Assembly: GCA_030601675.1 (NCBI GenBank)
Contig: JAUWBN010000004.1
Span: 2,113-66,112 of the forward strand
Length of the DNA stretch: 64,000 bases
From: Hadesarchaea archaeon
Lineage (GTDB): Archaea; Hadarchaeota; Hadarchaeia; Hadarchaeales; Hadarchaeaceae
Reading direction: 5' to 3'
Of the stretch, positions 1 through 64,000 are shown piece after piece. Every line of letters starts with the position of its first letter. Positions within the stretch are counted from its first letter, which is position 1. The translations under genes were made by a program, and so were the position numbers. The notes beneath the pieces are model-generated. The model saw only the letters and a program-made list of their open reading frames with translations, searched no databases and had not been told where the DNA came from.

Positions 1-292
1 CCTCGGAACTGCGCTCCGCGGCGACATCCGCGCCAAGTCCGGTGATCACCTTCTCCGCCGTGGCCAGCTTGGCGGTGATGAAGGAGTCCGAGCCCATGGG
101 CACGAGGATATCGGTCCCCGGTTTGAGCCCCTTCACCCCCTTGATCGCCTCGAGGGTCATCGAGAGCTCGGACATCGAGGCGGCGAGCAACGAGAGGTGC
201 TGGCGAAGGGCCTCGGCCGTCGCTTGGTGGTCGCTGAGCTCGCTCAGGATGCGCTGCAGTCTTTTCTGCTCCTCATCAGGTAGTTTTTCCAT
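1..292 (-). CDS. pfdA: Prefoldin alpha subunit (N-terminal part; gene runs off the window start)
   Basis: Minus-strand ATG at 292. My translation MEKLPDEEQKRLQRILSELSDHQATAEALRQH...DILVPMGSDSFITAKL...GLGADVAAE has the prefoldin-alpha coiled-coil/beta-hairpin pattern. Position after LX/eIF6 matches the conserved archaeal cluster. Absent from the ORF track because it is truncated. Confidence 0.8.
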   Translation of the reverse strand, partial: MEKLPDEEQKRLQRILSELSDHQATAEALRQHLSLLAASMSELSMTLEAIKGVKGLKPGTDILVPMGSDSFITAKLATAEKVITGLGADVAAERSSE

Positions 293-296
293 CCGA

Positions 297-518
297 TCAC
301 TCCAACATGGCCAGTACTCGAGGATCCCTTACTTCCTCGGGTTTAACCTCGACCGCCTCCTCTATATGAATTAAGTTGCGCTTGACCCTGTGCTTGCTCC
401 CGAAGTCTGAGTAAACCCGCTCGAGGGCCTGCTCCTTCGAGAGCGCCAGCAGCTCGCGCGTGAAGCGCTGGCGGTAGAAACCCTGCTTGAACCAGCCCTG
501 AATGCGAAATATCTTCAT
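297..518 (-). CDS. rplX: 50S ribosomal protein LX (L18Ae/L20A family)
   Basis: 73-aa ORF MKIFRIQGWFKQGFYRQRFTRELLALSKEQALERVYSDFGSKHRVKR. Size, sequence and position between eIF6 and prefoldin are typical of archaeal LX. Confidence 0.85.
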   Translation of the reverse strand: MKIFRIQGWFKQGFYRQRFTRELLALSKEQALERVYSDFGSKHRVKRNLIHIEEAVEVKPEEVRDPRVLAMLE

Positions 519-527
519 TCGGCCACC

Positions 528-1190
528 TCATATGAACCCTAAGGCGCTCTCCACGCGACCCAGCTCGGGACCTGTCGTCACCTCGCCCGCGATTGCCCCG
601 TTGGAGTTCGCCACCACGCACAGGCCCACGTACTTCACCCCGCCGCATGCGGTGCCGACTTCCGCGGGCACCTGAAGGACGCTTGAGAGGTGCTCGAGTT
701 CCTCGCTCGACACATCAGGGTGTACGAGCGCCCCCTTGTTGGTCGCCACGCCAGCCGCGCCGACGTTTTTGATGCTGGCGATCGTCCCGCGCTCGATGGG
801 AACCCCCAAACTTTTACCCATGAGTTCCAGGAGTTCATCCGGTAGGTCGGGATTCGCCAGCGCGCCTTTGTCATTCGCGAGCACGAGGTTCCCGAACGCG
901 GTGAACCGCCCGGGCACGCGCGCGACCCTTGCGCCCAATTTCGTCAACCCTTTTTCTTCCCTCAGCTCGAGCAAGTCGGAACACACGAGCGCCCTTGAAT
1001 TCCCCGCCGCCAGCACCCCGAGGATTGGACTCCCGCCGAAGCTGGTCTTGAGGACGGGCACGCCGAGCGCGTCCAGCACGAGCTGCTCCCGCACGTGAAG
1101 GCGTTCCGGGAGCAACGCGATTTTGTCGGTGGTCAGGGCGAAGACCCCGAGGTACGGGATTCGATTGAAGTTCACCCTGACAATCGTCAT
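528..1190 (-). CDS. eif6: Translation initiation factor 6 (aIF6)
   Basis: 220-aa ORF with a pentameric repeat-like pattern (NFNRIPYLGVFALTTDKIALLP..., GNLVLANDKGALANPD, ATNKGALVHPD, VANSNGAIAG) characteristic of eIF6. Confidence 0.92.
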   Translation of the reverse strand: MTIVRVNFNRIPYLGVFALTTDKIALLPERLHVREQLVLDALGVPVLKTSFGGSPILGVLAAGNSRALVCSDLLELREEKGLTKLGARVARVPGRFTAFGNLVLANDKGALANPDLPDELLELMGKSLGVPIERGTIASIKNVGAAGVATNKGALVHPDVSSEELEHLSSVLQVPAEVGTACGGVKYVGLCVVANSNGAIAGEVTTGPELGRVESALGFI

Positions 1191-1199
1191 GACGCCACC

Positions 1200-1451
1200 T
1201 TACTCTGCCAAAAAAGCCTCGACCGAGCCATCGTCCTGCTTGACGGCCCGCACTCGGATTCGCGGCCGGGGATGCTTCGCCCCCCGCTCCCAGAGCTTGC
1301 GGTTCAGCGCCTGGTCGAGCTTTATCTTCTCCGACTTCATGTGGCGCCTCAGGAACTTGTGCACGATCTTGACGGCTCGCGACGTCCGCTTCTGGCGGGG
1401 CACCTTTTTGGCTTCCCTCAGCGGGATGACGTAGATTCGCTCTTCGGGCAT
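1200..1451 (-). CDS. rpl31e: 50S ribosomal protein L31e
   Basis: The L31e core starts at the internal ATG (MPEERIYVIPLREAKKVPRQKRTSRAVKIVHKFLRRHM...). The longer track ORF (to 1541) would overlap the L39e gene, so the internal start was chosen. Confidence 0.88.
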   Translation of the reverse strand: MPEERIYVIPLREAKKVPRQKRTSRAVKIVHKFLRRHMKSEKIKLDQALNRKLWERGAKHPRPRIRVRAVKQDDGSVEAFLAE

Positions 1452-1459
1452 GGACTCAT

Positions 1460-1615
1460 CTATGGTTTTATGCGTTGCCTTCGCCAGTTGCGCCGCTTCG
1501 CGTGGGTGCGCACCCTTCCCCCGGTCTTTGCCATCACCCATATGGGGGCGCGCCGTGTGCGCTTGGCGGCTTTTCCCAGCCTCCGCTTGAGCGGCGCCGG
1601 TTTGTTTCGAGCCAT
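1460..1615 (-). CDS. rpl39e: 50S ribosomal protein L39e
   Basis: 51-codon ORF below the track size cutoff. My translation is MARNKPAPLKRRLGKAAKRTRRAPIWVMAKTGGRVRTHAKRRNWRRQRIKP, TAG stop at 1460-1462. Canonical L39e sequence, adjacent to L31e. Confidence 0.85.
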   Translation of the reverse strand: MARNKPAPLKRRLGKAAKRTRRAPIWVMAKTGGRVRTHAKRRNWRRQRIKP

Positions 1616-1954
1616 CTAGGCCCTCCTTATCTTGAACTCGCGCTTCCGCGCCTGCAGCTTGCTCAGAATCTCGCGCAGCTGGGCGTCGGTTATCTTTGAT
1701 CCCAACCTCCCCGTTTGGGCCAACTGAATCAGCTGGAGCTCCAACTGCTCGGCGAACTCGGGCTTTGCGGTTCGGATGTTGGCCAACCTACTCCGTGCCT
1801 CTGGGGTCATGATTTGCTGGATCGCTAACTTTTTTTGGATCTCGTATTGCCTCCGTTGTTCGGCTTGGCTCTGCTGCTCCTCCAGCTTCGCCCTCAGCTC
1901 GAGCATTTTCCGCCTGCGCAGTTCCTCAATTTCCTCCTCTTCGGCCATCCTCAA
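1616..1954 (-). CDS. dsDNA-binding protein, PDCD5/TFAR19-like (MTH1615 family)
   Basis: 112-aa charged helical protein (…QQIMTPEARSRLANIRTAKPEFAEQLELQLIQLAQTGRL…). Conserved position between S19e and L39e in archaea. Confidence 0.75.
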   Translation of the reverse strand: MRMAEEEEIEELRRRKMLELRAKLEEQQSQAEQRRQYEIQKKLAIQQIMTPEARSRLANIRTAKPEFAEQLELQLIQLAQTGRLGSKITDAQLREILSKLQARKREFKIRRA

Positions 1955-2379
1955 GCCCCCTTCTCTCCTGCTTTTATCTGCTTGATCAAGTTCTCAAGCA
2001 TCGCCGCGCCCTTTGGGGTGACCTTCCGCCCGCCTCGCTCGACCTTTCGCACGAGGCCAGTTTGCTCGAGCTGTTGGAGGATGGTGCGGATGATCTTGCC
2101 CCCCGCCCTGCGAAAGTGCTCGGGTGCCTGCCCGCGGTTCTGTCGTCCGCCGTAGTAGGAGCGAAGCCTCGAGATGCCGACCGGGCCGTCAAGGTAAACC
2201 CGCCTGAACAGCGATGCCGCACGCGCGTACCACCAGTCGGGTTGCTCGGGCAAGCGCTCCTTGTGGACCCCGGTCTTGGTGAAGTGGCTCCACTGGGGTG
2301 GCTGGAGCTCGCTTAACTTTTTTAGCTCCTCCTTCAGCCTTGCGAGTAGCACCTTTGGGCTGACTTCTCGAACTGTCAT
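1951..2379 (-). CDS. rps19e: 30S ribosomal protein S19e
   Basis: 142 aa with WWYARAASLFRRVYLDGPVGISRLRSYYGG and GGKIIRTILQQLEQTGLV motifs typical of S19e. 4-nt overlap with the downstream gene. Confidence 0.92.
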   Translation of the reverse strand: MTVREVSPKVLLARLKEELKKLSELQPPQWSHFTKTGVHKERLPEQPDWWYARAASLFRRVYLDGPVGISRLRSYYGGRQNRGQAPEHFRRAGGKIIRTILQQLEQTGLVRKVERGGRKVTPKGAAMLENLIKQIKAGEKGA

Positions 2380-2443
2380 CTTTACACCTTAGCTCACTTT
2401 CGCTATCCTTTGAACTCATTTTAACGTTGTCCCTGCGCCTAAT

Positions 2444-2782
2444 CTATTTTGCGCGCTTCCGCTCGTAAGGCAAACGGGTGATCCTGCCGCAGCGCAAACA
2501 GGTGATGATCACGCGAGGTGGGTCGGGGCGAGTTCGGACGCGGCATGTGGTGCCCGGCACCCAGAAGCTTTTGCATCGCCTGCAGAATTTTCGCTTAAGG
2601 TGGGGCTGGAACCTGATGTTGTAGCGGGCCGCGAGCCTCCACGCGATCTGCACGTAGCGGTCCGCGAGCTCTGGACGTTTCCTGAAGACACCTTCGGCCA
2701 GCTCGAAGAGATGCTCGATTCGTTCCGCTGCCAACTGCTTGTACCCGTCGGTTGGTGGACGGCGGATGCGGCGGCGGGGCAT
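2444..2782 (-). CDS. rnp4: RNase P protein component 4 (Rpp21 homologue)
   Basis: 112 aa. N-terminal helical part (AAERIEHLFELAE…ADRYVQIAWRLAARYNI) plus a zinc ribbon CRRCKSFWVPG…CLRCG, as in archaeal Rpp21. Confidence 0.85.
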   Translation of the reverse strand: MPRRRIRRPPTDGYKQLAAERIEHLFELAEGVFRKRPELADRYVQIAWRLAARYNIRFQPHLKRKFCRRCKSFWVPGTTCRVRTRPDPPRVIITCLRCGRITRLPYERKRAK

Positions 2783-2785
2783 AGA

Positions 2786-3478
2786 CTACCTCCTAAGACG
2801 AAGCTCTTGGATGCCCAAGGCCTCCTCATATACATAGATCGCCCGCGCGATAACGGTTGGGGCGCGGAGCGATTCGGGGTCTATGCTCACCAGCTCGTCG
2901 GAAAGCTCGGCAACGTTCGATAAAAACTCGCCGCGCGGAAATCCGCCAACCACCGCACAAACCTCGTCCTCCTTCGAGATGCCGTCGAAGAGCTCCCCGC
3001 AGAGCTTTCGCTGCCCCCGCTCGCTAAAAATTATGACTTTCTTCGGCTTGATTCGTTCGATTAGCTCGGCAAGCGAGGCGTTTTCTAGGCGGAGCAAAGG
3101 CTTCTCGGGCGGTGCTTCGCCTGCGAGGAAGAGGTGCTCGATCAGCCCGGCGAAGCGATTGAACATCCGGGGGAGGCGCGTTGCGGGGTCAAGCGTGATG
3201 AGTTTGTTGTGGCGGGTGTGTACATAGACTCTTAACAGACCCTCCATGTTGAGCGGCGTGTCGAGCGCGAGGAGCAGGCAGCGGTGGACGATGTCGGGCC
3301 TCCCACGCCTGTCCCCGTCCGGAAGCCTTCGCATCGCTGGATAATGGAGGCTCGAGTTAAGCAATATCTCCGTCGGCCTCCTCCCCCGGCGGCGCGCGCT
3401 CCACTGGATGACGCGGTGCGAGGCTATCTCGCGGGGCACGGGTTCGAGCTCGGAATCCGCTAATACGAGGTGGAGCAA
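2786..3478 (-). CDS. nep1: Ribosomal RNA small subunit methyltransferase Nep1 (EMG1 family)
   Basis: 230 aa, TTG start. Motifs LVLADSELEPVP, RGRPDIVHRCLL, TRLPRMFNRFAGL and VVGGFPRGEF match the SPOUT-fold Nep1 family. Confidence 0.85.
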   Translation of the reverse strand: MLHLVLADSELEPVPREIASHRVIQWSARRRGRRPTEILLNSSLHYPAMRRLPDGDRRGRPDIVHRCLLLALDTPLNMEGLLRVYVHTRHNKLITLDPATRLPRMFNRFAGLIEHLFLAGEAPPEKPLLRLENASLAELIERIKPKKVIIFSERGQRKLCGELFDGISKEDEVCAVVGGFPRGEFLSNVAELSDELVSIDPESLRAPTVIARAIYVYEEALGIQELRLRR

Positions 3479-3583
3479 GCGAGCACCAAACCCACTTCGG
3501 CAAAGGGCTATTTTAATCTAAGATAAACAGAACAAGGCGCCCAACGCTCGATGAAAGATTGAAACACGCTCGTGTGGGATTGA

Positions 3584-4279
3584 ATGTTCCCCCTCAAGGA
3601 CGAGAACCCGACCCGGAGAAGGCCTATCCTCACTTATGCTTTGATTATCGTGAACGTCGCGATTTTCGTGGGAACGCTGGCCACGGGGACCTTTGGTCAA
3701 TCGATTGAGGAGTTCGGGATGAAGCCGAAAGAAGTGCTTGCAGGGCAGAACCTCCACACCCTCTTCACCTCGATGTTCCTGCACGGGGGGTTCCTGCACA
3801 TCCTGTTCAACATGTGGTACCTCTGGATCTTCGGCGACAACATCGAGGACATTCTCGGCAGGGGTAAATTCATCCTGTTCTACCTCGGCACGGGTCTGGT
3901 GGCCAGCCTCGTGCATACTTTTTCTGACCCAGGCTCGATGATTCCGACAATTGGGGCCTCGGGGGCCATCGCGGGGGTGCTCGGGGCCTACATGATTCTG
4001 TACCCGTGGGCCCGGGTGCACACGGCCGTCATTTTCTTTATTATCGTTCATCTGGTCATGGTGCCGGCGGTCGTGATAATAGGTCTCTGGTTCGTGCTGC
4101 AGGTGCTGTCGGCGTCGGTGCTTTGGGCGGCGGGGACGACCGCAGGGGTGGCGTACTGGGCGCACATCGGCGGATTCCTAGCGGGCATGCTTTTGATCCT
4201 GCCGGTGTGGATGAAACTCAGGAAGCGGAGGAGGGCTAGATACGTTTACACTTTGCGGTATGGCCGTGAGCTTCGCTGA
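3584..4279 (+). CDS. Rhomboid family intramembrane serine protease
   Basis: 231 aa, polytopic. MFLHGGFLHILFNMWYLWIFG, the catalytic-Ser motif GASGAIAGVLGAY and a downstream AHIGGFLAG His motif. Confidence 0.85.
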   Translation: MFPLKDENPTRRRPILTYALIIVNVAIFVGTLATGTFGQSIEEFGMKPKEVLAGQNLHTLFTSMFLHGGFLHILFNMWYLWIFGDNIEDILGRGKFILFYLGTGLVASLVHTFSDPGSMIPTIGASGAIAGVLGAYMILYPWARVHTAVIFFIIVHLVMVPAVVIIGLWFVLQVLSASVLWAAGTTAGVAYWAHIGGFLAGMLLILPVWMKLRKRRRARYVYTLRYGRELR

Positions 4280-4296
4280 GTGATCGAATTTATGAA

Positions 4297-4373
4297 TGGT
4301 GCGGCAGGCGGGATTCGAACCCGCGTCGCGAGCTTGGCAAGCTCGTGTCATAACCAAGCTAGACTACTGCCGC
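4297..4373 (-). tRNA. tRNA-Gly (anticodon GCC), 3' CCA encoded
   Basis: Minus-strand read GCGGCAG-TA-GTCT-AGCTTGGTTA-TGAC-A-CGAGC-TTGCCAA-GCTCG-CGAC-GCGGG-TTCGAAT-CCCGC-CTGCCGC-A-CCA. This gives a 7-bp acceptor stem, 5-bp anticodon and T stems, a canonical T-loop and anticodon GCC. Confidence 0.85.
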
Positions 4374-4604
4374 CCAAAGAGAAAGTTGTCCAGCCACAAT
4401 TAAACGTTTTCTTAACACTCAACCGATGATCGCTGCAAGCATCTGCCCTCCGACGACCGCGCCGAGGGTGAAGACCCCCAGCGCCACCGGCAGGGAGCGG
4501 GCGAGCACCACGCGCTTCGCGAGCGGGTCATCGCCGAGCTCATCTCCCGAGGGGACACCTCCAAGAGACGGTCGACCGCTGTCAAGACCGCCTCGAACGT
4601 CAGC

Positions 4605-4913
4605 TCATCCCCCATCCTCACCCAACTCCTCCAGCCTCCCCTCGACCTCAGACAGCTTCCGCTCGCTCTCGGGCTCACGCCTGAGGCGAAGGCGCCGCCT
4701 GAGTTCGCCGCGGAGGGTCCTGAGCAGGTCCACCTCGGCCGATAGCAGAAGCTTCGCCAGCGGGGGACGGGCTTGCTTTGGGTAGCGAGAGCGCTCGAGC
4801 AAAGTCAAGCCGATGTGCCAGGCAACAGCTAACACGGCCACCGCTGGCAAGGTGTCCAATTCACCCGCCGAGGCTTTGGGTGGCGGTTGTTTAAAAAGAG
4901 GAAACTTCGGCAA
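4605..4913 (-). CDS. Hypothetical protein (one hydrophobic segment plus Arg/Glu-rich helix)
   Basis: 102-aa ORF only, with no recognisable motif. GC-rich context makes chance ORFs common. The frame stays open past its TGA (see findings). Confidence 0.3.
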   Translation of the reverse strand: MPKFPLFKQPPPKASAGELDTLPAVAVLAVAWHIGLTLLERSRYPKQARPPLAKLLLSAEVDLLRTLRGELRRRLRLRREPESERKLSEVEGRLEELGEDGG

Positions 4914-4936
4914 AAGCTAATGAACTATTGTAGACA

Positions 4937-5596
4937 TTGAAGCTTGGTGAACCCGTGGTGAAAGGACCCTCCTCATTCGTCTTTCTGCTCGTGCGCCCGG
5001 GCTCCGGGAAGTCAGCCGTCTACCGCATGTTGGGGCAGAGGTTGCGCGAGGAAGGCTTGGTGAGCGATATCACGCGCATCGACGACTTCCCCGTGCTCAG
5101 GGAGCTGCTCGACCGCGACGTTGGATTCAAACGTCACTACCGAAAAGAGGGCGGCTTCGTCGTTACTGATTTCACGATTCTCGACGACGTGCTCAAAGAA
5201 ATCAACCGCAAGCTCAAGGAGCTCGAGCAGCCGGGCAGGGTGACCTTCATCGAGTTCGCCCGCGACCGATACGCCGATGCGCTCAAGAATTTCGACCGCG
5301 AAGTACTGGGGCGCTCGCTAATCCTCTACATTTACTGCCCGTTCGACATCTGCGTGGAGCGAAACGTTCGGAGGTTCAGGGAAGCTCGGGGCAAGGATAT
5401 CGACGACCACATCGCCCCCACCGACATCATGGAGCGCTACTACAAATACGACGACTACGAGGAGCTGTACCTAATAGAGGAGGCCGAACTGAAGCAGCAA
5501 GCCCCGGCGCCGCTTTTGGTGGTGCGCAACGATGTGGAAGGATTAGAGAGATTAAAGCGAGAGTTAGAAAAAGTCGTTGAAATATTCAAAATTTAG
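4937..5596 (+). CDS. P-loop kinase-like protein (hypothetical)
   Basis: 219 aa, TTG start. Walker-A-like LLVRPGSGKS near the N-terminus. The rest is unassigned. Confidence 0.5.
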   Translation: MKLGEPVVKGPSSFVFLLVRPGSGKSAVYRMLGQRLREEGLVSDITRIDDFPVLRELLDRDVGFKRHYRKEGGFVVTDFTILDDVLKEINRKLKELEQPGRVTFIEFARDRYADALKNFDREVLGRSLILYIYCPFDICVERNVRRFREARGKDIDDHIAPTDIMERYYKYDDYEELYLIEEAELKQQAPAPLLVVRNDVEGLERLKRELEKVVEIFKI

Positions 5597-5613
5597 GCTT
5601 ACCCAATATATTT

Positions 5614-5636
5614 AAATTTAGGCATACCTAAAATTT
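5614..5636. promoter_or_regulatory. Putative DtxR/IdeR-family operator overlapping the dtxR-feoB promoter
   Basis: Inverted repeat AAATTTAGG-CATA-CCTAAAATTT. It lies 6 nt upstream of ATG 5642, just downstream of an ATATATTTAAAT TATA-like element (5606-5617). A related half-site TTTAGGCTTACCC lies at 5592-5604. It resembles the TTAGG…CCTAA iron-box architecture. Confidence 0.5.
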
Positions 5637-5641
5637 AAGCG

Positions 5642-6259
5642 ATGATTACCGAAAGTACTGAAGAGTATTTGGAAGCAATCTACCGCTTACGCGAGCGGGG
5701 AGAGGCTGCCACTACTACGGGCGTAGCTAAGGAGCTCAAGGTGGCGCCCGCAAGTGTAACCGAGATGCTGAAAAAATTGGCTAATCAAGGGTACCTGAAA
5801 TACGCTCCCTACCGAGGGGTCACTTTAACACCAAAAGGAGAAAAAATCGGGGAAAAAATTCTGAGGAAACATCGGATAATGGAAAAGTTTCTGAGCACAT
5901 TGGGCTTACCAAAATCCAGGGTCCACAAAGACGCATGCGAGCTGGAGCACCACATCCCCGACGACCTCGAGAGGGCCATCCACCAAAAGGTTGAAGGCGA
6001 AAAACCGCTGCCTTCTGGAGCCCCCAGCAACGTCATGCCGCTCACTAGCCTGTTGGACGGGCAGAAGGGAGTCATCTCGTTCATCGGGGGCGGGCGGGGT
6101 GCTTCCCAGAGACTTGCGGACCTTGGGTTAACTCCTCACACGGAGATAACGGTCGTCAAGTCGGCCCTGTTTCACGGTCCGCTGATGATTTCCGTGCGGG
6201 GAACCACGTTGGCGATCGGCCGTGGCGTGGCGGCCAGAGTTTTTGTGAGAGCGAAATAG
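5642..6259 (+). CDS. DtxR/MntR-family metal-dependent transcriptional regulator fused to a FeoA-like domain
   Basis: N-terminus TEEYLEAIYRLRERGE…ASVTEMLKKLANQGYL…HRIMEKFL (DtxR wHTH plus dimerisation domain). C-terminal SH3-like FeoA segment (LTSLLDGQKGVISFI…LADLGLTPHTEITVV…). Stop abuts the feoB ATG. Confidence 0.85.
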   Translation: MITESTEEYLEAIYRLRERGEAATTTGVAKELKVAPASVTEMLKKLANQGYLKYAPYRGVTLTPKGEKIGEKILRKHRIMEKFLSTLGLPKSRVHKDACELEHHIPDDLERAIHQKVEGEKPLPSGAPSNVMPLTSLLDGQKGVISFIGGGRGASQRLADLGLTPHTEITVVKSALFHGPLMISVRGTTLAIGRGVAARVFVRAK

Positions 6260-8182
6260 ATGCCAACCGCCGAGAAGGATCCCATAACCATAGCTCTAGC
6301 AGGCAATGCAAACGTCGGAAAGAGCGTTATCTTCAATTATTTTACCGGGCTGCACCAGCACATCGGAAACTGGCCTGGCAAGACGGTCGAAAAGGCGGAG
6401 GGGACGCTGCACTTTAAGGAGTACACGATAGATGTCCTCGACCTGCCTGGCATCTATTCGCTGTCCGTGTTCTCGATTGAGGAGCGGATCTCCCGGGAGT
6501 ACATCGCAATCGAAAAACCGGATGTCGTCATAAATATCATCGACGCCTCAGCACTTGAGAGAAACCTCTTCTTCACCCTCCAGCTACTCGAGCTGGAAAC
6601 GCCGATGATCGTGGCGCTAAATCAGGTGGATGCGGCTGAGGCGAAGGGGATAACCATTGATGTCCCCGAGCTGCAAAAATCCCTCGGCATACCCGTGATT
6701 CCGACCATCGCCACAAGGGGAACCGGCTTGGATAAGCTGCTGAATAAGGCCGTGAAGGTTGCAAAGAGCAAGAAGTTAGCGAAGCCAACCAGATACGGTA
6801 GGGAAATAGAAGAAAAAATCCGTAGGGTCACAAAGCTCGTGGAAAAGATACCCATTAAATATCCACCGAGATGGATTGCGATCAAACTCCTCGAAGGTGA
6901 TGAAGAGATCAGGAAAATTGTCGGCAGGGTTGGCCCAGAAATAGTCTCCAGCGCTGAAAGGCACGCTAGGGACTTGGAACGAATTCACGGTGAGCCATGT
7001 TCAATCATAATAACGTCGGAGCGCTACAACACCGCGAACAAAATCGCTAGAAAAAGCCAGCGAATCACCCCCCCTCGCGGGCCATCTCTTACGGAGAGAT
7101 TGGATGCGGTGACAACCCATCCCATCATGGGCTACCCAATCTTGATCGGCGTCATGCTCCTGGTCCTCTTCACAGTTTTTACCGTCGGGGGGTACTTGAG
7201 TGGGTTTTTTGAAGACGCGATGGAGCCAATTCAAGGTGCGTTTGGAGGTGGGGCGGGAGAGTTGATTGGAGGGGGACTACTCGGCGGGTTGATAGCCGGG
7301 GTAGCCATAGTGCTGCCATTCATCCTACCCTTTTACCTGATCTTGACCTTCTTGGAGGATTCCGGGTACATGCCTCGCGCCGCGTTCATGACCGATAGTC
7401 TCATGCACCGCATGGGAATCCACGGCAAAGCGTTCATCCCGTTCATACTCGGCTACGGCTGCAACGTTCCCGCGTGCCTTGGGTGCAGGGTAATGGAGAC
7501 CGAGCGGGAACGAACGATCTCCGCGTTCGTCGTGACGTTGGTGCCGTGCGCTGCCGTGACGGTCGTGGTCCTGGGTTTGGTCGGAGCCTTTGTGGGGATT
7601 CATTGGGCGCTGGCGTTATACCTGCTCAACCTGGTGATAATTTTCATCCTGGGGAGGGTCGCGTTCAAGGTCCTGCCGGGCGAACCCATGGGGCTGATCA
7701 TGGAGATGCCCCCCTACCGAAAGCCGCACGCGCGCTCGGTGCTCAAGGAAACCTGGATGAGGGTAAAGGACTTCGTTTACATCGCTTTCCCGCTGATAAT
7801 CGTTGGCAGCGTTGTGCTCACCGGACTAAAAGTTGGGGGCTTGCTGGAACCGATTGGAGATGCATTGAGCCCCGTCACGGTGGGGTGGCTGGGGCTACCC
7901 GCGATCACCGGCGTCCTGCTCATCTTTGGGATCCTCAGGAAGGAGCTCACGTTGGTCATGCTCGCGACCCTCATGGGCACGGCGAATTTTGCAACGGTTT
8001 TAACCCCAACTCAAATGATAGTGTTTGCCATAGTCGTGATGTACTACATCCCCTGCATCGCAACCATCGCCGCGTTGGTGAAGGAGCTGCGGTGGAAGAA
8101 GGCGGCTTACATCACGGTATTCGAGATAGCGTTCGCCCTCCTCCTGGGTGGCGTCGCGTTCAGGCTGCTGACGTTGGTGTAG
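6260..8182 (+). CDS. feoB: Ferrous iron transporter FeoB
   Basis: 640 aa. N-terminal G-domain ([28 protein letters not shown]) followed by a large polytopic permease with FeoB gate motifs ([20 protein letters not shown]). Confidence 0.93.
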
Positions 8183-8190
8183 GAAACAAC

Positions 8191-8207
8191 TAATAATGTG
8201 CAATACC
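8191..8207 (+). promoter_or_regulatory. Copy 1 of recurrent ATGTGCAAT box (upstream of or overlapping the DUF134-like gene start)
   Basis: TAATAATGTGCAATACC. Shares ATGTGCAATA with the box at 9460-9480 (see findings). Confidence 0.45.
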
Positions 8208-8578
8208 ACTTTAATTTGGGTGATAGCTTGTACCAGTGGCGTCGCGGTCGGCGAAGGGGACCCGGGAGGCCGATGAAACCTAGGTTCTTGGGCTTCAGGC
8301 CCGGAGCGATAACGTTTATGCCATCCGCTCCAATAGGGCCTCCAATCGCCGCGGGTGAGCCAATCTACATGACCTATGACGAGTACGAGGCCTTCCGCCT
8401 GATTTATCACGAAGGGCTGAACCAGGAGGAGGCCGCCAAGCGGATGAAAATTTCGCGTGGGACGGTGTGGCGCTGCTTAGAGAGCGCAAGGGATAAGGTT
8501 GCCTGCATGCTCGTCGAACGCCGCCCGCTTGTGGTTACGCCTGCGCCTCCTCGGCCTTCTGAGGAGACAGGCACTTGA
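8198..8578 (+). CDS. DUF134/UPF0251-like DNA-binding protein (putative regulator)
   Basis: 126 aa. GRRRGPGRPMKPRF…F.P, then MTYDEYEAFRLIYHEGLNQEEAAKRMKISRGTVWRCLESARDKVA, a sigma-70 region-4-like HTH typical of DUF134. The true start may be downstream (TTG about 8228). Confidence 0.75.
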   Translation: MQYHFNLGDSLYQWRRGRRRGPGRPMKPRFLGFRPGAITFMPSAPIGPPIAAGEPIYMTYDEYEAFRLIYHEGLNQEEAAKRMKISRGTVWRCLESARDKVACMLVERRPLVVTPAPPRPSEETGT

Positions 8579-9438
8579 GCCAAGTCGATGGGATGCGGCT
8601 CACGGTCTTAGTCGACGATTCCAAGAACCCAATCAGACCTGAACTCACCGCCAAGCATGGGCTCTCCTTTTTCATCGAGCTGAAAGCTGGTAGACACACA
8701 ACTAATTTGCTGATGGATACCGGACCGTCCGCAGATGTCGTCTTACAAAATGCTCAGAAGCTCGATGTCGATTTGAGAAAGGTTGATTCGATTGTGCTGA
8801 GCCACGGACACTACGACCATACCGGTGGGCTCTTGGGCATCCTAAAGCACATCGGCAAAAAAGTGCCTGTGATAGCCCATCCGGGGGCCCTTGAGGCAAA
8901 ATTCGCGGCGAAGAAGAAGCGTCTCAAAAAAGCTGGCATTCCTTTTCGGGTTTCAGAGTTGGAGAAATCAAGCGGTATCTTAACTCTAAAACGGGGGCCG
9001 ACTTCTAAAGCACCTGGGATTTGGGTGAGCGGGGAAATCAAAAGAGCCAGTCCATTTGAAAAGGTTAAGGGATTCAAAACCATGAGGAGGGGCAAGCTCG
9101 TCGATGATTACATGCCGGATGATCAGGCGCTTTTCGTGAAGGTCAAGGGAAAAGGGCTTGTGGTCGTCACGGGTTGCGCTCACGCGGGGTTGATAAACAC
9201 GATTGAGCAGGCAAAAAAGGTAACGGGTTCGAGCGGCGTGTATGCGGTCGTTGGTGGGTTTCACCTAGCTGGAGCAAGTGCGGGAAGGATAAGTGCAACC
9301 ATCGAGGAGCTCCAGAAAGCTGGCGTGAAAGTAGTCATGCCATGTCACTGCACGGGAAAGAAGGCAATCACAAAGTTCTCGAAGGTCTTTGGAAAAAAGT
9401 GCAACCAGCTTAGAACAGGTAATGTAGTTACATTCTAA
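8575..9438 (+). CDS. MBL-fold metallo-hydrolase (COG1237 / MJ0301-like)
   Basis: 287 aa. LTVLVDD…GLSFFIE…LMDTGPS, metal motif LSHGHYDHTGGL, later GCAHAG and GGFHL. 4-nt overlap with the upstream gene. Confidence 0.8.
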   Translation: MSQVDGMRLTVLVDDSKNPIRPELTAKHGLSFFIELKAGRHTTNLLMDTGPSADVVLQNAQKLDVDLRKVDSIVLSHGHYDHTGGLLGILKHIGKKVPVIAHPGALEAKFAAKKKRLKKAGIPFRVSELEKSSGILTLKRGPTSKAPGIWVSGEIKRASPFEKVKGFKTMRRGKLVDDYMPDDQALFVKVKGKGLVVVTGCAHAGLINTIEQAKKVTGSSGVYAVVGGFHLAGASAGRISATIEELQKAGVKVVMPCHCTGKKAITKFSKVFGKKCNQLRTGNVVTF

Positions 9439-9459
9439 TCACCAAAAAGCTTTTATAGA

Positions 9460-9480
9460 ATTATGTGCAATAGCACAAAT
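9460..9480 (+). promoter_or_regulatory. Copy 2 of recurrent ATGTGCAAT box (palindromic TGTGC-AATA-GCACA), directly after TATA-like TTTTATAGA (9451-9459)
   Basis: ATTATGTGCAATAGCACAAAT, 15 nt upstream of ATG 9495. A GAGGTGG Shine-Dalgarno-like element lies between. Confidence 0.5.
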
Positions 9481-9494
9481 AGAGGTGGTAACAA

Positions 9495-9791
9495 ATGTGG
9501 GGGCCAGGTTTCGGCGGGGGTAGAGGCCGAGGCTGGGGCCGAGGTTGGTTTGGGCTTTGGCCGGGCAGAGGGCCTTTCAGCTATTTGCCGCCATGGCAGA
9601 GACCCAGGCGGATGTTTGGCTTCGGAAGAGGATTCGGCTGGGGGGTCAGATGGTTGGGCAATCCTTACGTCTGCGCCCGCTTCCCATGGCTTCCGAGGTG
9701 GTGGTGGGCTTACCCAGACGTCTACGGATCCCCTGGCTACGGATACCCCTACGCGGCGTATCCGCAGTACTCTTACCCGGGATACAGGTAA
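9495..9791 (+). CDS. RG/Trp/Tyr/Pro-rich low-complexity protein with GNPYVCARFPWLPRWWW motif (DUF5320-related N-terminal type)
   Basis: The frame was chosen because the motif is shared with ORF 18107. There are 4 differences over 51 nt, all synonymous third-position changes in this frame. SD-like GAGGTGG lies upstream. Confidence 0.7.
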   Translation: MWGPGFGGGRGRGWGRGWFGLWPGRGPFSYLPPWQRPRRMFGFGRGFGWGVRWLGNPYVCARFPWLPRWWWAYPDVYGSPGYGYPYAAYPQYSYPGYR

Positions 9792-9814
9792 ACAAACAAA
9801 AGGAGGTCAAAAGC

Positions 9815-10138
9815 ATGTGGTGGCCTAGAGGTCGGAGATGTTGGTGGTGGTACATGAATCCATACATGATGTATCCACCGTACCCGCCATACGTGCAAGC
9901 GCCACAGCAACCTTCGCAACCTGCGCAGCAACCCGCACAACAACCCCCAGCGGCACCTTACTACCCGCTCCCGCCGTTCATACCTCCTCCACCGACGCCC
10001 GAGCAAGAGATTGAATCGCTGGAGGCATACAAAGCTGAGATCGAAGAGGAGCTCAAAGGGATCGAGGCGAGGATAAAAGAGCTGAGGGAGTCCTTGGCCA
10101 AAGAATCCGGCGGTCAACCACCCGAAACCGGAAAGTGA
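9815..10138 (+). CDS. DUF5320-like protein (Trp/Pro/Gln-rich N-terminus, C-terminal coiled coil)
   Basis: ATG 9815 preceded by AGGAGG (9801-9806). MWWPRGRRCWWWYMNPYMMYPPYPPY…PEQEIESLEAYKAEIEEELKGIEARIKELRESL resembles the DUF5320 C-terminal coiled coil. Confidence 0.65.
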   Translation: MWWPRGRRCWWWYMNPYMMYPPYPPYVQAPQQPSQPAQQPAQQPPAAPYYPLPPFIPPPPTPEQEIESLEAYKAEIEEELKGIEARIKELRESLAKESGGQPPETGK

Positions 10139-10142
10139 TGAT

Positions 10143-10472
10143 TTGAAGCTCAAAGTGGCCGTTGCTACGAAGGGGCCCAAAGGTCTGAGGGACGAGGTAT
10201 CCTATGAATTCGGCAGGGCTCGAACTTTTACAGTTATCGACCTCGAAGGCGATCAGGTCAAAAACGTGAAAGTTGTGGATAATCCAGCAGCCTCGTATGA
10301 ATACGGGGCAGGCCCGATAGTCGTAAAGATGCTCGCTGACATGAAAATCGAAGTCGTGGTTGCGGGTGAATTCGGTCCAGGAGCTTCGGTGCTCCTCCGG
10401 GATAAAAATATTCGCGCGGCCAAGGTTAAAGCGGGGACAAACGTCAGTCGAGCTGTAAGTATAATTAGGTAG
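10143..10472 (+). CDS. NifX/NifB-C-terminal-like (dinitrogenase FeMo-cofactor biosynthesis domain, COG1433) protein
   Basis: 109 aa, TTG start. KVAVATKG…EFGRARTFTVIDLEGD…VKVVDNP…GAGPIVVKMLADMKIEVVVAGEFGPGA is the typical pattern of this small alpha/beta domain. Confidence 0.8.
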   Translation: MKLKVAVATKGPKGLRDEVSYEFGRARTFTVIDLEGDQVKNVKVVDNPAASYEYGAGPIVVKMLADMKIEVVVAGEFGPGASVLLRDKNIRAAKVKAGTNVSRAVSIIR

Positions 10473-10497
10473 GGTTGAGAGTAATTCGAGGTAACCC

Positions 10498-11385
10498 ATG
10501 AAAGTAGCAATACCTTCCAACACGCCAGGCGGACCAGATGCCGGAATATCTCCCCATTTTGGCAGATGTGATGTATTCACGGTAGTTGAAATTAAAAACG
10601 GCAAAATAGTGGGTGGGAGCACCATAGATAACCAAGGGGCGCATTTCGGTTTTGGGGCGACACCAGCAGAAATCTTGGCATCGAGCGGCATAGACGTGGT
10701 AGTGGCACAGGGCATGGGCCCCAAGGCTCTAGAGCTCTTGGGACAGAGTGGCATCAAAACATACTTTACCTCAGTCCAAACGGTCGGGGAGGCCGTGCGT
10801 GAGCTGATTGAGAGCAAGGCCAAGCTGGCCACCCCCGAGGAAGCCTGCAAAGAATCCAAGACAGCAACTGGACCACCCCAGACCCCTGTTATGCCTCCCT
10901 TTGGCCCCGGGATGGGCCGTGGAATGGGAAGAGGGATGGGCAGGGGGATGGAGCCCTATCCCTACGGACCCGCTTACCCACCGACGGCCCCTCCAATGCC
11001 GCATCCTCCACAACAAATGCCGAAGCCTTCTCCCCCACCGACAGGCCGCTTCAAGGTAGGTGTCGCAAGCCAAGGGCAAGGGGGACTCGACGACATGGTA
11101 TCGCCGATCTTTGGCAGGTCCCCAAGCTTTACCATCGTAGAAATAGAAGGGAAAGACATCAAAAACGTGAAAGTGGTGCCGAACCAATTCGTTTCTGCGC
11201 CTCGCGGTGTGGGAATCGCTGTGGTCCAGATGCTGGCAAGCGAAGGGGTGAAATTTATTTTGGCCGGACGATTTGGCCCTTGGGCATCCTCAACCTCTAG
11301 CCAATTTGATATACAAATGGTCATGGTTCCGCCTGGCGTGAAGATAAGGGACGCTATTAACCAGTACCTCATCGGTTCACGCTAG
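10498..11385 (+). CDS. Tandem NifX-like domain protein with Pro/Gly/RGM-repeat linker
   Basis: Two COG1433-like domains (MKVAIPSN…HFGRCDVFTVVEI…VVAQGMGPKA and FKVGVASQG…IFGRSPSFTIVEIEG…LAGRFGPWA). They are joined by the linker GPGMGRGMGRGMGRGMEPYPYGPAYPPTAPPMPHPPQQMP (about nt 10858-11046). Confidence 0.8.
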   Translation: MKVAIPSNTPGGPDAGISPHFGRCDVFTVVEIKNGKIVGGSTIDNQGAHFGFGATPAEILASSGIDVVVAQGMGPKALELLGQSGIKTYFTSVQTVGEAVRELIESKAKLATPEEACKESKTATGPPQTPVMPPFGPGMGRGMGRGMGRGMEPYPYGPAYPPTAPPMPHPPQQMPKPSPPPTGRFKVGVASQGQGGLDDMVSPIFGRSPSFTIVEIEGKDIKNVKVVPNQFVSAPRGVGIAVVQMLASEGVKFILAGRFGPWASSTSSQFDIQMVMVPPGVKIRDAINQYLIGSR

Positions 11386-11386
11386 G

Positions 11387-12292
11387 GTGCAGCGATTGAA
11401 GGAAATTGTGGTCGCTAGCGGGAAAGGTGGAGTCGGTAAAACCACGGTCGCTGCATCGCTCGCAGTTTTTTTGACCAAAGCTGGGACAAAAATCGTTGCG
11501 GCTGACGCAGATGTTGACGCACCAGATCTCTTGTTGGCACTGGGTGGCGGAAAGACAATTTCCTCAACCGAGATCGAAGCTTCAGAAAAAGCGGTGATCG
11601 ACGAGTCGAAATGCACAGGGTGTGGCAATTGCGTCAGTGCATGCCTGTTTGGCGCAATCGTGATGCAAAATCATCTACCAACCGTTATGCGACTCATGTG
11701 TGATGGCTGCGGTGTGTGCAAGGTTGTCTGTCCCGTCAATGCAGTTGAGGTGAAAAAAGCAGTGACGGGCACACTGAAAATCGAGGATACTAAGTACGGA
11801 TTCCCGTCGGTGACTGGGTACCTGAGGCTTGGCGAACATAATTCGGGACACCTTGTAGCGAGCGTAAAAAAATCCGGGCGGGAGACGGCTGAGGGCTTGG
11901 GGGCAAAGGCGCTCGTGGTCGACGCAGCACCGGGCATAGGTTGTCCAGTGATCGCTTCGATTTCGGGGGCCAGCTATGTCATTGCCGTTACCGAGCCGAC
12001 TCCTGCCGCCAAGCGGGATCTGGAACGCTTGGTCAAAGTAATAAAGCACTTCGGGGTCCCGGTGGGAGTGGTGATAAACAAGGCGAACCTTTCGGACGAC
12101 TTCAGGGTCACGCTTGAGGACTGGATAAAACATGAGCTAGGCTATCAGATTTTAGGCGAGATCCCCATCGACTACGAAGTTGTTAAAGCTTTGGTGAACA
12201 TGGCGCCGGTCACCGAGTTTAATCCAAATGCTGAAGCATCGAAGATCTTGACCGCGATAGCCAAACGCGTGAAGGATGAGGTCTCACCATGA
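11387..12292 (+). CDS. MinD/ParA-family P-loop ATPase with inserted 2x[4Fe-4S] ferredoxin domain (COG1149 type)
   Basis: GTG start. Deviant Walker A SGKGGVGKTTVAASLA. CTGCGNCVSACLFGAI and CDGCGVCKVVCPVNAV cluster motifs. DAAPGIGCPV Walker-B region. Confidence 0.85.
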   Translation: MQRLKEIVVASGKGGVGKTTVAASLAVFLTKAGTKIVAADADVDAPDLLLALGGGKTISSTEIEASEKAVIDESKCTGCGNCVSACLFGAIVMQNHLPTVMRLMCDGCGVCKVVCPVNAVEVKKAVTGTLKIEDTKYGFPSVTGYLRLGEHNSGHLVASVKKSGRETAEGLGAKALVVDAAPGIGCPVIASISGASYVIAVTEPTPAAKRDLERLVKVIKHFGVPVGVVINKANLSDDFRVTLEDWIKHELGYQILGEIPIDYEVVKALVNMAPVTEFNPNAEASKILTAIAKRVKDEVSP

Positions 12293-13242
12293 AATCTGGT
12301 GGGGAGGCATCAGCGAAATTACTCAGGAGAAAGCGCGTGGGCGTGCCCGTGATAGCAGTAACTGGTGGGAAGGGCGGCACGGGCAAAACCACGGTTGCGG
12401 TGAATTTAGCCGTGGGTCTGAGCATGAAAGGTTCCAAGGTCATGTTGGTTGACGCAGATGTTGATTGCCCTTGTTGCGCGATGTTGTTTGGAGCAGAACT
12501 GAGTAATGGCGAGGAGGTTAAAACATTCAAGCCTGTGATCGATGCTGCAAAATGCACTGGATGCGGAAAGTGTGTGGCGGTTTGTCATGACCACGCATTG
12601 GTGGGTCTTGAGGGGCAAGTCCCGTCACTTTTCGAAGAACTCTGCTCTGGGTGCAAAGCATGCCAGCTCGTCTGTGAAGTTGACGCCATAAAGAGTGGTC
12701 AGAAAGTTCTCGGTACCATCTACATCACAGATTCAAATGGGATTAAACTGGTGGTGGGCGAACTCAAACCGACCGAGCCGAGATCACCAATCGTGGCGCG
12801 CGCGACCATGCTCAGAGCCGCTGAGGAGCTTCGGAAGGACAAATACGACATCGTGATCGTGGACACTGCTCCGGGAATTCATAACGTGGTGGCTCAAGCC
12901 CTTTGGGAAGCCGACCTAGCGCTGGCTGTGACCGAGCCGACCCCGCTCGGAGCTCACGATCTGGGTTTCATGTTAGAGCTCACCGAGGAACTGGGGCTGC
13001 CGGCCGAGGTCATCCTGAACAAGGCGGATATCCCAGGCGGTTTGAAGGATGAAGTGGTGAAGACGAGTCGTGATCGGGGAGTTAAAATCGTTGCGGAGAT
13101 ACCGATGGACGAAGAGCTGTTGCGCTCCTACGTTTCGGGTGAGCCGCTTGTGAGAAAATCCCCTAAGAGTCCCTCTGCAGTTGCACTATTAGCTCTGGTC
13201 CCGCACATTCGTGAAATGTTTGTAAAAGGAGGTGAAACCTGA
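12289..13242 (+). CDS. MinD/ParA-family P-loop ATPase with inserted ferredoxin domain (second paralogue)
   Basis: TGGKGGTGKTTVAVNLA. CTGCGKCVAVCHDHAL and CSGCKACQLVCEVDAI. VDTAPGIHNVV. 4-nt overlap with the upstream paralogue. Confidence 0.85.
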   Translation: MKSGGEASAKLLRRKRVGVPVIAVTGGKGGTGKTTVAVNLAVGLSMKGSKVMLVDADVDCPCCAMLFGAELSNGEEVKTFKPVIDAAKCTGCGKCVAVCHDHALVGLEGQVPSLFEELCSGCKACQLVCEVDAIKSGQKVLGTIYITDSNGIKLVVGELKPTEPRSPIVARATMLRAAEELRKDKYDIVIVDTAPGIHNVVAQALWEADLALAVTEPTPLGAHDLGFMLELTEELGLPAEVILNKADIPGGLKDEVVKTSRDRGVKIVAEIPMDEELLRSYVSGEPLVRKSPKSPSAVALLALVPHIREMFVKGGET

Positions 13243-13481
13243 TGGCGCAACCACCCACCCCACCACCGCTGCCAACCAAAAAATTTCAATGTTTTGCATG
13301 TGGGAACATCATAGAGGTGCCTCGGGGCATGCCTAAGCCAGCGGCATGTCCTAGATGCGGTGCTCCGCTCGTGGCGATTCATCGTGTGGACAAGGGGCCG
13401 CCAGGTGGAAGAGGCGCGGGAAGGCGCGGTGCTGGTGGCCCTGGCGGAGGGCGCGGCAGGGGGCCACGTTGGTCTCAGTAG
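13242..13481 (+). CDS. Small C4 zinc-ribbon protein with Gly/Arg-rich tail
   Basis: 79 aa. ATG overlaps the upstream TGA by 1 nt and is preceded by GGAGGTGA. CFACG…x…CPRCG ribbon, then GGRGAGRRGAGGPGGGRGRGPRW. Confidence 0.55.
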   Translation: MAQPPTPPPLPTKKFQCFACGNIIEVPRGMPKPAACPRCGAPLVAIHRVDKGPPGGRGAGRRGAGGPGGGRGRGPRWSQ

Positions 13482-13582
13482 GCTTAGCCTCATTGAGATT
13501 TGAGATGCTGAGTTGATCTGGGTTAATCTAGAGGAAAAAATCAGGTGAAAATTAAAAACAGAACTTAGAGGAGGAAAGCTGA

Positions 13583-14308
13583 ATGAACGATCTTTTGTTA
13601 ATACTGTTCTTGATTTTTGTCGGGCAGACCCTAGGATCATTGATAGGTCTCATCAAAAAACCAGGCAAAGTTGCCTTATACGGTTCTTTATCTTTTGCTG
13701 CAAGCATGATGATTGTCATATCCTTTGTTCAGCTGATACCCGAAGGCTTAAAATATACGTCTTTATTTTTGATAGCAATCTCGTTTTTCGTTGGGATAGT
13801 AATAATGCGGATAGTGGATCGTTTATTACCCCACATCAATCCTGAATTAATTAAAAAAGAAAAGCCCTCTGTTAAGAGAAGCGTCACCATGTTGGTCATC
13901 GGCATAGCTTTGCACAATATTCCAGAAGGTTTGGCAATCGGGGCCGGTTTTGCAATAACTGCGGAATTGGGAATCGTTATTGCGTTAGCTATTGCAATCC
14001 AGGATCTTCCGGAAAACATTGCAACAATTGTTCCATTATACGGTTTGATCAAGAAAAAAGCAAAGTCATTTATCATCCTTATTGCCACGGTACTGTTCGA
14101 GGTGGCTGGATTTATCATAGGATATTTAGTCTTGGGAGGAGCATCGTTGAGCTGGCTGGGGGCTTCACTGGCGCTTGCAGCGGGGTTCATGGTTTACATC
14201 TCTGTCGAGGAATTGATACCTTCAGCACAGGTAAAGAAGTATCCCAAAATGGCGGCAGCGGCCATGGTTTTAGGTGTGATGTGTGTTCTATTAACAAGTT
14301 TGATATGA
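13583..14308 (+). CDS. ZIP-family (ZupT-like) divalent metal transporter
   Basis: 241 aa, polytopic. HNIPEGLAIG and QDLPENIA signature helices. GGAGGA SD upstream. Visibly AT-richer than the flanks. Confidence 0.85.
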   Translation: MNDLLLILFLIFVGQTLGSLIGLIKKPGKVALYGSLSFAASMMIVISFVQLIPEGLKYTSLFLIAISFFVGIVIMRIVDRLLPHINPELIKKEKPSVKRSVTMLVIGIALHNIPEGLAIGAGFAITAELGIVIALAIAIQDLPENIATIVPLYGLIKKKAKSFIILIATVLFEVAGFIIGYLVLGGASLSWLGASLALAAGFMVYISVEELIPSAQVKKYPKMAAAAMVLGVMCVLLTSLI

Positions 14309-14363
14309 TTAAATCGGTAAAAGAGAGATTAGATAGAAGTCTAGGATAATTCGGTGAATAAAA

Positions 14364-15203
14364 ATGAAGACCTATTTAGATTGCATCCCGTGCTTCGTGA
14401 GGCAGGCTTTGGAAGCGAGCAAGATGGCTACGGGGAACAAAATTAAACAGGAAAAAGCATTAAAGGCGGTTTTATCGGAGCTGGAGAAGACTTCATTAAA
14501 AAATAAGATACCGCCGCAGATCGCTCGCAAGGTTCATAGCATAGTCAGGGAGGTGACAAAAAACAATGACCCTTACAAGAAAGTGAAAGATAGATACAAC
14601 AGAAAAGCTCTAAAAATGTATCCAAGTCTTAAACGAAAGGTCGCCAAGTCTAAAGATAGATTGTTAACGGCAACGAAGCTCGCCATAGCTGGAAATATCA
14701 TCGACTTCGGCCCCGGTTCGAAATTCGATCTCGAGAAAACTGTAGAAGATGTTTTAATTCAGGATTTCGCGATAAATCATTTTAACCAGTTTAGAAAAGC
14801 GTTGAACAGTTCTAAAAAAATTTTATATCTGGGAGACAATGCCGGTGAAGTTGGTTTTGACCGCATTCTCCTAGAAGAATTGAAGGATAAAGAGATCACA
14901 TTTGTCGTCAAGGGAGGGCCCATCATTAATGATGCAACGGTTGAGGATGCGAGGTTTGTAGGGATAGACAAAATTGCGAAGATTGAAGTGGTTAGCAACG
15001 GTGATCCCGGCACGGGACCAGCTAGATGGTCGAAGGAGTTTATCAACAAACTGAAAGACGCGGATCTCGTGATCAGCAAGGGGCAAGGCAACTACGAGGC
15101 CTTAAGTGAAGTGGATGCAGATATCTTCTTCTTACTCAAGGTGAAGTGCCCATTGATTGCTAGGGACATAGGTGCCAAGGTCGGCGGTACCGTAATAAAA
15201 TGA
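14364..15203 (+). CDS. DUF89 (ARMT1-like damage-control phosphatase) family protein
   Basis: 279 aa. N-terminal CIPCFVRQALEA, later IAGNIIDFG, LGDNAGEVGFD and KGQGNYEAL motifs typical of DUF89. Confidence 0.8.
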   Translation: MKTYLDCIPCFVRQALEASKMATGNKIKQEKALKAVLSELEKTSLKNKIPPQIARKVHSIVREVTKNNDPYKKVKDRYNRKALKMYPSLKRKVAKSKDRLLTATKLAIAGNIIDFGPGSKFDLEKTVEDVLIQDFAINHFNQFRKALNSSKKILYLGDNAGEVGFDRILLEELKDKEITFVVKGGPIINDATVEDARFVGIDKIAKIEVVSNGDPGTGPARWSKEFINKLKDADLVISKGQGNYEALSEVDADIFFLLKVKCPLIARDIGAKVGGTVIK

Positions 15204-15228
15204 TGCTTTAGCTCACTAGGCGATCGGG

Positions 15229-16404
15229 ATGTTAGGAGTCAAGGCCGAAGCCATCACCGCGGAAGAAATGGCCAAGGTAGATCAAAAAGCAGCGGAATTC
15301 GGGATTCCCAGCATCCTGCTTATGGAAAACGCCGGGGGGGTCGTCGCAAGGATCATAACAGAAAAATTCGGTACCAAATTGAAGGTGGCAGTTTTTGTTG
15401 GCACGGGCAACAATGGCGGGGATGGGCTCGTCGCTATCAGACACTTGATGAGTAAAAGGGCCAAAGTAGATGTCTTCTTGATCGGAGATCCGGGGGATAT
15501 CCGTACTGAAGAAGCGCGCCTGAACTGGAATGTGATACAAAAAATGAGGCAAAATGTCAAGATCCATGTGGTTAAAAGCATCTCCGACCTTAAGGGGGCA
15601 GCGCGCTACCTAAAGCGTGCAGATGTGATTATCGATGCTATGCTTGGGACTGGCCTAAAGGGTCCGCTCAGGGAGCCTTTCGCTTCCGCGGCGCGCTTGG
15701 TGAACGTGTCGAAGCCCCCCGTAGTTTCAATAGACTCGCCCACCGGGTTGGATCCATCGACTGGCGAGGTACACGGGGTCGCGGTCAAGGCAACTTATAC
15801 TGTGACTTTTCACAGGATGAAAATGGGATTTCTCAAGGCGAAGGGGTACGTGGGCGAGGTCATAGTAGCTGATATCGGGATCCCTCAGGAAGTCGAGGCT
15901 GCAGCCATCGGCAAGCGCCGGCGTTTACAGTGGAGAGTTGGGAAGGCACCGAAAGAAACCCCGAAGTTAGTGAGCGCGTGTCTTTTGGGAATTAACTGTA
16001 GGTATGACGGTCAAAACAACCTTAACGAGAAAGTGATGCGGCTGGTCGAAAAAGAGGTGCTGATCCCCGTCTGTCCAGAGCAGCTTGGCGGGCTCGGAAC
16101 GCCAAGGGAGCCCATGGGGGTAATCGGAGGAGGGGGTTCGGAGGTTTTAGACGGGAAGGCGAGGGTTATAAACAGGAGCAATAAGGACGTGACGGAGAAC
16201 TTGGCGAGAGGCGCGGAGGAAACTTTGAAGATCGCGAGGTCGTCAGGCGCGAGGGAAGCGATCTTTAAGGCGAGAAGTCCCTCCTGCGGGTGCGGAAAAA
16301 TTCACGATGGGACGACTCCCAACAAACTCATCGAGGGGGACGGGGTCACGGCTGCATTGTTGAAGAGGAACGGCATCCACGTAATCACGGAGGATGGCCT
16401 TTGA
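15229..16404 (+). CDS. NAD(P)H-hydrate epimerase (YjeF N-terminal domain) fused to a DUF523 (TudS-like) domain
   Basis: N-terminal half LMENAG…FVGTGNNGGDGLVAIRHL…IIDAMLGTGL (YjeF_N). C-terminal half from about aa 247 VSACLLGINCRYDGQNN…PVCPEQLGGLGTPREP…RSPSCG (DUF523 pattern). Confidence 0.8.
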   Translation: MLGVKAEAITAEEMAKVDQKAAEFGIPSILLMENAGGVVARIITEKFGTKLKVAVFVGTGNNGGDGLVAIRHLMSKRAKVDVFLIGDPGDIRTEEARLNWNVIQKMRQNVKIHVVKSISDLKGAARYLKRADVIIDAMLGTGLKGPLREPFASAARLVNVSKPPVVSIDSPTGLDPSTGEVHGVAVKATYTVTFHRMKMGFLKAKGYVGEVIVADIGIPQEVEAAAIGKRRRLQWRVGKAPKETPKLVSACLLGINCRYDGQNNLNEKVMRLVEKEVLIPVCPEQLGGLGTPREPMGVIGGGGSEVLDGKARVINRSNKDVTENLARGAEETLKIARSSGAREAIFKARSPSCGCGKIHDGTTPNKLIEGDGVTAALLKRNGIHVITEDGL

Positions 16405-16872
16405 TTACACCTTGCCCTCAAGCCAGCCAATTTTAACGTTATTTTTCTGGTCAAACTTTGGAACATATGGTTTGATGTCCAAGAGAGGGGTGCCGTCGAG
16501 CATGTCGATACCCCTCACCTTCAAGATATTTCCTTCGCGTTCCAACAGCTCCACGATAGTGAGCCCTATTTGATTCGGCCTGTTCGGGGATCTCGTGGCG
16601 AAAAGTCCGCGCGGGGCATCGTCTAAATAAGGTTTTACCAGAAGCCCAAACGAATTCAGGTAATGTTCTTTTTTTATCGAGCGCTTGACAGACTTGTGAA
16701 ACATGTACAAAATTATGAGGTGGGAGAAACCCTCGACATCCTTCAGCCCCTCCTCGTACTCCTTAAAAACTTCGATTTCACCGATTTCCTTCGATTTGTA
16801 TGCTTGGTGGGGCGCTTCTCCGTCCTTTTTGTATGGCGTGTGGATTATCCCTATGGGTTTTAATTCCCTCAT
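16405..16872 (-). CDS. TsaA/TrmO-like (YaeB, UPF0066) tRNA methyltransferase family protein
   Basis: Core MRELKPIGIIHTPY…FSHLIILYMFH…FATRSPNRPNQIGLTIVELLEREGNILKVRGIDMLDGTPLLDIKPY. The internal ATG 16872 was chosen, giving an ATGA overlap with the upstream MBL gene. The track ORF extends to 16956. Confidence 0.8.
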   Translation of the reverse strand: MRELKPIGIIHTPYKKDGEAPHQAYKSKEIGEIEVFKEYEEGLKDVEGFSHLIILYMFHKSVKRSIKKEHYLNSFGLLVKPYLDDAPRGLFATRSPNRPNQIGLTIVELLEREGNILKVRGIDMLDGTPLLDIKPYVPKFDQKNNVKIGWLEGKV

Positions 16873-17516
16873 TCTATCACCAGCCCCACCCCACACCTCA
16901 CGTATTGTTTCGGGAACGCGCGCGCTAACTCCCTTTTGTATGAGGTACAGTGGCATGGAGAAATCAATTTAACTCTTTTTAGAATGTCGAAATCACTGAA
17001 TCCATGGAAACCACCGATGACGCCGTATATCTCGCCAAACTTTGATGCCGCAATTACGATTCTATGCATCCCAGAATGAGCGCAGCCCGTAATCACAAAT
17101 ACGCCTCTTTTGTTCAAACAGATTAATGATTGTTCTTTAATGCAAGTGCCTAGCTCGCCTGTCGTAAATACATCCTTACGTATCTGCATTGGTTTTCGAG
17201 CCTCAACCAGTTTTGTTTTTGCCGGAATTTGATTTTTTAACCACTTGGAAAACGATGTCAAGGCGTACACAGAAAGGTCTTGGTTTTCTTCAATCAGATC
17301 CGATAAACCACCAGTATGATCCCCATGCCCGTGCGACAATACAACGGATCTTATATCGCTCGGATCGATGCCCAATTTTTCCATGTTGTCTAATAAGGCA
17401 ACGCCATCGCCGCCAGTGTCGAATAAAATGTCATTATCGATTAAACAGGAAAAACCCCAGCCCGCCGTCAATCCTCTCTTTAACACTTCGTTGTCGTAAA
17501 CTACTGTTATTTTCAT
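16869..17516 (-). CDS. MBL-fold metallo-hydrolase (COG1237-type), second paralogue
   Basis: MKITVVYDN…GWGFSCLIDNDILFDTGG…VLSHGHGDHTGGL…GCAHSG…GGFHG. The internal ATG at 17516 was preferred over the track start 17564. Confidence 0.8.
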   Translation of the reverse strand: MKITVVYDNEVLKRGLTAGWGFSCLIDNDILFDTGGDGVALLDNMEKLGIDPSDIRSVVLSHGHGDHTGGLSDLIEENQDLSVYALTSFSKWLKNQIPAKTKLVEARKPMQIRKDVFTTGELGTCIKEQSLICLNKRGVFVITGCAHSGMHRIVIAASKFGEIYGVIGGFHGFSDFDILKRVKLISPCHCTSYKRELARAFPKQYVRCGVGLVIE

Positions 17517-17563
17517 GCCCGCAAGTCTCCTTTCGTAATTTTGTACAGTAAAGTTTATATACA

Positions 17564-17585
17564 ATTATGTGCATATGCCCATAAT
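17564..17585 (+). promoter_or_regulatory. Copy 3 of recurrent ATGTGCA(A/T)AT box, after TATA-like TTTATATA (17554-17561), in a divergent promoter region
   Basis: ATTATGTGCATATGCCCATAAT (imperfect palindrome). Located between the MBL gene (minus) and the DUF5320-like pair (plus). Confidence 0.45.
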
Positions 17586-17590
17586 AGGAG

Positions 17591-18106
17591 ATGGGGAAAA
17601 TGGCTTACGGTCAGGGAGGTTGGAGAAGGAGAAGAAGGAACATGTATTACCTCACCGGCCTGCCGGGATGGATGAGGTTCGGATATTCACCAGGATGGGT
17701 AGGCAGAAGCCCCACAGGACTGCCACCAACCGCTCAATATTTGATGCAGACGGGACAGGTGCCTCAACCCACACCTTACACGGCACAGCCACCAGCGCAA
17801 ATGGTGGTTCCTACACATGAGAACTGCGCTAATTTTGGGAATGGGTTCTGCCAATTATACGGTGCTGCCGTGGATCCTAGCGGCAGCGCCTGCCCAAGCT
17901 TCACACCGAAAAGTTCCGCTTCAGCGCCACAGACACCACCAACGCAACCCATGTTTCAAGCACCTGCCAGTTTTCCTCCAGCACAAATGTCCCAGATACC
18001 CAAAGAACAGGAAATTCAGGTGTTGGAGGGTCAGGCAAGAATGTTTGATCAACAACTAGAACAAATCAAAAGAAGGATTGAAGAACTCAAAAGGGAGGTG
18101 AAATGA
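17591..18106 (+). CDS. DUF5320-like protein (Arg-rich N-terminus, Cys motif, Pro/Gln-rich spacer, C-terminal coiled coil)
   Basis: 171 aa. GGWRRRRRNMYYLTGLPGWMRFGYSPGW…CANFGNGFCQLYG…CPSF…IPKEQEIQVLEGQARMFDQQLEQIKRRIEELKRE. The start may be ATG 17600. Confidence 0.65.
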   Translation: MGKMAYGQGGWRRRRRNMYYLTGLPGWMRFGYSPGWVGRSPTGLPPTAQYLMQTGQVPQPTPYTAQPPAQMVVPTHENCANFGNGFCQLYGAAVDPSGSACPSFTPKSSASAPQTPPTQPMFQAPASFPPAQMSQIPKEQEIQVLEGQARMFDQQLEQIKRRIEELKREVK

Positions 18107-18616
18107 ATGCCGTTCGGCTGGGGAAGAGGATTTGGTAGAGGATTTGGTAGAGGATTCGGATGGGGGGGCAACCCCTACGTCTGCGCGCGGTTCCCATGGC
18201 TTCCGAGGTGGTGGTGGACTGGAATGTACGGCCCCACGACACCTTTTACGGGAGCACCGGGGATGCCCTACACGTCGTATGGCCAATATGGCACGCCAGG
18301 GATGCCTTATTCGCCAGACTACACATCGCCTTATGGCCAATATGGCACGTACGCAACGTCAGCCCCAACAGCTGCACCATGGACAACCTATACACCGTAC
18401 TACGCGCCACCCTACAGCACGTATGCACCACCGGCCACAGCAATGCCGAGCATGACCTACCCATCGCCATATACACCATCACCTTACCCAACAGGCGCGG
18501 AGATCCCTCAAATTCCGAAGGAACAAGAAAGACAAATGCTTGAAGGTCAGGCGACAGCACTTCAGCAGCAATTAGACCAGATCAAGAAGAGGCTTGAAGA
18601 GCTAAGCAAAATGTAG
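18107..18616 (+). CDS. RGF-repeat / GNPYVCARFPWLPRWWW-motif protein with Tyr/Pro/Thr-rich spacer and DUF5320-like coiled coil
   Basis: ATG immediately after the upstream TGA, with a GGGAGGTGA SD. MPFGWGRGFGRGFGRGFGWGGNPYVCARFPWLPRWWW…IPKEQERQMLEGQATALQQQLDQIKKRLEELSK. Paralogous to 9495-9791 (N-terminus) and to 17591-18106 (C-terminus). Confidence 0.7.
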   Translation: MPFGWGRGFGRGFGRGFGWGGNPYVCARFPWLPRWWWTGMYGPTTPFTGAPGMPYTSYGQYGTPGMPYSPDYTSPYGQYGTYATSAPTAAPWTTYTPYYAPPYSTYAPPATAMPSMTYPSPYTPSPYPTGAEIPQIPKEQERQMLEGQATALQQQLDQIKKRLEELSKM

Positions 18617-18705
18617 GGCTCCAACAGCCTTATCAGCGAGTTCGACAACTGGGGCGAAGAGTACTACGATACGTGTGTAGCCTCATTAAATCAGATAGAC
18701 AAATA

Positions 18706-18722
18706 CTTATTGTGCAATCGCC
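18706..18722 (+). promoter_or_regulatory. Copy 4 of recurrent box (TTGTGCAAT variant) upstream of the Mrp/NBP35 gene
   Basis: CTTATTGTGCAATCGCC, 16 nt upstream of ATG 18738. Confidence 0.4.
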
Positions 18723-18737
18723 GAAAAGGAATTTTAA

Positions 18738-19598
18738 ATGGGAGTGAAGCAAGTGGAAGGAAGGATGAAGGAAATACAGGAGCAGGAGAAGCGTATCAAA
18801 ATACGGATGGCCAAAATCAAACATAAACTGGTGATACTAAGCGGAAAGGGCGGAGTCGGCAAGAGTACCATCACCGCTAATTTAGCCATCGCATTGGCAC
18901 GCAAGGGTCACAAGGTGGGTGTTTTAGATATTGACATTCACGGCCCAAGCATCCCCAAAATACTCGGCATCAGGGGACAGGGGTTGACCACAGGGCGGCT
19001 CGAAGGCCTAGGTATATTCCCGGCCAAAGGACCGCTCGACACCAAGGTCATCTCCATGGATTTCCTCCTTCCGAGCGATGAAACTCCAGTCATCTGGCGC
19101 GGCCCCATGAAGACGGGCGCGATCAGGCAGTTTCTTGCGGACGTAGCATGGGGCAACCTAGATTTTCTGCTTGTAGATGTACCTCCAGGCACTGGCGATG
19201 AACCCCTTAGTTTGATGCAGTTGTTGCCCGGCATCGACGGCGTTATTATTGTGACTGCTCCTTCTGAGGTTTCCCAAATCGTCGTCAAGAGGGCCGTCGG
19301 ATTTACAAGAGAGTTGCACGTGCCTGTACTAGGTATCGTTGAAAACATGAGCGGATTTATCTGTCCAAAGTGCGGGGCAGAAGTTGATATTTTTGGAAGC
19401 GGAGGAGGTCAAAAAATAGCGGGAGAACTGGGAGTGCCATTCCTCGAAAGGATTCCAATCGATTCAAAGATATGCGAGGATTCGGACAGAGGGACACCCT
19501 TCATCATCGAGCATGCCGAAACTCCAGCAGCCAAGGCATTCATGCGAGTGGTGGACAAAGTGGAGGAATTTTTAAAACAGCAGGGGGCACGAGCTTGA
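18738..19598 (+). CDS. Mrp/NBP35/ApbC-family Fe-S cluster carrier ATPase
   Basis: LSGKGGVGKSTITANLA (deviant Walker A), DIDIHGPSIP, VDVPPGTGDE, and the ICPKCG CxxC motif characteristic of the family. Confidence 0.88.
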   Translation: MGVKQVEGRMKEIQEQEKRIKIRMAKIKHKLVILSGKGGVGKSTITANLAIALARKGHKVGVLDIDIHGPSIPKILGIRGQGLTTGRLEGLGIFPAKGPLDTKVISMDFLLPSDETPVIWRGPMKTGAIRQFLADVAWGNLDFLLVDVPPGTGDEPLSLMQLLPGIDGVIIVTAPSEVSQIVVKRAVGFTRELHVPVLGIVENMSGFICPKCGAEVDIFGSGGGQKIAGELGVPFLERIPIDSKICEDSDRGTPFIIEHAETPAAKAFMRVVDKVEEFLKQQGARA

Positions 19599-20353
19599 TC
19601 GTCGACGAGTTATTGGGTCTGATCGAGGAGCGGAGAAGCCAGCTAGAAGACCTGACGCTCTCGAGGGTATGCGTGAGTCTCTGCTATACTGCGGTGATGC
19701 TAGATAACGGCTACGTTGGGCTCTGTCACACGCCTACTGAGGACATTGCACACACTCATTGGGGCCGCAGGCGGGACTTCCACGGCTTCAAGGCCTTGGA
19801 AATCACCCGCCTGGCGAATTCGCTTGACATGATTGAGAAGACAGTTGGCATCGCGACGTTGAATGCCCTCTCACAGTACCTGATGGACTCCGAAGGTTAC
19901 GAGCGGCAGTTTGGAATAGACGCCTTTGATGCGATAGATGTGAGGAGGGAAGACAGCGTCGCAGTGGTTGGGTACATAAGGCCCCTAGTCGGGAAGCTGA
20001 GGGCAAAGGCCCGCGAAGTCCACGTTTTCGAGCGCAACCCCCAGTTGAGGGGGGATGCCCTACCTGATACTTTTGTCGACTCGATATTGCCGAAAGCGGA
20101 TGTCGTGGTTATAAGCGGGTCGAGCTTGGTCAACGGAACGATTGATAGGTTGCTCGAGCTATCCAAAAGAGCTAGATTCGTGGTTTTTGCGGGGCCAACA
20201 GCCAGCACTTTGCCAGGGCCTCTTTTCAAGCGGGGTGTAAACATCGTGGCGGGTGTTCGCGCGAAAGGTCCTAAGGTGATGGATGCAGTAGCCGAGGCCA
20301 AACCATTTGTGGCATTCAAAGAGCTTGTGGAGAAGTATACTTTAAAAAGATGA
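19595..20353 (+). CDS. DUF4213/DUF364 ('putative heavy-metal chelation' Rossmann-like) protein
   Basis: VAVVGYIRPLV…VHVFERNP…LPKADVVVISGSSLVNGTIDRLLEL…VVFAGPTASTLPGPLFKRGVNIVAGV matches the DUF364 pattern. The TTG start proposed at 19595 overlaps the Mrp TGA (TTGA). The track ORF begins at 19472 inside Mrp. Confidence 0.75.
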   Translation: MIVDELLGLIEERRSQLEDLTLSRVCVSLCYTAVMLDNGYVGLCHTPTEDIAHTHWGRRRDFHGFKALEITRLANSLDMIEKTVGIATLNALSQYLMDSEGYERQFGIDAFDAIDVRREDSVAVVGYIRPLVGKLRAKAREVHVFERNPQLRGDALPDTFVDSILPKADVVVISGSSLVNGTIDRLLELSKRARFVVFAGPTASTLPGPLFKRGVNIVAGVRAKGPKVMDAVAEAKPFVAFKELVEKYTLKR

Positions 20354-20442
20354 AAACAGCCTGAGGGGTAAAACTGAATCGGCTTAAGCACATCGCTGCG
20401 GAGCTCAAAGAGCATGCACCTTTCACCGCTTTTGGGGCGGGC

Positions 20443-20982
20443 GTGGGGGTGATCGTGATGGTCGCTGTGTGTCTGGCCAAGCTCGACCCAGAGGTCTCTC
20501 ACCACGCCTTCCACATCCTGCACCCCGCCCACATGCTACTTAGCGCGACCGTGACCGCCGCGATGTTTAGGTTGCACAGGGGGGGTTTCGGGGCCTCGAT
20601 AGCCGTCGGACTCGTGGGGGCGGCTGGGATATGCGCGATAAGCGACATAGTGTTCCCCTACGTGGGAGGCACGCTACTTGGAGCCACCATGACCTTACAC
20701 GTATGCATTTTAGAACACCCGTGGCTTGTGCTCCTACCTGGGCTCGTCGGCGCGACAATCGGCGCTTTGACGGGGCGCTGGACCAAGTGTCCGCACGCGG
20801 CGCACGTGTTGATAAGCACCTTGGCCTCTCTCTTTTACCTCATCGGATTCGGGGCGGTGGACTGGCTCCCGATGTTCCCGCTCGTGTTCGTGGTGCTGTT
20901 CATAGCAGTATGGATCCCATGTTGTACGAGTGATATCGTGTTCCCTCTCCTGTTCGTGAGGAAAGGGAGGCGTCGGAGGTAA
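20443..20982 (+). CDS. Polytopic membrane protein with His/Cys-rich motifs (unassigned family)
   Basis: About 5-6 hydrophobic segments. HHAFHILHPAHMLLS, HVCILEHPW, CPHAAHVLIS and WIPCCTSD. The frame is open back to 20365 with no canonical start there, so the start is uncertain. Confidence 0.55.
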   Translation: MGVIVMVAVCLAKLDPEVSHHAFHILHPAHMLLSATVTAAMFRLHRGGFGASIAVGLVGAAGICAISDIVFPYVGGTLLGATMTLHVCILEHPWLVLLPGLVGATIGALTGRWTKCPHAAHVLISTLASLFYLIGFGAVDWLPMFPLVFVVLFIAVWIPCCTSDIVFPLLFVRKGRRRR

Positions 20983-20986
20983 TCGT

Positions 20987-21391
20987 GTGGACGAACTAGA
21001 TGAAATACGCAAAAGGAAGATGAAAGAGCTGGAAAAGAGATTTTTGAGAAAGAGAGAAGAAACGGCGATCGACGCGCCGGTTCAAGTCACCGCTGCTACA
21101 TTTGACCGTTTTATCAAGGAGCACCGAGTGGCGGTAATCGATTTTTGGAATGAATGGTGTACCCCCTGCATTATGATCGCACCCATTATCGAAGAGCTAG
21201 CGAAAGATTATGCCGGAAAGGTGGTTTTTGGAAAGCTGAACACCGATGAAAGCCCAGCGATTGCAGTGAAGTATAACGTGATGGCCATTCCGACCCTGCT
21301 GTTCTTTAAGAACGAAAAACCCGTGGATCGAATAATCGGTGCCGTGCCAAAGGACCATATCGAATGGAAGCTCAAGAAAATAATCGGATAG
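20987..21391 (+). CDS. trxA: Thioredoxin
   Basis: 134 aa, GTG start. FWNEWCTPCIMIAPI active site (WCxPC) and a thioredoxin-fold tail (…MAIPTLLFFKNEKPVDRIIGAVP). Confidence 0.85.
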   Translation: MDELDEIRKRKMKELEKRFLRKREETAIDAPVQVTAATFDRFIKEHRVAVIDFWNEWCTPCIMIAPIIEELAKDYAGKVVFGKLNTDESPAIAVKYNVMAIPTLLFFKNEKPVDRIIGAVPKDHIEWKLKKIIG

Positions 21392-21394
21392 TGG

Positions 21395-21754
21395 TCATGC
21401 GCCGAATTCTTTTATAGCATCCATTGCCATCTTGGTGTACGCAAGCGCAGGGCCACCACCCATCACCATCGCCACGAAGCAGGTCTCGATTATCTCGTCC
21501 TTCGTCGCTCCCGCCTCCATCGCCTTTTTAACATGGGTAGCTATGCACCAGTCGCATCCCCTGACGATCCCCGCCGCCAGCGCTATCAGTCGCTTCACCT
21601 TGGGGGAAAGGGCTCCCTCTTCAAAGGCGTGCCGCAGGAATACGTTGAACTGTCCCCCGACTTTCGGGGATATCTTTCCTAGCTCTTCAGCTGTTTCTGC
21701 CAGTTCCTTTGCCAATCTAACAGCTTCTCCTTCTTCCATCGCGATCACCCCCAT
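21395..21754 (-). CDS. Carboxymuconolactone decarboxylase/AhpD-like family protein
   Basis: 119 aa. LSPKVKRLIALAAGIVRGCDWCIATHVKKAMEAGATKDEIIE is the typical CMD-domain CxxC region. Confidence 0.8.
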   Translation of the reverse strand: MGVIAMEEGEAVRLAKELAETAEELGKISPKVGGQFNVFLRHAFEEGALSPKVKRLIALAAGIVRGCDWCIATHVKKAMEAGATKDEIIETCFVAMVMGGGPALAYTKMAMDAIKEFGA

Positions 21755-21833
21755 TTAACACTTATAGGCTATCGTTAAATCATCAAATGAGTTCTTATTA
21801 ACCCTTGAGAACGTCAGCGAAAAGGGAAAAAAC

Positions 21834-22427
21834 ATGGTAAATTGTGCGTCGTGTGTGGGAAAAGTGTGCTCGAGAGGGATCCCATGTCCAGTTGGCGAAC
21901 CTTTGAAAAAATTTACATTCAGGGAATACCGAAAAGCGAGTAACTTGAAACTCTATCAAAAATCCAGCTCGCTTGAAGTCGAAGGGTACATGAAATACCC
22001 CCGGGTGAAAGAACTCATTCGGCTGGCAGAGGAGATGGGCTGGAATAAACTGGGCATGGCCTTTTGCATAGGCCTTTCGGAGGAGGCGAAAAAACTGCAG
22101 GAGGTACTGGAGTCGCACGGGTTTGAAGTTCATTCGGTTGTTTGTAAAGTTGGTGGCGTTGAGAAGGAAAAATTCTCTCTTCCAAAAGGAAAAGATCATG
22201 CATGTAATCCAATTCTTCAAGCGATGGTCCTCAACGAGGTTGGCACAGACCTCAATATCATCGTGGGGCTTTGCATGGGACACGATGTGATGTTTCAGGT
22301 TTACTCGAAGGCGCCAACCACCACGCTTATCGTCAAAGACCGGGTATTGGCTCACAACCCAGCCGGGGCCCTTTACTCACGTTATCATTTCAAAAAATTG
22401 ATGAGGCGGCCGACAAAAGAGCGCTGA
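21834..22427 (+). CDS. DUF1847-like metal-binding protein
   Basis: 197 aa. N-terminal Cys cluster CASCVGKVCSRGIPC, later GMAFCIGL, VVCKVGG, ACNPILQA, GLCMGHD and KDRVLAHNP, as recalled for DUF1847. Confidence 0.65.
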   Translation: MVNCASCVGKVCSRGIPCPVGEPLKKFTFREYRKASNLKLYQKSSSLEVEGYMKYPRVKELIRLAEEMGWNKLGMAFCIGLSEEAKKLQEVLESHGFEVHSVVCKVGGVEKEKFSLPKGKDHACNPILQAMVLNEVGTDLNIIVGLCMGHDVMFQVYSKAPTTTLIVKDRVLAHNPAGALYSRYHFKKLMRRPTKER

Positions 22428-22437
22428 TGGTGAACCC

Positions 22438-23214
22438 GTGGAAATAGTTTATGGTCCTGTCTCGTCTTGGCGGTTAGGAAGGTCGTTGGGGGTGGATCTG
22501 ATATGCCAAGAGAAAGGAAAGGTGTGCTCGTTTGACTGCGTATATTGTTCGCTTGGGAAAACCACGGAGCTGACGGCTAAGCGCAGGGTCTTTGTCCCCA
22601 CCGAGCTGGTAGCGCGAGAGCTCAAAAAAGTCAAGGGAAAAGTCGAGGCAGATGTCGTGACTTTTTCTGGGACGGGCGAGCCGACCCTCGCCCAGAATTT
22701 AGGTGAGGCGATAAAGGTTGCGAAGGAGGTTTTGGGCCTCCCTATCGCCGTCCTGACAAATTCCTCTCTGATGACGAGGGAAGACGTGAGGAGGGACCTC
22801 GCCCGGGCGGATATCGTCGTCGGGCAGCTAGACGCCCCGAACGAGGAGCTCTTCAAGCGGATAAGTCGACCGCATGAGAAAATCGTTTTTGAAGGTGTCA
22901 TCGAGGGAATGAAGCGGTTTCGGGAGGAGTTTAAAGGCAAATTTTCGCTGGAGGTGATGTTCGTCCCGGAAAACACAGCTTTCTCTAGAGAGATTGCGAG
23001 CATTGCGAGGACGATCAGGCCGGACGAAGTTCAAATCAACACTCCCCTCAGGCCCAACCCTGTTAGGCCCTTAACCCCGGAGGAGCTGAAAGAGGTCCAG
23101 AAGGACTTCACGGGGATGAACGCCCGGTTCGTCTACGAGGCAAAAAAGCCAAAGGTAAAAGCGGTGGTCGGGCGGGAGAAGCTGAGGCAGCTCAAGCGGT
23201 CCCTTAACCCCTGA
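22438..23214 (+). CDS. Radical SAM protein (COG0731-like small type)
   Basis: GTG start. YGPVSSWRLGRSLGVDL…CSFDCVYCSLG (CxxxCxxC), and FSGTGEPTL, a SAM-binding GGE-like motif. Confidence 0.8.
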   Translation: MEIVYGPVSSWRLGRSLGVDLICQEKGKVCSFDCVYCSLGKTTELTAKRRVFVPTELVARELKKVKGKVEADVVTFSGTGEPTLAQNLGEAIKVAKEVLGLPIAVLTNSSLMTREDVRRDLARADIVVGQLDAPNEELFKRISRPHEKIVFEGVIEGMKRFREEFKGKFSLEVMFVPENTAFSREIASIARTIRPDEVQINTPLRPNPVRPLTPEELKEVQKDFTGMNARFVYEAKKPKVKAVVGREKLRQLKRSLNP

Positions 23215-24433
23215 GTCGCTTCCACGCTCGTCCCTTGCTTGCAATTACTGCCCCTACCCTCGCCGCTTGGGCGTTCGACGGCATCACCACCACTCCCGCG
23301 CGCTTCAATTTTTCACGTTGGGCGTCGAGGCCTTGGGGGTCCTTTGAGGTCCCCACCACCGATGCGACCACGCTGAGGTAACCCCCGCCTCGCTCCGCGG
23401 TCTTTTTGGCCCCAGTAATTGCCTTCGCCAGCTCCCCCGCGGGGTCGGGGTGTGCGCCCTGCCCCAGCACCACGTCCAACACAACTACTGCAGTTTCCCA
23501 GTCTCGAGCCTCCTTCAACATCCGCTCGCATCGCGGCCCTTGGTCAGCCACAGGGTGCCGCCCTCGAGCGAGTTCGGCTGCTCCGAAGTCGACGCAGGCA
23601 TGTCCCCTGCTTGAGTGTGGGTCGGGCAGCCGCAGGCGGGGCTTCAAGGGAACGTTCGAACGCACATCACCGATCAGCTCTTGCATGACCACCATCGCCT
23701 CCGCGCAGAGCATCCCGCCCGAATAGAGCCCGCGAATGTACTTCTGCCCGTAGCTGAAGCGCCGGTGCTCCCGCTCAGCAATTTTCCTAACCTCCTCGGA
23801 CGAAAGGGTAAAAGTCACCTCGCGGGTTCCACGCTTCTCGACGAGGGCAACCGCGTGGGCTGCCGCATCCTCGAGCGTTTTAGCAGGAACCACGCCCTTC
23901 GGGAACCTGGGCTCGCGCCCCGCCCCCAGAAAGCAGGCCACCGCGGGCTTGCCCACGGATTTGACGGCCCCGAGCACCCGCCGCGCGACGCTGGTGGCAG
24001 GGACCAGAGCGGCCACCACGATTACCTTTGTGGACTCCTCCTCCGCTAGGAACTTCAGTGCCCCCATCGTCCCCAGACCATCGACCCTTTGCGAAAGGTC
24101 CAGGGGGCCAACGCCCAAGGCATGGGATATCCCAACCTCGTCCACCAGACACGAAACTTCTTGAATCCCCGTCCCGAGGGTCCCGACGATGCCCACGGGC
24201 CCCCGGCGCACGGCGTTGGCGAACCCATAACCCATGCCCTCGATGATAGCCGTGCCGCACCCCGGGCCCAAGAGCAAAAGCTCACGTTCAGCGGCCGCTT
24301 GCTTGAGTTCGACCTCTTCTTCCAGCGAGACGCCGCCGCCGAGGAGCACCACGTGCTTGTCAGCTCGCAGCGCCCCCATCGCCTCATGAGCGGCGGGCGG
24401 GCCTGACCTAGAAACCACGACGAACTCAGCCAT
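23204..24433 (-). CDS. FdrA-like protein (succinyl-CoA synthetase-alpha-like CoA-ligase fold), short form
   Basis: LLLLGPGCGTAIIEGMGYGFANAV…VGIVGTLGTGIQEV…ALGVGPLDLS…KPAVACFLG parallels E. coli FdrA from about its residue 150 onward. ATG 24433 was chosen (track start TTG 24466). Confidence 0.75.
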   Translation of the reverse strand: MAEFVVVSRSGPPAAHEAMGALRADKHVVLLGGGVSLEEEVELKQAAAERELLLLGPGCGTAIIEGMGYGFANAVRRGPVGIVGTLGTGIQEVSCLVDEVGISHALGVGPLDLSQRVDGLGTMGALKFLAEEESTKVIVVAALVPATSVARRVLGAVKSVGKPAVACFLGAGREPRFPKGVVPAKTLEDAAAHAVALVEKRGTREVTFTLSSEEVRKIAEREHRRFSYGQKYIRGLYSGGMLCAEAMVVMQELIGDVRSNVPLKPRLRLPDPHSSRGHACVDFGAAELARGRHPVADQGPRCERMLKEARDWETAVVVLDVVLGQGAHPDPAGELAKAITGAKKTAERGGGYLSVVASVVGTSKDPQGLDAQREKLKRAGVVVMPSNAQAARVGAVIASKGRAWKRLRG

Positions 24434-24598
24434 TTGACCCCTCAAGATATTATCCACATTACCCAAAGAAATTTTGGTACCTAGTGCATAACTTCACGTT
24501 ACGCTTTTATTTTTGTTATTCTTTCTAGTTTACATGTGCCCCCATTCGAACCGCGTAAATAACTTAAGCGGGGGGGGCAGAAGTGGGAAGGGTGAAAT

Positions 24599-25030
24599 AT
24601 GCAATCAGTAAGCTACAAGCTCGGCAGATTTTTCTTGTGCGGGCTCAAGTATAATTCGGAGCTCGTGCGGTCGGTTGTAAATTTTGCAAGGGGGAAGAGG
24701 GTCAAGATGGCGGTCTTCACCGTAGTCGGTGCGGTCAAGCAGGCGCGGCTTGCCTACTACGATCAGGCGGAGCACGAGTACCAGAAGATCAAACTCGATC
24801 GACCCCTGGAGATCGCGAGTTGCTTCGGCAACCTCTCGCTCAAGGACTGCAAACCATTTGCGCATGTCCATGCCGTGCTGGCCGACGCGGCAGGCAAGAC
24901 CTACGCGGGGCACCTGCTCAGGGCAACGGTTTTCGCGGCCGAGCTTCACCTTCAAGAGCTGCTGGGTAAAAAACTCGAGCGGGAGTACGAGCAAACAACT
25001 GGCCTAGCGCTGTGGGAGTTTAGGAGGTGA
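24599..25030 (+). CDS. PPC (DUF296) domain protein
   Basis: 143 aa. …VFTVVGAVKQARLAYYD…LEIASCFGNLS…PFAHVHAVLADAAGKTYAGHLL…ELHLQEL is the typical PPC-domain pattern. Confidence 0.7.
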   Translation: MQSVSYKLGRFFLCGLKYNSELVRSVVNFARGKRVKMAVFTVVGAVKQARLAYYDQAEHEYQKIKLDRPLEIASCFGNLSLKDCKPFAHVHAVLADAAGKTYAGHLLRATVFAAELHLQELLGKKLEREYEQTTGLALWEFRR

Positions 25031-25034
25031 TGAG

Positions 25035-26294
25035 GTGGACCTGCTGATAAAGAACGCTCGAATCGTCGGGCGGAAGGCTCTGAAGGACATCGGCATCGAA
25101 GGTGGGAGAGTTGTCAAAGTTGGAAAAATTCGGGGCCGCGCGCGAAGGGTGATCAACGCCAAGGGAATGCTGACATCTCCGGCCTTCATCGACCCGCACA
25201 TCCACCTCGACAAGTGCATGATAGGCGACGAGGTGCGGCCGAACGTCTCGGGCACCTTGCAGGAGGCAATCAAGATCGTCTGGGAGCGAAAGCGTCGTTA
25301 CACCGTGGCCGATATCGTGCGCCGTGCGGGTGAAGTTATTCAAATGGCTGCCATGAACGGCACCACCCGTATGCGAACTCATGTCGATGTCGACACAATC
25401 GGGGGGCTCAAACCTCTCAAGGGCCTGCTTGAAGCGCGTAGAAAATTCAGACATCTGATGGACATCCAGATCGTCGCCTTCCCCCAGGAGGGGATCCTAC
25501 GCGACCCCGGGACGGAGGAGTTGCTCTACAAGGCGATGGAGCTTGGGGCCGATTTGGTTGGCGGTATGCCCCACCACGAGCGTCCGTACTCGAAGGCGAA
25601 GCCCCACATCGATATATGTTTCGAGGTGGCGAAGCGGTTCGACGCCGACATCGACATGCACGTGGACGAAACCGACGACCCCCGCTCGCGCTCGCTCGAG
25701 TACCTAGCAAAAAAAACGATCGCCGAGGGCTACCAGAGCCGGGTCACGGCGGGCCACACGTGTGCGCTCGCGGCCTACCCGGACGACTACGCGCGGAAGG
25801 TCATTCAAAAGGTGAGGCGAGCGAACATCAACATGATCACCAACCCCGTCACCAACCTAGTGATTCAGGGTCGCGGGGACAAGCAACCGGTCCGCCGGGG
25901 GATAACGCGAGTTAAAGAATTACTTGCGGCGGGGGTCAACGTCACTTTTGGTCAGGACTGCGTGAACGACGCCTTCTACCCGTTCGGCCGCGCGGACATG
26001 CTCGAGGTCGCGAACATAACTGCACACGCTGCGCACCTGAGCGCGCCGGATGAGATCAAAACGGTCTTTCGAATGATGACATACAATGCCGCCCGCACAC
26101 TAAGGGTGCTCGACGACTACGGCGCAGTTGGAAAACACGCAGACCTCGTGGTGATCAACGCGGCCTCGGTGAAGGACGCGATTCGAATGCAGCCCGACCG
26201 GCGATGGGTAATCAAGGGCGGCAAGATCATCGCAGAAGGTAGGTCGGTCCGGAAGTTGACCCGATCTCGCGTGGTCACATACGCAACACGGTAG
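25035..26294 (+). CDS. Amidohydrolase (cytosine deaminase/AtzC-like subfamily)
   Basis: GTG start. DLLIKNARIV…GIEGGRVVKVG…AFIDPHIHLDK (HxH metal motif), MHVDETDD and GHTCAL. Confidence 0.8.
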   Translation: MDLLIKNARIVGRKALKDIGIEGGRVVKVGKIRGRARRVINAKGMLTSPAFIDPHIHLDKCMIGDEVRPNVSGTLQEAIKIVWERKRRYTVADIVRRAGEVIQMAAMNGTTRMRTHVDVDTIGGLKPLKGLLEARRKFRHLMDIQIVAFPQEGILRDPGTEELLYKAMELGADLVGGMPHHERPYSKAKPHIDICFEVAKRFDADIDMHVDETDDPRSRSLEYLAKKTIAEGYQSRVTAGHTCALAAYPDDYARKVIQKVRRANINMITNPVTNLVIQGRGDKQPVRRGITRVKELLAAGVNVTFGQDCVNDAFYPFGRADMLEVANITAHAAHLSAPDEIKTVFRMMTYNAARTLRVLDDYGAVGKHADLVVINAASVKDAIRMQPDRRWVIKGGKIIAEGRSVRKLTRSRVVTYATR

Positions 26295-26396
26295 CTCCCA
26301 CTAGAGAAGTTAATCATGTTGTGCCACTCCATCTAACTCATCGAAGGATAAGATGTGATGTTTTAAACTCACACGAAGAAGGCTGATGGTTGGAAC

Positions 26397-27215
26397 ATGG
26401 CCAAGAAATTTGCCGATTTGCACATTCATACCCGCGCCTCCGATGGGCGGCTGCTTGCGGAGGAGGTCGTCCGGCAGGCGCGAGAAGTCGGGCTCGCCGC
26501 GATCGGAATAGCCGACCACGACTCCGTCGACGGTATCGAGGCAGCGCTCGGGGCGGGGAAAAAGTACGAGGTCGAGGTCATCCCGAGCGTCGAACTCAGC
26601 GCATACCTCGATGGTTTCGAGTTACATATTTTGGGTTATCTCATCGACTGGCGGGACGAGAAATTCAGGGCCATGCTCAGGAAGTTCCAAGAGGTGCGCC
26701 TGAACCGAGCCAAGCAGATGGTCGAAAGGCTCCGCGGGCTAGGATTGGATATTTCGTATGAAGACGTGCTGGCCGAGGCCGGGAATGGGGCGGTAGGCAG
26801 GCCTCACGTCGCACTGGCGCTGCTCAAGCGGGGCCACGTCGAATCCATCAACGGTGCGTTTGAGCGATACATACGTCCGGGAGGCCCAGCTTACGTGGAC
26901 AAATATCATCTGCCCTCCGCTGAAGCGATCGAGATAATCCGACGAATCGGCGGGGTCTCGGTGCTCGCCCACCCGCTCTACGGCTTCCGCGAGGAGATGT
27001 TGCCTGAACTCCTCAAGCAGGGACTCGGGGGGATCGAGGTATATCACAGTAAGCACGATATCTTCTCGACACGACGCTTCGAAGGCCTAGCGCGCCGGCA
27101 CAACCTGCTGGTGACGGGTGGCAGCGACAGCCACGGCTCCGAGGTGCCCATCGGGATGGTTCGGGTGCCCTACAAGCTCGTGGAGAAATTGAAAGCTGAG
27201 CGCAAGCTTTTATGA
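26397..27215 (+). CDS. PHP-domain metal-dependent phosphoesterase
   Basis: DLHIHTRASDG, GIADHDSVDG, VLAHP, EVYHSKH and GGSDSHG PHP motifs. Confidence 0.8.
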   Translation: MAKKFADLHIHTRASDGRLLAEEVVRQAREVGLAAIGIADHDSVDGIEAALGAGKKYEVEVIPSVELSAYLDGFELHILGYLIDWRDEKFRAMLRKFQEVRLNRAKQMVERLRGLGLDISYEDVLAEAGNGAVGRPHVALALLKRGHVESINGAFERYIRPGGPAYVDKYHLPSAEAIEIIRRIGGVSVLAHPLYGFREEMLPELLKQGLGGIEVYHSKHDIFSTRRFEGLARRHNLLVTGGSDSHGSEVPIGMVRVPYKLVEKLKAERKLL

Positions 27216-27248
27216 GCAACTGCTGATTCTAACCGAAGGGTTGTAATT

Positions 27249-27938
27249 ATGATCACCGCAAAAGCTGCAATCTTCGACCTCGACTGCACGCTTGTCGACA
27301 CGCTCAATCGATTTTACGATGTCTTCAACCAACTGCTCGAGGGGCATGGAAGCAAGCCACTCGTGTGGGATGAGTTCCTCGAGCGCTACATTGCGGACAC
27401 GCTCGACGATGTGGTCGTTGTACCCCCCGATCCACAACGAGAGCGAAAGTTGCACGAGTTCTGGATCGAGTTCCTCCGAAGGTACCGAACGGATGACCCG
27501 GGCGGCAAGCTGATCCCGGGCGTGAGGGAAGTTTTCCAAAGGCTCCACGGCGCAGGTGTCCCAATCGCGGTCATCACGAGCTGCATCGCCCCCGCGGCCA
27601 AGGTAAAGGAGGAGCTGGCGAGCTTCGGGCTCGATAGATTTGTGAGCGCGATCGCCACCGGGGACGACGTCATTAGAGACTTGGAGGAAGGGCACCACTT
27701 TTCCAAGCTCGAGATCCTCAGGCTCGCGGCCGAGAGGCTTGGAGTCGATCCCCGGGAGTGCGTGACGGTGGGGGACTACTGGAACGATGTAAAAGGTGGA
27801 AAGGATTTGGGAGCAAAGACGGTAGCGGTGCTGACGGGCCTGATGCGACGGGGGCTCCTGGAGAAGTTCGAACCTGACGCGATCGTCGAGAGCGTTCGCG
27901 ACCTGCCGAAAGTCGTAAAGTTTGAAAGCCAGAGTTAG
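27249..27938 (+). CDS. HAD-superfamily hydrolase (phosphoglycolate phosphatase-like)
   Basis: Motif I IFDLDCTLVDT, motif II VITSC, and motif IV GDYWNDVKGGKDLG. Confidence 0.8.
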   Translation: MITAKAAIFDLDCTLVDTLNRFYDVFNQLLEGHGSKPLVWDEFLERYIADTLDDVVVVPPDPQRERKLHEFWIEFLRRYRTDDPGGKLIPGVREVFQRLHGAGVPIAVITSCIAPAAKVKEELASFGLDRFVSAIATGDDVIRDLEEGHHFSKLEILRLAAERLGVDPRECVTVGDYWNDVKGGKDLGAKTVAVLTGLMRRGLLEKFEPDAIVESVRDLPKVVKFESQS

Positions 27939-27944
27939 TTTCTG

Positions 27945-28295
27945 GTGAAGAACGTGGTTCGAATCGACGGCACCAGCTTCGGAAGCATAACCGTGGATGG
28001 TAAACGCTACTCCCACGATGTTTGGATCTTCGCCGATGGCTCGATCAGGCGACGGGATCGGGACCACGAGTTCACGCTGGATGAGCTCGACCTCCTGCTC
28101 GACGGAAGGCCAGAGGTCGTGATTGTCGGCACGGGACAATCTGGCTGTGTTCGAGTTGATGAAGACGCCGCAAGGGAAGCTGGCAGACGAGGGATAAAAA
28201 TAATTAACGATGTCACCCCCGAGGCCCTTAAACGGTACAACGAGGCAGTCAAGACCAAGCGCAAGGTAGCCGGCGCTTTTCACACCACGTGCTAG
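27945..28295 (+). CDS. Mth938-like (DUF498) domain protein
   Basis: 116 aa, GTG start. …ITVDGKRYSHDVWIF…PEVVIVGTGQSG…GIKIINDVTPEALKRYNE pattern. Assignment from memory only. Confidence 0.6.
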   Translation: MKNVVRIDGTSFGSITVDGKRYSHDVWIFADGSIRRRDRDHEFTLDELDLLLDGRPEVVIVGTGQSGCVRVDEDAAREAGRRGIKIINDVTPEALKRYNEAVKTKRKVAGAFHTTC

Positions 28296-28303
28296 GTGTT
28301 TGT

Positions 28304-28864
28304 ATGGTTCGAGCATTTGTCGGGATAGACATCGATGAAGCTGTGAGGCAGAAACTCGTTGCCGCGCAGGAGCAACTCCAGGCAACCGGGGCGCAGCTCA
28401 AGCTAGTCGAACCACCCAACATCCACGTGACGATGAAATTCCTCGGGGAGGTTTCCGAAGACAGGGTTGGTGCAATCGCTGATGCGTTGAAAAGGGCCGC
28501 TGCGGGAAGGGGGCAATTCGACATCAGGGTTAAGGGCATAGGTGTCTTCCCGAACCTGCGCTACATCCGGGTCGTGTGGGCTGGCGTGGCCGAGGGGCGC
28601 GACGAGGTCATCGGCCTCCAGCAAGGGATCGACCGCGAGCTGGGGCCGCTGGGGTTCCGCGCGGAGCGAGATTTCGTGCCCCACCTAACAATTGCCCGGG
28701 TTAAAACAGCTAAACAAAAGGAGCGGCTAGCGGCATTCATCAAAGAAATGACCGACGCGGAGTTTGGGGTGACACGTGCCCAAGCAGTCGAACTGAAGCA
28801 GAGCACGCTAACTTCGAAAGGACCGATTTACAGCAACCTAGCGCAGGTCAAGCTAGGCTTATAA
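28304..28864 (+). CDS. thpR: RNA 2',3'-cyclic phosphodiesterase (ThpR/LigT, 2H family)
   Basis: Two HxT motifs (IHVTMKFLG and PHLTIARV) at the correct spacing. RAFVGIDI at the N-terminus. Confidence 0.8.
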   Translation: MVRAFVGIDIDEAVRQKLVAAQEQLQATGAQLKLVEPPNIHVTMKFLGEVSEDRVGAIADALKRAAAGRGQFDIRVKGIGVFPNLRYIRVVWAGVAEGRDEVIGLQQGIDRELGPLGFRAERDFVPHLTIARVKTAKQKERLAAFIKEMTDAEFGVTRAQAVELKQSTLTSKGPIYSNLAQVKLGL

Positions 28865-28868
28865 CTAT

Positions 28869-29078
28869 TTATTTACAGAAAAGTGCAAGTATGACGGTAA
28901 TCCCGCTTAGGATTTCGGCGGTACCAACAGAAATTAAACCACTTTTTATCCAAAGGAACTCCAATTCAACACGCTCGTAGGATCCTCCAAGAAGGTCGAT
29001 AAGGAAAGCCAAACCATCTATCAACGCTAGTACTCCGCCAAACACCACTAATCCCCCCAACGCTGCTTCTGGGAGCAC
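28869..29078 (-). CDS. Small two-helix membrane protein (possibly the C-terminal part of a disrupted zinc-ribbon membrane protein)
   Basis: 69-aa GTG-start ORF, hydrophobic (GGLVVFGGVLALIDGLAFLIDLL…ILSGITVILALF). No motif. Confidence 0.35.
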   Translation of the reverse strand: MLPEAALGGLVVFGGVLALIDGLAFLIDLLGGSYERVELEFLWIKSGLISVGTAEILSGITVILALFCK

Positions 29079-29187
29079 CTATCTCCGCAAGAGGTGGGGG
29101 AACATGTGCAGGAAGCTTGTAGCCGCAGTACCCACAAAACGAAGCTCAAGCCTCAACTTCTTTCCCGCACTTTGGACAAAGCGGCAT
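29079..29187 (-). pseudogene. Zinc-ribbon ORF interrupted by an in-frame TGA (pseudogene or recoding candidate)
   Basis: My translation from ATG 29187 is MPLCPKCGKEVEA-TGA-ASFCGYCGYKLPAHVPPPLAEIG. The C-x2-C-x10-C-x2-C spacing and the CGYK tail are identical to the intact neighbour at 29206-29391. Confidence 0.35.
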
Positions 29188-29205
29188 TCTTCTTCACTTT
29201 TTCGT

Positions 29206-29391
29206 CTACTGAGCTTTACCGAACTTATACCCGCAATACGGACAAACTGCGTGCTCTACAGGAGTTTTCCGGCCACACTTCGTGCAGACCCGTTCCTCTA
29301 TCTCGGGCCTAGTGTAGTAGTAAACAATGGCCGCCGGCCAGCAGAACAATATCAGCAATACTAGGAGTCCTAAACTATATTTTTTTGCCAT
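29206..29391 (-). CDS. Small membrane-anchored zinc-ribbon protein
   Basis: 61 aa. N-terminal TM (LGLLVLLILFCWPAAIVYYY), then CTKCG-x-CPYCGYKF. Confidence 0.6.
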   Translation of the reverse strand: MAKKYSLGLLVLLILFCWPAAIVYYYTRPEIEERVCTKCGRKTPVEHAVCPYCGYKFGKAQ

Positions 29392-29521
29392 CCTCCACCC
29401 TCTTCCACTGCAATATCGCTATTTAAATAGATTATCTTCATTCCTAACTTGCCTTTGCTACGTTAATTAGGGGGCATAGCCTGATGCCTGGCTTCTGATC
29501 TACTAGCAGCTGAGACACTTG

Positions 29522-29971
29522 TTATCGTCCGTGAAAGTAGTTTCGAAGCATCCCAGTTTTCCGAGCGATAGTATAAATTGCTCCATAGTAAATAGCGAAC
29601 ACCATTAGACCATAAAGAAAAATTTTCAAATTACCCCCGATAAGAAACGAAAGGAAAAATCCCCACGCTACCCCTAGGAGGTAACCGGTCCCTACTCTAA
29701 TCCAGTTTTTGCCCTCCCTAAGCCCCAGAGTCTGAGTTACCCAATCAGCAGCGGTTGGAAGTGGAAAAAGAGCCATCAGCACGAAAGCGGTCGCTGAGGA
29801 AAGCGCGCCGAATAGGAAGAACGATGTGACGAACCCCAAGAATATTCCCGTGCATCTGGCACACAGGTAGACATCTTTTCCAGCAACGCGAAGATGGAGC
29901 GTCCGATGGAGTCTGGACGGACCGTGATGGGATAACAATAAAAACCATAAACTTTTTTCTCTTTTCTTCAT
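29522..29971 (-). CDS. DUF2085-family membrane protein
   Basis: 149 aa. HRTLHL…LCARCTGIFLG motif followed by three further TM helices. Confidence 0.7.
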   Translation of the reverse strand: MKKREKSLWFLLLSHHGPSRLHRTLHLRVAGKDVYLCARCTGIFLGFVTSFFLFGALSSATAFVLMALFPLPTAADWVTQTLGLREGKNWIRVGTGYLLGVAWGFFLSFLIGGNLKIFLYGLMVFAIYYGAIYTIARKTGMLRNYFHGR

Positions 29972-30240
29972 TAACTCAGAACCCCAAGACCTCGCTATTC
30001 CACTATTTCAGTTAAATTCGATGCATAAAAATATGGAGAGTATTTGTGGAGGCGGCTGGGAGGGTGGCACTTGGACGGCCTTAACCACGATGTCAGAGGA
30101 AAAGCGCCGGCTCATGGCCAAGGTGTACGAGATCGAGGAGCCACGGGTTTGTTATCTGCGACAGCTCCTTCATTCCCTTTACCATCCCCTCAGTACCCGG
30201 CCTCGTCCTTTTCTTCGTCGCCTTCTCTTACTGCACTACC

Positions 30241-30398
30241 GTAGGAGAAGAAGAACTTGACGTGTTGAAGTGGGGCGACGAATACAGACGATATCAGAAG
30301 GAAGTCCCAAGATTCAATCTCATCTTGGGAACATGGAGATGGTCTAGGAGAAAAACAACGAAAAAAAATGCAAGTCAGCCCAAGCGATTTGTGCGTTA
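30241..30398 (+). pseudogene. Possible C-terminal remnant of an ICMT/PEMT-type membrane methyltransferase
   Basis: Start-less open frame ending …VGEEELDVLKWGDEYRRYQKEVPRFNLI…*. This resembles the conserved E-E-x-L-x3-FG-x-x-Y-x-x-Y-x-x-x-V-P-R tail of that family. The frame is open back to about 30090 without a start codon. Confidence 0.3.
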
Positions 30399-30400
30399 GG

Positions 30401-31786
30401 TCAGCGATACCAAGGCAGGCAGTGCGTTAAATATTCGGAGATGAACTCGCGGACCTTTTCATCCTTGCAGAGCTGGACGATATCCTTCCCTTTGTAAATC
30501 TCATATCCCCTCGCGATGGCTTCACCAACGTGCTTGCCGAGGGTCCTGCGCTCCTCCAACGCCTGCTCGAGTACTTCCCTCGCACTCGTCTGCTCGCGCT
30601 CGATTTCAAAGACCAACCTTCCCGCGGGGTCGGCGAATGGGCCGGTGAATTTTTGCTTCGATTTTAGGTGAGTTTGGATGAAATCCCCTACCTCAATCGA
30701 AACCGGGGGCCCAACGCGGGTGCGTACCCGGGGTAGCCTCGTCACCGCCAATTCAAGCAGGATGAGGGCCTGAGAATTCGACCACACGTCGCTCCGCATC
30801 ACCCCGAACCCAGCCCGCGCCAGCCGCGTCACGAGGGTCCGCTCGGCCTTCCGGAGCTGGGGGTAAAGCACGTCGGGGACGACATCGGGCGGGGAGAAGG
30901 CAACGCAAAAGAGTGTCGTCCCCCTCCGCTCCAACGTCGCCTGAATCTCACGCGCGCTCAGCCTTCGCACGGGTTTGGGGAAGAAAAATTGTTCCTCCGG
31001 TCCCTGCGCGAAATCCTGGCATGCCCGGACGAAAGTGGCGAAGCTCTGCATCGACACCGCGGCACCTACATTTCGGCTGGCGTCGACGGGATCGATCATT
31101 ATCAGCGGTTGCCCCTCAAACATCCTCTCAGCTTCGGATGGGTCCGGGTAACTGCGCTCGAGGTCGATGACCGTGCTTGGTTTCCAACCACTCGCACTTT
31201 CCACTAACTTTTCAAATGAGCCGTAGTGCAGCACGAGGAGCTCGCAGAGATATCCTGAAAAACCCTGTACCTTCAGCTCTGCGCCATAACAACCGATGCC
31301 GAGCATAAATTGTTTCGCCAGCAGCACTTCATCGATAAGTTCGGACTTCAGGTGTTTAGTGATGTAGCGCTGGTGGTGGGGCGAGCGGTCGACCGCGCTG
31401 CGAATTTCACTCGGTTTGGCGATGTCGTAGCAGGGGACGAGATCGACATCGAAGCCCTTGAATCGCATCGTCACGTAGGGGTGCTCGGCGAAGCTCTCCT
31501 TTCCGCGCTTACCGGCCACCTTCCGCGCCACCGCTAGCCCCTGGCGCTCGAGCTCCTCGCGTGAAAGCCCCTCGGGGAGGAGGATGAAGATATCGATGTC
31601 GCGCTCGGAACGGAGCCACGTGTTGCGGGCCGCGGAACCCACGAGCATCGCTTTTGCTTTGATACCCAGCTTGGAGCAGGCTGCATTCGTGCGGTCGATG
31701 AGCTCGGTCGCCACCTGCCTGAGGCGCTCCCGGTCGGCTGGGGTTGGCTTGACCCGCTTGAGGATCAATTTCAAAATTTTATCCAT
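30401..31786 (-). CDS. cca: CCA-adding enzyme (archaeal class I tRNA nucleotidyltransferase)
   Basis: 461 aa. …AMLVGSAARNTWLRSERDIDIFILLP… (GS…DxD nucleotidyltransferase motif), and PHHQRYI. Length and layout are as in the archaeal CCA enzyme. Confidence 0.9.
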   Translation of the reverse strand: MDKILKLILKRVKPTPADRERLRQVATELIDRTNAACSKLGIKAKAMLVGSAARNTWLRSERDIDIFILLPEGLSREELERQGLAVARKVAGKRGKESFAEHPYVTMRFKGFDVDLVPCYDIAKPSEIRSAVDRSPHHQRYITKHLKSELIDEVLLAKQFMLGIGCYGAELKVQGFSGYLCELLVLHYGSFEKLVESASGWKPSTVIDLERSYPDPSEAERMFEGQPLIMIDPVDASRNVGAAVSMQSFATFVRACQDFAQGPEEQFFFPKPVRRLSAREIQATLERRGTTLFCVAFSPPDVVPDVLYPQLRKAERTLVTRLARAGFGVMRSDVWSNSQALILLELAVTRLPRVRTRVGPPVSIEVGDFIQTHLKSKQKFTGPFADPAGRLVFEIEREQTSAREVLEQALEERRTLGKHVGEAIARGYEIYKGKDIVQLCKDEKVREFISEYLTHCLPWYR

Positions 31787-31872
31787 TTACTCCCGAAAAC
31801 CGATTTGTGGCTGGCGTTAAAGGGTTAGCGCCACCGAAGAGTGCACAGCCGTGAAGCACACCTGTGAAGTCA

Positions 31873-32901
31873 TCACAGTTTCCAATAGCTTGCGAGCCCC
31901 CGCTTGAGTTCACCGATAACGCTGGGGCGGCGAGGTTCCACGGGCGTTGGAGGTTTCTCACCGGTCATGGTTTTCACTACATTCACTACTCCCTCAGCCA
32001 AAGCGTCGAGCACGTAGCCACCTTCGAGCACAAAAACCACCCGCCCCTTGCACAGCCTCTCAGCTTGCTCGACGACAAAACGTGTGAGCCATCCATAAGC
32101 GGGTGTTGATAGCCGAAGCTGCGTGAGCGGATCATCGGCATACGCATCGAACCCAGCGGAAACCGCGAAGAGTTCCGGCTTGAACTGTTCGGTAAGTGGC
32201 ACGAAAATTTCCCCCATAGCGCTCGCGTACTCCGCATCGCCGCTTCCGGGGGGCATGGGCACGTTGACGGTATACCCCTCACCTTCCCCTGAGCCCAGCT
32301 CGTGGACGAAGCCAGTTCCAGGGTAAAGCGTGAGCGGGTCCTGATGCAGCGAGAGGTAGAGCACGCTCGGGTCCTCGTAGAAAATGTCTTGGGTGCCGTT
32401 GCCGTGGTGGGCGTCGAAGTCCAGAACGAATATTCGTCTTAGCTTAAACTCCCGCTTCATGCGCTCGATCATCACCGCGAGGTTGTTGAAGTAGCAGAAT
32501 CCACCGCCCCGCGCTCGGGACGCGTGGTGGCCCGGGGGGCGGACCAGGGCAAATGCGTTTGAGGCCTCACCCGAGAGCACCGCGCGCCCAGCATCGATCG
32601 TCCCTCCCGCGGCGAGCAGCGCGAGTTCGAAGGTGTTCTTGCGCACGGGGGTGTCGCCATCGAGGGGGCGCTCGGATTTGCTCAGGCGTTCGACAAGTTC
32701 GACGTGCTCGGCATCATGAACAAGCTCGATATCCTCACGTTTAGCCGGCTTGGGCTCGATCACCTTTACGCTCGGCGTTCCCCAGAGCTTTGCCCGCCTC
32801 AGCGCTTCCACTATCGCCTTCAGGCGCTCGGGCCGCTCGGGGTGCCCCCTGCTCGGTTTGTGCTCGAGGTATTTCTCAGAGTAAACGAGGGCGGTTGACA
32901 T
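31873..32901 (-). CDS. Histone deacetylase-family protein (AcuC/acetylpolyamine amidohydrolase-like)
   Basis: ALVRPPGHHA, VLDFDAHHGNGTQ, SLHQDP and SAGFDAY motifs. Confidence 0.88.
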   Translation of the reverse strand: MSTALVYSEKYLEHKPSRGHPERPERLKAIVEALRRAKLWGTPSVKVIEPKPAKREDIELVHDAEHVELVERLSKSERPLDGDTPVRKNTFELALLAAGGTIDAGRAVLSGEASNAFALVRPPGHHASRARGGGFCYFNNLAVMIERMKREFKLRRIFVLDFDAHHGNGTQDIFYEDPSVLYLSLHQDPLTLYPGTGFVHELGSGEGEGYTVNVPMPPGSGDAEYASAMGEIFVPLTEQFKPELFAVSAGFDAYADDPLTQLRLSTPAYGWLTRFVVEQAERLCKGRVVFVLEGGYVLDALAEGVVNVVKTMTGEKPPTPVEPRRPSVIGELKRGLASYWKL

Positions 32902-32904
32902 GGT

Positions 32905-33582
32905 TCACTTCTCCACGAGCTTTGCTTGTTTGATTACCAAATATCCGTTGGTTCCCCGCCAGACACGCTCCACCTCGACGGGCTCGATGCGCTTCCCGAA
33001 AAATGGCGCATCTAGGACGAGGCTCTCGTACTCGCCGCCCTCTCCGCTCAAATTGACCTTGTACCTACGATTGAGCTCGAGCAAATCGCGTACCGCTGCC
33101 TCGTCGAGCTTCCTCCCCAACCAGTTCTCATCAAAGCCTTCAGCGGAGACACTCGTCACGATTACCTCAAAACCCGCTGCGATGAACTCCCGCAAAAGCT
33201 CGAGGGGCTCCCTCCCCCAGAGGGGTGCTATCGACTTTAAACCGAGCTCCCCGCAGATGCGGTCGATGCGGCTCTTTTGATAGTTCGAGGCTATCGCGCC
33301 GCTTACCACGCCCTCGATGTCAAGCGTTTGAAGCACCCGTTTCAGGTCCTCAAGCTCCGCCTCGCGCTCGCCGCTCGTCTCGGCCTTGATGAGGGGCAGG
33401 CCCACGCATTCGGCGAAGAGGTCGATGAGGTGAATGTCTGGGAAATGAAACATCCAGGAATCCTCCCGGCGCGGGATCATCGCCACTACCTGCGCAACCT
33501 CGTGCCCCTGCTCCATCGCCAGCCAGAGCGCATACGCCGAATCCTTCCCACCCGAGCAAAGGGCCGCGACCCGCATTCCCAT
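32905..33582 (-). CDS. PP-loop ATPase of the MJ0570/diphthine-ammonia ligase (Dph6) family
   Basis: VAALCSGGKDS PP-loop, …VVSGAIASNYQKSRIDRIC…APLWG…, 225 aa. Confidence 0.8.
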   Translation of the reverse strand: MGMRVAALCSGGKDSAYALWLAMEQGHEVAQVVAMIPRREDSWMFHFPDIHLIDLFAECVGLPLIKAETSGEREAELEDLKRVLQTLDIEGVVSGAIASNYQKSRIDRICGELGLKSIAPLWGREPLELLREFIAAGFEVIVTSVSAEGFDENWLGRKLDEAAVRDLLELNRRYKVNLSGEGGEYESLVLDAPFFGKRIEPVEVERVWRGTNGYLVIKQAKLVEK

Positions 33583-33637
33583 CAGGAAAAGCTATGCCCT
33601 TTAATCAGATAAACTCAAATGATTTTTGGAAGAGAAG

Positions 33638-34003
33638 ATGAACGCCAATAGAGCTTACCTTGCATTCATCGCCCTCGTGATCGGAGTGTACCTCTTGCTC
33701 GAAGGGGTTTACCCAGCCCCCGAAAGCTTGGTCGATGCGGCCTTCATGGGGCTGGGGGTCGCGCTCATACTCAGCTATTTCCGGCTGATCGGCGATTATT
33801 TCTGGTGCTGGCTCCGGACGCCTCCCGAGATGACCTTCATGCCGGTCCTGCTCGTGCTGGGGCTCGTCGTGCTTGGCTTCGGTCTGGTTCGAGCGGGGCT
33901 TGTCTCGATCGAGCTCAGGCTTTCACTCGTGATCCCAGGGCTCGTGCTCGCCCTCTATGCCGGGTTCAAGCTGTGGAAAGCGATCAGGGAGCGGGGTTTA
34001 TAG
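33638..34003 (+). CDS. Small membrane protein (hypothetical)
   Basis: About 121 aa from ATG 33638. Four hydrophobic segments and no motif. Confidence 0.45.
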   Translation: MNANRAYLAFIALVIGVYLLLEGVYPAPESLVDAAFMGLGVALILSYFRLIGDYFWCWLRTPPEMTFMPVLLVLGLVVLGFGLVRAGLVSIELRLSLVIPGLVLALYAGFKLWKAIRERGL

Positions 34004-34321
34004 GCCGAGCGCCGCCAGCACACCATCTTTTGCCCCAGCGAAGTACAAGATGCAGGGAACCATGATCACGCCCATGCAGTGGGTACGCTTGACATTGGCC
34101 ACCGCGGGGAGTATCCCAATCGCGGTCGCAGTTGCTAAAATGAGCAGGCCCATCAAACCCGCGTAACAAAACGTCATCACCGCCATGCCCGAGATCACCG
34201 TCAGGCACATCGTCCGGTAAGGCAGCCCCCCGATGTGGCGGGCCGCGAGCCTGCCGAGTTTCAGATGAAGTACCGTTGCGATTCCTCCCGCGACGAGCGC
34301 GACCCTATCAAGAAGATGAGT
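33998..34321 (-). pseudogene. Possible 5'-truncated membrane-protein gene fragment
   Basis: 70-aa ORF from ATG 34210 (hydrophobic). The same frame stays open for 37 further codons upstream, to a stop at 34322-34324, with no ATG/GTG/TTG. It abuts the AT-richer transglutaminase-like gene. Confidence 0.35.
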
Positions 34322-34401
34322 TCATTCAAACCAACTTTATAAAGGGGAAAATTTGCTTGAATGCTTTTATACAAACACAATCAGTTGAGTTCAGGGATAG
34401 C

Positions 34402-35760
34402 TTGCGAAGGTTTTTGGTACTGGGATTGATCTCATTCGCGCTGCTCATCCAGCCTTTGACGAGCGCAGAACAGTCGAGCGAGTCCACCGTGTATAGGATC
34501 ACGCAGAATTATAAAATCATGAATCAAGGGACAAGTAACGCAACAGATGTGACGGTTATCATTCATGTTTTAGAAAATTGGTCTGGATGGGCTAGTCAGG
34601 AAATACTGGCTGAAGACCTGCCTTCCGGACAAGTTTTGGATCCCGAGGACAATCGATTCATTCGAATTTCTATAGACTCCCTCGGGGTAGGTGAAAGCAG
34701 GGAAATCACAGTTACTCAAACTGTTAGGGTAAACTCGAGCGATTTGCAGCTCAACCCAAATGTAGTGGGGGATTCCGTCCCGCCGGAGATCGGAAACACT
34801 TCCCATGTGGATAACTTGTGGGAAAGCAACACAGCGGAGATCACGAACCAAGCGCATGAATTAACGGATAATCAGCCCAACTTCTACTACAAGGCCAAGC
34901 AGATTTTTGAATTTGTAAAAGGGTACGTAACTTATGTTCAGTCGTCAGACTTATTTAGCGCTCTTCAAGTGTACCAATCTCGTACAGGAGATTGTGCTGA
35001 CCAATCTAACTTGTTTATCGCCCTCTGTCGTGCCGCGGGCATACCGGCAAAATTTGTATCATGCTATGCTTACAGCTCAGAGTTTGAGCCAAATCTTGGA
35101 AGTATGGGTCACGCGTTTGCGATAGTGTATCTGCCCAACGTTGGCTGGATTCCAGTTGATCTGACATGGAATAGTCCCAATGGTCTGTTCGGTGAACTTG
35201 GTTCAGATCACATAATCTCGGCGATCAGCGGCGGCGATGACATGTTCGGCTGGCAAGGTAATTTAATTTCACCGGATGCGGCGAGAATAACATACAGGGG
35301 CGGCAGTTGTGCCGTAGAGCTCGAGAGTAGCGGGATAACACGCGAGGTAGCTGTTGAGTCGACGATTTACGCGGGTTCACAAATCCAAGACAGTACCTGG
35401 AGGTTTTCGGTCAACGTCAGAAACGTGGGTACCCAAAGCATTTCCGATGTGAGAGTGGAGCTGCAGGCTGATAACACATACTTTGAGGTGCCGCCAGCCG
35501 AGGAGGTGGGTGACCTCGGAGGTGGGACGCATCAAATGGCGTACTTCGATGTTCGCGTGAAGCAAAATGTGGAGAACAGCCTTGTCACCGCCGTTGTAAC
35601 TTATGATACTTCCTACGGAACTTTCCGAGCCGAGAGTCAAATCTCCGCGTCAGCAACTTTGCCCTCGCCTATATCCGAGTTGCCAATCGATTTGATTCTC
35701 ATCCTCCTCGCGTGCGTTGTAGGGGTAGTGGCCGTGGCAGTCGTGCTCCTCCGGCGATGA
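34402..35760 (+). CDS. Secreted/C-terminally anchored transglutaminase-like cysteine protease-fold protein
   Basis: TGDCADQSNLFIALCRAAGIPA (catalytic Cys), GHAFAIVYL (His) and WIPVDLT (Asp). Signal-like start at TTG 34402 (RRFLVLGLISFALLIQPLTSA). C-terminal TM LILILLACVVGVVAVAVVLLRR. The track start is 34276. Confidence 0.75.
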   Translation: MRRFLVLGLISFALLIQPLTSAEQSSESTVYRITQNYKIMNQGTSNATDVTVIIHVLENWSGWASQEILAEDLPSGQVLDPEDNRFIRISIDSLGVGESREITVTQTVRVNSSDLQLNPNVVGDSVPPEIGNTSHVDNLWESNTAEITNQAHELTDNQPNFYYKAKQIFEFVKGYVTYVQSSDLFSALQVYQSRTGDCADQSNLFIALCRAAGIPAKFVSCYAYSSEFEPNLGSMGHAFAIVYLPNVGWIPVDLTWNSPNGLFGELGSDHIISAISGGDDMFGWQGNLISPDAARITYRGGSCAVELESSGITREVAVESTIYAGSQIQDSTWRFSVNVRNVGTQSISDVRVELQADNTYFEVPPAEEVGDLGGGTHQMAYFDVRVKQNVENSLVTAVVTYDTSYGTFRAESQISASATLPSPISELPIDLILILLACVVGVVAVAVVLLRR

Positions 35761-35796
35761 AGTTTTATATGCGCGTCCCGAACTAGATGTGATATT

Positions 35797-36408
35797 ATGT
35801 ACGGCTTCACCGGAACGATCGTTGGGGTTCGATGCAAGGAGGGAATCGCCCTGGCCTCGGACACCCGGGGCACGGCTTACTATCTGGTGCTCAGCAAGCG
35901 CGTCCGGAAGGTCTTCAAGCTCGAGGAGCGCATCGGGGCCGCTATTTCGGGCAGCTCGGGCGATGTTCAGAGCTTGGTCAGCATGCTCCGAGTTGAGGCT
36001 AACCTCTACCGCCTGAGCCACGGGCGCCCGATCTCGACGAAGGGCCTGGTTCAGGTGGCGTCAAACCTGCTCCACGGGCGGCGGGTGTTTCCCTACATAG
36101 TGGCGGGCGTGATCTCCGGCGTCGATAGCGACGGGCCACACCTTTACTTCCTCGACCCCGTGGGGGGGAAGCTCGAGGAGGAGAAATTTGCGGGCGCCGG
36201 CACCGGATCCACGGTGGCTTACGGCGTGCTCGAGCAGAACTACCGCGATGGGATGAAGCTCGACGAGGGGGCGAAGCTGGTGGCGCAGTCGATCAAGATC
36301 GCGATCGAACGGGACGTCGCGACTGGGGACAAGACGGTCATCGCGCTAATCGACGAGCGAGGCTACCGCGAGCTCTCAGAGGAAGAGGTAGAGAAGCTCG
36401 TCAAGTAA
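35797..36408 (+). CDS. psmB: Proteasome subunit beta
   Basis: Propeptide MYGFTG then TIVGVRCKEGIALASDTR…, GSSGD, GAGTGS. 203 aa. Confidence 0.9.
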   Translation: MYGFTGTIVGVRCKEGIALASDTRGTAYYLVLSKRVRKVFKLEERIGAAISGSSGDVQSLVSMLRVEANLYRLSHGRPISTKGLVQVASNLLHGRRVFPYIVAGVISGVDSDGPHLYFLDPVGGKLEEEKFAGAGTGSTVAYGVLEQNYRDGMKLDEGAKLVAQSIKIAIERDVATGDKTVIALIDERGYRELSEEEVEKLVK

Positions 36409-37075
36409 GGCCGAGTCCCTCCGCTAGTTCAAGCTGGTTCAACACTTTTCTTTTTTCGGGATCGTAAACCCGCATGGTGTCCCCGCTCAGCGCATCGATT
36501 GCCACAAGATTTTCACCGATCCTACCGAACTCCAGCTTCATGTCGACGAGTTTTAACCCTTGGTCGGTAAGCACCCCCGTTACCGCCCTCACGACCCGAC
36601 GAGCTATCACTTCCATGCGCCCGACCTCATCCGGGCTGGCGATTCCGAGTTTGGTGACGACGCGGCGCTCGAGCAGGGGGTCTCCCAGAGCATCGTCTTT
36701 GAGATTAAATTCAACCAAGTCGAGTTCCGCCATCGGCTGCACGTAGCCGCGATACCTCCGAAGAAAACTCCCATACGCCAGCGCCCTGTAGATCACCTCT
36801 AGCTGAATCCTTGTGATTGGGCGAATCTCCAGCTCGGTATCCGAGTGCACCCCCAAGAAGTGGGTATCGATGCCGGCTTCGTTCATGAGTTTAAATAAAT
36901 AAGCAGCGACCTTTGCGGACGCCGCGCCCTTGCCCTCCAGCTGCCCGACGACGAAATCACCGCCCGGGTCGACGTTACCCTTCGCGTCGCCGACCAATGC
37001 GTCTTTGAACTGCAGCAAAGTTCGATCGCCTAGGCGAATCAAACGATTGGTCTTGCCCTCGTAGATGATTTCCAT
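36401..37075 (-). CDS. purC: Phosphoribosylaminoimidazole-succinocarboxamide (SAICAR) synthase
   Basis: MEIIYEGKTNRL…FKDALVGD…LEVIYRALAYGS…LVDMKLEFG. ATG 37075 was chosen (track TTG 37093). Confidence 0.9.
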   Translation of the reverse strand: MEIIYEGKTNRLIRLGDRTLLQFKDALVGDAKGNVDPGGDFVVGQLEGKGAASAKVAAYLFKLMNEAGIDTHFLGVHSDTELEIRPITRIQLEVIYRALAYGSFLRRYRGYVQPMAELDLVEFNLKDDALGDPLLERRVVTKLGIASPDEVGRMEVIARRVVRAVTGVLTDQGLKLVDMKLEFGRIGENLVAIDALSGDTMRVYDPEKRKVLNQLELAEGLGLT

Positions 37076-37195
37076 CGCTGACCCAGCTTCCAATCGTCGT
37101 CCACGTCTTTAAGTTCTAGCTCTCCAAGCTTCAGGCGAAAAACTTAAAGTTGGGTAAATTTAGATGAAATGGCAAAAATCACACGAGGTTGAGTT

Positions 37196-38131
37196 ATGGT
37201 TGCAAAAATCATAGGCTTGGGCGTATCCTCGATAGATGAGTTTGTAATAGTCGACGAGTTCTGCAAACCCGACGACAAGATTTGGATAAAAAATTTCGCG
37301 AGGCAATGCGGGGGGGTCGTCGCGAATTTCTGCGTTGGGGTGGCGCGCAACGGTGTCAAGTCCGGTTTCATGGGTTCAGCTGGCGACGATCCCAACGGTC
37401 GTGAGATAGTACAAAATTTTAAAAATCACGACATGGACATGGACCATTTCTTTCTGAAAAAAGAGACAAAAACTCCGGTCAACATCATAGTCGTGGATTC
37501 TCACGGAAGTCGCCAAATACTTCAAGATATATACATGGAAAAAAATGTCCTCGATGCAGGTGAAATTATATCAGATTATGTTGCCAAAGCCGATATTTTC
37601 CACACGGATGCCGTGAAAATTGATCCAGCCAGAAAATGCATGAAAATCGCAAAGGAAGCTGGCAAGAAAGTTTCGTTCGATCTGGAAAGGCATGTCGCAG
37701 TTTACGGCTTGGATGCGATCAAGGATTTGCTTGGGATGACGGATATACTCCTGCCCAACCGCAGAGGGGCCCTTGAACTTACCAAAGAAACCGATGTTAA
37801 GAAGGCGGCAAAAAAACTGTTGAGCTTTGGCCCGGAGCTCGTCCTCATAACAATGGGTGAAGAGGGATCTATGCTCGTAACGTCCGAGGGGGAGCACCGA
37901 ATACCCATTTATAAAGTCGAAAACGTGGTGGACACGACCGGCGCGGGTGATTGCTTCAACTCGGCTTTCGTCAGCTGCATTTACAAGGGGATGGCCACGA
38001 GGGAGGCCGCAGATTTTGCAGCGGCATCCGCGGCCCTCTCTGTGACGAAGGTGGGTGCTCAATCCATGCCGACATTGAAAGAGGTCGAAAAGTTTTTGGC
38101 AGGCAACCCCGAGAGGGGAACGGTGAAGTGA
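37196..38131 (+). CDS. PfkB-family carbohydrate/nucleoside kinase
   Basis: GGVVANF…, and DTTGAGDCFNSAF (PfkB signature 2). 311 aa. Confidence 0.85.
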   Translation: MVAKIIGLGVSSIDEFVIVDEFCKPDDKIWIKNFARQCGGVVANFCVGVARNGVKSGFMGSAGDDPNGREIVQNFKNHDMDMDHFFLKKETKTPVNIIVVDSHGSRQILQDIYMEKNVLDAGEIISDYVAKADIFHTDAVKIDPARKCMKIAKEAGKKVSFDLERHVAVYGLDAIKDLLGMTDILLPNRRGALELTKETDVKKAAKKLLSFGPELVLITMGEEGSMLVTSEGEHRIPIYKVENVVDTTGAGDCFNSAFVSCIYKGMATREAADFAAASAALSVTKVGAQSMPTLKEVEKFLAGNPERGTVK

Positions 38132-38135
38132 GAAC

Positions 38136-40028
38136 ATGGCTCACGGCTACAATGGCAAAATTTTACGCGTCGATTTGTCGAGCGGAAAAATCTCGGTGGA
38201 TGAGCCGGATGAGGTTTTTTACAGGAGGTACATCGGGGGAAGGAGTCTCGCGCTCTACTACCTCCTGAAGGAGATGGAGCCGGGCGTGGACCCGCTTGGA
38301 CCGGACAACTTGCTTATATTCGCACCGAGTGTCCTCACGGGGGCACCCATACAGGGCGTCTCTCGGTTCTCGGTCGCCTGCAAGTCGCCTCTGACCGGAA
38401 CGTATGGTGAGGGGGAGGCGGGGGGGCATTGGGGACCCGAGTTGAAGTTTGCCGGCTATGACGCGGTGATCGTCAAAGGGAGGGCGGAAAAGCCAGTTTA
38501 TCTGTGGATTCATGACGGTGAGGCAGAGATCCGCGACGCAGGCAAGATATGGGAAAAACCGACGAAAGAGGCCCAAGATGGCATCCGCAAGGAGCTCGGA
38601 GATGAAAAAATAAGGGTCGCCCAAATAGGCCCGGCAGGTGAAAAACTTGTCCGGTTTGCCTGCATCGTCAACGAGTTGAGTGACGTGAATGGTCGCGGAG
38701 GCATGGGCGCGGTCATGGGGTCGAAAAATCTCAAGGCGATAGCGGTAAGGGGGAAGAAAAAAATCAACATAAAAGACCCCGGCAAGGTGACTGCCCTGGT
38801 GAAGTGGTTCAATCAGAACTACATGAAAAACGCTGATGTTTCGGGACTTAACCGCATCGGCACATCTCAGTACATCCTCGCGCTCAACACATCAGGAGCC
38901 CTTCCGACCAAGAACTTCCGCGATGGCGTGATCGAAGGTGCTGAGAAGATAAGTGGGAAAACGATGAAGGAAACCCTGCAGATCGGCCAAAAGGCATGTT
39001 TTGCGTGCTCTGTTGTGTGCAAGAGGGTGGTCAAGGTAGATGGGCCCTTCAAGGTTGACCCGGCTTACGGAGGTCCAGAGTATGAATCAATCGCCGCTTT
39101 GGGTTCTTTCTGCGGCGTCACCGATTTGAAGGCTGTGGCGAAGGCCAACGAAATCTGCAATGCATACGGGATGGACACCATATCCGCGGGGGTATCGGTC
39201 GCCTTTGCGATGGAATGCTTTGAGAACGGCATCCTGACAAAGAAGGATACGGGCGGAGTCGACCTCAGATTTGGCAACGCCGAAGCCATGGTGAAAGTGG
39301 TGGAGATGATAGCCAAACGAGAGGGCTTGGGCGACATCCTCGCTGAGGGCGTCAAGAGCGCCGCCGAAAGGATTGGCAAGGGGGCTGAGAAGTTTGCCAT
39401 GCACGTCAAGGGCAAGGAGATCCCAATGCACGAGGGTCGCTGGAAAACGGGGGTGGGGTTGGGCTACGGCGTTTCGCCTACTGGAGCCGACCACGTTCAG
39501 ATGGAGCACGATCCCTGCTTCGAAGAGAAGGGTTTCTTCATCGACCAGCTCAACTCGATAGGCATCCTGGAACCTGTGCCAAGCCTCGACCTCGGCCCGC
39601 GCAAGGTGAGGCTGTTCACTTACCTGCAGCACTGGTGGAGCTTGGGCAATTGCATCGACATATGCCTGTTCACGACCGCTCCAGCTAGGGTTTGGAAGAT
39701 ACCACAGGTGGTGGAAATGGTAAATGCGGTCACGGGTTGGGACACTACGACGTGGGAGCTCATGAAACTCGGGGAACGCGCCACCACGATGGCCCGAGCA
39801 TTTAATGTCAGGGAGGGTTTCACCAAAGATGACGACTGGTTGCCGGAGCGGCTTTTCCAACCGCTCGAAAGCGGGCCGCTAAAGGGCACGAAACTCTCGA
39901 AGGATGTCTACGGAGAGGCGATTGCCGCGTACTATCAAGTGATGGGTTGGGACGAAACTGGCGTGCCCACCAAGGCGAAGTTAGAGGAACTCGATGTCGG
40001 ATGGGTCGCCGACAGGTTAAAGAAATGA
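38136..40028 (+). CDS. aor: Aldehyde:ferredoxin oxidoreductase family (tungstopterin/[4Fe-4S]) enzyme
   Basis: MAHGYNGKILRVDLSSGKI…YIGGRSLALYYL. CFACSVVCKR cluster Cys region. Length 630 aa. Typical AOR N-terminus and domain order. Confidence 0.92.
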   Translation: MAHGYNGKILRVDLSSGKISVDEPDEVFYRRYIGGRSLALYYLLKEMEPGVDPLGPDNLLIFAPSVLTGAPIQGVSRFSVACKSPLTGTYGEGEAGGHWGPELKFAGYDAVIVKGRAEKPVYLWIHDGEAEIRDAGKIWEKPTKEAQDGIRKELGDEKIRVAQIGPAGEKLVRFACIVNELSDVNGRGGMGAVMGSKNLKAIAVRGKKKINIKDPGKVTALVKWFNQNYMKNADVSGLNRIGTSQYILALNTSGALPTKNFRDGVIEGAEKISGKTMKETLQIGQKACFACSVVCKRVVKVDGPFKVDPAYGGPEYESIAALGSFCGVTDLKAVAKANEICNAYGMDTISAGVSVAFAMECFENGILTKKDTGGVDLRFGNAEAMVKVVEMIAKREGLGDILAEGVKSAAERIGKGAEKFAMHVKGKEIPMHEGRWKTGVGLGYGVSPTGADHVQMEHDPCFEEKGFFIDQLNSIGILEPVPSLDLGPRKVRLFTYLQHWWSLGNCIDICLFTTAPARVWKIPQVVEMVNAVTGWDTTTWELMKLGERATTMARAFNVREGFTKDDDWLPERLFQPLESGPLKGTKLSKDVYGEAIAAYYQVMGWDETGVPTKAKLEELDVGWVADRLKK

Positions 40029-40053
40029 GTTTTCGCCCAAAAAGTAAAATAAC

Positions 40054-40782
40054 TTAAATTTTTGCCAACCATTTTAAAATCTGGGATATGAATTGAACGT
40101 ATTGATCACCTAGTTCCATGTCACCGATTGTTACCCTTTCCGTTCCCCAATCTACCATTCCACCGACCCAATGCGGTGATGCATCGGTCATAAATGCAAG
40201 ACTTCTGCCATTTCCATACTTACGAACTGCGAGCAGGGGATTTTCTTCTTCGGCCAACTTTATTCCTTCAACCCTATCCTTGCCAACAGATTCTATTCTC
40301 CTTGAAGTTAGGAGAATTTCAGCGTCGGGTTTTGCGTTGACTTTATTGTATCCACAGATAGTGGGTGCATCATTCCATGGCAATCCTTCTAGGATCGGAT
40401 GTTCTTTTTTCTTGATTATCTTGAAACCATTTGAATCGTTAATCCTATCGTCCTCTGGCAAACAATTTACCGGCAGTACTTCCTCAACCGCTGTGCCCCT
40501 GTAGTCTCCCTTAGAACCAGTAAATGACCACCATCCACCTATCATTCCTAGGCTTCCGCCTTTCTCCACATATTCTTTCAACAACTTCATTCGGTCCGAT
40601 AGTGACGAACCCGGAGCATCGCTTATTACTACTGCATTGTATCCTGATAATTGGTCCTGCGTCGATGGCATTTCCTGTAATCGATCTGGTGGGATGTGGG
40701 TAAAATCGATACCCGATTTTTTCATTACAGCTATCAAGTATTTTGCATATACTTCCGGTTCACCGGCGAGTAATAATTTCAT
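40054..40782 (-). CDS. GATase1-like (DUF1355-type) protein
   Basis: YNAVVISDAPGSSL…LKEYVEKGGSLGMIGGWWSFTG…VEEVLPV pattern. AT-richer than the flanks. Assignment from memory. Confidence 0.6.
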   Translation of the reverse strand: MKLLLAGEPEVYAKYLIAVMKKSGIDFTHIPPDRLQEMPSTQDQLSGYNAVVISDAPGSSLSDRMKLLKEYVEKGGSLGMIGGWWSFTGSKGDYRGTAVEEVLPVNCLPEDDRINDSNGFKIIKKKEHPILEGLPWNDAPTICGYNKVNAKPDAEILLTSRRIESVGKDRVEGIKLAEEENPLLAVRKYGNGRSLAFMTDASPHWVGGMVDWGTERVTIGDMELGDQYVQFISQILKWLAKI

Positions 40783-40858
40783 GGTTGCAGATAGGTGACT
40801 TAAACATTTAAACCTTTCTTAAGACAAATCGATTTGTTACATAAAGGAGGTACCCCAC

Positions 40859-41911
40859 ATGAAAATCCCAAAATACGTCGGCGCGTTCAAAGGGAAGGAT
40901 TTCCTCAACACCCAAGATTTCACTCAAGAAGAAATCAAACAAATCTTGGACGCAGCAGACGATTTGAAGCGGAAGTTTAGGAGCCGGGAGCCCACACCGT
41001 ACTTGCCTGGAAGAACCCTTTTCATGATCTTCTACAACCGCTCCCTCCGGACGCGGAATTCCTTCGAGGCAGGGATGTACCAACTTGGGGGGCACGCCCA
41101 GTTCCTCAGCTCCCATGACCTTTACACCCCGACCCTTCCAGAAGACATGGTACCCTATGCAACCGAATCGATCTCCGATGTCTCAAGGGTGCTGAGCCGC
41201 TACGGCGACGCTATCGCCATCCGAATCTACGGTGACCCCGCGAAGTGGACCATCGGGCGGGGACATCGGGTCATCGAGGAGTTCGCAAAGTGGGGCGAAA
41301 TCCCCGTGCTCAACATGGAAGACGACCTCTATCACCCATTCCAAGCGTTGGCGGATATCCAAGCTGCGAGAGAAGCTGAACCAAAGCTCCAAGGAAAGAA
41401 ATTCGTTGTATCCTATGCGTACTCGGGCGGACTTAAACCGCTGGCGGTGCCCCAGAGCGAGGTCCTGATAACGACCCAGTTCGGGATGGATGTGGTGCTC
41501 GCTCACCCCAAGGGATTCGAGCTCGAGGATAGCGCGATCAAGGCCGCGAAGGAGAACGCCAAGCGTTACGGGGGAAGTTTCGAGATCGCCAACGACATGA
41601 AGAAGGCATTCGAGGGCGCTGATTTCGTCTACCCGAAGGCTTGGTCGCCGAAGCAGTTCGTCCCGCCCCACAGCAAGACGGTCGACAAGGAGGGGGCCTC
41701 AGCCTATCAAGGTAAGTTCAAGGACTGGGTCACGACCCGAGAACTTCTAGACGTTACCAACAAGGCTTACTACATGCACTGTGGACCGGCGGACAGGGGG
41801 CAGGAGGTGACCGACGAGGTGCTCGACAGCTACGAGCGCTCCCTTTACTTCGAGGAGGCCGAGAACCGGCTGCACGTGCAGAAAGCGGTAATGGCGATGC
41901 TGATGGGTTGA
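40859..41911 (+). CDS. Carbamoyltransferase of the OTCase/ATCase superfamily (N-acyl-ornithine transcarbamylase-like)
   Basis: FYNRSLRTRNSFEAG (S-x-RTR carbamoyl-phosphate motif), HPFQALAD (HPxQ) and MHCGPADRG (HCxP-like). 350 aa. Confidence 0.8.
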   Translation: MKIPKYVGAFKGKDFLNTQDFTQEEIKQILDAADDLKRKFRSREPTPYLPGRTLFMIFYNRSLRTRNSFEAGMYQLGGHAQFLSSHDLYTPTLPEDMVPYATESISDVSRVLSRYGDAIAIRIYGDPAKWTIGRGHRVIEEFAKWGEIPVLNMEDDLYHPFQALADIQAAREAEPKLQGKKFVVSYAYSGGLKPLAVPQSEVLITTQFGMDVVLAHPKGFELEDSAIKAAKENAKRYGGSFEIANDMKKAFEGADFVYPKAWSPKQFVPPHSKTVDKEGASAYQGKFKDWVTTRELLDVTNKAYYMHCGPADRGQEVTDEVLDSYERSLYFEEAENRLHVQKAVMAMLMG

Positions 41912-41926
41912 TTGAAGGCGAAATAA

Positions 41927-42373
41927 TTGCTCGAAAGGTCAAAAGTTGTCCTCGATGCAGAAGAGTCAGTGCTGCGGCGAGGGAGTTGCACCACCAAAAT
42001 CACAGAGGCGTTCCTGCGGGGGGAGGGGTATTGGTACTGGCGTGGCTTGCCCCCGCTGCCTCGTGGCCCTATGGGGCGCTTAGGGGAAAGAAGGAAAGAA
42101 GTGAAGGGGGAATTGGTATTGACGAACAAACGGCTGATTTTCCTGGGTGAAAAGGGCCGAATAAGGAAAAAAGTTGTCCCCTTCTTAGGGCTCGATATTA
42201 ATAAAATTACAGAAGCCAGTGCAAAATCATCGGAAAAAGGAGAAAAGCTCTTGGTCAGTTTGAATCTGGGCGGGATGAAACCATGGGAACTCGAGTTTCA
42301 GTTGATGGGTGCTGCCGAGTGGGTGGATGTTGTTAAAAAGTATGCGGGTGCAGCCACATCGCCCGCTATTTAA
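41927..42373 (+). CDS. Hypothetical protein with bacterial-PH/GRAM-like segment
   Basis: GELVLTNKRLIFLGEKG is the motif typical of bPH/GRAM-like domains. The start is uncertain (TTG 41927 or ATG 42071). Confidence 0.4.
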   Translation: MLERSKVVLDAEESVLRRGSCTTKITEAFLRGEGYWYWRGLPPLPRGPMGRLGERRKEVKGELVLTNKRLIFLGEKGRIRKKVVPFLGLDINKITEASAKSSEKGEKLLVSLNLGGMKPWELEFQLMGAAEWVDVVKKYAGAATSPAI

Positions 42374-43607
42374 TGAGTTTTTTAAATTGGTCTAACTCCG
42401 GCTCGATCACCGGCGGCTCCTCGGCTAGCTTCATCGCCGTCCGCACATCCTTGAGCCCGCCCCCCGTCACCTCGACCACGACGACATCCGAACGATCGAC
42501 GACCCCGGCCTCGAGTAATTTGCGGAGCCCTGCCAGCCCTGCCGCGCCCGAAGGTTCGGCGAAGACCCCCTCACTTCTAGCCAAGAGCTTCTCCGCCTCC
42601 AGGATCTCCGCGTCGCTCACCGCCTGCGCGGCACCCCTCGAACGTTTGATCGCAGGGATCGCGGTATCGGCGTCCCACGGGTAGGGATCCACCAGCCCCG
42701 ACGCCACGGTGTTCGGGTTCGGCCAAGTCGGAATTTCATAGGGCGGCGTGCCCTCCCTGAACGCTTTGACGAGAGGGGCGCAACCCTCGGCCTGAACCGC
42801 TGCGAGGCGAGGCACCCCTTTGACCAAGCCAAGTTGCTCGAACTCGAAGTAGCCCTTGGCGTTCCCCGAAAGCAAGGTCCCCGCCCCGACCGGAACGACG
42901 ACCCAATCCGGCACCCGCCAGCCCAGCTGTTCGCACACCTCGTACGACATCGTCTTGGAGCCCTCGGGCTGGTAGGGGTTGAAGGCGCCGCAGCTGGGGA
43001 TGGGGTGCCACCCGAATTTCCCCCACGCCGCGCGCATGAGCTCGTAGGTCGGGTCACCCACCCCCTTGCGGGCCACCTTGACCACGTGGGCCCCGTACAT
43101 CGAGAGCTGAGCCAGCTTGCCCGCCGCCGCCCCCGCTGGGACGAAAGCGTAACACCCGACCCCCGCCTTCGCCGCGTAGGCCGCGAGCGCGATCGCAGCG
43201 TTCCCGCTCGACGCCGTCACGACCTTTCGCGCCCCGAACTCGACCGCCTTGGATAAACCGACGCTCATCGGTCGATCCTTGAATGATGCCGTCGGGTTCT
43301 TGGTCTCATCCTTGAGGAGGAGCCGCCTGAGCCCCAGCTCGCGGGCCAGGTTTTTCGCCTCCAGGAGCGGCATGCCCCCCTCGCCCAGCGTCACGATGTT
43401 CTTCCTGCTGGCCACGGGCAAGAGCTCGAAATATTTCCAAACGCCCGCGCGCCGCTTAGCGAATTCCCTTTTCCCCACCACGTCGGCGATCGAGTCGTAA
43501 TCGTAAAGGATTTCCAATTTGCCCCCGCACTTCTCACAGGTGTACAAACCCTTCGTCGGCGCGTGCTTTTGGCCGCACCTCAGGCACTTGAGCCCCTCGA
43601 CGAACAC
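42366..43607 (-). CDS. thrC: Threonine synthase (with N-terminal zinc ribbon)
   Basis: CLRCG…CEKCGG ribbon. PLP-lysine motif NPTASFKDRPMS. GNAAIALAAYAA, GAGTLLSG. GTG start at 43607 chosen. The 594-aa track ORF has a low-complexity upstream extension overlapping a plus-strand gene. Confidence 0.9.
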   Translation of the reverse strand: MFVEGLKCLRCGQKHAPTKGLYTCEKCGGKLEILYDYDSIADVVGKREFAKRRAGVWKYFELLPVASRKNIVTLGEGGMPLLEAKNLARELGLRRLLLKDETKNPTASFKDRPMSVGLSKAVEFGARKVVTASSGNAAIALAAYAAKAGVGCYAFVPAGAAAGKLAQLSMYGAHVVKVARKGVGDPTYELMRAAWGKFGWHPIPSCGAFNPYQPEGSKTMSYEVCEQLGWRVPDWVVVPVGAGTLLSGNAKGYFEFEQLGLVKGVPRLAAVQAEGCAPLVKAFREGTPPYEIPTWPNPNTVASGLVDPYPWDADTAIPAIKRSRGAAQAVSDAEILEAEKLLARSEGVFAEPSGAAGLAGLRKLLEAGVVDRSDVVVVEVTGGGLKDVRTAMKLAEEPPVIEPELDQFKKLIK

Positions 43608-43701
43608 GTGAGCACCGCGTAACCTCTGGTGCCCTGAAAATAAGGGTTTAGGCGGAGACGTGCATTGCCGACCCCAGCTGTTTTTAATCCCTAGCGCGTA
43701 A

Positions 43702-44292
43702 ATGGGGGCGGTGGTGGGGGTGTGGGTTGAAGCATTGCTCGTGATAATCATCCTCCTGCTCCTAGGGATAATCCTCTTTTCCGGCGGCGGCATCGTCCGA
43801 AGGCGCAAACTCTCGGGGGAGGTCGATTTCCTGCGCAAGGAAGTGAAGCGATTGCTGGACGCAAACGAGGCGCTCCGCGGCAGTTTGGGTATAGGGGCGG
43901 AAAGGCGGGTGAAGCGTTTTGGAGATTTGCTCGGGTTGGTGAGGGACCTCGAGGGCCTCCGGTGTGCGATAGCCGGGTCGAGTTCCTGCCAGCTGGTGCT
44001 CACCCAGAAGTACGGCGCCGCCCCGGGCCCCGAGCTCCTCAAGCGCATCCTCGCCGCGCGGCCGGAGATGAACTCCGCGACCAAGCAGAGGCTCGCCGAC
44101 GAGTTGCTCGTGGGTGAGGTCGGTAGGGGCATCCTCCGCAACCTTGACACCGGGGTTCCTCTGGAGCGGGCCGCCAGCGATGTGGGTGTGCCCGTGATGG
44201 TTGCGCGAGGGCAGGTCAGGAGGCTACAGACCCTGGGTTATCTGGACGCCCGCATGAGGCTGACTGACCGGGGGCGGGAAGCCCTAGTTTAA
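43702..44292 (+). CDS. Membrane-anchored protein with coiled coil and C-terminal wHTH-like segment (hypothetical)
   Basis: N-terminal TM VEALLVIIILLLLGIILF, a helical region, then …VMVARGQVRRLQTLGYLDARMRLTDRGREAL resembling a MarR-like recognition helix/wing. Confidence 0.5.
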   Translation: MGAVVGVWVEALLVIIILLLLGIILFSGGGIVRRRKLSGEVDFLRKEVKRLLDANEALRGSLGIGAERRVKRFGDLLGLVRDLEGLRCAIAGSSSCQLVLTQKYGAAPGPELLKRILAARPEMNSATKQRLADELLVGEVGRGILRNLDTGVPLERAASDVGVPVMVARGQVRRLQTLGYLDARMRLTDRGREALV

Positions 44293-44349
44293 AATTTTTC
44301 ATCAACCCACTTTACCTAGAAAATTTAGGTAATACATGTCCCCGATATT

Positions 44350-45687
44350 TTAACTCAAAACTTTTTTCGTCGCCAGCCTCACCCGGTCCACGTGCCTGGG
44401 CTCGGTGATGACCCGCAGAAGGTATCGGGGGGCCTGCCGCTTCTCGACGGCGGCCGCTATGGGTGAGAGCTTAGATAATTTCTCAAGCTTCCCCTCCGCG
44501 AGCACGGGAATCTCGACCTTCGCCAGGCGGGGTTCTGAAATTATTATGTCGACGATCGGGATGTCGAGGATGACCTGACCGTGGGGTACGCCCGCCTCAT
44601 CCGCGATTTCATCCTGCAGCTCGCGGGTGCGGCGCCATCGGCCGTAGCGCCTGAGGTATCCCCGCTTCTCAGCGCTCGTTAGCTCGCGACGCTCCTCGAC
44701 GTATGCGGGCTTGAAGAGCTGGCGGTATCGGAGGCGAAGCGCGATATCTTTGGGGTATCCATCCATCGAGTAAAGTTTCTCCATCAGCTCGGCGTCCGTC
44801 ATCAGGTAAAAATTGTCCTTGGTGACCACCTCGCCCCGCTCGATTGCAAACTCAACCGCGTTCATCAGCATCATCTCGGCCGCGCGCGTGGTGTGGTGGA
44901 AGTAGACCGAGGTGTACATCAGGGCGCGCGCGGTCAGCAGCCCCTCGACCGCCTCGATTCCCTTGCTCAGGATCGCCAGGCGCCCGCGATGCACGCAGAG
45001 GGTGTCCATCAGGCGGTCGATGTCAACCATCCCGAGGGCCACGCCCGTGAAGTGGGCGTCGCGGAGCAGGAAATCCATCTGGTCGACATCGATATCACCG
45101 TAGATGAGCTGCCCGAGGTACGGCTTGCGGTGCTTCCCCAGCAACAACCGCGCGACCTCCCCCGGGTTTATGCCGTGGCGCTCGAGCACCTCGACCACGC
45201 TCGGCACCCGCAGCCCCCGAAGGTGTTTGACTTCACCCGGCGAACAAATGCTGAGCTTCCCCCGCAGGATATCCCCGGTCACCTGCATGTGGTCCTTCCC
45301 CACGTACTCCTTCGTCAGGTACTCGAGGGTGTGGGAGTAGGGGGCGTGGCCGACATCGTGGAGGGTTGCGGCGGCGAGGAGGAGGTTCAGCTCATGCCCG
45401 CGCAGCTTGAGTCCCTCGTTCATCCGCTTCAGGAGGTATGCGACGCCGAGGGCATGCTCGAAGCGGGAATGATTTGCACCCGGGAACGCGAGGTTGGCGA
45501 GGCCGAGCTGCCGGATGCTTCGAAGGCGCTGGACCTCTGGGGTGTCGACGAGCTCGAGGACGAGGCCGCTCAGGCGCATGCTGCCGTGCACCGGGTCGTG
45601 AATCGTCTTCTCCTCGAGCGCCATGCTCTCAACCAAGCTTGGGTGTGCGTCGGTGGTTAAAAAACCGCCACCAATTTCCGTTTTCAT
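44350..45687 (-). CDS. HD-domain phosphohydrolase (COG1078/SAMHD1-like)
   Basis: SRFEHALGVAYL…AATLHDVGHAPYSH…DVDQMDFLLRDAHFTGV motifs. Confidence 0.85.
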   Translation of the reverse strand: MKTEIGGGFLTTDAHPSLVESMALEEKTIHDPVHGSMRLSGLVLELVDTPEVQRLRSIRQLGLANLAFPGANHSRFEHALGVAYLLKRMNEGLKLRGHELNLLLAAATLHDVGHAPYSHTLEYLTKEYVGKDHMQVTGDILRGKLSICSPGEVKHLRGLRVPSVVEVLERHGINPGEVARLLLGKHRKPYLGQLIYGDIDVDQMDFLLRDAHFTGVALGMVDIDRLMDTLCVHRGRLAILSKGIEAVEGLLTARALMYTSVYFHHTTRAAEMMLMNAVEFAIERGEVVTKDNFYLMTDAELMEKLYSMDGYPKDIALRLRYRQLFKPAYVEERRELTSAEKRGYLRRYGRWRRTRELQDEIADEAGVPHGQVILDIPIVDIIISEPRLAKVEIPVLAEGKLEKLSKLSPIAAAVEKRQAPRYLLRVITEPRHVDRVRLATKKVLS

Positions 45688-46454
45688 TTCCTGAAAAAGT
45701 GGGTGTAGAACAGGAGCATCGCCGGCAGGAAGCCGAGGAGGAACCCAAGCTCGTGGGCCAGCACGTCGACCCCCGGTCCAGAGCTGAAGAAGGTCCCCGG
45801 GTCCAGAACCAGCTGGGACAGGAAAACAACCACGACTCCTATGGAGACCATGGACACGATGAATGTTTTTTCGAATTTTAGGACGAGCTTCAGTCTTCGC
45901 CGGATTTTCCGGGGTTTACGCCTCCGCTTGGCAACCGCCCTACGAAGGGCAGTCAGGTTGGAGGGGAGGTTGCACAGGGCGCACGCCAGCAGTACCCCCA
46001 TAGCGGCATAGACCACCCCCGATGCGCCACACGAATTATACGACACGCCGGCCATCCCCCACGCCCCGAACTCGATGGCGTTCGCCGCGATGCCCGCGAG
46101 AAAGACCGCCCCGAGGAAAAACCTGCTCCACCGTCTCCTCGCTTCCGCGCCGCTGAGCAGGTTCACGGTCACGAAGAGAGCGCTCCAGATCGTGAAGAAG
46201 AGCAGGTTGCCGGCGAGGTGATCGAGCTCCTGGTGGACGAACATCGAGGTCAGGATGCCCCAGGGGCGGTCGGCGGAGAGCCACAGGTTCTCGAGCAGCG
46301 GGGGGTGCAGGGTGATCAGGAGGTAGAGGGCAAGGTTCAGGAGGAAAAATATGATGAAGGCTAGTCCGACGCTACGGAAGCCAATCAACCGTTTTCTTAT
46401 CGATTTTGTTCCAGTTGCTATGTTGCTCATCACGATCATGCTCCTGTTACACAA
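45684..46454 (-). CDS. Rhomboid-like membrane protein
   Basis: MFVHQELDHLAGNLLFF, CGASGVVYAAMG (GxSG) and a late AHELGFLLG His motif. 4-nt overlap with the HD gene. Confidence 0.65.
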   Translation of the reverse strand: MCNRSMIVMSNIATGTKSIRKRLIGFRSVGLAFIIFFLLNLALYLLITLHPPLLENLWLSADRPWGILTSMFVHQELDHLAGNLLFFTIWSALFVTVNLLSGAEARRRWSRFFLGAVFLAGIAANAIEFGAWGMAGVSYNSCGASGVVYAAMGVLLACALCNLPSNLTALRRAVAKRRRKPRKIRRRLKLVLKFEKTFIVSMVSIGVVVVFLSQLVLDPGTFFSSGPGVDVLAHELGFLLGFLPAMLLFYTHFFRK

Positions 46455-46601
46455 ACAAAAAAGTAGAACCGACTAATAAATCTAAAAAAGTTTGGAAAAT
46501 TTAGGAAAATTTTGTCCATTCCTCCAACTTTTCAGGATTTTTTCCTATTATAAAGAACCCCCAATCACCTGATATTTAATGGCGCAAAATAATCTAGGTT
46601 G

Positions 46602-48197
46602 ATGTCAATGTTGGCCCAGTTTAAGATCGAGAGATTGAAACACAACGGAGTGCTCGTCCCGATCTACGAATTCCAAGGCTTCACCATCTCCCACAAGGAC
46701 AAGCGAATCAAATTGACCCCGGAGCAGGAGGAGATGGCGGTCTCGTGGGTCAAGAAGCTGGGGACTGACTACGTGGAGGACCCGGTCTTCGTCAGAAACT
46801 TCGCCGGTGACTTCTCGAAGGCCCTGGGCCTCGAAACCCCAGCCAAGATGGAGGACTTCGATTTCCCGGAGATCATCCGATGGGTGGAGGCCGAAAAAGC
46901 GAAAAGGGAGGCGATGTCGCGCGAGGAGAGGAAAAATCTCGCCGAGGTCAGGAAAAAAGCCAGGGAGGAGAACAAGCAGAGATATGGGTATGCCGAGGTG
47001 AACGGCGAGGTCATCGAGATCGGCAGCTACACCGTAGAACCTCCCTCGATATTTATGGGGCGTGGGAAGCACCCGCTCCGAGGCCGGTGGAAACCGAGGG
47101 TCAATTATGAAGACATTATCCTGAACCTGTCACCCGATGCCCCAACCCCGGAACCTTCAAGCGGTGGACACTGGAAGGAAAAGGTCTTCGATCCGCATGC
47201 CCTCTGGATAGCCAAGTGGCAGGACAAGCTCAGCGGGGAGCTCAAGTATCTATGGATAGCCGACACCGCGCGCTTCAAGCAGGAGCGCGAGATCGAAAAG
47301 TTCAACAGGGCGCGCGAGCTGGAGGGGCTCGTCGGGAGGGTTCGGCAGCACATCGAGGGGAACCTGGCCTCGGAGGAAATCGCCCGGCGCAAAATAGCGA
47401 CAGTGTCTTACCTGATCGACAACCTGAAGCTCAGGGTCGGTGACGAGAAGGACAAGGACGAGGCCGATACCATTGGGGCCACGACCCTGAGGGGCTCGCA
47501 CATCAAGATAGACGGCTCCGAGCTTGTGAAATTTGACTTTCTGGGCAAGGACTCGGTGCGATGGCGCATGACCATCAAGCCGCCGACCCAAGTCGTGAAT
47601 AACCTGAGGTCCTTCATCGAGAAGCCCAGGGCGCCCATTTTCTCGGGGGTCCGCTCGGAGCACGTGAACGCTTTTTTGGGCCAAGTCATGCCCGGGCTCA
47701 CGGCCAAGGTCTTCAGGACCTATCACGCCTCGAAGGTCGTCAGGGAGTACCTGGCGGGTTCCAAAGTTCGGCCGGAAGCCCAGGATTTCGAGAAGAATTA
47801 TGTGGCCAAGCTCGCGAACCTCGAGGCGGCGATCACCTGCCACCACAAGCGGAAGCTCCCGGAGAACTGGAAGGAATCCCTCGGGAAAAAGGTGGACCGC
47901 CTGAAGGCCTTGGAGGCGAAGCTGAAGGAGGTCAGGGGAAGGCCCCGCTCCCGCGCGCGCGCAAGGCGGATAAAGAGCCTCCGAAGGCGGGTAAGGGCTG
48001 CTAGGCTTAAGGTGAAGCTGGCAAGGGCCACGCGCAACTACAACCTCGGGACATCGCTCAAATCTTACATCGACCCGCGCCTCTACGTCGGGTGGGCGGA
48101 GGAGGTTTCATACGACTGGAAAAAGATCTACCCCAAGGCCCTCCAGCGGAAGTTCGCTTGGGCTGAGGATGTCCGGGAGACGGTATTCAAACGGTAA
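46602..48197 (+). CDS. Eukaryote-type DNA topoisomerase IB
   Basis: All catalytic-pentad contexts of human Top1 are recognisable: IGATTLRGSHI (Arg), FDFLGKDSVRW (Lys), TAKVFRTYHAS (Arg), CHHKR (His) and LGTSLKSYIDPRLYVGW (active-site Tyr). Confidence 0.92.
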   Translation: MSMLAQFKIERLKHNGVLVPIYEFQGFTISHKDKRIKLTPEQEEMAVSWVKKLGTDYVEDPVFVRNFAGDFSKALGLETPAKMEDFDFPEIIRWVEAEKAKREAMSREERKNLAEVRKKAREENKQRYGYAEVNGEVIEIGSYTVEPPSIFMGRGKHPLRGRWKPRVNYEDIILNLSPDAPTPEPSSGGHWKEKVFDPHALWIAKWQDKLSGELKYLWIADTARFKQEREIEKFNRARELEGLVGRVRQHIEGNLASEEIARRKIATVSYLIDNLKLRVGDEKDKDEADTIGATTLRGSHIKIDGSELVKFDFLGKDSVRWRMTIKPPTQVVNNLRSFIEKPRAPIFSGVRSEHVNAFLGQVMPGLTAKVFRTYHASKVVREYLAGSKVRPEAQDFEKNYVAKLANLEAAITCHHKRKLPENWKESLGKKVDRLKALEAKLKEVRGRPRSRARARRIKSLRRRVRAARLKVKLARATRNYNLGTSLKSYIDPRLYVGWAEEVSYDWKKIYPKALQRKFAWAEDVRETVFKR

Positions 48198-48289
48198 ACC
48201 GATTTTGGGGGGCGTCATTTTTGTTGGTTTTTAGAATTTTTCAATATTATCAAAAGTATGTTTAACGATTTACTTTAGCCCCTGGGTGG

Positions 48290-49249
48290 CTATCCGCGGT
48301 GTTTAACGGCCCTTGCGTGCTTCTCGCGTCCGACCTCCTCGAGGTAGCGGCGCAGGGTCTCCCTTCGAATGTACCAGCGACCCCCTCGCTTGACCGCGTC
48401 GATCCTACCCTTCCGCGCGAGCAGCCCCCAATATTCGACGCTGAATGGCGTTTCCCTCGCCGCCTCGGCTAGGGGGATGAATGTCGTTTCCGGCGTTGCA
48501 GCTTCGATTGCGGCGAGGTATAAATCGAGGGATTGCTCGACGCAGCGCCCGATGAAGTTGACGAAGGGGCGGGGGGCGCCGAAGTGGGCCCGCTCCAATG
48601 AATCGTAGTAGCGCCCCCGCTCCTCTCGACGGACGTAAGCGATGGGGTAGCCATGGTGCAGGAGAAAGAGGTTCATCAGGAGCCTGGCGACGCGGCCGTT
48701 GCCGTCGACGAATGGATGAACGTGGACGAGCTTGAAGTGCGCCAGCCCGGCCAGCTCAACCGGCCGCAGCTCCTCCGGGTTGCCGTTCAGCCAGCCGATG
48801 TATTCAGTCATGAGGAAGGGAACCTCGTAGGGTGGCGGGGGCCTGTAACGGCTGCCCGTGATCGCGACCTGCCCGCGACGATAGGCTCCCGGCTCGGCCT
48901 CCCCGATTCCCTTCATCGCGACGCCATGGAGGTATAGGATGTCCTTTTCGCTGGTCGGCTTCTTGCCTTGAGCGAGGCGCTCGATGAACTCGATGGCCTT
49001 GGGGTGGTTGATTGCCTCGAGGTGGTAGCGGAGGGGCTTCCCCTTGACGGTGATTCCCTCCTGGATCACCAGCTGGGTCTCCCGAAGGGTCAGGGTGTTT
49101 CCCTCGATGACGTTCGTGTGGTAGGTGTACTCGATCACGAACTGCTCGCGGAGCTTCTCCAGCATCTCGGTGGAGAGGGGGCGGTGCACATCCAGCCTGC
49201 GCTTCTTCTCCAGCAGCCTTTGGTGCAGGCGCTCGCTTAACTGAACCAT
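48290..49249 (-). CDS. Fic/Fido-domain protein (class II, intramolecular inhibitory motif) with C-terminal DNA-binding-like tail
   Basis: Fic motif HPFVDGNGRVARLLMN. N-terminal TNVIEGN matches the [ST]xxxE[GN] inhibitory helix. C-terminus …GGRWYIRRETLRRYLEEV resembles excisionase/MerR-type HTH proteins. Confidence 0.88.
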   Translation of the reverse strand: MVQLSERLHQRLLEKKRRLDVHRPLSTEMLEKLREQFVIEYTYHTNVIEGNTLTLRETQLVIQEGITVKGKPLRYHLEAINHPKAIEFIERLAQGKKPTSEKDILYLHGVAMKGIGEAEPGAYRRGQVAITGSRYRPPPPYEVPFLMTEYIGWLNGNPEELRPVELAGLAHFKLVHVHPFVDGNGRVARLLMNLFLLHHGYPIAYVRREERGRYYDSLERAHFGAPRPFVNFIGRCVEQSLDLYLAAIEAATPETTFIPLAEAARETPFSVEYWGLLARKGRIDAVKRGGRWYIRRETLRRYLEEVGREKHARAVKHRG

Positions 49250-49483
49250 ATCGATTCCATATTTTTATAGATAAACCGATACTTAAAAATATCGTTTTTA
49301 AGGGGTAGGAGCTCACGTTGGGGGGCTGGTAGACCTGACCTGGGGCCGGGCACCATCAGTGTGCGGGCTGCCACGGGCCGCTGAGCGCGCAGGAGCGCTC
49401 GGAGGGGGCGGAGCCCTGCTCGAACTGCGAGCTCGAGGAGACGGGGACGAAAAGGTCAAATTTCTAATTACCAGTTAAAGCTT

Positions 49484-49732
49484 TCATCGCCGCAATATCG
49501 CAGCAAACAAAATACATACCGCTCCTAATAAAATGGCGATTTTTACAAATTCAAGTGCAAACCTCACATTTTGAATTACTTGATGCGCCAGCGGATTTGA
49601 TGCTACTTGGTCCTGAAGGGTTTCTACGGTACTCTCTGCTACATCTGTCTCGCTGGGAATGTTCAGCACTATCCCCATAACCAGAACGATTAGCACGGAT
49701 ATCGCGCTGATTTCAGCTTTCATGGTTATCAT
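49484..49732 (-). CDS. Small two-TM membrane protein (hypothetical)
   Basis: 82-aa ORF in AT-rich DNA. Hydrophobic N- and C-termini. Confidence 0.4.
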   Translation of the reverse strand: MITMKAEISAISVLIVLVMGIVLNIPSETDVAESTVETLQDQVASNPLAHQVIQNVRFALEFVKIAILLGAVCILFAAILRR

Positions 49733-49782
49733 CAGTCATAATTTTTACAAAACCAGCTATTTAAGCATTTAAAGCATTTAGA

Positions 49783-49886
49783 ACTTCTTCAAAAACTCCT
49801 CGATTACCCCCGATTCTTGGCATCCAACCCGTAGAGCTCGTACACCAGCTCGTCGATTTCCCGCTCCAGCCCCCCGGCCCTAATTC
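49783..49886 (-). pseudogene. Remnant of the C-terminus of a GC-rich type IIG/N6-MTase homologue
   Basis: My translation is …GGLEREIDELVYELYGLDAKNRG*. After a 1-nt shift in a G-run it continues VIEEFLKKF*. Compare the C-terminus of the intact 884-aa enzyme, AEIDKLVYKLYVTEPEEKIIEESLR. Confidence 0.5.
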
Positions 49887-49949
49887 AACGCCAAACACCC
49901 TTATGAGTGCTCATGGAATTTTATTTTTCTTCTTTTAGACAGTTTAAAT

Positions 49950-52604
49950 TTATCTCAAGCTTTCCTCAATAATTTTCTCTTCAGGTTCAGTTACATACAA
50001 CTTATAGACCAATTTGTCGATCTCCGCATCTGTTTTCTTGATTTCTTCTTCTATTCTCATCCTTTCATCAGTCTTCTTGTCGCCGATTTCGTTGAGGCGC
50101 TTGTTCAAAGAAAAAATTTTGCGAGCATGAGCAATTACTTTTTTGTACTCTGGTTTTCCTTTATAATCACATAGGGGCATTTTTGAGATGTGATACTTGT
50201 CTAATCTCATTGTTCTAATAGCTTTGGCGTATATGAATCTATAAGCATACCAAGACATTAATTTAGAATTTAATAATGCCACTAAGAATAATTTGTCAAT
50301 CTTATCGCCTTTTACGAATATACAACCAACATTATCTAATGCAAGCAGTCTCTTTTCGTCAATAGTAGCCATGATTATAATATGATCCCTTGGTTTAGTT
50401 ATATGAGCAACGATATTCTGTATTACTATTTTTGGTTGTAATAAGTAGTTCGCTTTTGTTTCAATTTTTTTAAAATCACCTTTTGTCACATACTCCTTAA
50501 TTTCTTTAATTAAATATCTCCCTATACTTTTTCCACGCAATACTGGAATTTCACCTCCTTCTTTTTTCAAGAAATGTTGAATTATTAAGCCTCTTTTTAT
50601 GGTAGCTACATCTGAGATATAGTTACCTGTGTTAATTTTAATTGCTAAAGCTAATTCCTCATCGGAAACATCATTAATCAGGTTACCAAACTTGTCAATA
50701 AGTGATTTTTCTACTTCTATGGGTTTTTGTTTTGAATCAATAAAATCGATCAAATACTTTTTTTGATTAGAATTCTTTTTTATAATTATTATAATTTGTT
50801 CTAGAAGAACATCTTTAAACGCCTTGCTAACATCAACTACGGATACCAAATCATTTCTTATAAATTCTCTGCAAGCAGCCCATTTTTGGCTGTAAATCAA
50901 CGGTTTTGGTACAATTAATCCCAAGTAGCCATTTTTCTTCAATAAGTTATAAGCCCTGTTTATGAATGCAATGGCAGTATCTGTATTATTTTTTGTAGCT
51001 GGATAATTATTTAACAAAAATTTTCTTTCTTTATCATTTAATTTGGCACCATAGGGCGGATTCCCAATCACAACATCAAAACCGCCTTCGTCCATTATTT
51101 GCTTGAATTCTTGTTCCCATTTGAAAGCCTTGTTCCCTGCGACTTTTTTATCATCAATCAAAGAATTACCGCATTTTACATTCTGCCGTAGCAAAGGCAA
51201 TCTCCGTCTTTTCTCTGTAATTCTTAATAAAAGACTGAGCTGAGCAATTTCTACCGCTTTCGTGTCCAAATCAACGCCAAAAATGTTGTTCTGCAAAATC
51301 TTCACTTTTTTTGTGAAGGGTAATCCCATTTCCAAATCGAGCTGTGTTTGGCCATAGTCTTTATCCGTCTTGCTATGGAATTCGTTCAGAATATCAAGGG
51401 CCTTTATCAAGAATGAACCAGAACCACAAGCAGGATCTAAGACCCTAATTTTTTCAACATCTACCTTTTTGTCTTTAAGCAATTCGCCTAAAGTGTTTCT
51501 TACGATGTAATCAACAATGTAAGTGGGTGTGTAGTAAATCCCCTGTTCTTTGCGTCGGGCATACTTTTCTTTCAGAACGGCCCGCTTCGCTGTCTTCTTT
51601 AGAATGTAGCCCAAGTACTGCTCATACACATTACCGAGAACATCAGCATCTAGCGCGGAAAAATCATACTTTATTGTCTTATCTTTTGTGTGGTCAAGGC
51701 CGTTTATTATTTCTTCAAGAACTTGGTTACTTACATCCAAATCATCGCATAAATGACGTCGAAACAGCTTGCCATTGTACTCCACATCAAAATGGTTGAA
51801 AACATCAATTATTCGTTCGGCGAGTGTGCCTTTGCGTTTGCTTTTCCATTCCCGCATCGCAGATAACAATTTTGGTGGCTCTAGTTCTCTATCTTCACAG
51901 TTTCTAATGAAAATTAGTCTGTCTATAATTCTCTGAACAGCCTCGTCCAATTCCTCCTCGGTGAGACGCTTGTCTTTGTTTCGCTCTAGAATATCCTTGG
52001 AGAGCTTGGCCCGCCATGTAGTCAAATCGTTGAGCAACTGTTCGCTTACAGGGGTTTTCTTAGTTTTTTTACCCCACTTTACAGCTTCTTTGTCTAATAA
52101 GCCCTGTTCAAAACCTTCTTTAGACAAAAGCCATAACTCCTCAAATCTGTCTAAAAATTCTTGACGAGAGATAGTTATCGGACGACTTTGAGACGGGTCG
52201 GTGGTTTTCCACTCTGCATTAAATATTTTTACGCCTTGATCAAAATCAGTAAGAACAGCCCAAGTGCAGCCCTTGTGCCAAGCATAATTTATTGCTTGTT
52301 CTGCAAACTCGGGATCATCCAAGTCCGCTTTTAGTGCCTTTGCTTCAAGAAAGAATTTTGGGATTCCGTTAATTCTAAAACCGTAATCAACCCTCCCTTT
52401 TGATATTGTTTCTTCTCTGGTAACTTCATCGCGATTACGTACATCCCAACCCAAAGCTTCAAACAAAGGTTCTATAAATTCAGCTTTGGTATCCGCCTCG
52501 GTATACTTGCTGAATTTTTTCTCTTCGACAACTTTATCGTATTTCTCAAGAAGTCCCTTTATCTTCTGTTTGGCGTCTTCCTTGTTCACCATAGTTTGCC
52601 CCAT
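49950..52604 (-). CDS. Type IIG restriction-modification enzyme (PD-(D/E)xK nuclease plus N6-adenine DNA methyltransferase plus specificity region)
   Basis: N-terminal HSDR_N-like nuclease (GRVDYGF…FFLEAKAL). MTase motif I VLDPACGSGSFL and motif IV VIGNPPYG. TaqI-C-like target-recognition region. The gene is strongly AT-rich relative to the window. Confidence 0.88.
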   Translation of the reverse strand: MGQTMVNKEDAKQKIKGLLEKYDKVVEEKKFSKYTEADTKAEFIEPLFEALGWDVRNRDEVTREETISKGRVDYGFRINGIPKFFLEAKALKADLDDPEFAEQAINYAWHKGCTWAVLTDFDQGVKIFNAEWKTTDPSQSRPITISRQEFLDRFEELWLLSKEGFEQGLLDKEAVKWGKKTKKTPVSEQLLNDLTTWRAKLSKDILERNKDKRLTEEELDEAVQRIIDRLIFIRNCEDRELEPPKLLSAMREWKSKRKGTLAERIIDVFNHFDVEYNGKLFRRHLCDDLDVSNQVLEEIINGLDHTKDKTIKYDFSALDADVLGNVYEQYLGYILKKTAKRAVLKEKYARRKEQGIYYTPTYIVDYIVRNTLGELLKDKKVDVEKIRVLDPACGSGSFLIKALDILNEFHSKTDKDYGQTQLDLEMGLPFTKKVKILQNNIFGVDLDTKAVEIAQLSLLLRITEKRRRLPLLRQNVKCGNSLIDDKKVAGNKAFKWEQEFKQIMDEGGFDVVIGNPPYGAKLNDKERKFLLNNYPATKNNTDTAIAFINRAYNLLKKNGYLGLIVPKPLIYSQKWAACREFIRNDLVSVVDVSKAFKDVLLEQIIIIIKKNSNQKKYLIDFIDSKQKPIEVEKSLIDKFGNLINDVSDEELALAIKINTGNYISDVATIKRGLIIQHFLKKEGGEIPVLRGKSIGRYLIKEIKEYVTKGDFKKIETKANYLLQPKIVIQNIVAHITKPRDHIIIMATIDEKRLLALDNVGCIFVKGDKIDKLFLVALLNSKLMSWYAYRFIYAKAIRTMRLDKYHISKMPLCDYKGKPEYKKVIAHARKIFSLNKRLNEIGDKKTDERMRIEEEIKKTDAEIDKLVYKLYVTEPEEKIIEESLR

Positions 52605-52617
52605 TTATGAGATTTGG
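52539..52617. repeat. Direct repeat copy A (5' end plus leader of the type IIG gene)
   Basis: GTATTTCTCAAGAAGTCCCTTTATCTTCTGTTTGGCGTCTTCCTTGTTCACCATAGTTTGCCCCATTTATGAGATTTGG aligns with 53695-53773. Most positions are identical by eye, with one 1-nt indel. Confidence 0.7.
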
Positions 52618-52717
52618 AATTTTTAGGTATTAAACTGCTCTATTTCGTAAAGTCTAATCCTCGAACGATTTTTTGCGTAGGAAACTAATTATATTGCAAA
52701 ACCTATTAGACTAAACT

Positions 52718-53581
52718 ATGAACGAGAAAAAGGAAAACGATCGTCTAGACGCTTTTTTGGATAGTTATGATTATTCCTTTTGGCATCATAAAATCGTTTC
52801 AATAGACGAGATGAACAAAGACGCAAGTTTCATCAATAAAGTGTCGGCCAAAATGATAGGCGGCGATGTCGAAAAAATAAAAAGAAGTCTTGCGTTCGAG
52901 ATGTTCATGACAAGTCAACACCTCATCGAAACTCTATTCATGCTAATCGGAGCATTCACCTATAATCCTAAAGATCCGTGGGCTTGGATAAATGATAGGG
53001 AAAACTATGCTTTCAAAATATCAAATCCTATCAAAGATGGGAACTACCAAGAATTTTTAGATGTGCTTAATCTAAAAACTACCAGCGAGTATGTTCGTTA
53101 TTTGTTCTACAATATCCCAACTCTACCAGAATCTAAAGAAAAATTAGATAGTCAAATAGAGCCAACTAAAGAGTGTTTAAAGCGTTTAGCAATAGAACGT
53201 TCACTTAACGATGATTTGTATAATGCATACAAACATGGCTTTATTGCCCTTCGCGGTACTGCAAAAATCAGTTACCAGAAGCCTTCACGAAAGATAGATG
53301 TCCATTTCCCAGAGATCCCGATGGTTTTTGCCCTACCGAAAAAACGTGACAAAAAAATAATAGTGGAATTTGAAGGTGAACCTAAATTTTTTGATACCGG
53401 AATAGATTTTGCAAAATTAGATTATGAAAGGCAATATAAAATTTCAAAGCTTGCCTTATTTTTAATAAGAGACATCATAGAGTCTAGAAGAATTAAAATT
53501 CACAGGGTAGATAGTATCAAAATCGAACCATTACCCGTCGTAGAAGAAATAGTAAAGATTTTTGGATTTGGTGAGAAATAA
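52718..53581 (+). CDS. Hypothetical protein (orphan, island-borne)
   Basis: 287-aa ORF in AT-rich DNA, divergent from the type IIG gene. Predicted mostly helical N-terminal half. LYNAYKHGFIALRG is the only motif-like segment. No family recognised. Confidence 0.6.
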   Translation: MNEKKENDRLDAFLDSYDYSFWHHKIVSIDEMNKDASFINKVSAKMIGGDVEKIKRSLAFEMFMTSQHLIETLFMLIGAFTYNPKDPWAWINDRENYAFKISNPIKDGNYQEFLDVLNLKTTSEYVRYLFYNIPTLPESKEKLDSQIEPTKECLKRLAIERSLNDDLYNAYKHGFIALRGTAKISYQKPSRKIDVHFPEIPMVFALPKKRDKKIIVEFEGEPKFFDTGIDFAKLDYERQYKISKLALFLIRDIIESRRIKIHRVDSIKIEPLPVVEEIVKIFGFGEK

Positions 53582-53640
53582 GAATATCGAGCACTCGACG
53601 GACAAAAAACGCCCCACTATCAAGTTAGCTGAAGTACTAA

Positions 53641-53761
53641 TTAATTTTTGTGCGGAAAATCTATTTTTGGGTAAAGCTCCTCGATGACCATCCTGTATTT
53701 CTCAAGGAGTCCTTTTATTTGCTGTTTGGCATTTTCCTTGTTCATCACGATGTTGCCCCAT
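53641..53761 (-). pseudogene. Remnant of the N-terminus (and leader) of a type IIG RM homologue
   Basis: Reads ATGGGGCAACATCGTG-ATGAACAAGGAAAATGCCAAACAGCAAATAAAAGGACTCCTTGAGAAATAC…, giving MNKENAKQQIKGLLEKYRMVIEE…, then a stop after 34 codons. Compare the intact gene MGQTMVNKEDAKQKIKGLLEKYDKVVEE. Confidence 0.55.
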
Positions 53762-53773
53762 TTGTGAGATTTG
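53695..53773. repeat. Direct repeat copy B (matches 52539-52617)
   Basis: GTATTTCTCAAGGAGTCCTTTTATTTGCTGTTTGGCATTTTCCTTGTTCATCACGATGTTGCCCCATTTGTGAGATTTG. Confidence 0.7.
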
Positions 53774-53858
53774 TTTTTTTGGGTAAATTATTCTGCCGAA
53801 ACAACGCTCGGGCGAAACTCCGTGCTCAAACCTATTATAGAAGAAGCCAAAAAATGGG

Positions 53859-55970
53859 TTGGGGGTTTACCTGGGCAAGACCCTTATCGTGTGCGAGAAG
53901 CCGAGCGCGGCCGTCAAGATAGCCTCCGCCCTCGCGGCGAAGCGACCTAAAAAGGGGGACTTCAACGGCGTCCCCTACTACGAGTTCGAGCGCGACGGCG
54001 AGCGGATGGTCGTCGTCCCGGCCCTTGGGCACCTCTTCACCCTCAAGAACCTGAAGCCCATGCGCACGTACCCCGTCTACGATATCGACTGGATGCCCTC
54101 GCACGAGGTGGACCGTAAAGCGAAGCGCACCCAGGTTTTCGTCGAGGCAATCCGCGAGCTGGCGAGGGACGCGAGCGACTACATCAGCGCCTGCGATTAC
54201 GACCTCGAGGGGAGTTTGATCGGCTACAATGTGCTCAAGTACCTCTGCGGCGAGGAGGCGGTCAAACGCGCGAGACGGATGAAGTTCTCAACCCTCACCG
54301 CGCAGGACCTTCGGCAGGCCTACGAGGAGCTGATGCCCCGCCTCGATTTCGAGCTCATCGATGCCGGGATAGCTCGTCATGTGCTCGATTGGTACTATGG
54401 CATGAATATTTCGAAAGCGATGAGCGCGGCTGTCGAAGAGGCACAACAACGTTTCGCCAAGCTCTCCGCTGGTCGCGTGCAGACCCCGACGCTTAAAATC
54501 CTGGTCGAACGCGAACGCGAGATCAAGGCGTTCAAGCCCGAGCCCTTCTGGGTCCTGGGTTTGCTGCTTGAGCTGGAGGGAAAGGAGGTCATCGCTGAAC
54601 ATGCGACGCCCCGCTTTTTTGACAAAGCGGAGGCCGAACGCGCGCTAGCCGCCTGCAAGGACAAACCCGCAAAAGTCTCCACGATTCAAACCCGCCAGTA
54701 CCGCCGCCCACCACCGATCCCGTTCGACCTCGGACTCCTGCAAGCGGAGGCGTACCGCTGCTTCGGCTACACCCCGATGCGGACGCAGCAGCTCGCGCAG
54801 ATCCTCTACCAAGCCGCGCTCATAAGCTACCCTAGGACAAGCAGCCAGAAGCTCCCCCCGACGATCAACTACGCCAAGATCATCAGGCAACTGGGTGGAA
54901 TTTCAAAACAATACAAGAAGATCGCCGATGAGCTGCTCGCCGCGCCGGAGCTGAAACCCAACGAAGGCAAAAAAATTGATCCCGCGCACCCAGCATGCTT
55001 CCCGACGGGCGAGAGACCCGAGCGACTCGTGGGCCCCCAGAAGCGCCTGTACGACCTCATCGCCCGGCGCTTCTTCTCGGTCTTCGGAAAGCCGGCCCTC
55101 GCGGAGAGCATCCGGGTCGAGCTAGACGTCGGGGGGCAACCCTTCTTCCTGCGGGGGCGGCGGGTGCTCGAGGAGGGGTGGCTCGCCTACTACGGCCGCT
55201 ACGGGGCCACCGAGGAGATAATCCTGCCGCAGCTGGTCCAGGGGCAACGGCTCGCGGTGAAGGAAGTGAAGTTCGAGGATAAGAAGACTCAGCCCCCGCC
55301 CCGCTACAATCCCTCCTCGATCGTCAAGGAGATGGAGGCGAGAAATTTGGGGACCAAGGCCACGCGTGCCACCCTCCTGCAGAACATCTACATACGTGGG
55401 TACATCTTCGGCAACCAGATCGTCGTCACCGACCTGGGAATCGAGGTAATCGACGCCCTCCTCAAGCACTGCCCCGAGATCGTGAGCGAGGAGCTGACCG
55501 CGCAGTTCGAGCGCGAGATGGAGGCTATCCGAGAGGGAAAGCGCGACAAGGAGGAGGTCATCGAGAAGGCGAGGAGGGAGCTCGACCGGCTCCTGAAGAA
55601 GTTCAAAACGCACCAGCTCGAGATCGGGAAGCAGCTTGGCGAGGCCTACCGCATCACCCGCCAGAAACAGCGAATCATGGGCACCTGCGCGAAGTGCGGC
55701 GGGGATTTGAAAGTGGTCGTCTCGCGGGCCACCCACAAGCGCTTCGCGGGGTGCTCGAACTACCCGAAGTGCACGAACTCATTCCCCCTGCCCCAGTTCG
55801 GGATGATCATCTCGCTCGGTAAGACCTGCGAACAGTGCGGGGTCCCGATGATTCAGGTGAACCGCATCGGGATGAGGCCCTACCGGATGTGCTTGGACCC
55901 GAAGTGCCCGAGCAAAGCAAATTGGGGCAAGAAAAAACGGGCAAGATCAAAGCGCCCGGAAAGCGGTTAG
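53859..55970 (+). CDS. topA: DNA topoisomerase I (type IA, archaeal TopA)
   Basis: Toprim LIVCEKPSAA…ACDYDLEGSLIG. Active-site region LISYPRTSSQ (Tyr). C-terminal zinc ribbons CAKCGG…CSNYPKC and CEQCG…CPSK. TTG start. Confidence 0.9.
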   Translation: MGVYLGKTLIVCEKPSAAVKIASALAAKRPKKGDFNGVPYYEFERDGERMVVVPALGHLFTLKNLKPMRTYPVYDIDWMPSHEVDRKAKRTQVFVEAIRELARDASDYISACDYDLEGSLIGYNVLKYLCGEEAVKRARRMKFSTLTAQDLRQAYEELMPRLDFELIDAGIARHVLDWYYGMNISKAMSAAVEEAQQRFAKLSAGRVQTPTLKILVEREREIKAFKPEPFWVLGLLLELEGKEVIAEHATPRFFDKAEAERALAACKDKPAKVSTIQTRQYRRPPPIPFDLGLLQAEAYRCFGYTPMRTQQLAQILYQAALISYPRTSSQKLPPTINYAKIIRQLGGISKQYKKIADELLAAPELKPNEGKKIDPAHPACFPTGERPERLVGPQKRLYDLIARRFFSVFGKPALAESIRVELDVGGQPFFLRGRRVLEEGWLAYYGRYGATEEIILPQLVQGQRLAVKEVKFEDKKTQPPPRYNPSSIVKEMEARNLGTKATRATLLQNIYIRGYIFGNQIVVTDLGIEVIDALLKHCPEIVSEELTAQFEREMEAIREGKRDKEEVIEKARRELDRLLKKFKTHQLEIGKQLGEAYRITRQKQRIMGTCAKCGGDLKVVVSRATHKRFAGCSNYPKCTNSFPLPQFGMIISLGKTCEQCGVPMIQVNRIGMRPYRMCLDPKCPSKANWGKKKRARSKRPESG

Positions 55971-56935
55971 GATCCTGATTTCTCGACCAAGCCGAAGTGC
56001 GCGAGCATCGCCTCTAGCTGGATCCGCTCGTTCGCCCCCTCCCGGAGCCTGAAATCGAACTCGCCCACCCGGTCGATGAGCTCCATCTTCGCGCGCTCGG
56101 GCACGTCGAGGTTGAAAATTTCCCGATGGACTTGCTTCAGGATGTCCTCGCCCCCCAGCCCTTGGCTGATGAGCAGGTAGTAGAGCTTACCCCTCGCCTC
56201 CTCGAATTCTCCCGCGAGCGCAAGTTGGAGCATCTGCCGGACCTCCTTCGGGCGCGCCGCAGCACTCACCTCGTAGATCACCTTCTCGTCCACCTTCCGC
56301 TTCAGCACGGCTGCGGCCTGGAGCACGTTGATCGCCCGCCGCATGTCGCCCTCGCTGACGTAGATTATCGCCTTGATCGCGTCGGGGGTCAGGGTTAGCT
56401 TTTCGCCGCGGGCTATGCGCTTGAGCATTTGAGTAACCTCTTTCTCCGGGAGACGCTTGAAGCGAAAGATCGCGCAGCGCGACTGGATCGGCTCGATGAT
56501 GCGACTGGAATAGTTGCAGGCGAGGATGAACCGGCAGGTGTGGGTGTACATCTCCATCGTTCGGCGCAAAGCATGTTGAGCGTCGGAGGTCAAGGCATCG
56601 GACTCGTCCAAGTAAATGATTTTGTAGGGGAAGTCGCCTATCGGGCGCGTGCGGGCGTAATCTTTGACCTTCGTTCGAATTGTGTCGATGCCCCGTTCAT
56701 CCGACGCGTTGAGTTCTAAGAAATTCGGACGCCAGCCATCCCCGAAAAGCTCATGCGCTATACAGAGTGCCGCGCATGTCTTGCCGACTCCAGGGGGGCC
56801 TGTAAACAAAAGGTGGGGCAAAGATTTTTTCTCGATGAACATTTGAAGCCTGCTCACGATCTCCTGCTGCCCAACGATTTCATCGAACTTCTGGGGGCGA
56901 TACTTCTCGACCCAGATTTCCTCCGCCTCAACCAT
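55967..56935 (-). CDS. rfcS: Replication factor C small subunit
   Basis: WVEKYRPQKFDEIVGQ, GPPGVGKT, LDESDALT, SRC motif QSRCAIFRF. 322 aa, no intein. Confidence 0.93.
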   Translation of the reverse strand: MVEAEEIWVEKYRPQKFDEIVGQQEIVSRLQMFIEKKSLPHLLFTGPPGVGKTCAALCIAHELFGDGWRPNFLELNASDERGIDTIRTKVKDYARTRPIGDFPYKIIYLDESDALTSDAQHALRRTMEMYTHTCRFILACNYSSRIIEPIQSRCAIFRFKRLPEKEVTQMLKRIARGEKLTLTPDAIKAIIYVSEGDMRRAINVLQAAAVLKRKVDEKVIYEVSAAARPKEVRQMLQLALAGEFEEARGKLYYLLISQGLGGEDILKQVHREIFNLDVPERAKMELIDRVGEFDFRLREGANERIQLEAMLAHFGLVEKSGS

Positions 56936-57325
56936 CTACTTCCGCCTCAGCCTCTCCCGCATCAGTCGCTTCGAGGTCTTCCCGAACGACTCGAACAGGC
57001 TATCGAGCACACTGCCGACCACCTCCCGCTCGAATCGCCTGCGGGAAATTTTGACTTTATAAATGTACTTCAGGCCCCCCCGCCCCTTGCTCACGCTAGA
57101 GGTCAGCAGGCCGCGCTTGCGGAGCGAACCCATGATCACGTTGACCGTCGAGCGGTTGACCGAGTGCTTGCTCTTCAACCGGGTGTAAACGGTGCGGGCG
57201 GGGGCGCGTTTTTCCCGCCACATGATCTCCATGACCTCGGATTCAAGCGGGCTCAAGACGGTCCGCACCCCTTGATTACGTGGTTTGTACCCGGTCCAGC
57301 TGAACAAACTCACCACCAAAAACAA
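56936..57325 (-). CDS. BlaI/MecI/CopY-family winged-helix transcriptional regulator
   Basis: LSPLESEVMEIMWREKRAPARTVYTRL…STVNVIMGSLRKRGLLTS…LKYIYKV pattern. The real start is probably GTG about 57265. Stop abuts the rfcS ATG. Confidence 0.65.
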   Translation of the reverse strand: MFLVVSLFSWTGYKPRNQGVRTVLSPLESEVMEIMWREKRAPARTVYTRLKSKHSVNRSTVNVIMGSLRKRGLLTSSVSKGRGGLKYIYKVKISRRRFEREVVGSVLDSLFESFGKTSKRLMRERLRRK

Positions 57326-57405
57326 ACGTGGATTGACTTGCTTGGATAAAAATGTTAGCCCGCGATATTTTTAGGTGAAAGCTCGAATTAGGTTCGGGTT
57401 CACAG

Positions 57406-60400
57406 ATGATCCAACCCGCCGCAAGGGCATACGATGCGCGCAAATCCGAGCCGGAGATCCAGGCGTGGTGGCAAACGAGCGACACCTACGAGAAGGTGAA
57501 GCAACTCCGCTCGGGTGCCCGACCCTGGTACTTCCTCGACGGCCCACCCTACGCGAGCGGGGCCATCCACCTGGGGACCGCTTGGAACAAAATAATCAAG
57601 GATGCCCTCCTGCGCTACGCGAGCATGCGCGGCCTCAACGTGCTCCGGCAGCCTGGCTGGGACTGCCACGGGTTGCCCATCGAGGTCAAGGTCGAGGAGA
57701 AGCTCGGCATCAAGACCAAAAAAGAAATCGAGCAGCGAGTGGGGGTCGAAAAGTTCATCAAGCGGTGCAAGCAGTGGGCCCTCGACCACGTGGCGCTGAT
57801 GACCGAACAGTTCAAGCGCCTGGGCGTCTGGATGGACTGGGACAACCCCTACGTCACCTTCACCAATGACTTCATCGAATCGGCCTGGTGGACACTGAAG
57901 CGCGCCCACGAGCGGGGCCTCATGCGGAAGGACCTGCGGGTGATCCACTGGTGTCCCCGATGCGAGACCGCGCTGGCCGAGCACGAAGTCCGGGGGGAGT
58001 ACTACGATGTTAAAGACCCGTCGCTATTCGCCCGCTTCAAGCTCCGCGACCGACCGAACGAGTACCTGCTCGTATGGACCACGACCCCCTGGACCCTGCC
58101 CGCTGACATGGCGGTCTGCGTGCACCCCGAACACGCTTACGCGAGGGTCGCTGTGGGGAACGAAGTTTACATCCTCGCTGAGGCCCTGGTCGAGAAGGTC
58201 ATGAAGGAGCTCGGAATCGAAGAGTACCGGGTGCTCGACTCAAAGGAAGGAAGGGGACTCAGGGGCCTGCGTTACAAACACCCGCTGCTCGGGGAGGTGC
58301 CGAAGCAGAGCGGGTACGTGCAGCACCACCGAGTGATATGCGGCGAGCACGTGACGCTCGAGGAGGGCACGGGCTGCGTCCACACCGCCCCCGGACACGG
58401 AGAGGAGGACTTCGCGATCGGGGCGCGCCACGGCCTGCCGGTGTTCAGCCCGGTTGGCCCAGATGGAAAGTTCACCCAAGACGCTGGAAAGTACAGGGGA
58501 ATGTTCGTGAAGGACGCCGACCGAGTGATCCTCGATGACCTCCGCCGGAAGGGTGTCCTAATGAAGCACGGGGTCATCACCCACACCTACCCCCACTGCT
58601 GGCGCTGCCGGACCCCCCTCCTCTTCCGCGCGACCGACCAGTGGTTCCTGAGCGTTTCCGAACTCAAGCCGAAAATCCTCGAGAAGAATGCCGAGCGCGT
58701 GCGGTGGGTTCCGGACTGGGCGGCGACGCGCTATGTGAACGGAGTGGAATCGGTTGGGGACTGGTGCATCTCCCGCCAGCGCTACTGGGGCATCCCCCTG
58801 CCCATCTGGGTGTGCCAGCGATGTCGTGAAACAATTGTAATCGGCAGCTTGGAGGAGCTGAAGGGCGCGGCCAAAGAGTCCATCGGCGAGATCGACCTGC
58901 ACCGCCCCGACGTCGACCGGGTGACGCTGCGCTGCGGGCGATGCGGAGCCGAGGCCAAGCGGGTACCCGACGTGCTCGACGTGTGGTTCGACTCCGGGAT
59001 TGCCTCCTGGGCGAGCCTCGGCTACCCCAAGCGGAGCGAGCGCTTCGAGCAACTCTGGCCAAGCGAGTTTATAACCGAGGGTGAGGACCAGGTGACGAAG
59101 TGGTTCTACAGCCAGCAAGTGGTATCGGTCGTCGCCTTCGATGAGATGCCCTATAAAATCGTGTTGATGCATGGGTTCGCCCTCGACGAGCACGGGCGGA
59201 AGATGTCGAAGTCGCGGGGTAACGTGATTGACCCCCAAGAGGTCATCGATAAGTACGGGGCCGACGTGCTGCGCTTCTACATGCTGTCGGCGGGGCCCCC
59301 TTGGGAGGACCTCCGATTCGGCTGGAAGGGAGTGGACATCGTTGCGCGGATGCTGAACGTGCTCTGGAACGTCCACGTGTTCGCCACAACCTACATGGCG
59401 CTCGACGAATTCGACCCGAAAAAGATCGATCTGGAGCGGGTGCGTGAAAACTTCATGCCCGAGGACTCCTGGATGATCTCCCGCATAAACAGCGTGACGC
59501 GCGATGCTACAGAGGCTTTCCAAAAGTTCGACCTGCATCACGCCGCCCGAACCCTCGCGTCGTTCGTGCTCGAGGACCTCAGCCGATGGTACGTCCGCCT
59601 CGTGCGCGAGCGGGTCTGGATCGAGCGGGATGACCCGAGAAAGCTCGCGGCCTACGTCGTGCTCTACCAAGCCATCCACACCTTGGTCAGGCTGCTCGCG
59701 CCGATCATGCCCTACGTGGCCGAGGTGATGTACCGCGACATGGTCAAGGCCGCCGATGCTGGGGCGCCGGAGAGCGTGCACATGCTTCCCTGGCCATCGA
59801 TTGACGAGCGGGCGATCGATGCGAAGCTGGAACGGGGGATGAGCATCGTACGTGCATTCGTAGAGGGGGGCGCGGCAGTCAGACAGCAGGCGCAGCTGAA
59901 ATTGCGGTGGCCCGTGAGCAAGGTCCTGATTCGAACGTCATCATCAGAAGCAAAATCTGCTCTTCGGGGACTTCAGGGCGTGCTACAGGGTCAATTGAAC
60001 TGCAAGGAACTCGTCCTGCTTGGGCCGGGAGAGCAGAGCGCCGAGTTCCGCCTCGTTACCAAACCTAATACACAGCGCCTGCAGGAGAGGCTGGGAAGGC
60101 TCTCGCAGCCCGTCATCGATACACTTCAAAAAATGGATGTCTTCCGCCTGGGCGCGGAGGTGCAACGCTACGGATTTGCAGGGCTGCAGATCGAGGGACA
60201 AAAAGTCAGCATCTCGTCCGAGGAGCTGAGCTTCGAGGAGGAGCTACAGGAGGGTTTTGCCGCGGTCTCCACGGAGTTCGGCAGGATAGCGATCGACTCC
60301 AGGATGACGCCCGAGCTGCAAGCCGAGTGCCTGGCGCGGGAGCTCGTACGACGCCTGCAGACCATGCGCAAGGAGCTGGATCTCGCGATGGAGGAGCAGA

Positions 60401-60597
60401 TCGATGTGGTGGTGGGCACGGAGGTGGACGAGTACATCAAGCTCTTGGCAACCCAACAGGATTACCTCTCGCGGGAGGTGCGGGCGCGAAACCTCCGCAT
60501 CTGCCGCGCGAGCGAGGTCGAAGAGCCGGGCTACATGAAGGAGTGGAACGTGGATGGTGACCGCTTCAAGCTACTCGTGAAGCGCCTGCCTGCCTAG
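57406..60597 (+). CDS. ileS: Isoleucine--tRNA ligase
   Basis: 1063 aa. PPYASGAIHLGTAWN (HIGH-type), KMSKSRGN (KMSKS), an editing-domain insertion, and zinc-binding CPRC / CWRC motifs. Confidence 0.95.
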   Translation: MIQPAARAYDARKSEPEIQAWWQTSDTYEKVKQLRSGARPWYFLDGPPYASGAIHLGTAWNKIIKDALLRYASMRGLNVLRQPGWDCHGLPIEVKVEEKLGIKTKKEIEQRVGVEKFIKRCKQWALDHVALMTEQFKRLGVWMDWDNPYVTFTNDFIESAWWTLKRAHERGLMRKDLRVIHWCPRCETALAEHEVRGEYYDVKDPSLFARFKLRDRPNEYLLVWTTTPWTLPADMAVCVHPEHAYARVAVGNEVYILAEALVEKVMKELGIEEYRVLDSKEGRGLRGLRYKHPLLGEVPKQSGYVQHHRVICGEHVTLEEGTGCVHTAPGHGEEDFAIGARHGLPVFSPVGPDGKFTQDAGKYRGMFVKDADRVILDDLRRKGVLMKHGVITHTYPHCWRCRTPLLFRATDQWFLSVSELKPKILEKNAERVRWVPDWAATRYVNGVESVGDWCISRQRYWGIPLPIWVCQRCRETIVIGSLEELKGAAKESIGEIDLHRPDVDRVTLRCGRCGAEAKRVPDVLDVWFDSGIASWASLGYPKRSERFEQLWPSEFITEGEDQVTKWFYSQQVVSVVAFDEMPYKIVLMHGFALDEHGRKMSKSRGNVIDPQEVIDKYGADVLRFYMLSAGPPWEDLRFGWKGVDIVARMLNVLWNVHVFATTYMALDEFDPKKIDLERVRENFMPEDSWMISRINSVTRDATEAFQKFDLHHAARTLASFVLEDLSRWYVRLVRERVWIERDDPRKLAAYVVLYQAIHTLVRLLAPIMPYVAEVMYRDMVKAADAGAPESVHMLPWPSIDERAIDAKLERGMSIVRAFVEGGAAVRQQAQLKLRWPVSKVLIRTSSSEAKSALRGLQGVLQGQLNCKELVLLGPGEQSAEFRLVTKPNTQRLQERLGRLSQPVIDTLQKMDVFRLGAEVQRYGFAGLQIEGQKVSISSEELSFEEELQEGFAAVSTEFGRIAIDSRMTPELQAECLARELVRRLQTMRKELDLAMEEQIDVVVGTEVDEYIKLLATQQDYLSREVRARNLRICRASEVEEPGYMKEWNVDGDRFKLLVKRLPA

Positions 60598-60640
60598 CAG
60601 GGTTTTCTCTTTTTCTTCTTCCTGCATCCGGGCACTTTTT

Positions 60641-61027
60641 TCACCTTTTCGTCACGATTTCTTCCACATGTCTGAGGACCGCTCTCTCGTACTCCCCCAG
60701 CAAGCCGCGTCGGATGCGCTCGAGGCGCTTTATCTTGACGACGAACTTGCGGACGAGCATGGCCGTTATCATCACGGGTGCCGCGAGGGCTACCACGAGC
60801 AAGGAGGTCCAAATGGGCTGAGCCGCCCCGAAAAGTTCGGTGTTCATCAACAGGATCGCGGAGAAGAAAGCCGAAAGGCCGAAGACCCATGCCACGAACC
60901 CAAACTTCAGCATGCCCTTCGAATACGACCATTGAGCCTCGTTCAGGTGGCGAAGCTCGCGCTCGGCGATCCTGAGCTGCCGCTTTATATCCGCGGATTT
61001 TCTGGTCACCCTCCGCTTCGCGGGCAT
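60641..61027 (-). CDS. Small membrane protein (hypothetical)
   Basis: 128 aa. Charged N- and C-terminal helices flank two TM segments. No motif. Confidence 0.45.
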   Translation of the reverse strand: MPAKRRVTRKSADIKRQLRIAERELRHLNEAQWSYSKGMLKFGFVAWVFGLSAFFSAILLMNTELFGAAQPIWTSLLVVALAAPVMITAMLVRKFVVKIKRLERIRRGLLGEYERAVLRHVEEIVTKR

Positions 61028-61095
61028 GATATCCTCTTTTTACACTACCCCTAGCGAATTTATAACCACATTGCCAAACTTAAAGGGGACAGCGA

Positions 61096-62370
61096 ATGAG
61101 CAAGACTTCCGAGCTTTCCGGCTTTTACAAACTGAGTCCGGAGGAGAGGCTGAAGATCGTGCGGGAGTTCGCCGGGCTGAGCGAGGAGGAGGCCGAGCTC
61201 CTCCTCAAGACCGGCGCGCTCGAGCTCGAGCAGGCGAACCGCATGATTGAAAATGTGATTGGCACTACCGAGCTACCCCTTGGCATAGCGACCAACTTCC
61301 TCATCAACGACAGGGATTACCTCATCCCCATGGCGCTCGAGGAGCCCTCGGTCGTGGCTGCTGCTTCGAACGCCGCGAAGATGGCCCGCGAGCGTGGAGG
61401 TTTCCACACCGAGAGCACGCCGCCGATCATGATAGGGCAGATCCAGCTCGTCGACGTCAAAAACCCCCCCGAGGCGAGGGAGAAAATCCTCGAGGCCAAG
61501 GGGCAAATCTTGGCGAGGGCCAACGAGCAGGACCCGGTCCTCGTGAAGCTGGGGGGCGGCGCGAGGGACGTCGAGGTACGGGTGCTCACCACCAACCTCG
61601 GTCCGATGACGATCATTCACCTGCTCGTCGACGTGCGCGACGCGATGGGGGCAAATGTTATCAACACCATGTGCGAGGCGGTTGCGCCCATGATTGAGGA
61701 GCTGACGGGGGGAAGGGTTTTTCTCAGGATAGTCTCGAACCTCGCCACCTACAGGCTTGCCAAGGCAAAAGCTGTTTTCGCGAAGGAGGAGCTGGGAGGC
61801 GAGGAGGTGGTCGATGGGGTTCTCCAAGCCTACGCCTTCGCCGCCGCCGACCCCTACCGCTGCGCCACGCACAACAAGGGAGTGATGAACGGAGTCATCG
61901 CGGTCGCTTTAGCAACGGCAAACGATACCCGCGCGCTGGAGTCGGGGGCCCACGCTTACGCTGCCATGGGTGGCGCCTACAAGCCGCTTACCCACTGGGA
62001 GCGAACAGCCGATGGGGACCTCCTCGGCAGGGTCGAGCTGCCCGTGGCCGTTGGGACGATCGGGGGAGCTACGGCCGTGCACCCGGTGGCCAAAATCTGC
62101 AGGAAGATCTTGGGTGTGCAGACGGCGCGCGAGCTGGGGGAGGTCATGGCGGCGGTCGGACTGGCACAAAATCTAGCGGCGATGCGAGCGCTCGCGACGG
62201 AGGGTATTCAGCGAGGCCACATGAAGCTACACGCTCGAAACATAGCCGCGACGGCTGGAGCTAAGGGTGAACTCATAGACATCGTGGCTAGAAAGATGGT
62301 CATGGAAAAGAAGATAAGGTTAGATAGAGCAGTCGAGATCCTGAGAGAACTAAAAGGGCACCGAAAGTAA
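61096..62370 (+). CDS. hmgA: Hydroxymethylglutaryl-CoA reductase, class II (bacterial/degradative type)
   Basis: Collinear with Pseudomonas mevalonii-type HMGR: [52 protein letters not shown] and [16 protein letters not shown]. 424 aa. Confidence 0.92.
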
Positions 62371-62371
62371 T

Positions 62372-62671
62372 TTATTTGAACCACGCCGCGTCCACGAGAA
62401 CGAGCTTCTCGCCCTTGTCTACTCTGTATCCAAAGCGATGGCGACCGATTCGAAGGCGGTAGTCGAACTCAGCCCCCTTCCAAGGAGCGACATCCACTCC
62501 CGACCTCGACGTGAACGGATTCATTGCGAGTTCCCGAAGGGCGGCGGCACAGCGCTCCGCATCCTTGGGCGCGTCCCGCTTGAGCTTCACGAGATACCTC
62601 GATGCTTCGTGGTGGAGCCGAACTTCATAGCCCAAGCTTCTCAAGAATCTCTTCGAGGGGGACGTACTCAT
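62372..62671 (-). CDS. RelE/ParE-superfamily toxin
   Basis: …YEVRLHHEASRYLVKL…FDYRLRIGRHRFGYRVDKGEKLVLVDAAW pattern. The likely true start is TTG 62635 (MGYEVRL…), overlapping the antitoxin end by 11 nt. Confidence 0.7.
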   Translation of the reverse strand: MSTSPSKRFLRSLGYEVRLHHEASRYLVKLKRDAPKDAERCAAALRELAMNPFTSRSGVDVAPWKGAEFDYRLRIGRHRFGYRVDKGEKLVLVDAAWFK

Positions 62672-62834
62672 CCTCTCTCATCTCCTTAAGCTCGGAGAGA
62701 GTTGGGGGCTTGCGGGGCAGTGTCTCTTCGAGCAGGCGGTTGACGAGCCTGTCGTAACTCTCCCGTTCGAGACGATACCGTTCGAGGCGTCGCTTGGTTT
62801 CGGGTTTCAGGGCGATGGTTGTGTATGTCTCCAT
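62625..62834 (-). CDS. Putative antitoxin (ribbon-helix-helix-like)
   Basis: 69 aa directly upstream of and overlapping the toxin. N-terminal TTIALKPETKRRLERYRL is a beta-strand/helix pattern. Acidic C-terminal tail. Confidence 0.6.
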   Translation of the reverse strand: METYTTIALKPETKRRLERYRLERESYDRLVNRLLEETLPRKPPTLSELKEMREDEYVPLEEILEKLGL

Positions 62835-63220
62835 TGCAGCTCACCGTTTATAACTGTCTTATAGAATACTTATAACTCTTTCGGGGGGCGGTTCTATTGC
62901 ATTGTCTCAAAATATGGGGGTGGATGGATCGTTTCTCAACAAGTCGAAGTTGGTGCGCCTGTCTTCACGGTAAAGGTTCTCCCGGACGCCCCGCCTCTGC
63001 GCTCTACTTTTGCTGAATGGGCCCGAAGGGATTCGCCCCCGCACCACAGGCTTGGGATATAGACAGCGTTTCAAAATCGGACACTTTTTATAAAAAAACT
63101 AGAGTGATCTTGATAATTTGAAAAATCGGCAAAAAATAAATGGTCATGAGATTAATTGGTTGGACTCTAGCAAGTCTTTTATTTTCTAACATTGATATTA
63201 ACAAGGTGAAAATCTATGTT

Positions 63221-63607
63221 CAGAAAGAAGAAAAAGCTGAAAAAGAAAAAGATCCGAAAGAGGTAAGCATATTGGGATACATGAAAGGTGGTATGCATGG
63301 AAGAGGTGCTAGGAAGCATCCCAAAGAGGCTAAGGACAGACCGCTCTCTAAGAAAGAAAAAGAAGAGAGAAAAAGAAAAAAGTGGAAATATCTGTAGACG
63401 TAGAAATTTGAGGAAAAGAAAAAAGGATTGATTGAGCTAATGGTCGAAATGCCATAGATAGAGAGAAAAGAAAAGGAAAAAGAGAAACAAAAATAAATTG
63501 CTGAAAATGACAATTTAAATTGATTAAAAAGTCCTGAAAAAGTCGAAGAAAAATCAGAAAAAGTGAGAAAAAGTCCGAATAAAGTTGATGAAAAGTGCCT
63601 AAAGTGG
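63221..63607 (+). repeat. About 390-bp polypurine (A/G-rich) low-complexity tract ending in helically phased A-tracts
   Basis: Plus strand almost entirely A/G in long runs (AGAAAGAAGAAAAAGCTGAAAAAGAAAAAG…). Within 63526-63607 there are eight (A)3-5GT units with 3' ends spaced 9-11 nt apart. Confidence 0.7.
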
Positions 63608-63737
63608 TAGGTCTGGCTCCTGAAGAAGCGACTTTAGAGGAGAGGTCATCGAAAGTAATTTTGTTTTTTTGTTCATGACCCTTTAGATCGGGCTAGTATT
63701 CGATAACAGTGTTACGGGGGTAATTAGCATAAAGGAG

Positions 63738-64000
63738 ATGACCGAGATGGGCAAGCTCAAGGAGGGGCGTTTTGTAATTATCGACGGCGAGCCCTGCCGC
63801 ATCGTGGGTTTCTCCATCTCAGTGCCCGATAAGCATGGGCGCGCGGAGGCGAAGGTCGACGGGTTAGGAATTTTCGACTCTCAAAAACGAAGTATCGTTC
63901 GCCCTACCAGCGCCAATGTGGAGGTGCCGATAATCGAGCGGGGCAGCGCCCAAGTGCTCGCGGTCATAGCGAACAATGCCCAGCTCATGAATCTGACGAC
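63738..64000 (+). CDS. eif5a: Translation initiation factor 5A (aIF5A), N-terminal part; runs off the window end
   Basis: GGAG then ATG 63738. MTEMGKLKEGRFVIIDGEPCRIVGFSISVPDKHGRAEAKVDGLGIFD… is the eIF5A SH3-like domain, with the hypusine-loop context (x-K-H-G-x-A-x-A-K-V). Confidence 0.85.
   Translation, partial: MTEMGKLKEGRFVIIDGEPCRIVGFSISVPDKHGRAEAKVDGLGIFDSQKRSIVRPTSANVEVPIIERGSAQVLAVIANNAQLMNLT

Follow-up and report, generated by a model that had tools for sequence, protein, structure and literature searches.

The window analysed here, 64,000 nucleotides of a Hadesarchaea archaeon contig, contains a series of closely packed genes which the initial annotation divided into two modules, one on either side of a ZIP transporter gene, and took to be one coordinated system. 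The locus raises the question of which of these genes belong together, and what they do. The 8.2–20.4 kb region is the Hadarchaeota version of a gene cluster widespread in anaerobic archaea and bacteria, and it has a precedent: anaerobes carry a poorly understood ORP ("orange protein") gene cluster, and the present locus is its archaeal counterpart, with matches to the Desulfovibrio ORP complex and to IssA/MTH1175-type NifX-like proteins. The system is known already from the Desulfovibrio ORP work, yet it is still unexplained and has no established biochemical role. Its core is composed of DUF134, one to three each of the DUF5320 and the Cys-poor NifX-like proteins, two MinD-Fer4 ATPases and Mrp/NBP35, and the locus most likely handles inorganic iron-sulfur material. 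As a whole, we favor with modest confidence an explanation that combines an ORP-counterpart core, an operator-based regulon and a mechanism of Fe-S handling, the mechanism being its less certain part.

Genes of the locus and their protein families

All of the genes named in the initial annotation were found at or near their reported positions, including the DtxR-FeoA, FeoB and ZIP context genes. Profile searches with Pfam and NCBIfam supported the family calls, although two DUF5320 matches fell under the cut-off of 27 bits. The features are as follows.

5642–6259, + strand: DtxR-FeoA fusion (Pfam Fe_dep_repress, Fe_dep_repr_C and FeoA)
6260–8182, + strand: FeoB (Pfam FeoB_N/Gate/FeoB_C)
8197–8210, + strand: operator-like site 1, TGTGCAATACCACT, after the feoB stop and ahead of the DUF134 start
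8198–8578, + strand: DUF134 regulator (PF02001, 61 bits; cut-off 27)
8575–9438, + strand: MBL1, MBL-fold protein of the HGHYDH subfamily (Lactamase_B; motif SHGHYDHTGG); 4-nt overlap (TTGA) of its start with the DUF134 stop
9464–9477, + strand: operator-like site 2, TGTGCAATAGCACA, a perfect palindrome
9495–9791, + strand: R/G/W-rich protein, 98 aa, pI 10.6, one Cys
9815–10138, + strand: DUF5320-like protein, 107 aa (PF17253, 19.3 bits, below cut-off)
10143–10472, + strand: NifX1, single-domain NifX-like protein (PF02579, 55 bits)
10498–11385, + strand: tandem NifX-like protein, two PF02579 domains
11387–12292, + strand: MinD-type ATPase 1 with an inserted 2x[4Fe-4S] ferredoxin domain, Orp3/Orp4-like
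12289–13242, + strand: MinD-Fer4 ATPase 2, a paralogue (ATGA overlap with ATPase 1)
13242–13481, + strand: C4 zinc-ribbon protein, MJ0401 family (TGATG overlap with ATPase 2)
13583–14308: ZIP transporter
16405–16872, − strand: TrmO_N-domain protein, a recurrent accessory neighbor
16869–17516, − strand: MBL2, MBL-fold protein of a short subfamily
17568–17581, + strand: operator-like site 3, TGTGCATATGCCCA, in the promoter region between the divergent MBL2 and DUF5320 genes
17600–18106, + strand: DUF5320 type B protein (20.2 bits, below cut-off)
18107–18616, + strand: DUF5320 type A protein (PF17253, 27.8 bits, just above the cut-off of 27)
18711–18724, + strand: operator-like site 4, TGTGCAATCGCCGA, 27 nt 5' of the Mrp ATG
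18738–19598, + strand: Mrp/NBP35/ApbC-type Fe-S carrier ATPase (PF10609, 321 bits; CPKC motif)
19595–20353, + strand: DUF4213+DUF364 protein, an occasional accessory (TTGA overlap with Mrp)
21834–22427, + strand: DUF1847 protein (Pfam)
22438–23214, + strand: small radical-SAM enzyme (Pfam)
38136–40028: AOR, confirmed as a context gene

The family calls for thioredoxin, CMD/AhpD, DUF1847 and radical SAM were also confirmed. Module 1 is as tightly arranged as had been described, with TTGA, ATGA and TGATG overlaps and a widest intergenic gap of 56 nt. The two RG/aromatic-rich proteins reported in this module are both present, but the true start of the second (ORF 9545–10138) is the ATG at 9815, which has GGAGG upstream; the protein is rich in W/P/Y at its N-terminus and forms a coiled coil at its C-terminus. 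The first, encoded at 9495–9791, returned no Pfam hit and no coiled coil, and is homologous to the N-terminal half of the type A DUF5320 proteins, with which it shares the motif CARFPWLPRWWW (invariant as C-x3-PW-x-PRWWW). An exhaustive phmmer search with this 98-aa protein gave 29 matches, all of them small stand-alone proteins. In module 2, the type B protein carries a GLPGWMRFGYSPGW motif, three Cys and a C-terminal coiled coil (with an alternative start at 17591), and the type A protein combines RGF repeats with the CARFPWLPRWWW motif, a central part rich in Y/P/T, and a helix at its C-terminus. The AF2 model of the type A protein is of low confidence (mean pLDDT 48) and contains a helix at 138–168 only, besides a four-residue turn (34–37).

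NifX1 is of the MTH1175/ORP/IssA type, with no Cys and a pI of 9.7; its closest solved relatives are MTH1175, PH0822 and the ORP protein 2wfb (PDB matches to 1eo1 at 4e-11 and 2wfb at 3e-5). The two domains of the tandem protein are joined through a Pro-rich GMGRGMGRGMGRGM linker. The NifX-like proteins of the locus, which have 0–2 Cys and pI >9 and whose domains match the NCBIfam MrpORP model at 34–75 bits, belong to the IssA/MTH1175 branch (IssA: PMC5524996). MinD-Fer4, NifX-like and Mrp proteins are all components of the Desulfovibrio ORP complex (PMC6345978, PMC8359166), and the ATPase pair corresponds to Orp3/4, the NifX-like proteins to Orp5/8 and Mrp to Orp9. The locus Mrp matches the MrpORP model NF041136 over model positions 1–254 of 365 (353 bits, cut-off 450) and lacks the C-terminal NifX-like domain that MrpORP has. 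The zinc-ribbon protein ends in an RG-rich tail and is conserved chiefly in Hadarchaeota.

Both MinD/ParA ATPases contain a KGGxGKT motif and two CX2CX2CX3C motifs each (the first starting at 11387 or 11396). ATPases of this type could position a cargo or act in cell division, with DUF5320 as a small adaptor or condensate-forming partner as in McdA/McdB and the NifX-like proteins as the cargo. A largely unstructured region followed by a C-terminal helix, as predicted for DUF5320 in its low-confidence model, resembles ParA-partner proteins. A link of the ORP complex to cell division was suggested by its authors (PMC8359166), with MrpORP located at the poles (PMC6345978, PMC8359166). This role is very unlikely here, as a P-loop domain that carries two inserted [4Fe-4S] motifs indicates redox or cluster chemistry over surface patterning; DUF5320 is moreover tied more closely to NifX than to the ATPases (92% vs 73% of surveyed loci, together with adjacency and fusion), and no MinC, MinE or ParB-like partner was seen.

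Conservation of the core across phyla

Conservation was surveyed in 51 DUF5320-anchored loci outside Hadarchaeota, each of at least 8 kb and drawn from 21 archaeal and bacterial taxa (20 of the 51 being from Bathyarchaeia), with neighbors assigned by phmmer on stop-to-stop ORFs of MAG contigs. NifX-like genes lie near DUF5320 in 92% of these loci, MinD-Fer4 in 73%, DUF134 in 69% and Mrp in 35%. Recurrent accessories are the small radical-SAM enzyme (39%), MBL (25%), DtxR (24%), FeoB (20%), TrmO-like proteins (18%, and 13% of MBL-anchored loci) and DUF364 (10%). In the first 2 kb around the anchor there are 42 NifX genes per 100 kb, and past 8 kb close to none. Within Hadarchaeota, tblastn with DUF5320 (query A1) against MAG contigs gave matches of up to 88–95% identity.

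Co-occurrence is supported for DUF5320, NifX-like, MinD-Fer4 and Mrp, but the proposed partnership of MBL and DUF5320 is not: only 2 of 39 MBL-anchored loci have a DUF5320 gene (26% have MinD-Fer4), and pairing of the two is peculiar to Hadarchaeota. DUF5320 instead has the NifX domain as its constant partner and is often fused to it; NifX+DUF5320 fusions made up all of the best 120 clusters listed in one search, and 53 of 88 non-Hadarchaeota matches in a second. The presence of an MBL plus DUF5320-like pair in both modules had been read as a duplication in support of that partnership, but MBL1 and MBL2 are only 33% identical and represent two old subfamilies, and recent duplication is rejected. 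MBL2 is translationally coupled to the TrmO_N gene via an ATGA overlap.

Cross-phylum synteny with steep distance decay, NifX-DUF5320 gene fusions, and an operator-like site common to four transcription units in both modules together support the core of both modules (DUF134, DUF5320-type, NifX-like, two MinD-Fer4 and Mrp/NBP35 proteins) as one functionally linked system. The claim of one coordinated system is supported for the core, and not for ZIP, DUF89, YjeF_N-TudS, thioredoxin, CMD and the membrane protein, which are found near 0–8% of the 51 loci, are not conserved neighbors outside Hadarchaeota, and lack the shared operator. Chance or lineage-specific adjacency of functionally unconnected genes would fit these six, as neighbors only within Hadarchaeota. 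For the core, whose arrangement recurs beyond chance across 21 taxa with distance decay, fusions and a shared cis-element, it is highly improbable and is rejected on the synteny and fusion data.

The DUF134 regulator and a shared operator-like site

The operator-like site common to both modules is a new observation of this analysis. Four sites of the type TGTGC-N4-GCACA are present in the window, 20–35 nt upstream of start codons, and precede the DUF134-MBL1 unit, the DUF5320-NifX-ATPase operon, the divergent MBL2/DUF5320 pair and the Mrp-DUF364 unit, which therefore suggests that the two modules form one regulon. Each of the four retains an intact first half-site. A perfect palindrome occurs only at 9464, and the remaining three sites keep part of the second half-site. 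A TATA-like box, TTTATAG, is found just 5' of site 2, which itself lies 31 nt 5' of the ATG at 9495, and site 3 adjoins a TATA-like element common to the divergent genes. All four are conserved in orthologous loci, including site 4, an analogue of which also precedes the Mrp-led operon in loci L004 and L005.

The exact palindrome was seen again beside DUF134 and DUF5320 genes across phyla. A set of 70 loci from other phyla contains 34 GTGC-N4-GCAC sites, and 24 of these lie in the 16% of DNA adjoining core-gene 5' ends (binomial P = 3e-12), chiefly at DUF5320 and DUF134 genes, with exact palindromes in only 17 of 43 DUF134-containing loci. Judged by co-location only, the site is probably bound by DUF134. 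This protein (101 bits against NF003257, under its cut-off of 115), which probably starts at TTG 8228, has a sigma-70 region-4-like HTH and an Arg-rich N-terminal arm; an alignment of 45 homologs showed no conserved Cys or His that might sense metal.

Iron supply and a possible route of iron-sulfur handling

Directly upstream of the core, DtxR-FeoA and FeoB (5642–8182) form a ferrous-iron sensing and uptake unit, preceded by tandem DtxR-box-like sites at 5593–5631; it is a linked supply module outside the core. The metal/Fe-S link proposed initially is plausible on the iron side, because DtxR and FeoB also adjoin the cluster in other phyla, at the frequencies given above. In M. voltae grown on FeS2, FeoB, DtxR and two IssA-clade proteins rise together (PMC8516115, PMC9431491), and IssA is a thioferrate store from which ferredoxin clusters are rebuilt (PMC5524996). 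The 98-aa R/G/W-rich protein (RGW_A1: G 22, P 14, R/K 12, aromatic 29, Cys 1, pI 10.6) resembles in composition the published Thermococcales IssA tail (70 aa; G 15, P 11, cationic 7, aromatic 14, Cys 1, pI 10.7; PMC5524996).

In the mechanism we propose, the basic NifX-like domains would hold an anionic species of inorganic Fe-S that is supplied via FeoAB and is either thioferrate-like or a precursor of clusters. The DUF5320 proteins, predicted to be mostly unstructured, R/G/W/Y/P-rich and with a single Cys, would hold this species together with them, acting in effect as an IssA tail provided in trans, and their coiled coil probably oligomerizes them. The MinD-Fer4 ATPases, as a heterodimer, may load or reductively release the Fe-S material via ATP-gated electron transfer, and Mrp would build [4Fe-4S] clusters and deliver them to apo-proteins; MrpORP hands clusters to Orp3/Orp4 in vitro (PMC6345978). 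Accessory functions would fall to MBL, TrmO-like, DUF364 and the small radical-SAM enzyme.

The NifX-like proteins might instead bind thiomolybdate- or thiotungstate-type or other heterometal clusters for W/Mo enzymes such as the AOR, suggested initially as a client and encoded in the window. ORP, which NifX1 matches through 2wfb, binds a Mo-Cu-S cluster non-covalently (cited in PMC6345978), given as [S2MoS2CuS2MoS2] for the D. gigas orange protein. This is quite unlikely for the present locus: the AOR lies 18 kb off beyond unrelated genes, nothing found supports the link, and the cluster occurs in many lineages irrespective of AOR. The conserved neighbors include the iron genes DtxR and FeoB, while ZIP is near only 4% of loci; no Mo/W-related gene was among the families tracked in the 51 loci, a set that did not include Mo/W transporters or pterin genes.

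The radical-SAM enzyme, also suggested as a client, bears on a split NifB-like pathway, in which it would build or alter a complex Fe-S(-C/X) cluster, carried by NifX-like proteins and destined to be the dedicated cofactor of a specific enzyme, and the MinD-Fer4 proteins, as NifH-like SIMIBI ATPases, would supply ATP-dependent electrons or insertion. PF02579 domains bear NifB-co and FeMo-co in NifB, NifX and NafY (PMC5524996), the P-loop halves of the ATPases match NifH-family models, and the same radical-SAM subfamily often directly adjoins the NifX-like gene. We nevertheless consider such a pathway unlikely, since the subfamily is missing from 61% of loci, the conserved neighborhood has neither a NifEN-like scaffold nor a consistent client enzyme, and no operator-like site was seen in the window before the DUF1847/radical-SAM pair. 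The protein is short (258 aa), has no PDB relative and no NifB signal among its NCBIfam matches, the best of which are weak and to W-cofactor maturase, viperin and MoaA models. In the surveyed loci, where its members score 134–254 bits and often lie beside NifX, this radical-SAM subfamily appears to be a recurrent accessory gene and not just a client.

Gene content of the two modules

The ORF listing and the profile searches recovered all of the genes named in the initial annotation, and the gene cluster described there is confirmed.

Genes of the cluster and its flanks
Upstream flank: DtxR-FeoA and FeoB
8198/8228-8578, plus strand: DUF134 protein (PF02001, 61.2 bits, cut-off 27)
8575-9438, plus strand: MBL1, MBL-fold protein with SHGHYDHTGG
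9495-9791, plus strand: R/G/W-rich protein of 98 aa
9815 (start ATG, preceded by GGAGG; not 9545), plus strand: DUF5320-like coiled-coil protein
10143-10472, plus strand: NifX1, single NifX-like domain (PF02579)
10498-11385, plus strand: tandem NifX-like protein (PF02579)
11387-12292 and 12289-13242, plus strand: two MinD-type ATPases (MinD-Fer4; CbiA/ParA and Fer4), each with GKGGxGKT and two CX2CX2CX3C motifs
13242-13481, plus strand: C4 zinc-ribbon protein, MJ0401 family
Between the modules: ZIP transporter, DUF89 phosphatase, YjeF_N-TudS fusion
16405-16872, minus strand: TrmO_N protein, translationally coupled to MBL2 (ATGA)
16869-17516, minus strand: MBL2, MBL-fold protein
17600-18106 and 18107-18616, divergent from MBL2/TrmO_N: two DUF5320 proteins
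18738-19598: Mrp/NBP35 (PF10609, 320.7 bits, model positions 1-245 of 246; SGKGGVGKST, CPKC)
19595-20353: DUF4213 and DUF364 protein, TTGA overlap with Mrp
Module 2: His/Cys-rich membrane protein, no family match
Module 2, after the membrane protein: thioredoxin
Downstream flank: CMD, DUF1847 and a small radical-SAM gene

The genes of module 1 are joined by TTGA, ATGA or TGATG overlaps, or else by gaps of at most 56 nt. The DUF134 protein passed the PF02001 cut-off and also matched Sigma70_r4 (28 bits), and carries an HTH of the sigma-70 region-4 type. The 18738-19598 protein has the full-length PF10609 domain, deviant Walker A motif and CXXC of the Mrp/NBP35/ApbC carriers, and is a full-length member; unlike a stand-alone housekeeping gene of that family, it stands in a dedicated operon with DUF364, behind an operator-like site shared with other genes of the cluster. 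Between the modules, a single ORF (15229-16404) joins a YjeF_N NAD(P)HX epimerase domain to a 2-thiouracil desulfurase (TudS/DUF523) domain; this fusion is kept in Hadarchaeota relatives and elsewhere does not adjoin the cluster. The sole match in Rfam and tRNA scans was a tRNA-Gly outside the cluster region. A literature search found no functional account for DUF5320, DUF134, UPF0251, COG1149, COG1433, COG1342, COG1237, 7DCK or TM1679.

Conservation of the neighbourhood and a shared operator-like site

The contig is also present in a public run assembly. The arrangement is wholly or partly retained in relatives at ~80% and ~60% protein identity, and tblastn found DUF5320 proteins in Hadarchaeota MAGs with 88-95% identity to the 18107-18616 protein. 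For a wider survey, one genome per GTDB species was scanned with the motif C-x3-PW-x-PRWWW, which is invariant among type-A DUF5320 members, as the anchor; the 80 loci obtained were annotated by phmmer with the window's own proteins as queries. Frequencies were taken from the 51 loci outside Hadarchaeota that were 8 kb or longer (mean 13.6 kb), representing 21 taxa that include Bathyarchaeia, Thermoplasmata, Methanocellales, Nitrososphaeria, Planctomycetia, Aminicenantes, Omnitrophota, Acetothermia and WOR-3. NifX-like genes were present in 92% of these loci, MinD-Fer4 in 73%, DUF134 in 69%, radical SAM of the same subfamily as in the window in 39%, Mrp in 35%, MBL in 25%, DtxR in 24%, FeoB in 20%, TrmO-like in 18%, DUF364 in 10%, DUF89 in 8%, ZIP and thioredoxin in 4% each, the membrane protein in 2%, and CMD and YjeF_N in 0%. 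Densities dropped steeply with distance: NifX genes numbered 42 per 100 kb in the first 2 kb around the anchor and ~0 past 8 kb, and DUF134 went from 18 to 0 per 100 kb. The usual order places DUF134 divergent from one to three DUF5320 genes followed by one or two NifX genes, with MinDFer-MinDFer-NifX-NifX-Mrp nearby.

The core therefore consists of DUF134, DUF5320, NifX, two MinD-Fer4 ATPases and Mrp, and these genes recur together across the 21 taxa with a steep distance decay. MBL, radical SAM, TrmO-like, DUF364 and DtxR/FeoB are recurrent accessories, and the other genes in the originally proposed span are lineage-specific neighbours. The initial interpretation, a single coordinated system for handling a metal or Fe-S cofactor, is partly supported: the conserved core, the distance decay and the gene fusions speak for it, and the ZIP, DUF89, YjeF_N, thioredoxin, CMD and membrane protein genes, at 0-8%, fall outside it. 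On one metagenome contig (L007:1-7276) the cluster adjoins genes for a contractile phage-tail-like apparatus, with Phage_sheath_1 and Phage_base_V matches, probably by coincidence.

A motif of the type TGTGC-N4-GCACA occurs in four intergenic regions of the cluster, on the coding strand and 20-35 nt before start codons.

Operator-like sites in the window
8197-8210: TGTGCAATACCACT, before DUF134
9464-9477: TGTGCAATAGCACA, perfect palindrome just past a TATA-like box, before the DUF5320-NifX-ATPase operon
17568-17581: TGTGCATATGCCCA, in the divergent MBL2/DUF5320 region
18711-18724: TGTGCAATCGCCGA, before Mrp

The 9464 site alone is perfectly palindromic, the others having a complete first half-site and only a portion of the second one. 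The octamer TGTGCAAT has four copies in the 64 kb, three of which are operator-like sites, a window-level statistic that is circular because the motif was spotted there by eye; the independent test is enrichment across phyla. Among 70 loci from other phyla, 24 of the 34 exact GTGC-N4-GCAC palindromes fell in the 16% of the DNA that lies beside the 5' ends of core genes (binomial P 3e-12). They belong to 21 loci and stand beside DUF5320 (18), DUF134 (16) and NifX (4). The exact palindrome was found beside DUF134, DUF5320 or NifX in Bathyarchaeia, Thermoplasmata, Nitrososphaeria, Hecatellales, Patescibacteria, Fraserbacteria and Acetothermia. The sites are also conserved in the orthologous promoters of diverged Hadarchaeota loci and precede Mrp-led operons in independent contigs. 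Positions of the motif on surveyed contigs outside the window include L007:7896-7940, L004:12020, L020:9730-9800 and L052:9835-9900. No such site was found before ZIP, DUF89, YjeF_N, the membrane protein/thioredoxin unit or the DUF1847-radical-SAM pair, so that its presence or absence matches the conservation data, with radical SAM as the exception.

DUF134 is the sole DNA-binding protein that travels with the site, and we therefore infer that it is the cognate regulator. The TGTGC-N4-GCACA site is a candidate DUF134 operator linking the two modules, which is a new point. The DUF134 protein has an Arg-rich N-terminal arm in addition to its HTH; a metal-sensing site within it was considered and rejected, as none of its Cys or His residues is conserved.

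A tandem pair of DtxR-box-like palindromes, TTAGGCTTACCCAA and TTAGGCATACCTAA, is located at 5593-5631 just before the dtxR-feoA-feoB operon, suggesting autoregulation, and a similar sequence, TAGGCTTAGCCTCA, precedes the ZIP gene at ~13480. In a scan across the window the DtxR-box pattern was not statistically significant.

DUF5320, NifX-like and accessory proteins

Against the PF17253 gathering cut-off of 27 bits, the 18107-18616 protein scored 27.8, the 17600-18106 protein 20.2 and the 9815-10138 protein 19.3, and the 9495-9791 protein gave no match. Homologues of the 18107-18616 protein are mostly annotated with PF17253, and all are small and stand-alone. The 98-aa protein (9495-9791) has only the N-terminal motif in common with DUF5320; an exhaustive phmmer search with it returned 29 matches, all N-terminal and all to small stand-alone proteins, and thereby showed no homology between the type-A motif and NifX-linked tails. 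For DUF5320, the AF2 model is of low confidence (mean pLDDT 48) and contains only a C-terminal helix (138-168) and a four-residue turn (34-37).

NifX and DUF5320 were found in one polypeptide in 120 of the 120 best protein clusters and in 53 of 88 non-Hadarchaeota matches, and this DUF5320-NifX partnership is a new point. Fusions of NifX, an RG-rich tract and a DUF5320 coiled coil (e.g., L006:8812-9402, on a surveyed contig) are abundant in Bathyarchaeia and Thermoproteota and occur also in Bipolaricaulota and WOR-3, and some NifX-like proteins bear GMGRGMGRG-type C-terminal tails without a coiled coil. The linker of the window's tandem NifX-like protein is Pro-rich, with GMGRGMGRGMGRGM. The best solved relatives of NifX1 are MTH1175 (E = 4e-11), PH0822, the TM1290-like 1rdu and the ORP protein 2wfb (2.9e-5). 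The zinc-ribbon protein (13242-13481) ends in an RG-rich tail (GGRGAGRRGAGGPGGGRGRGPRW, pI 12) that resembles the R/G tracts seen in DUF5320 proteins and in the NifX linker.

The recurrence of an MBL gene next to DUF5320 genes in both modules had been taken as a sign that the two work together. As a general partnership this does not hold. Of the 80 MBL-anchored metagenome loci fetched, 39 were 8 kb or longer; even with a profile HMM included, a DUF5320 gene was found in just 2 of these 39. MinD-Fer4 was present in 26% of the 39, NifX in 18%, Mrp in 18% and TrmO-like genes in 13%. With an identity of only 33%, MBL1 and MBL2 each stand for an old subfamily, and HxHxDH, GCxH, GGFH and (P)CHC are retained in both; that these two subfamilies are accessories of the cluster is also a new point. 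In addition to HxHxDH, the Cys residues of GC(A/S)H and (P)CHC are invariant in either subfamily, a hint that Cys may ligate a metal or cluster there. Solved relatives of MBL1 and MBL2 (2p4z, 3h3e, 7dck) are structural-genomics entries only, without an assigned function, and those of DUF364 are likewise structural-genomics entries only. Searches found no solved relative of the radical-SAM protein and no full-length structure for the MinD-Fer4 family. In the context of the cluster, a tRNA methyltransferase role for the TrmO_N-only protein seems unlikely.

Comparison with known systems and a possible function

The NCBIfam MrpORP model (NF041136) matched the Mrp protein with 353 bits (cut-off 450) over positions 1-254 of 365 and also matched the NifX-like domains, which points to the Desulfovibrio ORP complex. 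In that complex, Orp3 and Orp4 are MinD-like ATPases with two [4Fe-4S] motifs, Orp5 and Orp8 are Di-Nase (PF02579) proteins, and Orp9/MrpORP combines Mrp with a Di-Nase domain; the orp genes form two co-regulated divergent operons, and it has been suggested that they arose in archaea (PMC6345978, PMC8359166). MrpORP hands clusters to Orp3/4 in vitro (PMC6345978). The cluster resembles the ORP system of D. vulgaris Hildenborough in its two paralogous MinD-type ATPases with two [4Fe-4S] ferredoxin motifs each, its small PF02579 proteins and Mrp/NBP35 ATPase with CXXC, its confinement to anaerobes, and its two co-regulated units with a palindromic regulator site, a candidate here from sequence. 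It differs in that the window's Mrp ends at 286 aa without a PF02579 (Di-Nase) domain, in the additional DUF5320 proteins, two MBL-fold proteins, TrmO-like protein, DUF364 and Zn ribbon, and in the adjoining feoAB. Regulation differs as well, ORP depending on sigma-54, IHF and the Fe-S-sensing PAS EBP OrpR, as against the putative DUF134 control at TGTGC-N4-GCACA. Archaea are not known to have sigma-54; profile annotation found no EBP gene in or beside the cluster, where DUF134 and a different palindrome are present. The locus is a version of an already known system of unexplained function. The Mo-Cu cluster of ORP would suit a role in Mo/W-sulfide handling, a less well supported reading that the conserved neighbours and motifs favour less.

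IssA of Pyrococcus furiosus (PF2025, Q8TZG9) has a PF02579 domain followed by a tail that is first Pro-rich and then cationic, aromatic and Gly-rich and has one Cys; thioferrate is the form in which it stores Fe and S, and it can rebuild ferredoxin clusters (PMC5524996). MTH1175 is the reference for the IssA clade (PMC5524996, PMC8351635). M. voltae grown on pyrite shows joint increases in FeoB, DtxR and two IssA-clade proteins, accompanied by a thioferrate-like EPR signal (PMC8516115, PMC9431491). IssA proteins are defined by an N-terminal IPR003731/PF02579 domain, a pI of 9 or above and under 5 Cys, with a cationic, aromatic tail having at least 20% Gly in its last 40 residues in the same polypeptide (PMC5524996 supplement). 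NifX1 (0 Cys, pI 9.7) and the tandem NifX-like protein (2 Cys, pI 9.2) have the N-terminal characters (pI, Cys and PF02579) and terminate with a globular domain in place of the tail. A tail-like composition is found in the internal linker of the tandem protein and in the separate DUF5320 proteins.

Composition of the 98-aa protein and of the IssA tail (70 aa; values printed in PMC5524996)
Gly: 98-aa protein 22; IssA tail 15
Pro: 98-aa protein 14; IssA tail 11
Cationic (R/K): 98-aa protein 12; IssA tail 7
Aromatic: 98-aa protein 29; IssA tail 14
Cys: 98-aa protein 1; IssA tail 1
pI: 98-aa protein 10.6; IssA tail 10.7

The published P. furiosus issA cloning primer, used as an exact DNA pattern, had no match in metagenome or genome contigs, and the comparison of tails therefore rests on the figures in PMC5524996. 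Since the 98-aa protein gave only small stand-alone relatives, the link to IssA is compositional and architectural, not one of demonstrated homology. It comprises a Cys-poor PF02579/IPR003731 domain of high pI; a run rich in Pro that leads into R/G/aromatic-rich sequence, which is probably unstructured and contains one Cys; and a tie to iron supply and sulfide-rich anaerobic life. The tail of IssA is its own C-terminus, whereas the tail-like sequences here are an internal linker or separate DUF5320 proteins, mostly with a coiled coil; the papers cited here also treat IssA as a single protein and describe no dedicated ATPases with it.

NifB, NifX and NafY have the same PF02579 fold, to which anionic Fe-S(-Mo) clusters bind without covalent attachment, and their systems likewise associate a radical-SAM gene with NifH-like P-loop ATPases. 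The cluster is unlike them in that the window is without nif genes (nifB model 19 bits, cut-off 344) and its domains are Cys-poor. A split NifB-like pathway, with the radical-SAM enzyme adjoining NifX, might make a special cluster; this reading too is less well supported, as the conserved neighbours and motifs favour it less.

In the mechanism that we propose, FeoAB would supply Fe(II), and anionic Fe-S species would be bound by the NifX-like domains and DUF5320 chains. The MinD-Fer4 heterodimer would couple ATP to electron transfer, loading or reductively releasing the Fe-S species, and Mrp would build [4Fe-4S] clusters and pass them on, as MrpORP does for Orp3/4 in vitro, with expression presumably set by DUF134. 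The MinD-type ATPases might instead form a ParA/MinD positioning device with DUF5320 as the adaptor, again a less well supported reading on the same conserved neighbours and motifs. A bolder form of the storage and dispensing model, which we consider rather unlikely, is that the DUF5320 proteins act as detached counterparts of the IssA tail and, together with NifX, MinD-type ATPases and Mrp, make up a DUF134-controlled Fe-S storage and dispensing organelle, widespread among anaerobes, of which ORP is the bacterial form. The DUF5320 proteins would then be disordered R/G/W-rich chains, oligomerised by their coiled coil, that nucleate a protein-bound iron-sulfide phase together with the Cys-poor NifX-like domains; redox-active MinD-type ATPases would fill and empty this phase, and Mrp would be its outlet.

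Most of the ISC/SUF machinery is missing from many strict anaerobes. The cluster bears on how these organisms store and distribute iron and sulfide, a question of which two pieces are the ORP complex, under study since 2007 or earlier, and IssA, reported in 2017. ORP-type ATPases, IssA-type NifX, DUF5320, DUF134 and Mrp form one conserved module in more than 20 archaeal and bacterial lineages, with TGTGC-N4-GCACA as the operator-like palindrome that would mark the regulon.

Elsewhere in the window, 46599-48197 encodes a eukaryote-type topoisomerase IB (Topoisom_I_N, Topoisom_I and Topo_C_assoc) in this archaeal sequence, and a similar gene is also located near the cluster in metagenome contig L004. 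A low-GC island at 49950-53581 (35-39%, vs 55-60% in its flanks) encodes an 884-aa type IIG restriction-modification enzyme resembling Eco57I/MmeI, alongside a 287-aa ORF that matched no family, and was probably acquired horizontally.

Follow-up and report, generated by a model that had tools for sequence, protein, structure and literature searches.

The DUF134 cluster of a Hadesarchaea genome

The region described here belongs to a 64,000-nucleotide window (the whole stretch of DNA that was analysed) from Hadesarchaea archaeon (GCA_030601675.1, contig JAUWBN010000004.1, positions 2,113 to 66,112); all coordinates refer to this window. The cluster is rich in Fe/Zn transport and Fe-S proteins. 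It is headed by a gene for a DtxR-FeoA fusion protein (5642-6259), which is followed by feoB (stop at 8182) and, after a gap of 45 nt, by a gene on the forward strand coding for a DUF134 (UPF0251) protein (8228-8578; Pfam PF02001, E = 1.5e-16; NCBIfam PRK04217). The probable start codon of the latter is TTG at position 8228, which is preceded by GGTGAT. DUF134 is a small, uncharacterised stand-alone protein of roughly 100 residues with a basic N-terminal arm (RRGRRRGPGRPMKPR) and the recognition helix ISRGTVWRCLESAR; an AF2 model (pLDDT 80) predicts a helix-turn-helix and a C-terminal strand at residues 101-103, and no sensor domain is evident. A metallo-beta-lactamase (MBL)-fold gene is located downstream of DUF134 (8575-9438, forward strand).

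The adjacent operon (9495-13481, forward strand), whose gene order is kept in relatives, codes for two W/G/R/P-rich small proteins, which are DUF5320-like (9495-9791 and 9815-10138), two NifX-like proteins (10143-10472 and 10498-11385), two MinD/CbiA-ferredoxin ATPases (11387-12292 and 12289-13242) and a Zn-ribbon protein (13242-13481). A second MBL-fold gene (16869-17516, reverse strand) is divergently oriented to a second DUF5320-like pair on the forward strand (17591-18616; first gene from 17591 or 17600 to 18106, second gene 18107-18616), for which only weak hits to Pfam PF17253 were obtained. This pair is followed by the genes for Mrp/NBP35 (18738-19598) and DUF364 (ending at 20353), which are also encoded on the forward strand.

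A TGTGC-N4-GCACA palindrome in the promoters of the cluster

In a preliminary description, a recurrent box was noted at the start of four transcription units of the cluster, namely those of DUF134, the two DUF5320-like pairs and Mrp/NBP35, and all four sites could be confirmed. However, the functional unit is a 5-4-5 palindrome, TGTGC-(A/T)4-GCACA with A/T-rich flanks, rather than the string ATGTGCAAT proposed initially, which comprises only the left arm plus spacer. Site 2 (ATTATGTGC-AATA-GCACAAATA, 9460-9481) contains the perfect core TGTGC-AATA-GCACA (TGTGCAATAGCACA, 9464-9477); it lies just 3' of the TATA-like box TTTTATAG (9451-9458, forward strand), which has an A-rich BRE-like stretch upstream, and 14 nt before the ATG at 9495. 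Site 3 (ATTATGTGC-ATAT-GCCCATAAT, 17564-17585) has one arm mismatch in its core (TGTGCATATGCCCA, 17568-17581), and the extended 22-mer is a 9-4-9 palindrome with one mismatch. It abuts the TATA-like box TTTATATA (17554-17561, forward strand) in the divergent promoter shared with the second MBL gene; on the strand of the MBL gene, the palindrome lies upstream of the shared TATA region. Sites 1 and 4 are degenerate and must be regarded as weak candidates. In site 1 (ATAATGTGC-AATA-CCACTTTAA, 8193-8214; core TGTGCAATACCACT, 8197-8210), which lies between feoB and DUF134, the left arm and spacer are perfect, but only 3 of 5 right-arm bases match. In site 4 (TTATTGTGC-AATC-GCCGAAAAG, 18707-18728; core TGTGCAATCGCCGA, 18711-18724), the left arm is perfect and the right arm again matches 3 of 5 bases; its core ends 13 nt before the Mrp ATG at 18738. 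Start codons lie 6-16 nt after the ends of the sites as originally delimited.

TGTGC-N4-GCACA is unique in the 937,688-base assembly. In a scan with a symmetric matrix, which includes sites 2 and 3 themselves, site 3 scores 33.3 bits and site 2 scores 24.0 bits, whereas the next best genomic site reaches 16.1 bits and the best site in the reversed-sequence control 15.3 bits. Genome-wide, 68 sites with at most 2 arm mismatches and an A/T-rich spacer are found, four of which lie in the roughly 800 bp of promoter DNA of this cluster (0.058 expected, Poisson P about 4.5e-7). The 8-mer TGTGCAAT alone, however, is not significant in the window (4 found, 1.4 expected, 8 of 100 shuffles reach 4). The initial statement that the box is absent from other intergenic regions holds for the window.

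It is possible, though we consider it the less likely reading, that only sites 2 and 3 are real operators and that sites 1 and 4 are chance half-site resemblances or belong to some other element, in which case DUF134 and Mrp would not be under this control in this genome. As half-sites alone, sites 1 and 4 are not distinguishable from background: their left halves score 12.1 and 8.35 bits, site 1 stands about 85th in the ranked list and 975 half-sites score at least as well as site 4. Site 1 may also lie inside a read-through dtxR-feoB-DUF134 transcript, and although it is conserved in two genera, conservation of both sites within the genus is uninformative since the flanks are conserved too. 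On the other hand, the presence of two extra loose matches in the cluster promoters has a P of about 0.002. Furthermore, the element yGwGCAATCGCC is kept upstream of Mrp in the related genomes G015, G019 and G034 while the flanks differ; in genome G020 it is a near-perfect palindrome (TGTGCAATAGCAAA), and an exact TGTGCCTTTGCACA precedes Mrp in a Methanomethylicia MAG. Upstream of DUF134, the position of site 1 carries a fuller palindrome, TTACGTGC-GAAT-GAACATAA, in genome G023, which belongs to another genus, and the DUF134 operon of G020 has TGTGCATAAGAACA after its TATA box. Palindromes upstream of DUF134 are also found in two further loci (L124 and L125) and in bacteria. The strong sites are conserved as well: site 2 is identical or nearly so in the orthologous promoters of many Hadarchaeota, and site 3 is kept in G034 and G037, relatives from other families of the order, while the flanks diverge.

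We also considered whether the palindromes act as nucleic-acid structures, such as a terminator of the upstream gene or a 5'-UTR hairpin, or are instances of repeated arrays found upstream of promoters in this genome. Indeed, site 2 follows the stop codon of the MBL gene and can form a 5-bp hairpin (-6 kcal/mol, z = -2.9), and direct-repeat arrays containing TTTATGTGCA exist at other loci. However, the hairpins at sites 1, 3 and 4 are no better than shuffles, the expected transcription start lies inside or after the palindrome, and the covariation with a protein helix described below is not expected for an RNA structure. The arrays appear to be a different element: their units differ from array to array, they sit upstream of TATA boxes and they also occur in relatives whose DUF134 reads GAAT arms. 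This explanation is therefore very unlikely.

Association of the palindrome with DUF134 proteins

The preliminary description inferred that the boxes are a shared operator read by the co-encoded DUF134 protein, which would tie both modules into one regulon. Comparative genomics supports this interpretation. In 28 of 42 archaeal loci with this type of DUF134 protein (type A), a TGTGC-W4-GCACA palindrome with at most 1 mismatch is present, often directly beside the DUF134 gene, whereas 14 of 42 show no palindrome within the fetched flank. In total, 33 such palindromes, 18 of which are exact in the scan that allows one G/C in the spacer, were found in 390 kb of type-A DUF134 loci from many archaeal phyla, compared to 5 (1 exact) in the whole 938-kb G000 genome. 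They abut the TATA box of genes for DUF5320-like (most), NifX-like, Mrp or DUF134 proteins, and the arrangement of a TATA box followed by the palindrome is seen in 26 archaeal sites. The exact palindrome occurs in 20 of 46 loci whose DUF134 has the recognition helix S-R-G-T, which span Hadarchaeota, Brockarchaeota, Thermoproteota, Methanomethylicia, Thermoplasmata MAGs and Bacillota, but in 0 of 34 loci with other helices (Fisher P = 2e-6). Among 41 related genomes, it is present in 6 of 11 type-A genomes and in 0 of 30 others (P = 1e-4).

In addition, recognition helix and operator arm change together across Archaea and Bacteria. SRGT pairs with TGTGC, including 4 bacterial loci in which the site follows the -10 box upstream of the DUF134 gene, SRATFGR pairs with TGAGC, SRPTF with TGAAC and SRQTFGR with TGGGC. 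SQPTFHR pairs with TGAAT, both in another family of the same order and in a Nanoarchaeia MAG. Thirteen of 38 bacterial loci carry a perfect TGnnn-W4-nnnCA within 131 nt upstream of the DUF134 ORF, whereas only about 7 occur elsewhere in 358 kb. It should be noted, however, that the covariation rests on a limited number of independent clades and that the loci were found with a search seeded on QEEAAKRM-type peptides, so that the sample is not random. Moreover, the relatives with an SRNT helix (G025 and G039) show no perfect TGnnn-W4-nnnCA palindrome within 1.5 kb.

Two other binders were considered. The palindromes could be bound by a transcription factor encoded elsewhere, for example a winged-helix, CRP/FNR-like or Rex-like redox sensor, and be associated with DUF134 only because both belong to the same conserved gene neighbourhood. 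The TGTG...CACA arms recall CRP and Rex boxes, and the genome has several generic winged-helix proteins. However, the spacing is TGTG-N6-CACA rather than the N8 that appears to be typical of CRP/Rex-type boxes (the Thermoanaerobacter Rex motif is TTGTTA-N6-TAACAA; PMC5886521), the arms change in step with the DUF134 recognition helix in at least five helix classes and in both domains, and in bacteria the site sits at the promoter of the DUF134 gene itself. An unrelated factor cannot be formally excluded, but seems unlikely. The second candidate is the DtxR-FeoA fusion protein, which is encoded in the same cluster and would make this an iron regulon. This is strongly disfavoured, since its own promoter carries a classic DtxR-type palindrome, TTTAGGCATACCTAAA (5617-5632), plus a half-site. 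This box matches the motif TTTAGGC-N3-CCTAAA of Haloferax volcanii TroR (PMC10783522); like the sites described here, it is an A/T-flanked palindrome at an archaeal promoter of metal-related genes, but it differs in arm sequence (TTAGG versus TGTGC) and spacing. The same split is seen in the related genome G040, in which a TTAGGGAAACCCTAA box precedes dtxR and the DUF134-type box precedes the divergent ferredoxin gene. Many loci with the palindrome were not seen to carry a DtxR gene, although this was not counted systematically.

Relation to known regulators and predicted mode of action

The closest solved relative of the DUF134 helix-turn-helix, in sequence and fold, is the DNA-binding domain of Bacillus subtilis DeoR (SorC family, DeoR subclass; PDB 7bhy, 8r7y), with E = 0.006, 39-40% identity over about 41 residues and a TM score of 0.70 normalised on the target (7bhy). 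The DeoR recognition helix, ISRPTVSRLL, resembles the DUF134 helices, and its solved left half-operator at dra-nupC-pdp, ATTGAAC-AAAA-TTTCAAT, has the same 5-4-5 layout, with the TGAAC arm predicted for SRPTF-type DUF134 proteins (PMC11229326). DeoR is a repressor that overlaps the promoter, and its DNA-binding domain dimerises through a beta strand after the helix-turn-helix, where the DUF134 model has a strand too. In contrast to DeoR, DUF134 has no sugar-phosphate effector domain and no tetramer-forming domain, the operator is a single palindrome with TGTGC arms between TATA box and start rather than a 39-bp bipartite site, and the regulated genes are Fe-S/ORP-type genes rather than nucleoside catabolism genes.

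A comparable gene set is found in the two divergent orp (orange protein complex) operons of Desulfovibrio vulgaris Hildenborough, which encode the MinD-like Fe-S ATPases Orp3 and Orp4, the NifX-like orange protein Orp8 and the Mrp/NBP35 protein Orp9 (PMC8359166, PMC3897727, PMC6345978). Both systems are organised as two transcription units under one dedicated regulator; however, the orp operons are activated by the enhancer-binding protein OrpR at sigma-54 promoters together with IHF, and Archaea lack sigma-54. In the archaeon, control is predicted to be repression by a small helix-turn-helix protein at TATA-proximal palindromes, and the DUF5320-like genes are the first and best-conserved targets.

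We therefore propose, with fair confidence but on the basis of comparative genomics only, that the boxes are operators of the cluster-encoded DUF134 protein. A DUF134 dimer would place its two recognition helices (ISRGTVWR...) in successive major grooves of the palindrome wTTwTGTGC-(A/T)4-GCACAwAAw. In this archaeon, the site fills the space from the 3' edge of the TATA box to about the inferred transcription start, and bound protein should therefore let TBP/TFB bind but block the recruitment of RNA polymerase. A similar operator position is probably used by classical archaeal repressors of the MDR1, LrpA, Phr and TrmB type, which belong to different protein families; the DUF134 operator, however, is also used at bacterial sigma-70 promoters, where it lies right after the -10 box. 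In this model, the strong sites control the two operons that begin with the W/G/R/P-rich DUF5320-like genes, one of which also encodes the NifX-like and MinD-ferredoxin proteins of an ORP-type module, and the weaker sites probably give partial control of Mrp/DUF364 and of DUF134 itself. Thus, DUF134 probably represses a cluster of iron-sulfur-related genes in this Hadarchaeota genome, and the same pair of protein and site recurs across many archaeal phyla and in some bacteria.

The palindromic sites and their gene neighbourhood

All four sites described in the preliminary description are present in the sequence. Aligned on their shared core, they read ATAATGTGC-AATA-CCACTTTAA (site 1, 8193-8214), ATTATGTGC-AATA-GCACAAATA (site 2, 9460-9481), ATTATGTGC-ATAT-GCCCATAAT (site 3, 17564-17585) and TTATTGTGC-AATC-GCCGAAAAG (site 4, 18707-18728). 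The unit is therefore a 5-4-5 inverted repeat, TGTGC-N4-GCACA, with A/T-rich flanks, whereas the ATGTGCAAT box proposed in the preliminary description is only its left arm plus spacer. Site 2 is perfect and site 3 has one arm mismatch; sites 1 and 4 keep the left arm but only 3 of 5 right-arm bases, and the spacer of site 4 contains one G/C. TATA-like boxes, TTTTATAG at 9451-9458 and TTTATATA at 17554-17561, lie immediately 5' of sites 2 and 3, and A/T-rich TATA candidates also abut sites 1 and 4.

According to Pfam searches, the genes along the window encode, in order, a DtxR-FeoA fusion (5642-6259) and FeoB, the DUF134 protein (about 8228-8578), an MBL-fold protein, two W/G/R/P-rich small proteins that are only weakly DUF5320-like, two NifX-like (Nitro_FeMo-Co) proteins, two MinD/CbiA ATPases with ferredoxin inserts (CbiA/ParA+Fer4), a Zn-ribbon protein, ZIP, an ARMT1-like protein and YjeF_N-DUF523, followed by TrmO and a second MBL protein on the minus strand, two DUF5320-like proteins, Mrp/NBP35 (ParA/NUBPL) and DUF364. 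The longest DUF134 reading frame starts at GTG 8198, which is inside site 1; however, TTG 8228, preceded by GGTGAT, fits better and is the probable start. For the first DUF5320-like gene of the second pair, orthologues start at the second ATG (17600, MAYGQGG) rather than at 17591. The cluster is an archaeal version of the ORP ('orange protein complex') module of Desulfovibrio, in which Orp3/4 are MinD-like, Orp8 is NifX-like and Orp9 is Mrp (PMC6345978).

The assembly comprises 0.94 Mb in 35 contigs and is 86% complete, and TGTGC-N4-GCACA occurs in it only once. A symmetric matrix built from half-sites of sites 2 and 3 and their orthologues scores site 3 at 33.3 bits and site 2 at 24.0 bits, while the next best site in the genome scores 16.1 bits and the best in the reversed-sequence control 15.3 bits; since the matrix contains these sites, the point is the absence of any other comparable site. 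With a definition taken from other phyla (at most 2 arm mismatches and an A/T-rich spacer), the genome has 68 matches, four of which lie in about 800 bp of promoter DNA of this cluster (expected 0.058, P about 4.5e-7). For the two weak sites alone, P is about 0.002; as bare half-sites, however, sites 1 and 4 are ordinary and a half-site matrix cannot separate them from background. The 8-mer count in the window is not significant, and a test for 7-mer over-representation in crude intergenic DNA did not single out the box, as TATGTGC and the others are about 1.5 times expected. The half-site alone is too short to be informative.

Outside the window, at C8:436-600, C16:4307-4413, C18:32760-32790, C31:14257, C5:2510-2575 and C3:28866 (contig:position), the genome holds peculiar promoter-upstream arrays, each with usually three direct copies of a 10-12-nt unit at 18-20-nt spacing, then the constant CAAAGCC(C/G)(C/G), then 12-35 nt and a BRE/TATA element. 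Some units read TTTATGTGCA, but the unit differs per array (TTTATGTGCA, TTTATGGGCA, TTTATTAGCA, ACTTTTGCAAC, ACTTTTTAAACA), and such arrays also occur in relatives with a GAAT-reading DUF134, for instance at about 18960-19010 of the relative locus L040 and at the relative locus L037. No Rfam family or tRNA lies near them, and two arrays have no clear ORF downstream. We treat them as a separate, unexplained element. The possibility that the palindromes act as an RNA hairpin or terminator receives little support, as the folding energies are weak and not better than those of shuffled sequences for three of the four sites.

A DtxR-type box also differs from the four sites, which have TGTGC arms and not the TTAGG(C/T)-type arms of a roughly 19-bp DtxR/IdeR palindrome. 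A classic DtxR-type operator, TTTAGGCATACCTAAA (5617-5632), and a half-site, TTTAGGCTTACCC (5592-5604), flank the TATA-like ATATATTTAAAT in front of the DtxR-FeoA/FeoB operon, which is probably subject to iron-dependent autoregulation separate from the DUF134 sites. This box matches the motif of TroR, TTTAGGC-N3-CCTAAA (PMC10783522). In the related genome G040, a TTAGGGAAACCCTAA box and a DUF134-type box serve the two divergent promoters. The two motif classes are thus distinct, and the DtxR-FeoA protein is disfavoured as the binder because of its own distinct box.

Conservation within the order and across phyla

Genomes of the same genus keep all four sites; however, their flanks are conserved too, so this says little. 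Two genomes of other families (G034 and G037) are more telling, as they keep TTATGTGCATAT... after the TATA box of the DUF5320 pair while the flanks diverge. G023, a genome of another genus, has TTACGTGC-GAAT-GAACATAA before DUF134, and the related genome G020 has TGTGCATAAGAACA after the TATA box of a ferritin-like/DUF134 operon and two tandem palindromes before its DUF5320a gene. Upstream of Mrp, the element yGwGCAATCGCC is kept in the relatives G015, G019 and G034 with different flanks, and in G020 it is TGTGCAATAGCAAA. The Mrp/NBP35 homologue of G037 (C28:200-1033) is reported with one in-frame TGA, which could be a sequencing error, a pseudogene or recoding. An exact TGTGCATATGCACA in G037 (C19:24607) is embedded in a longer inverted repeat of about 30 bp (cctaatgtatTGTGCATATGCACAatacattagg) near a contig end, beside an ORF with a basic K/R-rich N-terminus, and may be the end of a mobile element rather than an operator.

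In a further family of the same order (f4), the homologous cluster (DUF5320, NifX, DUF134, Mrp, MinD x2, DUF364, MBL) has a different palindrome of identical architecture at the same place after the TATA box. This palindrome is TGAAT-ATAT-ATTCA; the equivalent operator, TGAATATATATTCA, is often present in two tandem copies. It also precedes a 71-aa ferredoxin heading a membrane-hydrogenase-like operon (G040), a DtxR paralogue and a NifX-like gene (G027), a C_GCAxxG_C_C-like gene (G033) and a NuoE-like gene (G036), which suggests a wider Fe-S/redox regulon there. The DUF134 proteins of f4 carry the recognition helix SQPTFHRIL, whereas the genomes with TGTGC boxes carry SRGTVWRCL; the helix encoded in the window is ISRGTVWRCL.

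A search of one-genome-per-species contigs with the DUF134 protein of the window returned 80 loci. Of the 42 archaeal loci, all but one yielded an SRGT-type helix in a pattern scan; they come from Hadarchaeota, Brockarchaeota, Hecatellales, Methanomethylicia, Desulfurococcales, Acidilobaceae, Ignisphaera, and MAGs labelled Thermococci and Thermoplasmata. A TGTGC-W-rich-GCACA palindrome with at most one mismatch is found in 28 of the 42 loci, with 33 such sites, 18 of them exact, in 390 kb; by comparison, the whole genome studied here has 5 (1 exact) in 938 kb. The gene just downstream usually encodes a small protein with the near-invariant block GPWPGRGPFSYLPPWQRPGW, the homologue of the gene at 9495-9791 of the window; otherwise, it is a NifX-like gene, Mrp or DUF134 itself. 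This small protein, with the block GPWPGRGPFSYLPPWQRPGW(x)FGRG(x)CWW, is strikingly conserved from Hadarchaeota to Desulfurococcales and Thermoplasmata MAGs, has no Pfam or NCBIfam hit and is the product of the most constant gene behind the palindrome. The consensus over 26 oriented archaeal sites is wTTw-TGTGC-AwwA-GCACA-AAAw, located directly after or overlapping the 3' edge of a BRE/TATA element. Furthermore, four bacterial loci (two Anaerocolumna, a Bacillota MAG and a Saganbacteria MAG) have TGTGCATATGCACA upstream of their DUF134 gene. In the three Bacillota loci it follows a clear TTGACA-N17-TATAAT promoter, and in the Saganbacteria locus a less canonical hexamer, GTTATA. All four proteins have an SRGT helix.

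Recognition helix, operator arm and the predicted DUF134 fold

Sorting the loci without an SRGT helix by their recognition helix (L numbers denote the retrieved loci) revealed that SRATFGR is paired with TGAGC-ATAT-GCTCA (L127, and twice in L162), SRPTF(S/T)R with TGAAC-WWWW-GTTCA (L132, L133, L140, L145, L146, L147, L160 and L163), SRQTFGR with TGGGC-ATAT-GCCCA (L137) and SQPTFHR with (T/C)GAAT-N4-ATTCA (family f4 and a Nanoarchaeia MAG, L155). Thirteen of 38 bacterial loci have a perfect TGnnn-W4-nnnCA within 131 nt upstream of the DUF134 reading frame, and only about seven such palindromes occur elsewhere in 358 kb. Exact TGTGC-W4-GCACA is found in 20 of 46 SRGT loci and in 0 of 34 others (Fisher P = 2.3e-6), and among the 41 relatives in 6 of 11 genomes with the DUF134 type of the window (type A) and in 0 of 30 others (P = 1e-4). 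A scan of these 41 relatives allowing one mismatch was as noisy as its reversed control, and only exact matches and matches next to DUF134 were used. The sample is not phylogenetically corrected and was seeded on a conserved peptide, and these P values therefore overstate independence; still, the pattern recurs in separate clades of both domains. Relatives with an SRNTVWRLV helix (G025 and G039), however, show no perfect TGnnn-W4-nnnCA palindrome within 1.5 kb. Covariation with the DUF134 helix is not explained by a CRP-, FNR- or Rex-like factor. The arm spacing, which is TGTG-N6-CACA in all strong sites in 30 or more loci, is also two bases shorter than the TGTG-N8-CACA spacing that would be expected for their boxes (TGTGA-N6-TCACA or TTGTGAA-N4-TTCACAA). 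A search for Crp-type HTH proteins was uninformative, since the model hits generic winged-helix proteins in every control genome.

No DUF134 structure was found in the PDB by sequence, and the best match is the DNA-binding domain of B. subtilis DeoR (7bhy, E = 0.006). An AlphaFold model made with 39 aligned homologues has a mean pLDDT of 80 (above 90 across the HTH) and shows a three-helix HTH (residues 50-97), which is followed by a short strand (101-103) and preceded by a disordered basic arm. Foldseek ranks 7bhy/8r7y (DeoR on its operator; TM 0.70 on the target) and sigma-70 region 4 domains first. The DeoR domain dimerises through the strand after the HTH, its two helices sit one DNA turn apart in the major groove, arginines of the I-S-R-P-T-V-S-R helix touch bases, and the left half-operator is ATTGAAC-AAAA-TTTCAAT (PMC11229326). 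This is the same 5-4-5 layout, and it contains the TGAAC arm that is predicted here for SRPTF-type DUF134 proteins, which gives the computational code an experimental anchor. The DUF134 protein would work like a DeoR DNA-binding domain; however, it is not a member of the SorC family, as it consists of 116 aa, has no domain beyond the HTH and one strand and lacks the C-terminal sugar-phosphate-binding effector domain that forms tetramers. It also has no evident sensor domain, and its two cysteines (WRC...ACM) are not conserved across the family.

Proposed role of DUF134

The proposal that the boxes form a shared operator read by the co-encoded DUF134 protein is supported by comparative genomics only, binding itself being inferred, with the refinement that the palindrome is the unit and that sites 1 and 4 are weaker. 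We propose that DUF134 binds to the palindrome as a dimer. Judged from the TATA boxes, the palindrome covers roughly -20 to +1 at the site 2 and site 3 promoters, and DUF134 would therefore repress by excluding RNA polymerase. The degenerate sites before DUF134 and Mrp would give weaker control, including negative autoregulation.

DUF134 (UPF0251, COG1342) has been a family of unknown function since the first archaeal genomes, and no paper on its function, its DNA site or DUF5320 was found in the full texts searched, in which the only mention of UPF0251 is a mutation-table entry in a paper on Rex. The window, read together with its relatives, gives the family a concrete and testable role as a repressor with a defined 14-22-bp operator, a defined position at the promoter, which is inferred, and a defined target set. 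The tiny W/G/R/P-rich proteins are the most constant targets and are thus the key unknown of the system. It is somewhat more likely than not that DUF134 is an ancient family of stand-alone repressors resembling the DeoR DNA-binding domain and shared by Archaea and Bacteria, in which the residues at the start of the recognition helix (S-R-G, S-R-A, S-R-P, S-R-Q, S-Q-P) set bases 3 to 5 of a TGnnn-ATAT-nnnCA operator that works under both TATA/TFB and sigma-70 promoters. In this view, the core regulon is the ORP-type metallocluster module, whose Fe-S genes depend on sigma-54/OrpR in Desulfovibrio, plus the unexplained W/G/R/P-rich GPWPGRGPFSYLPPWQRPGW small proteins, which would make DUF134 the missing archaeal counterpart of OrpR.
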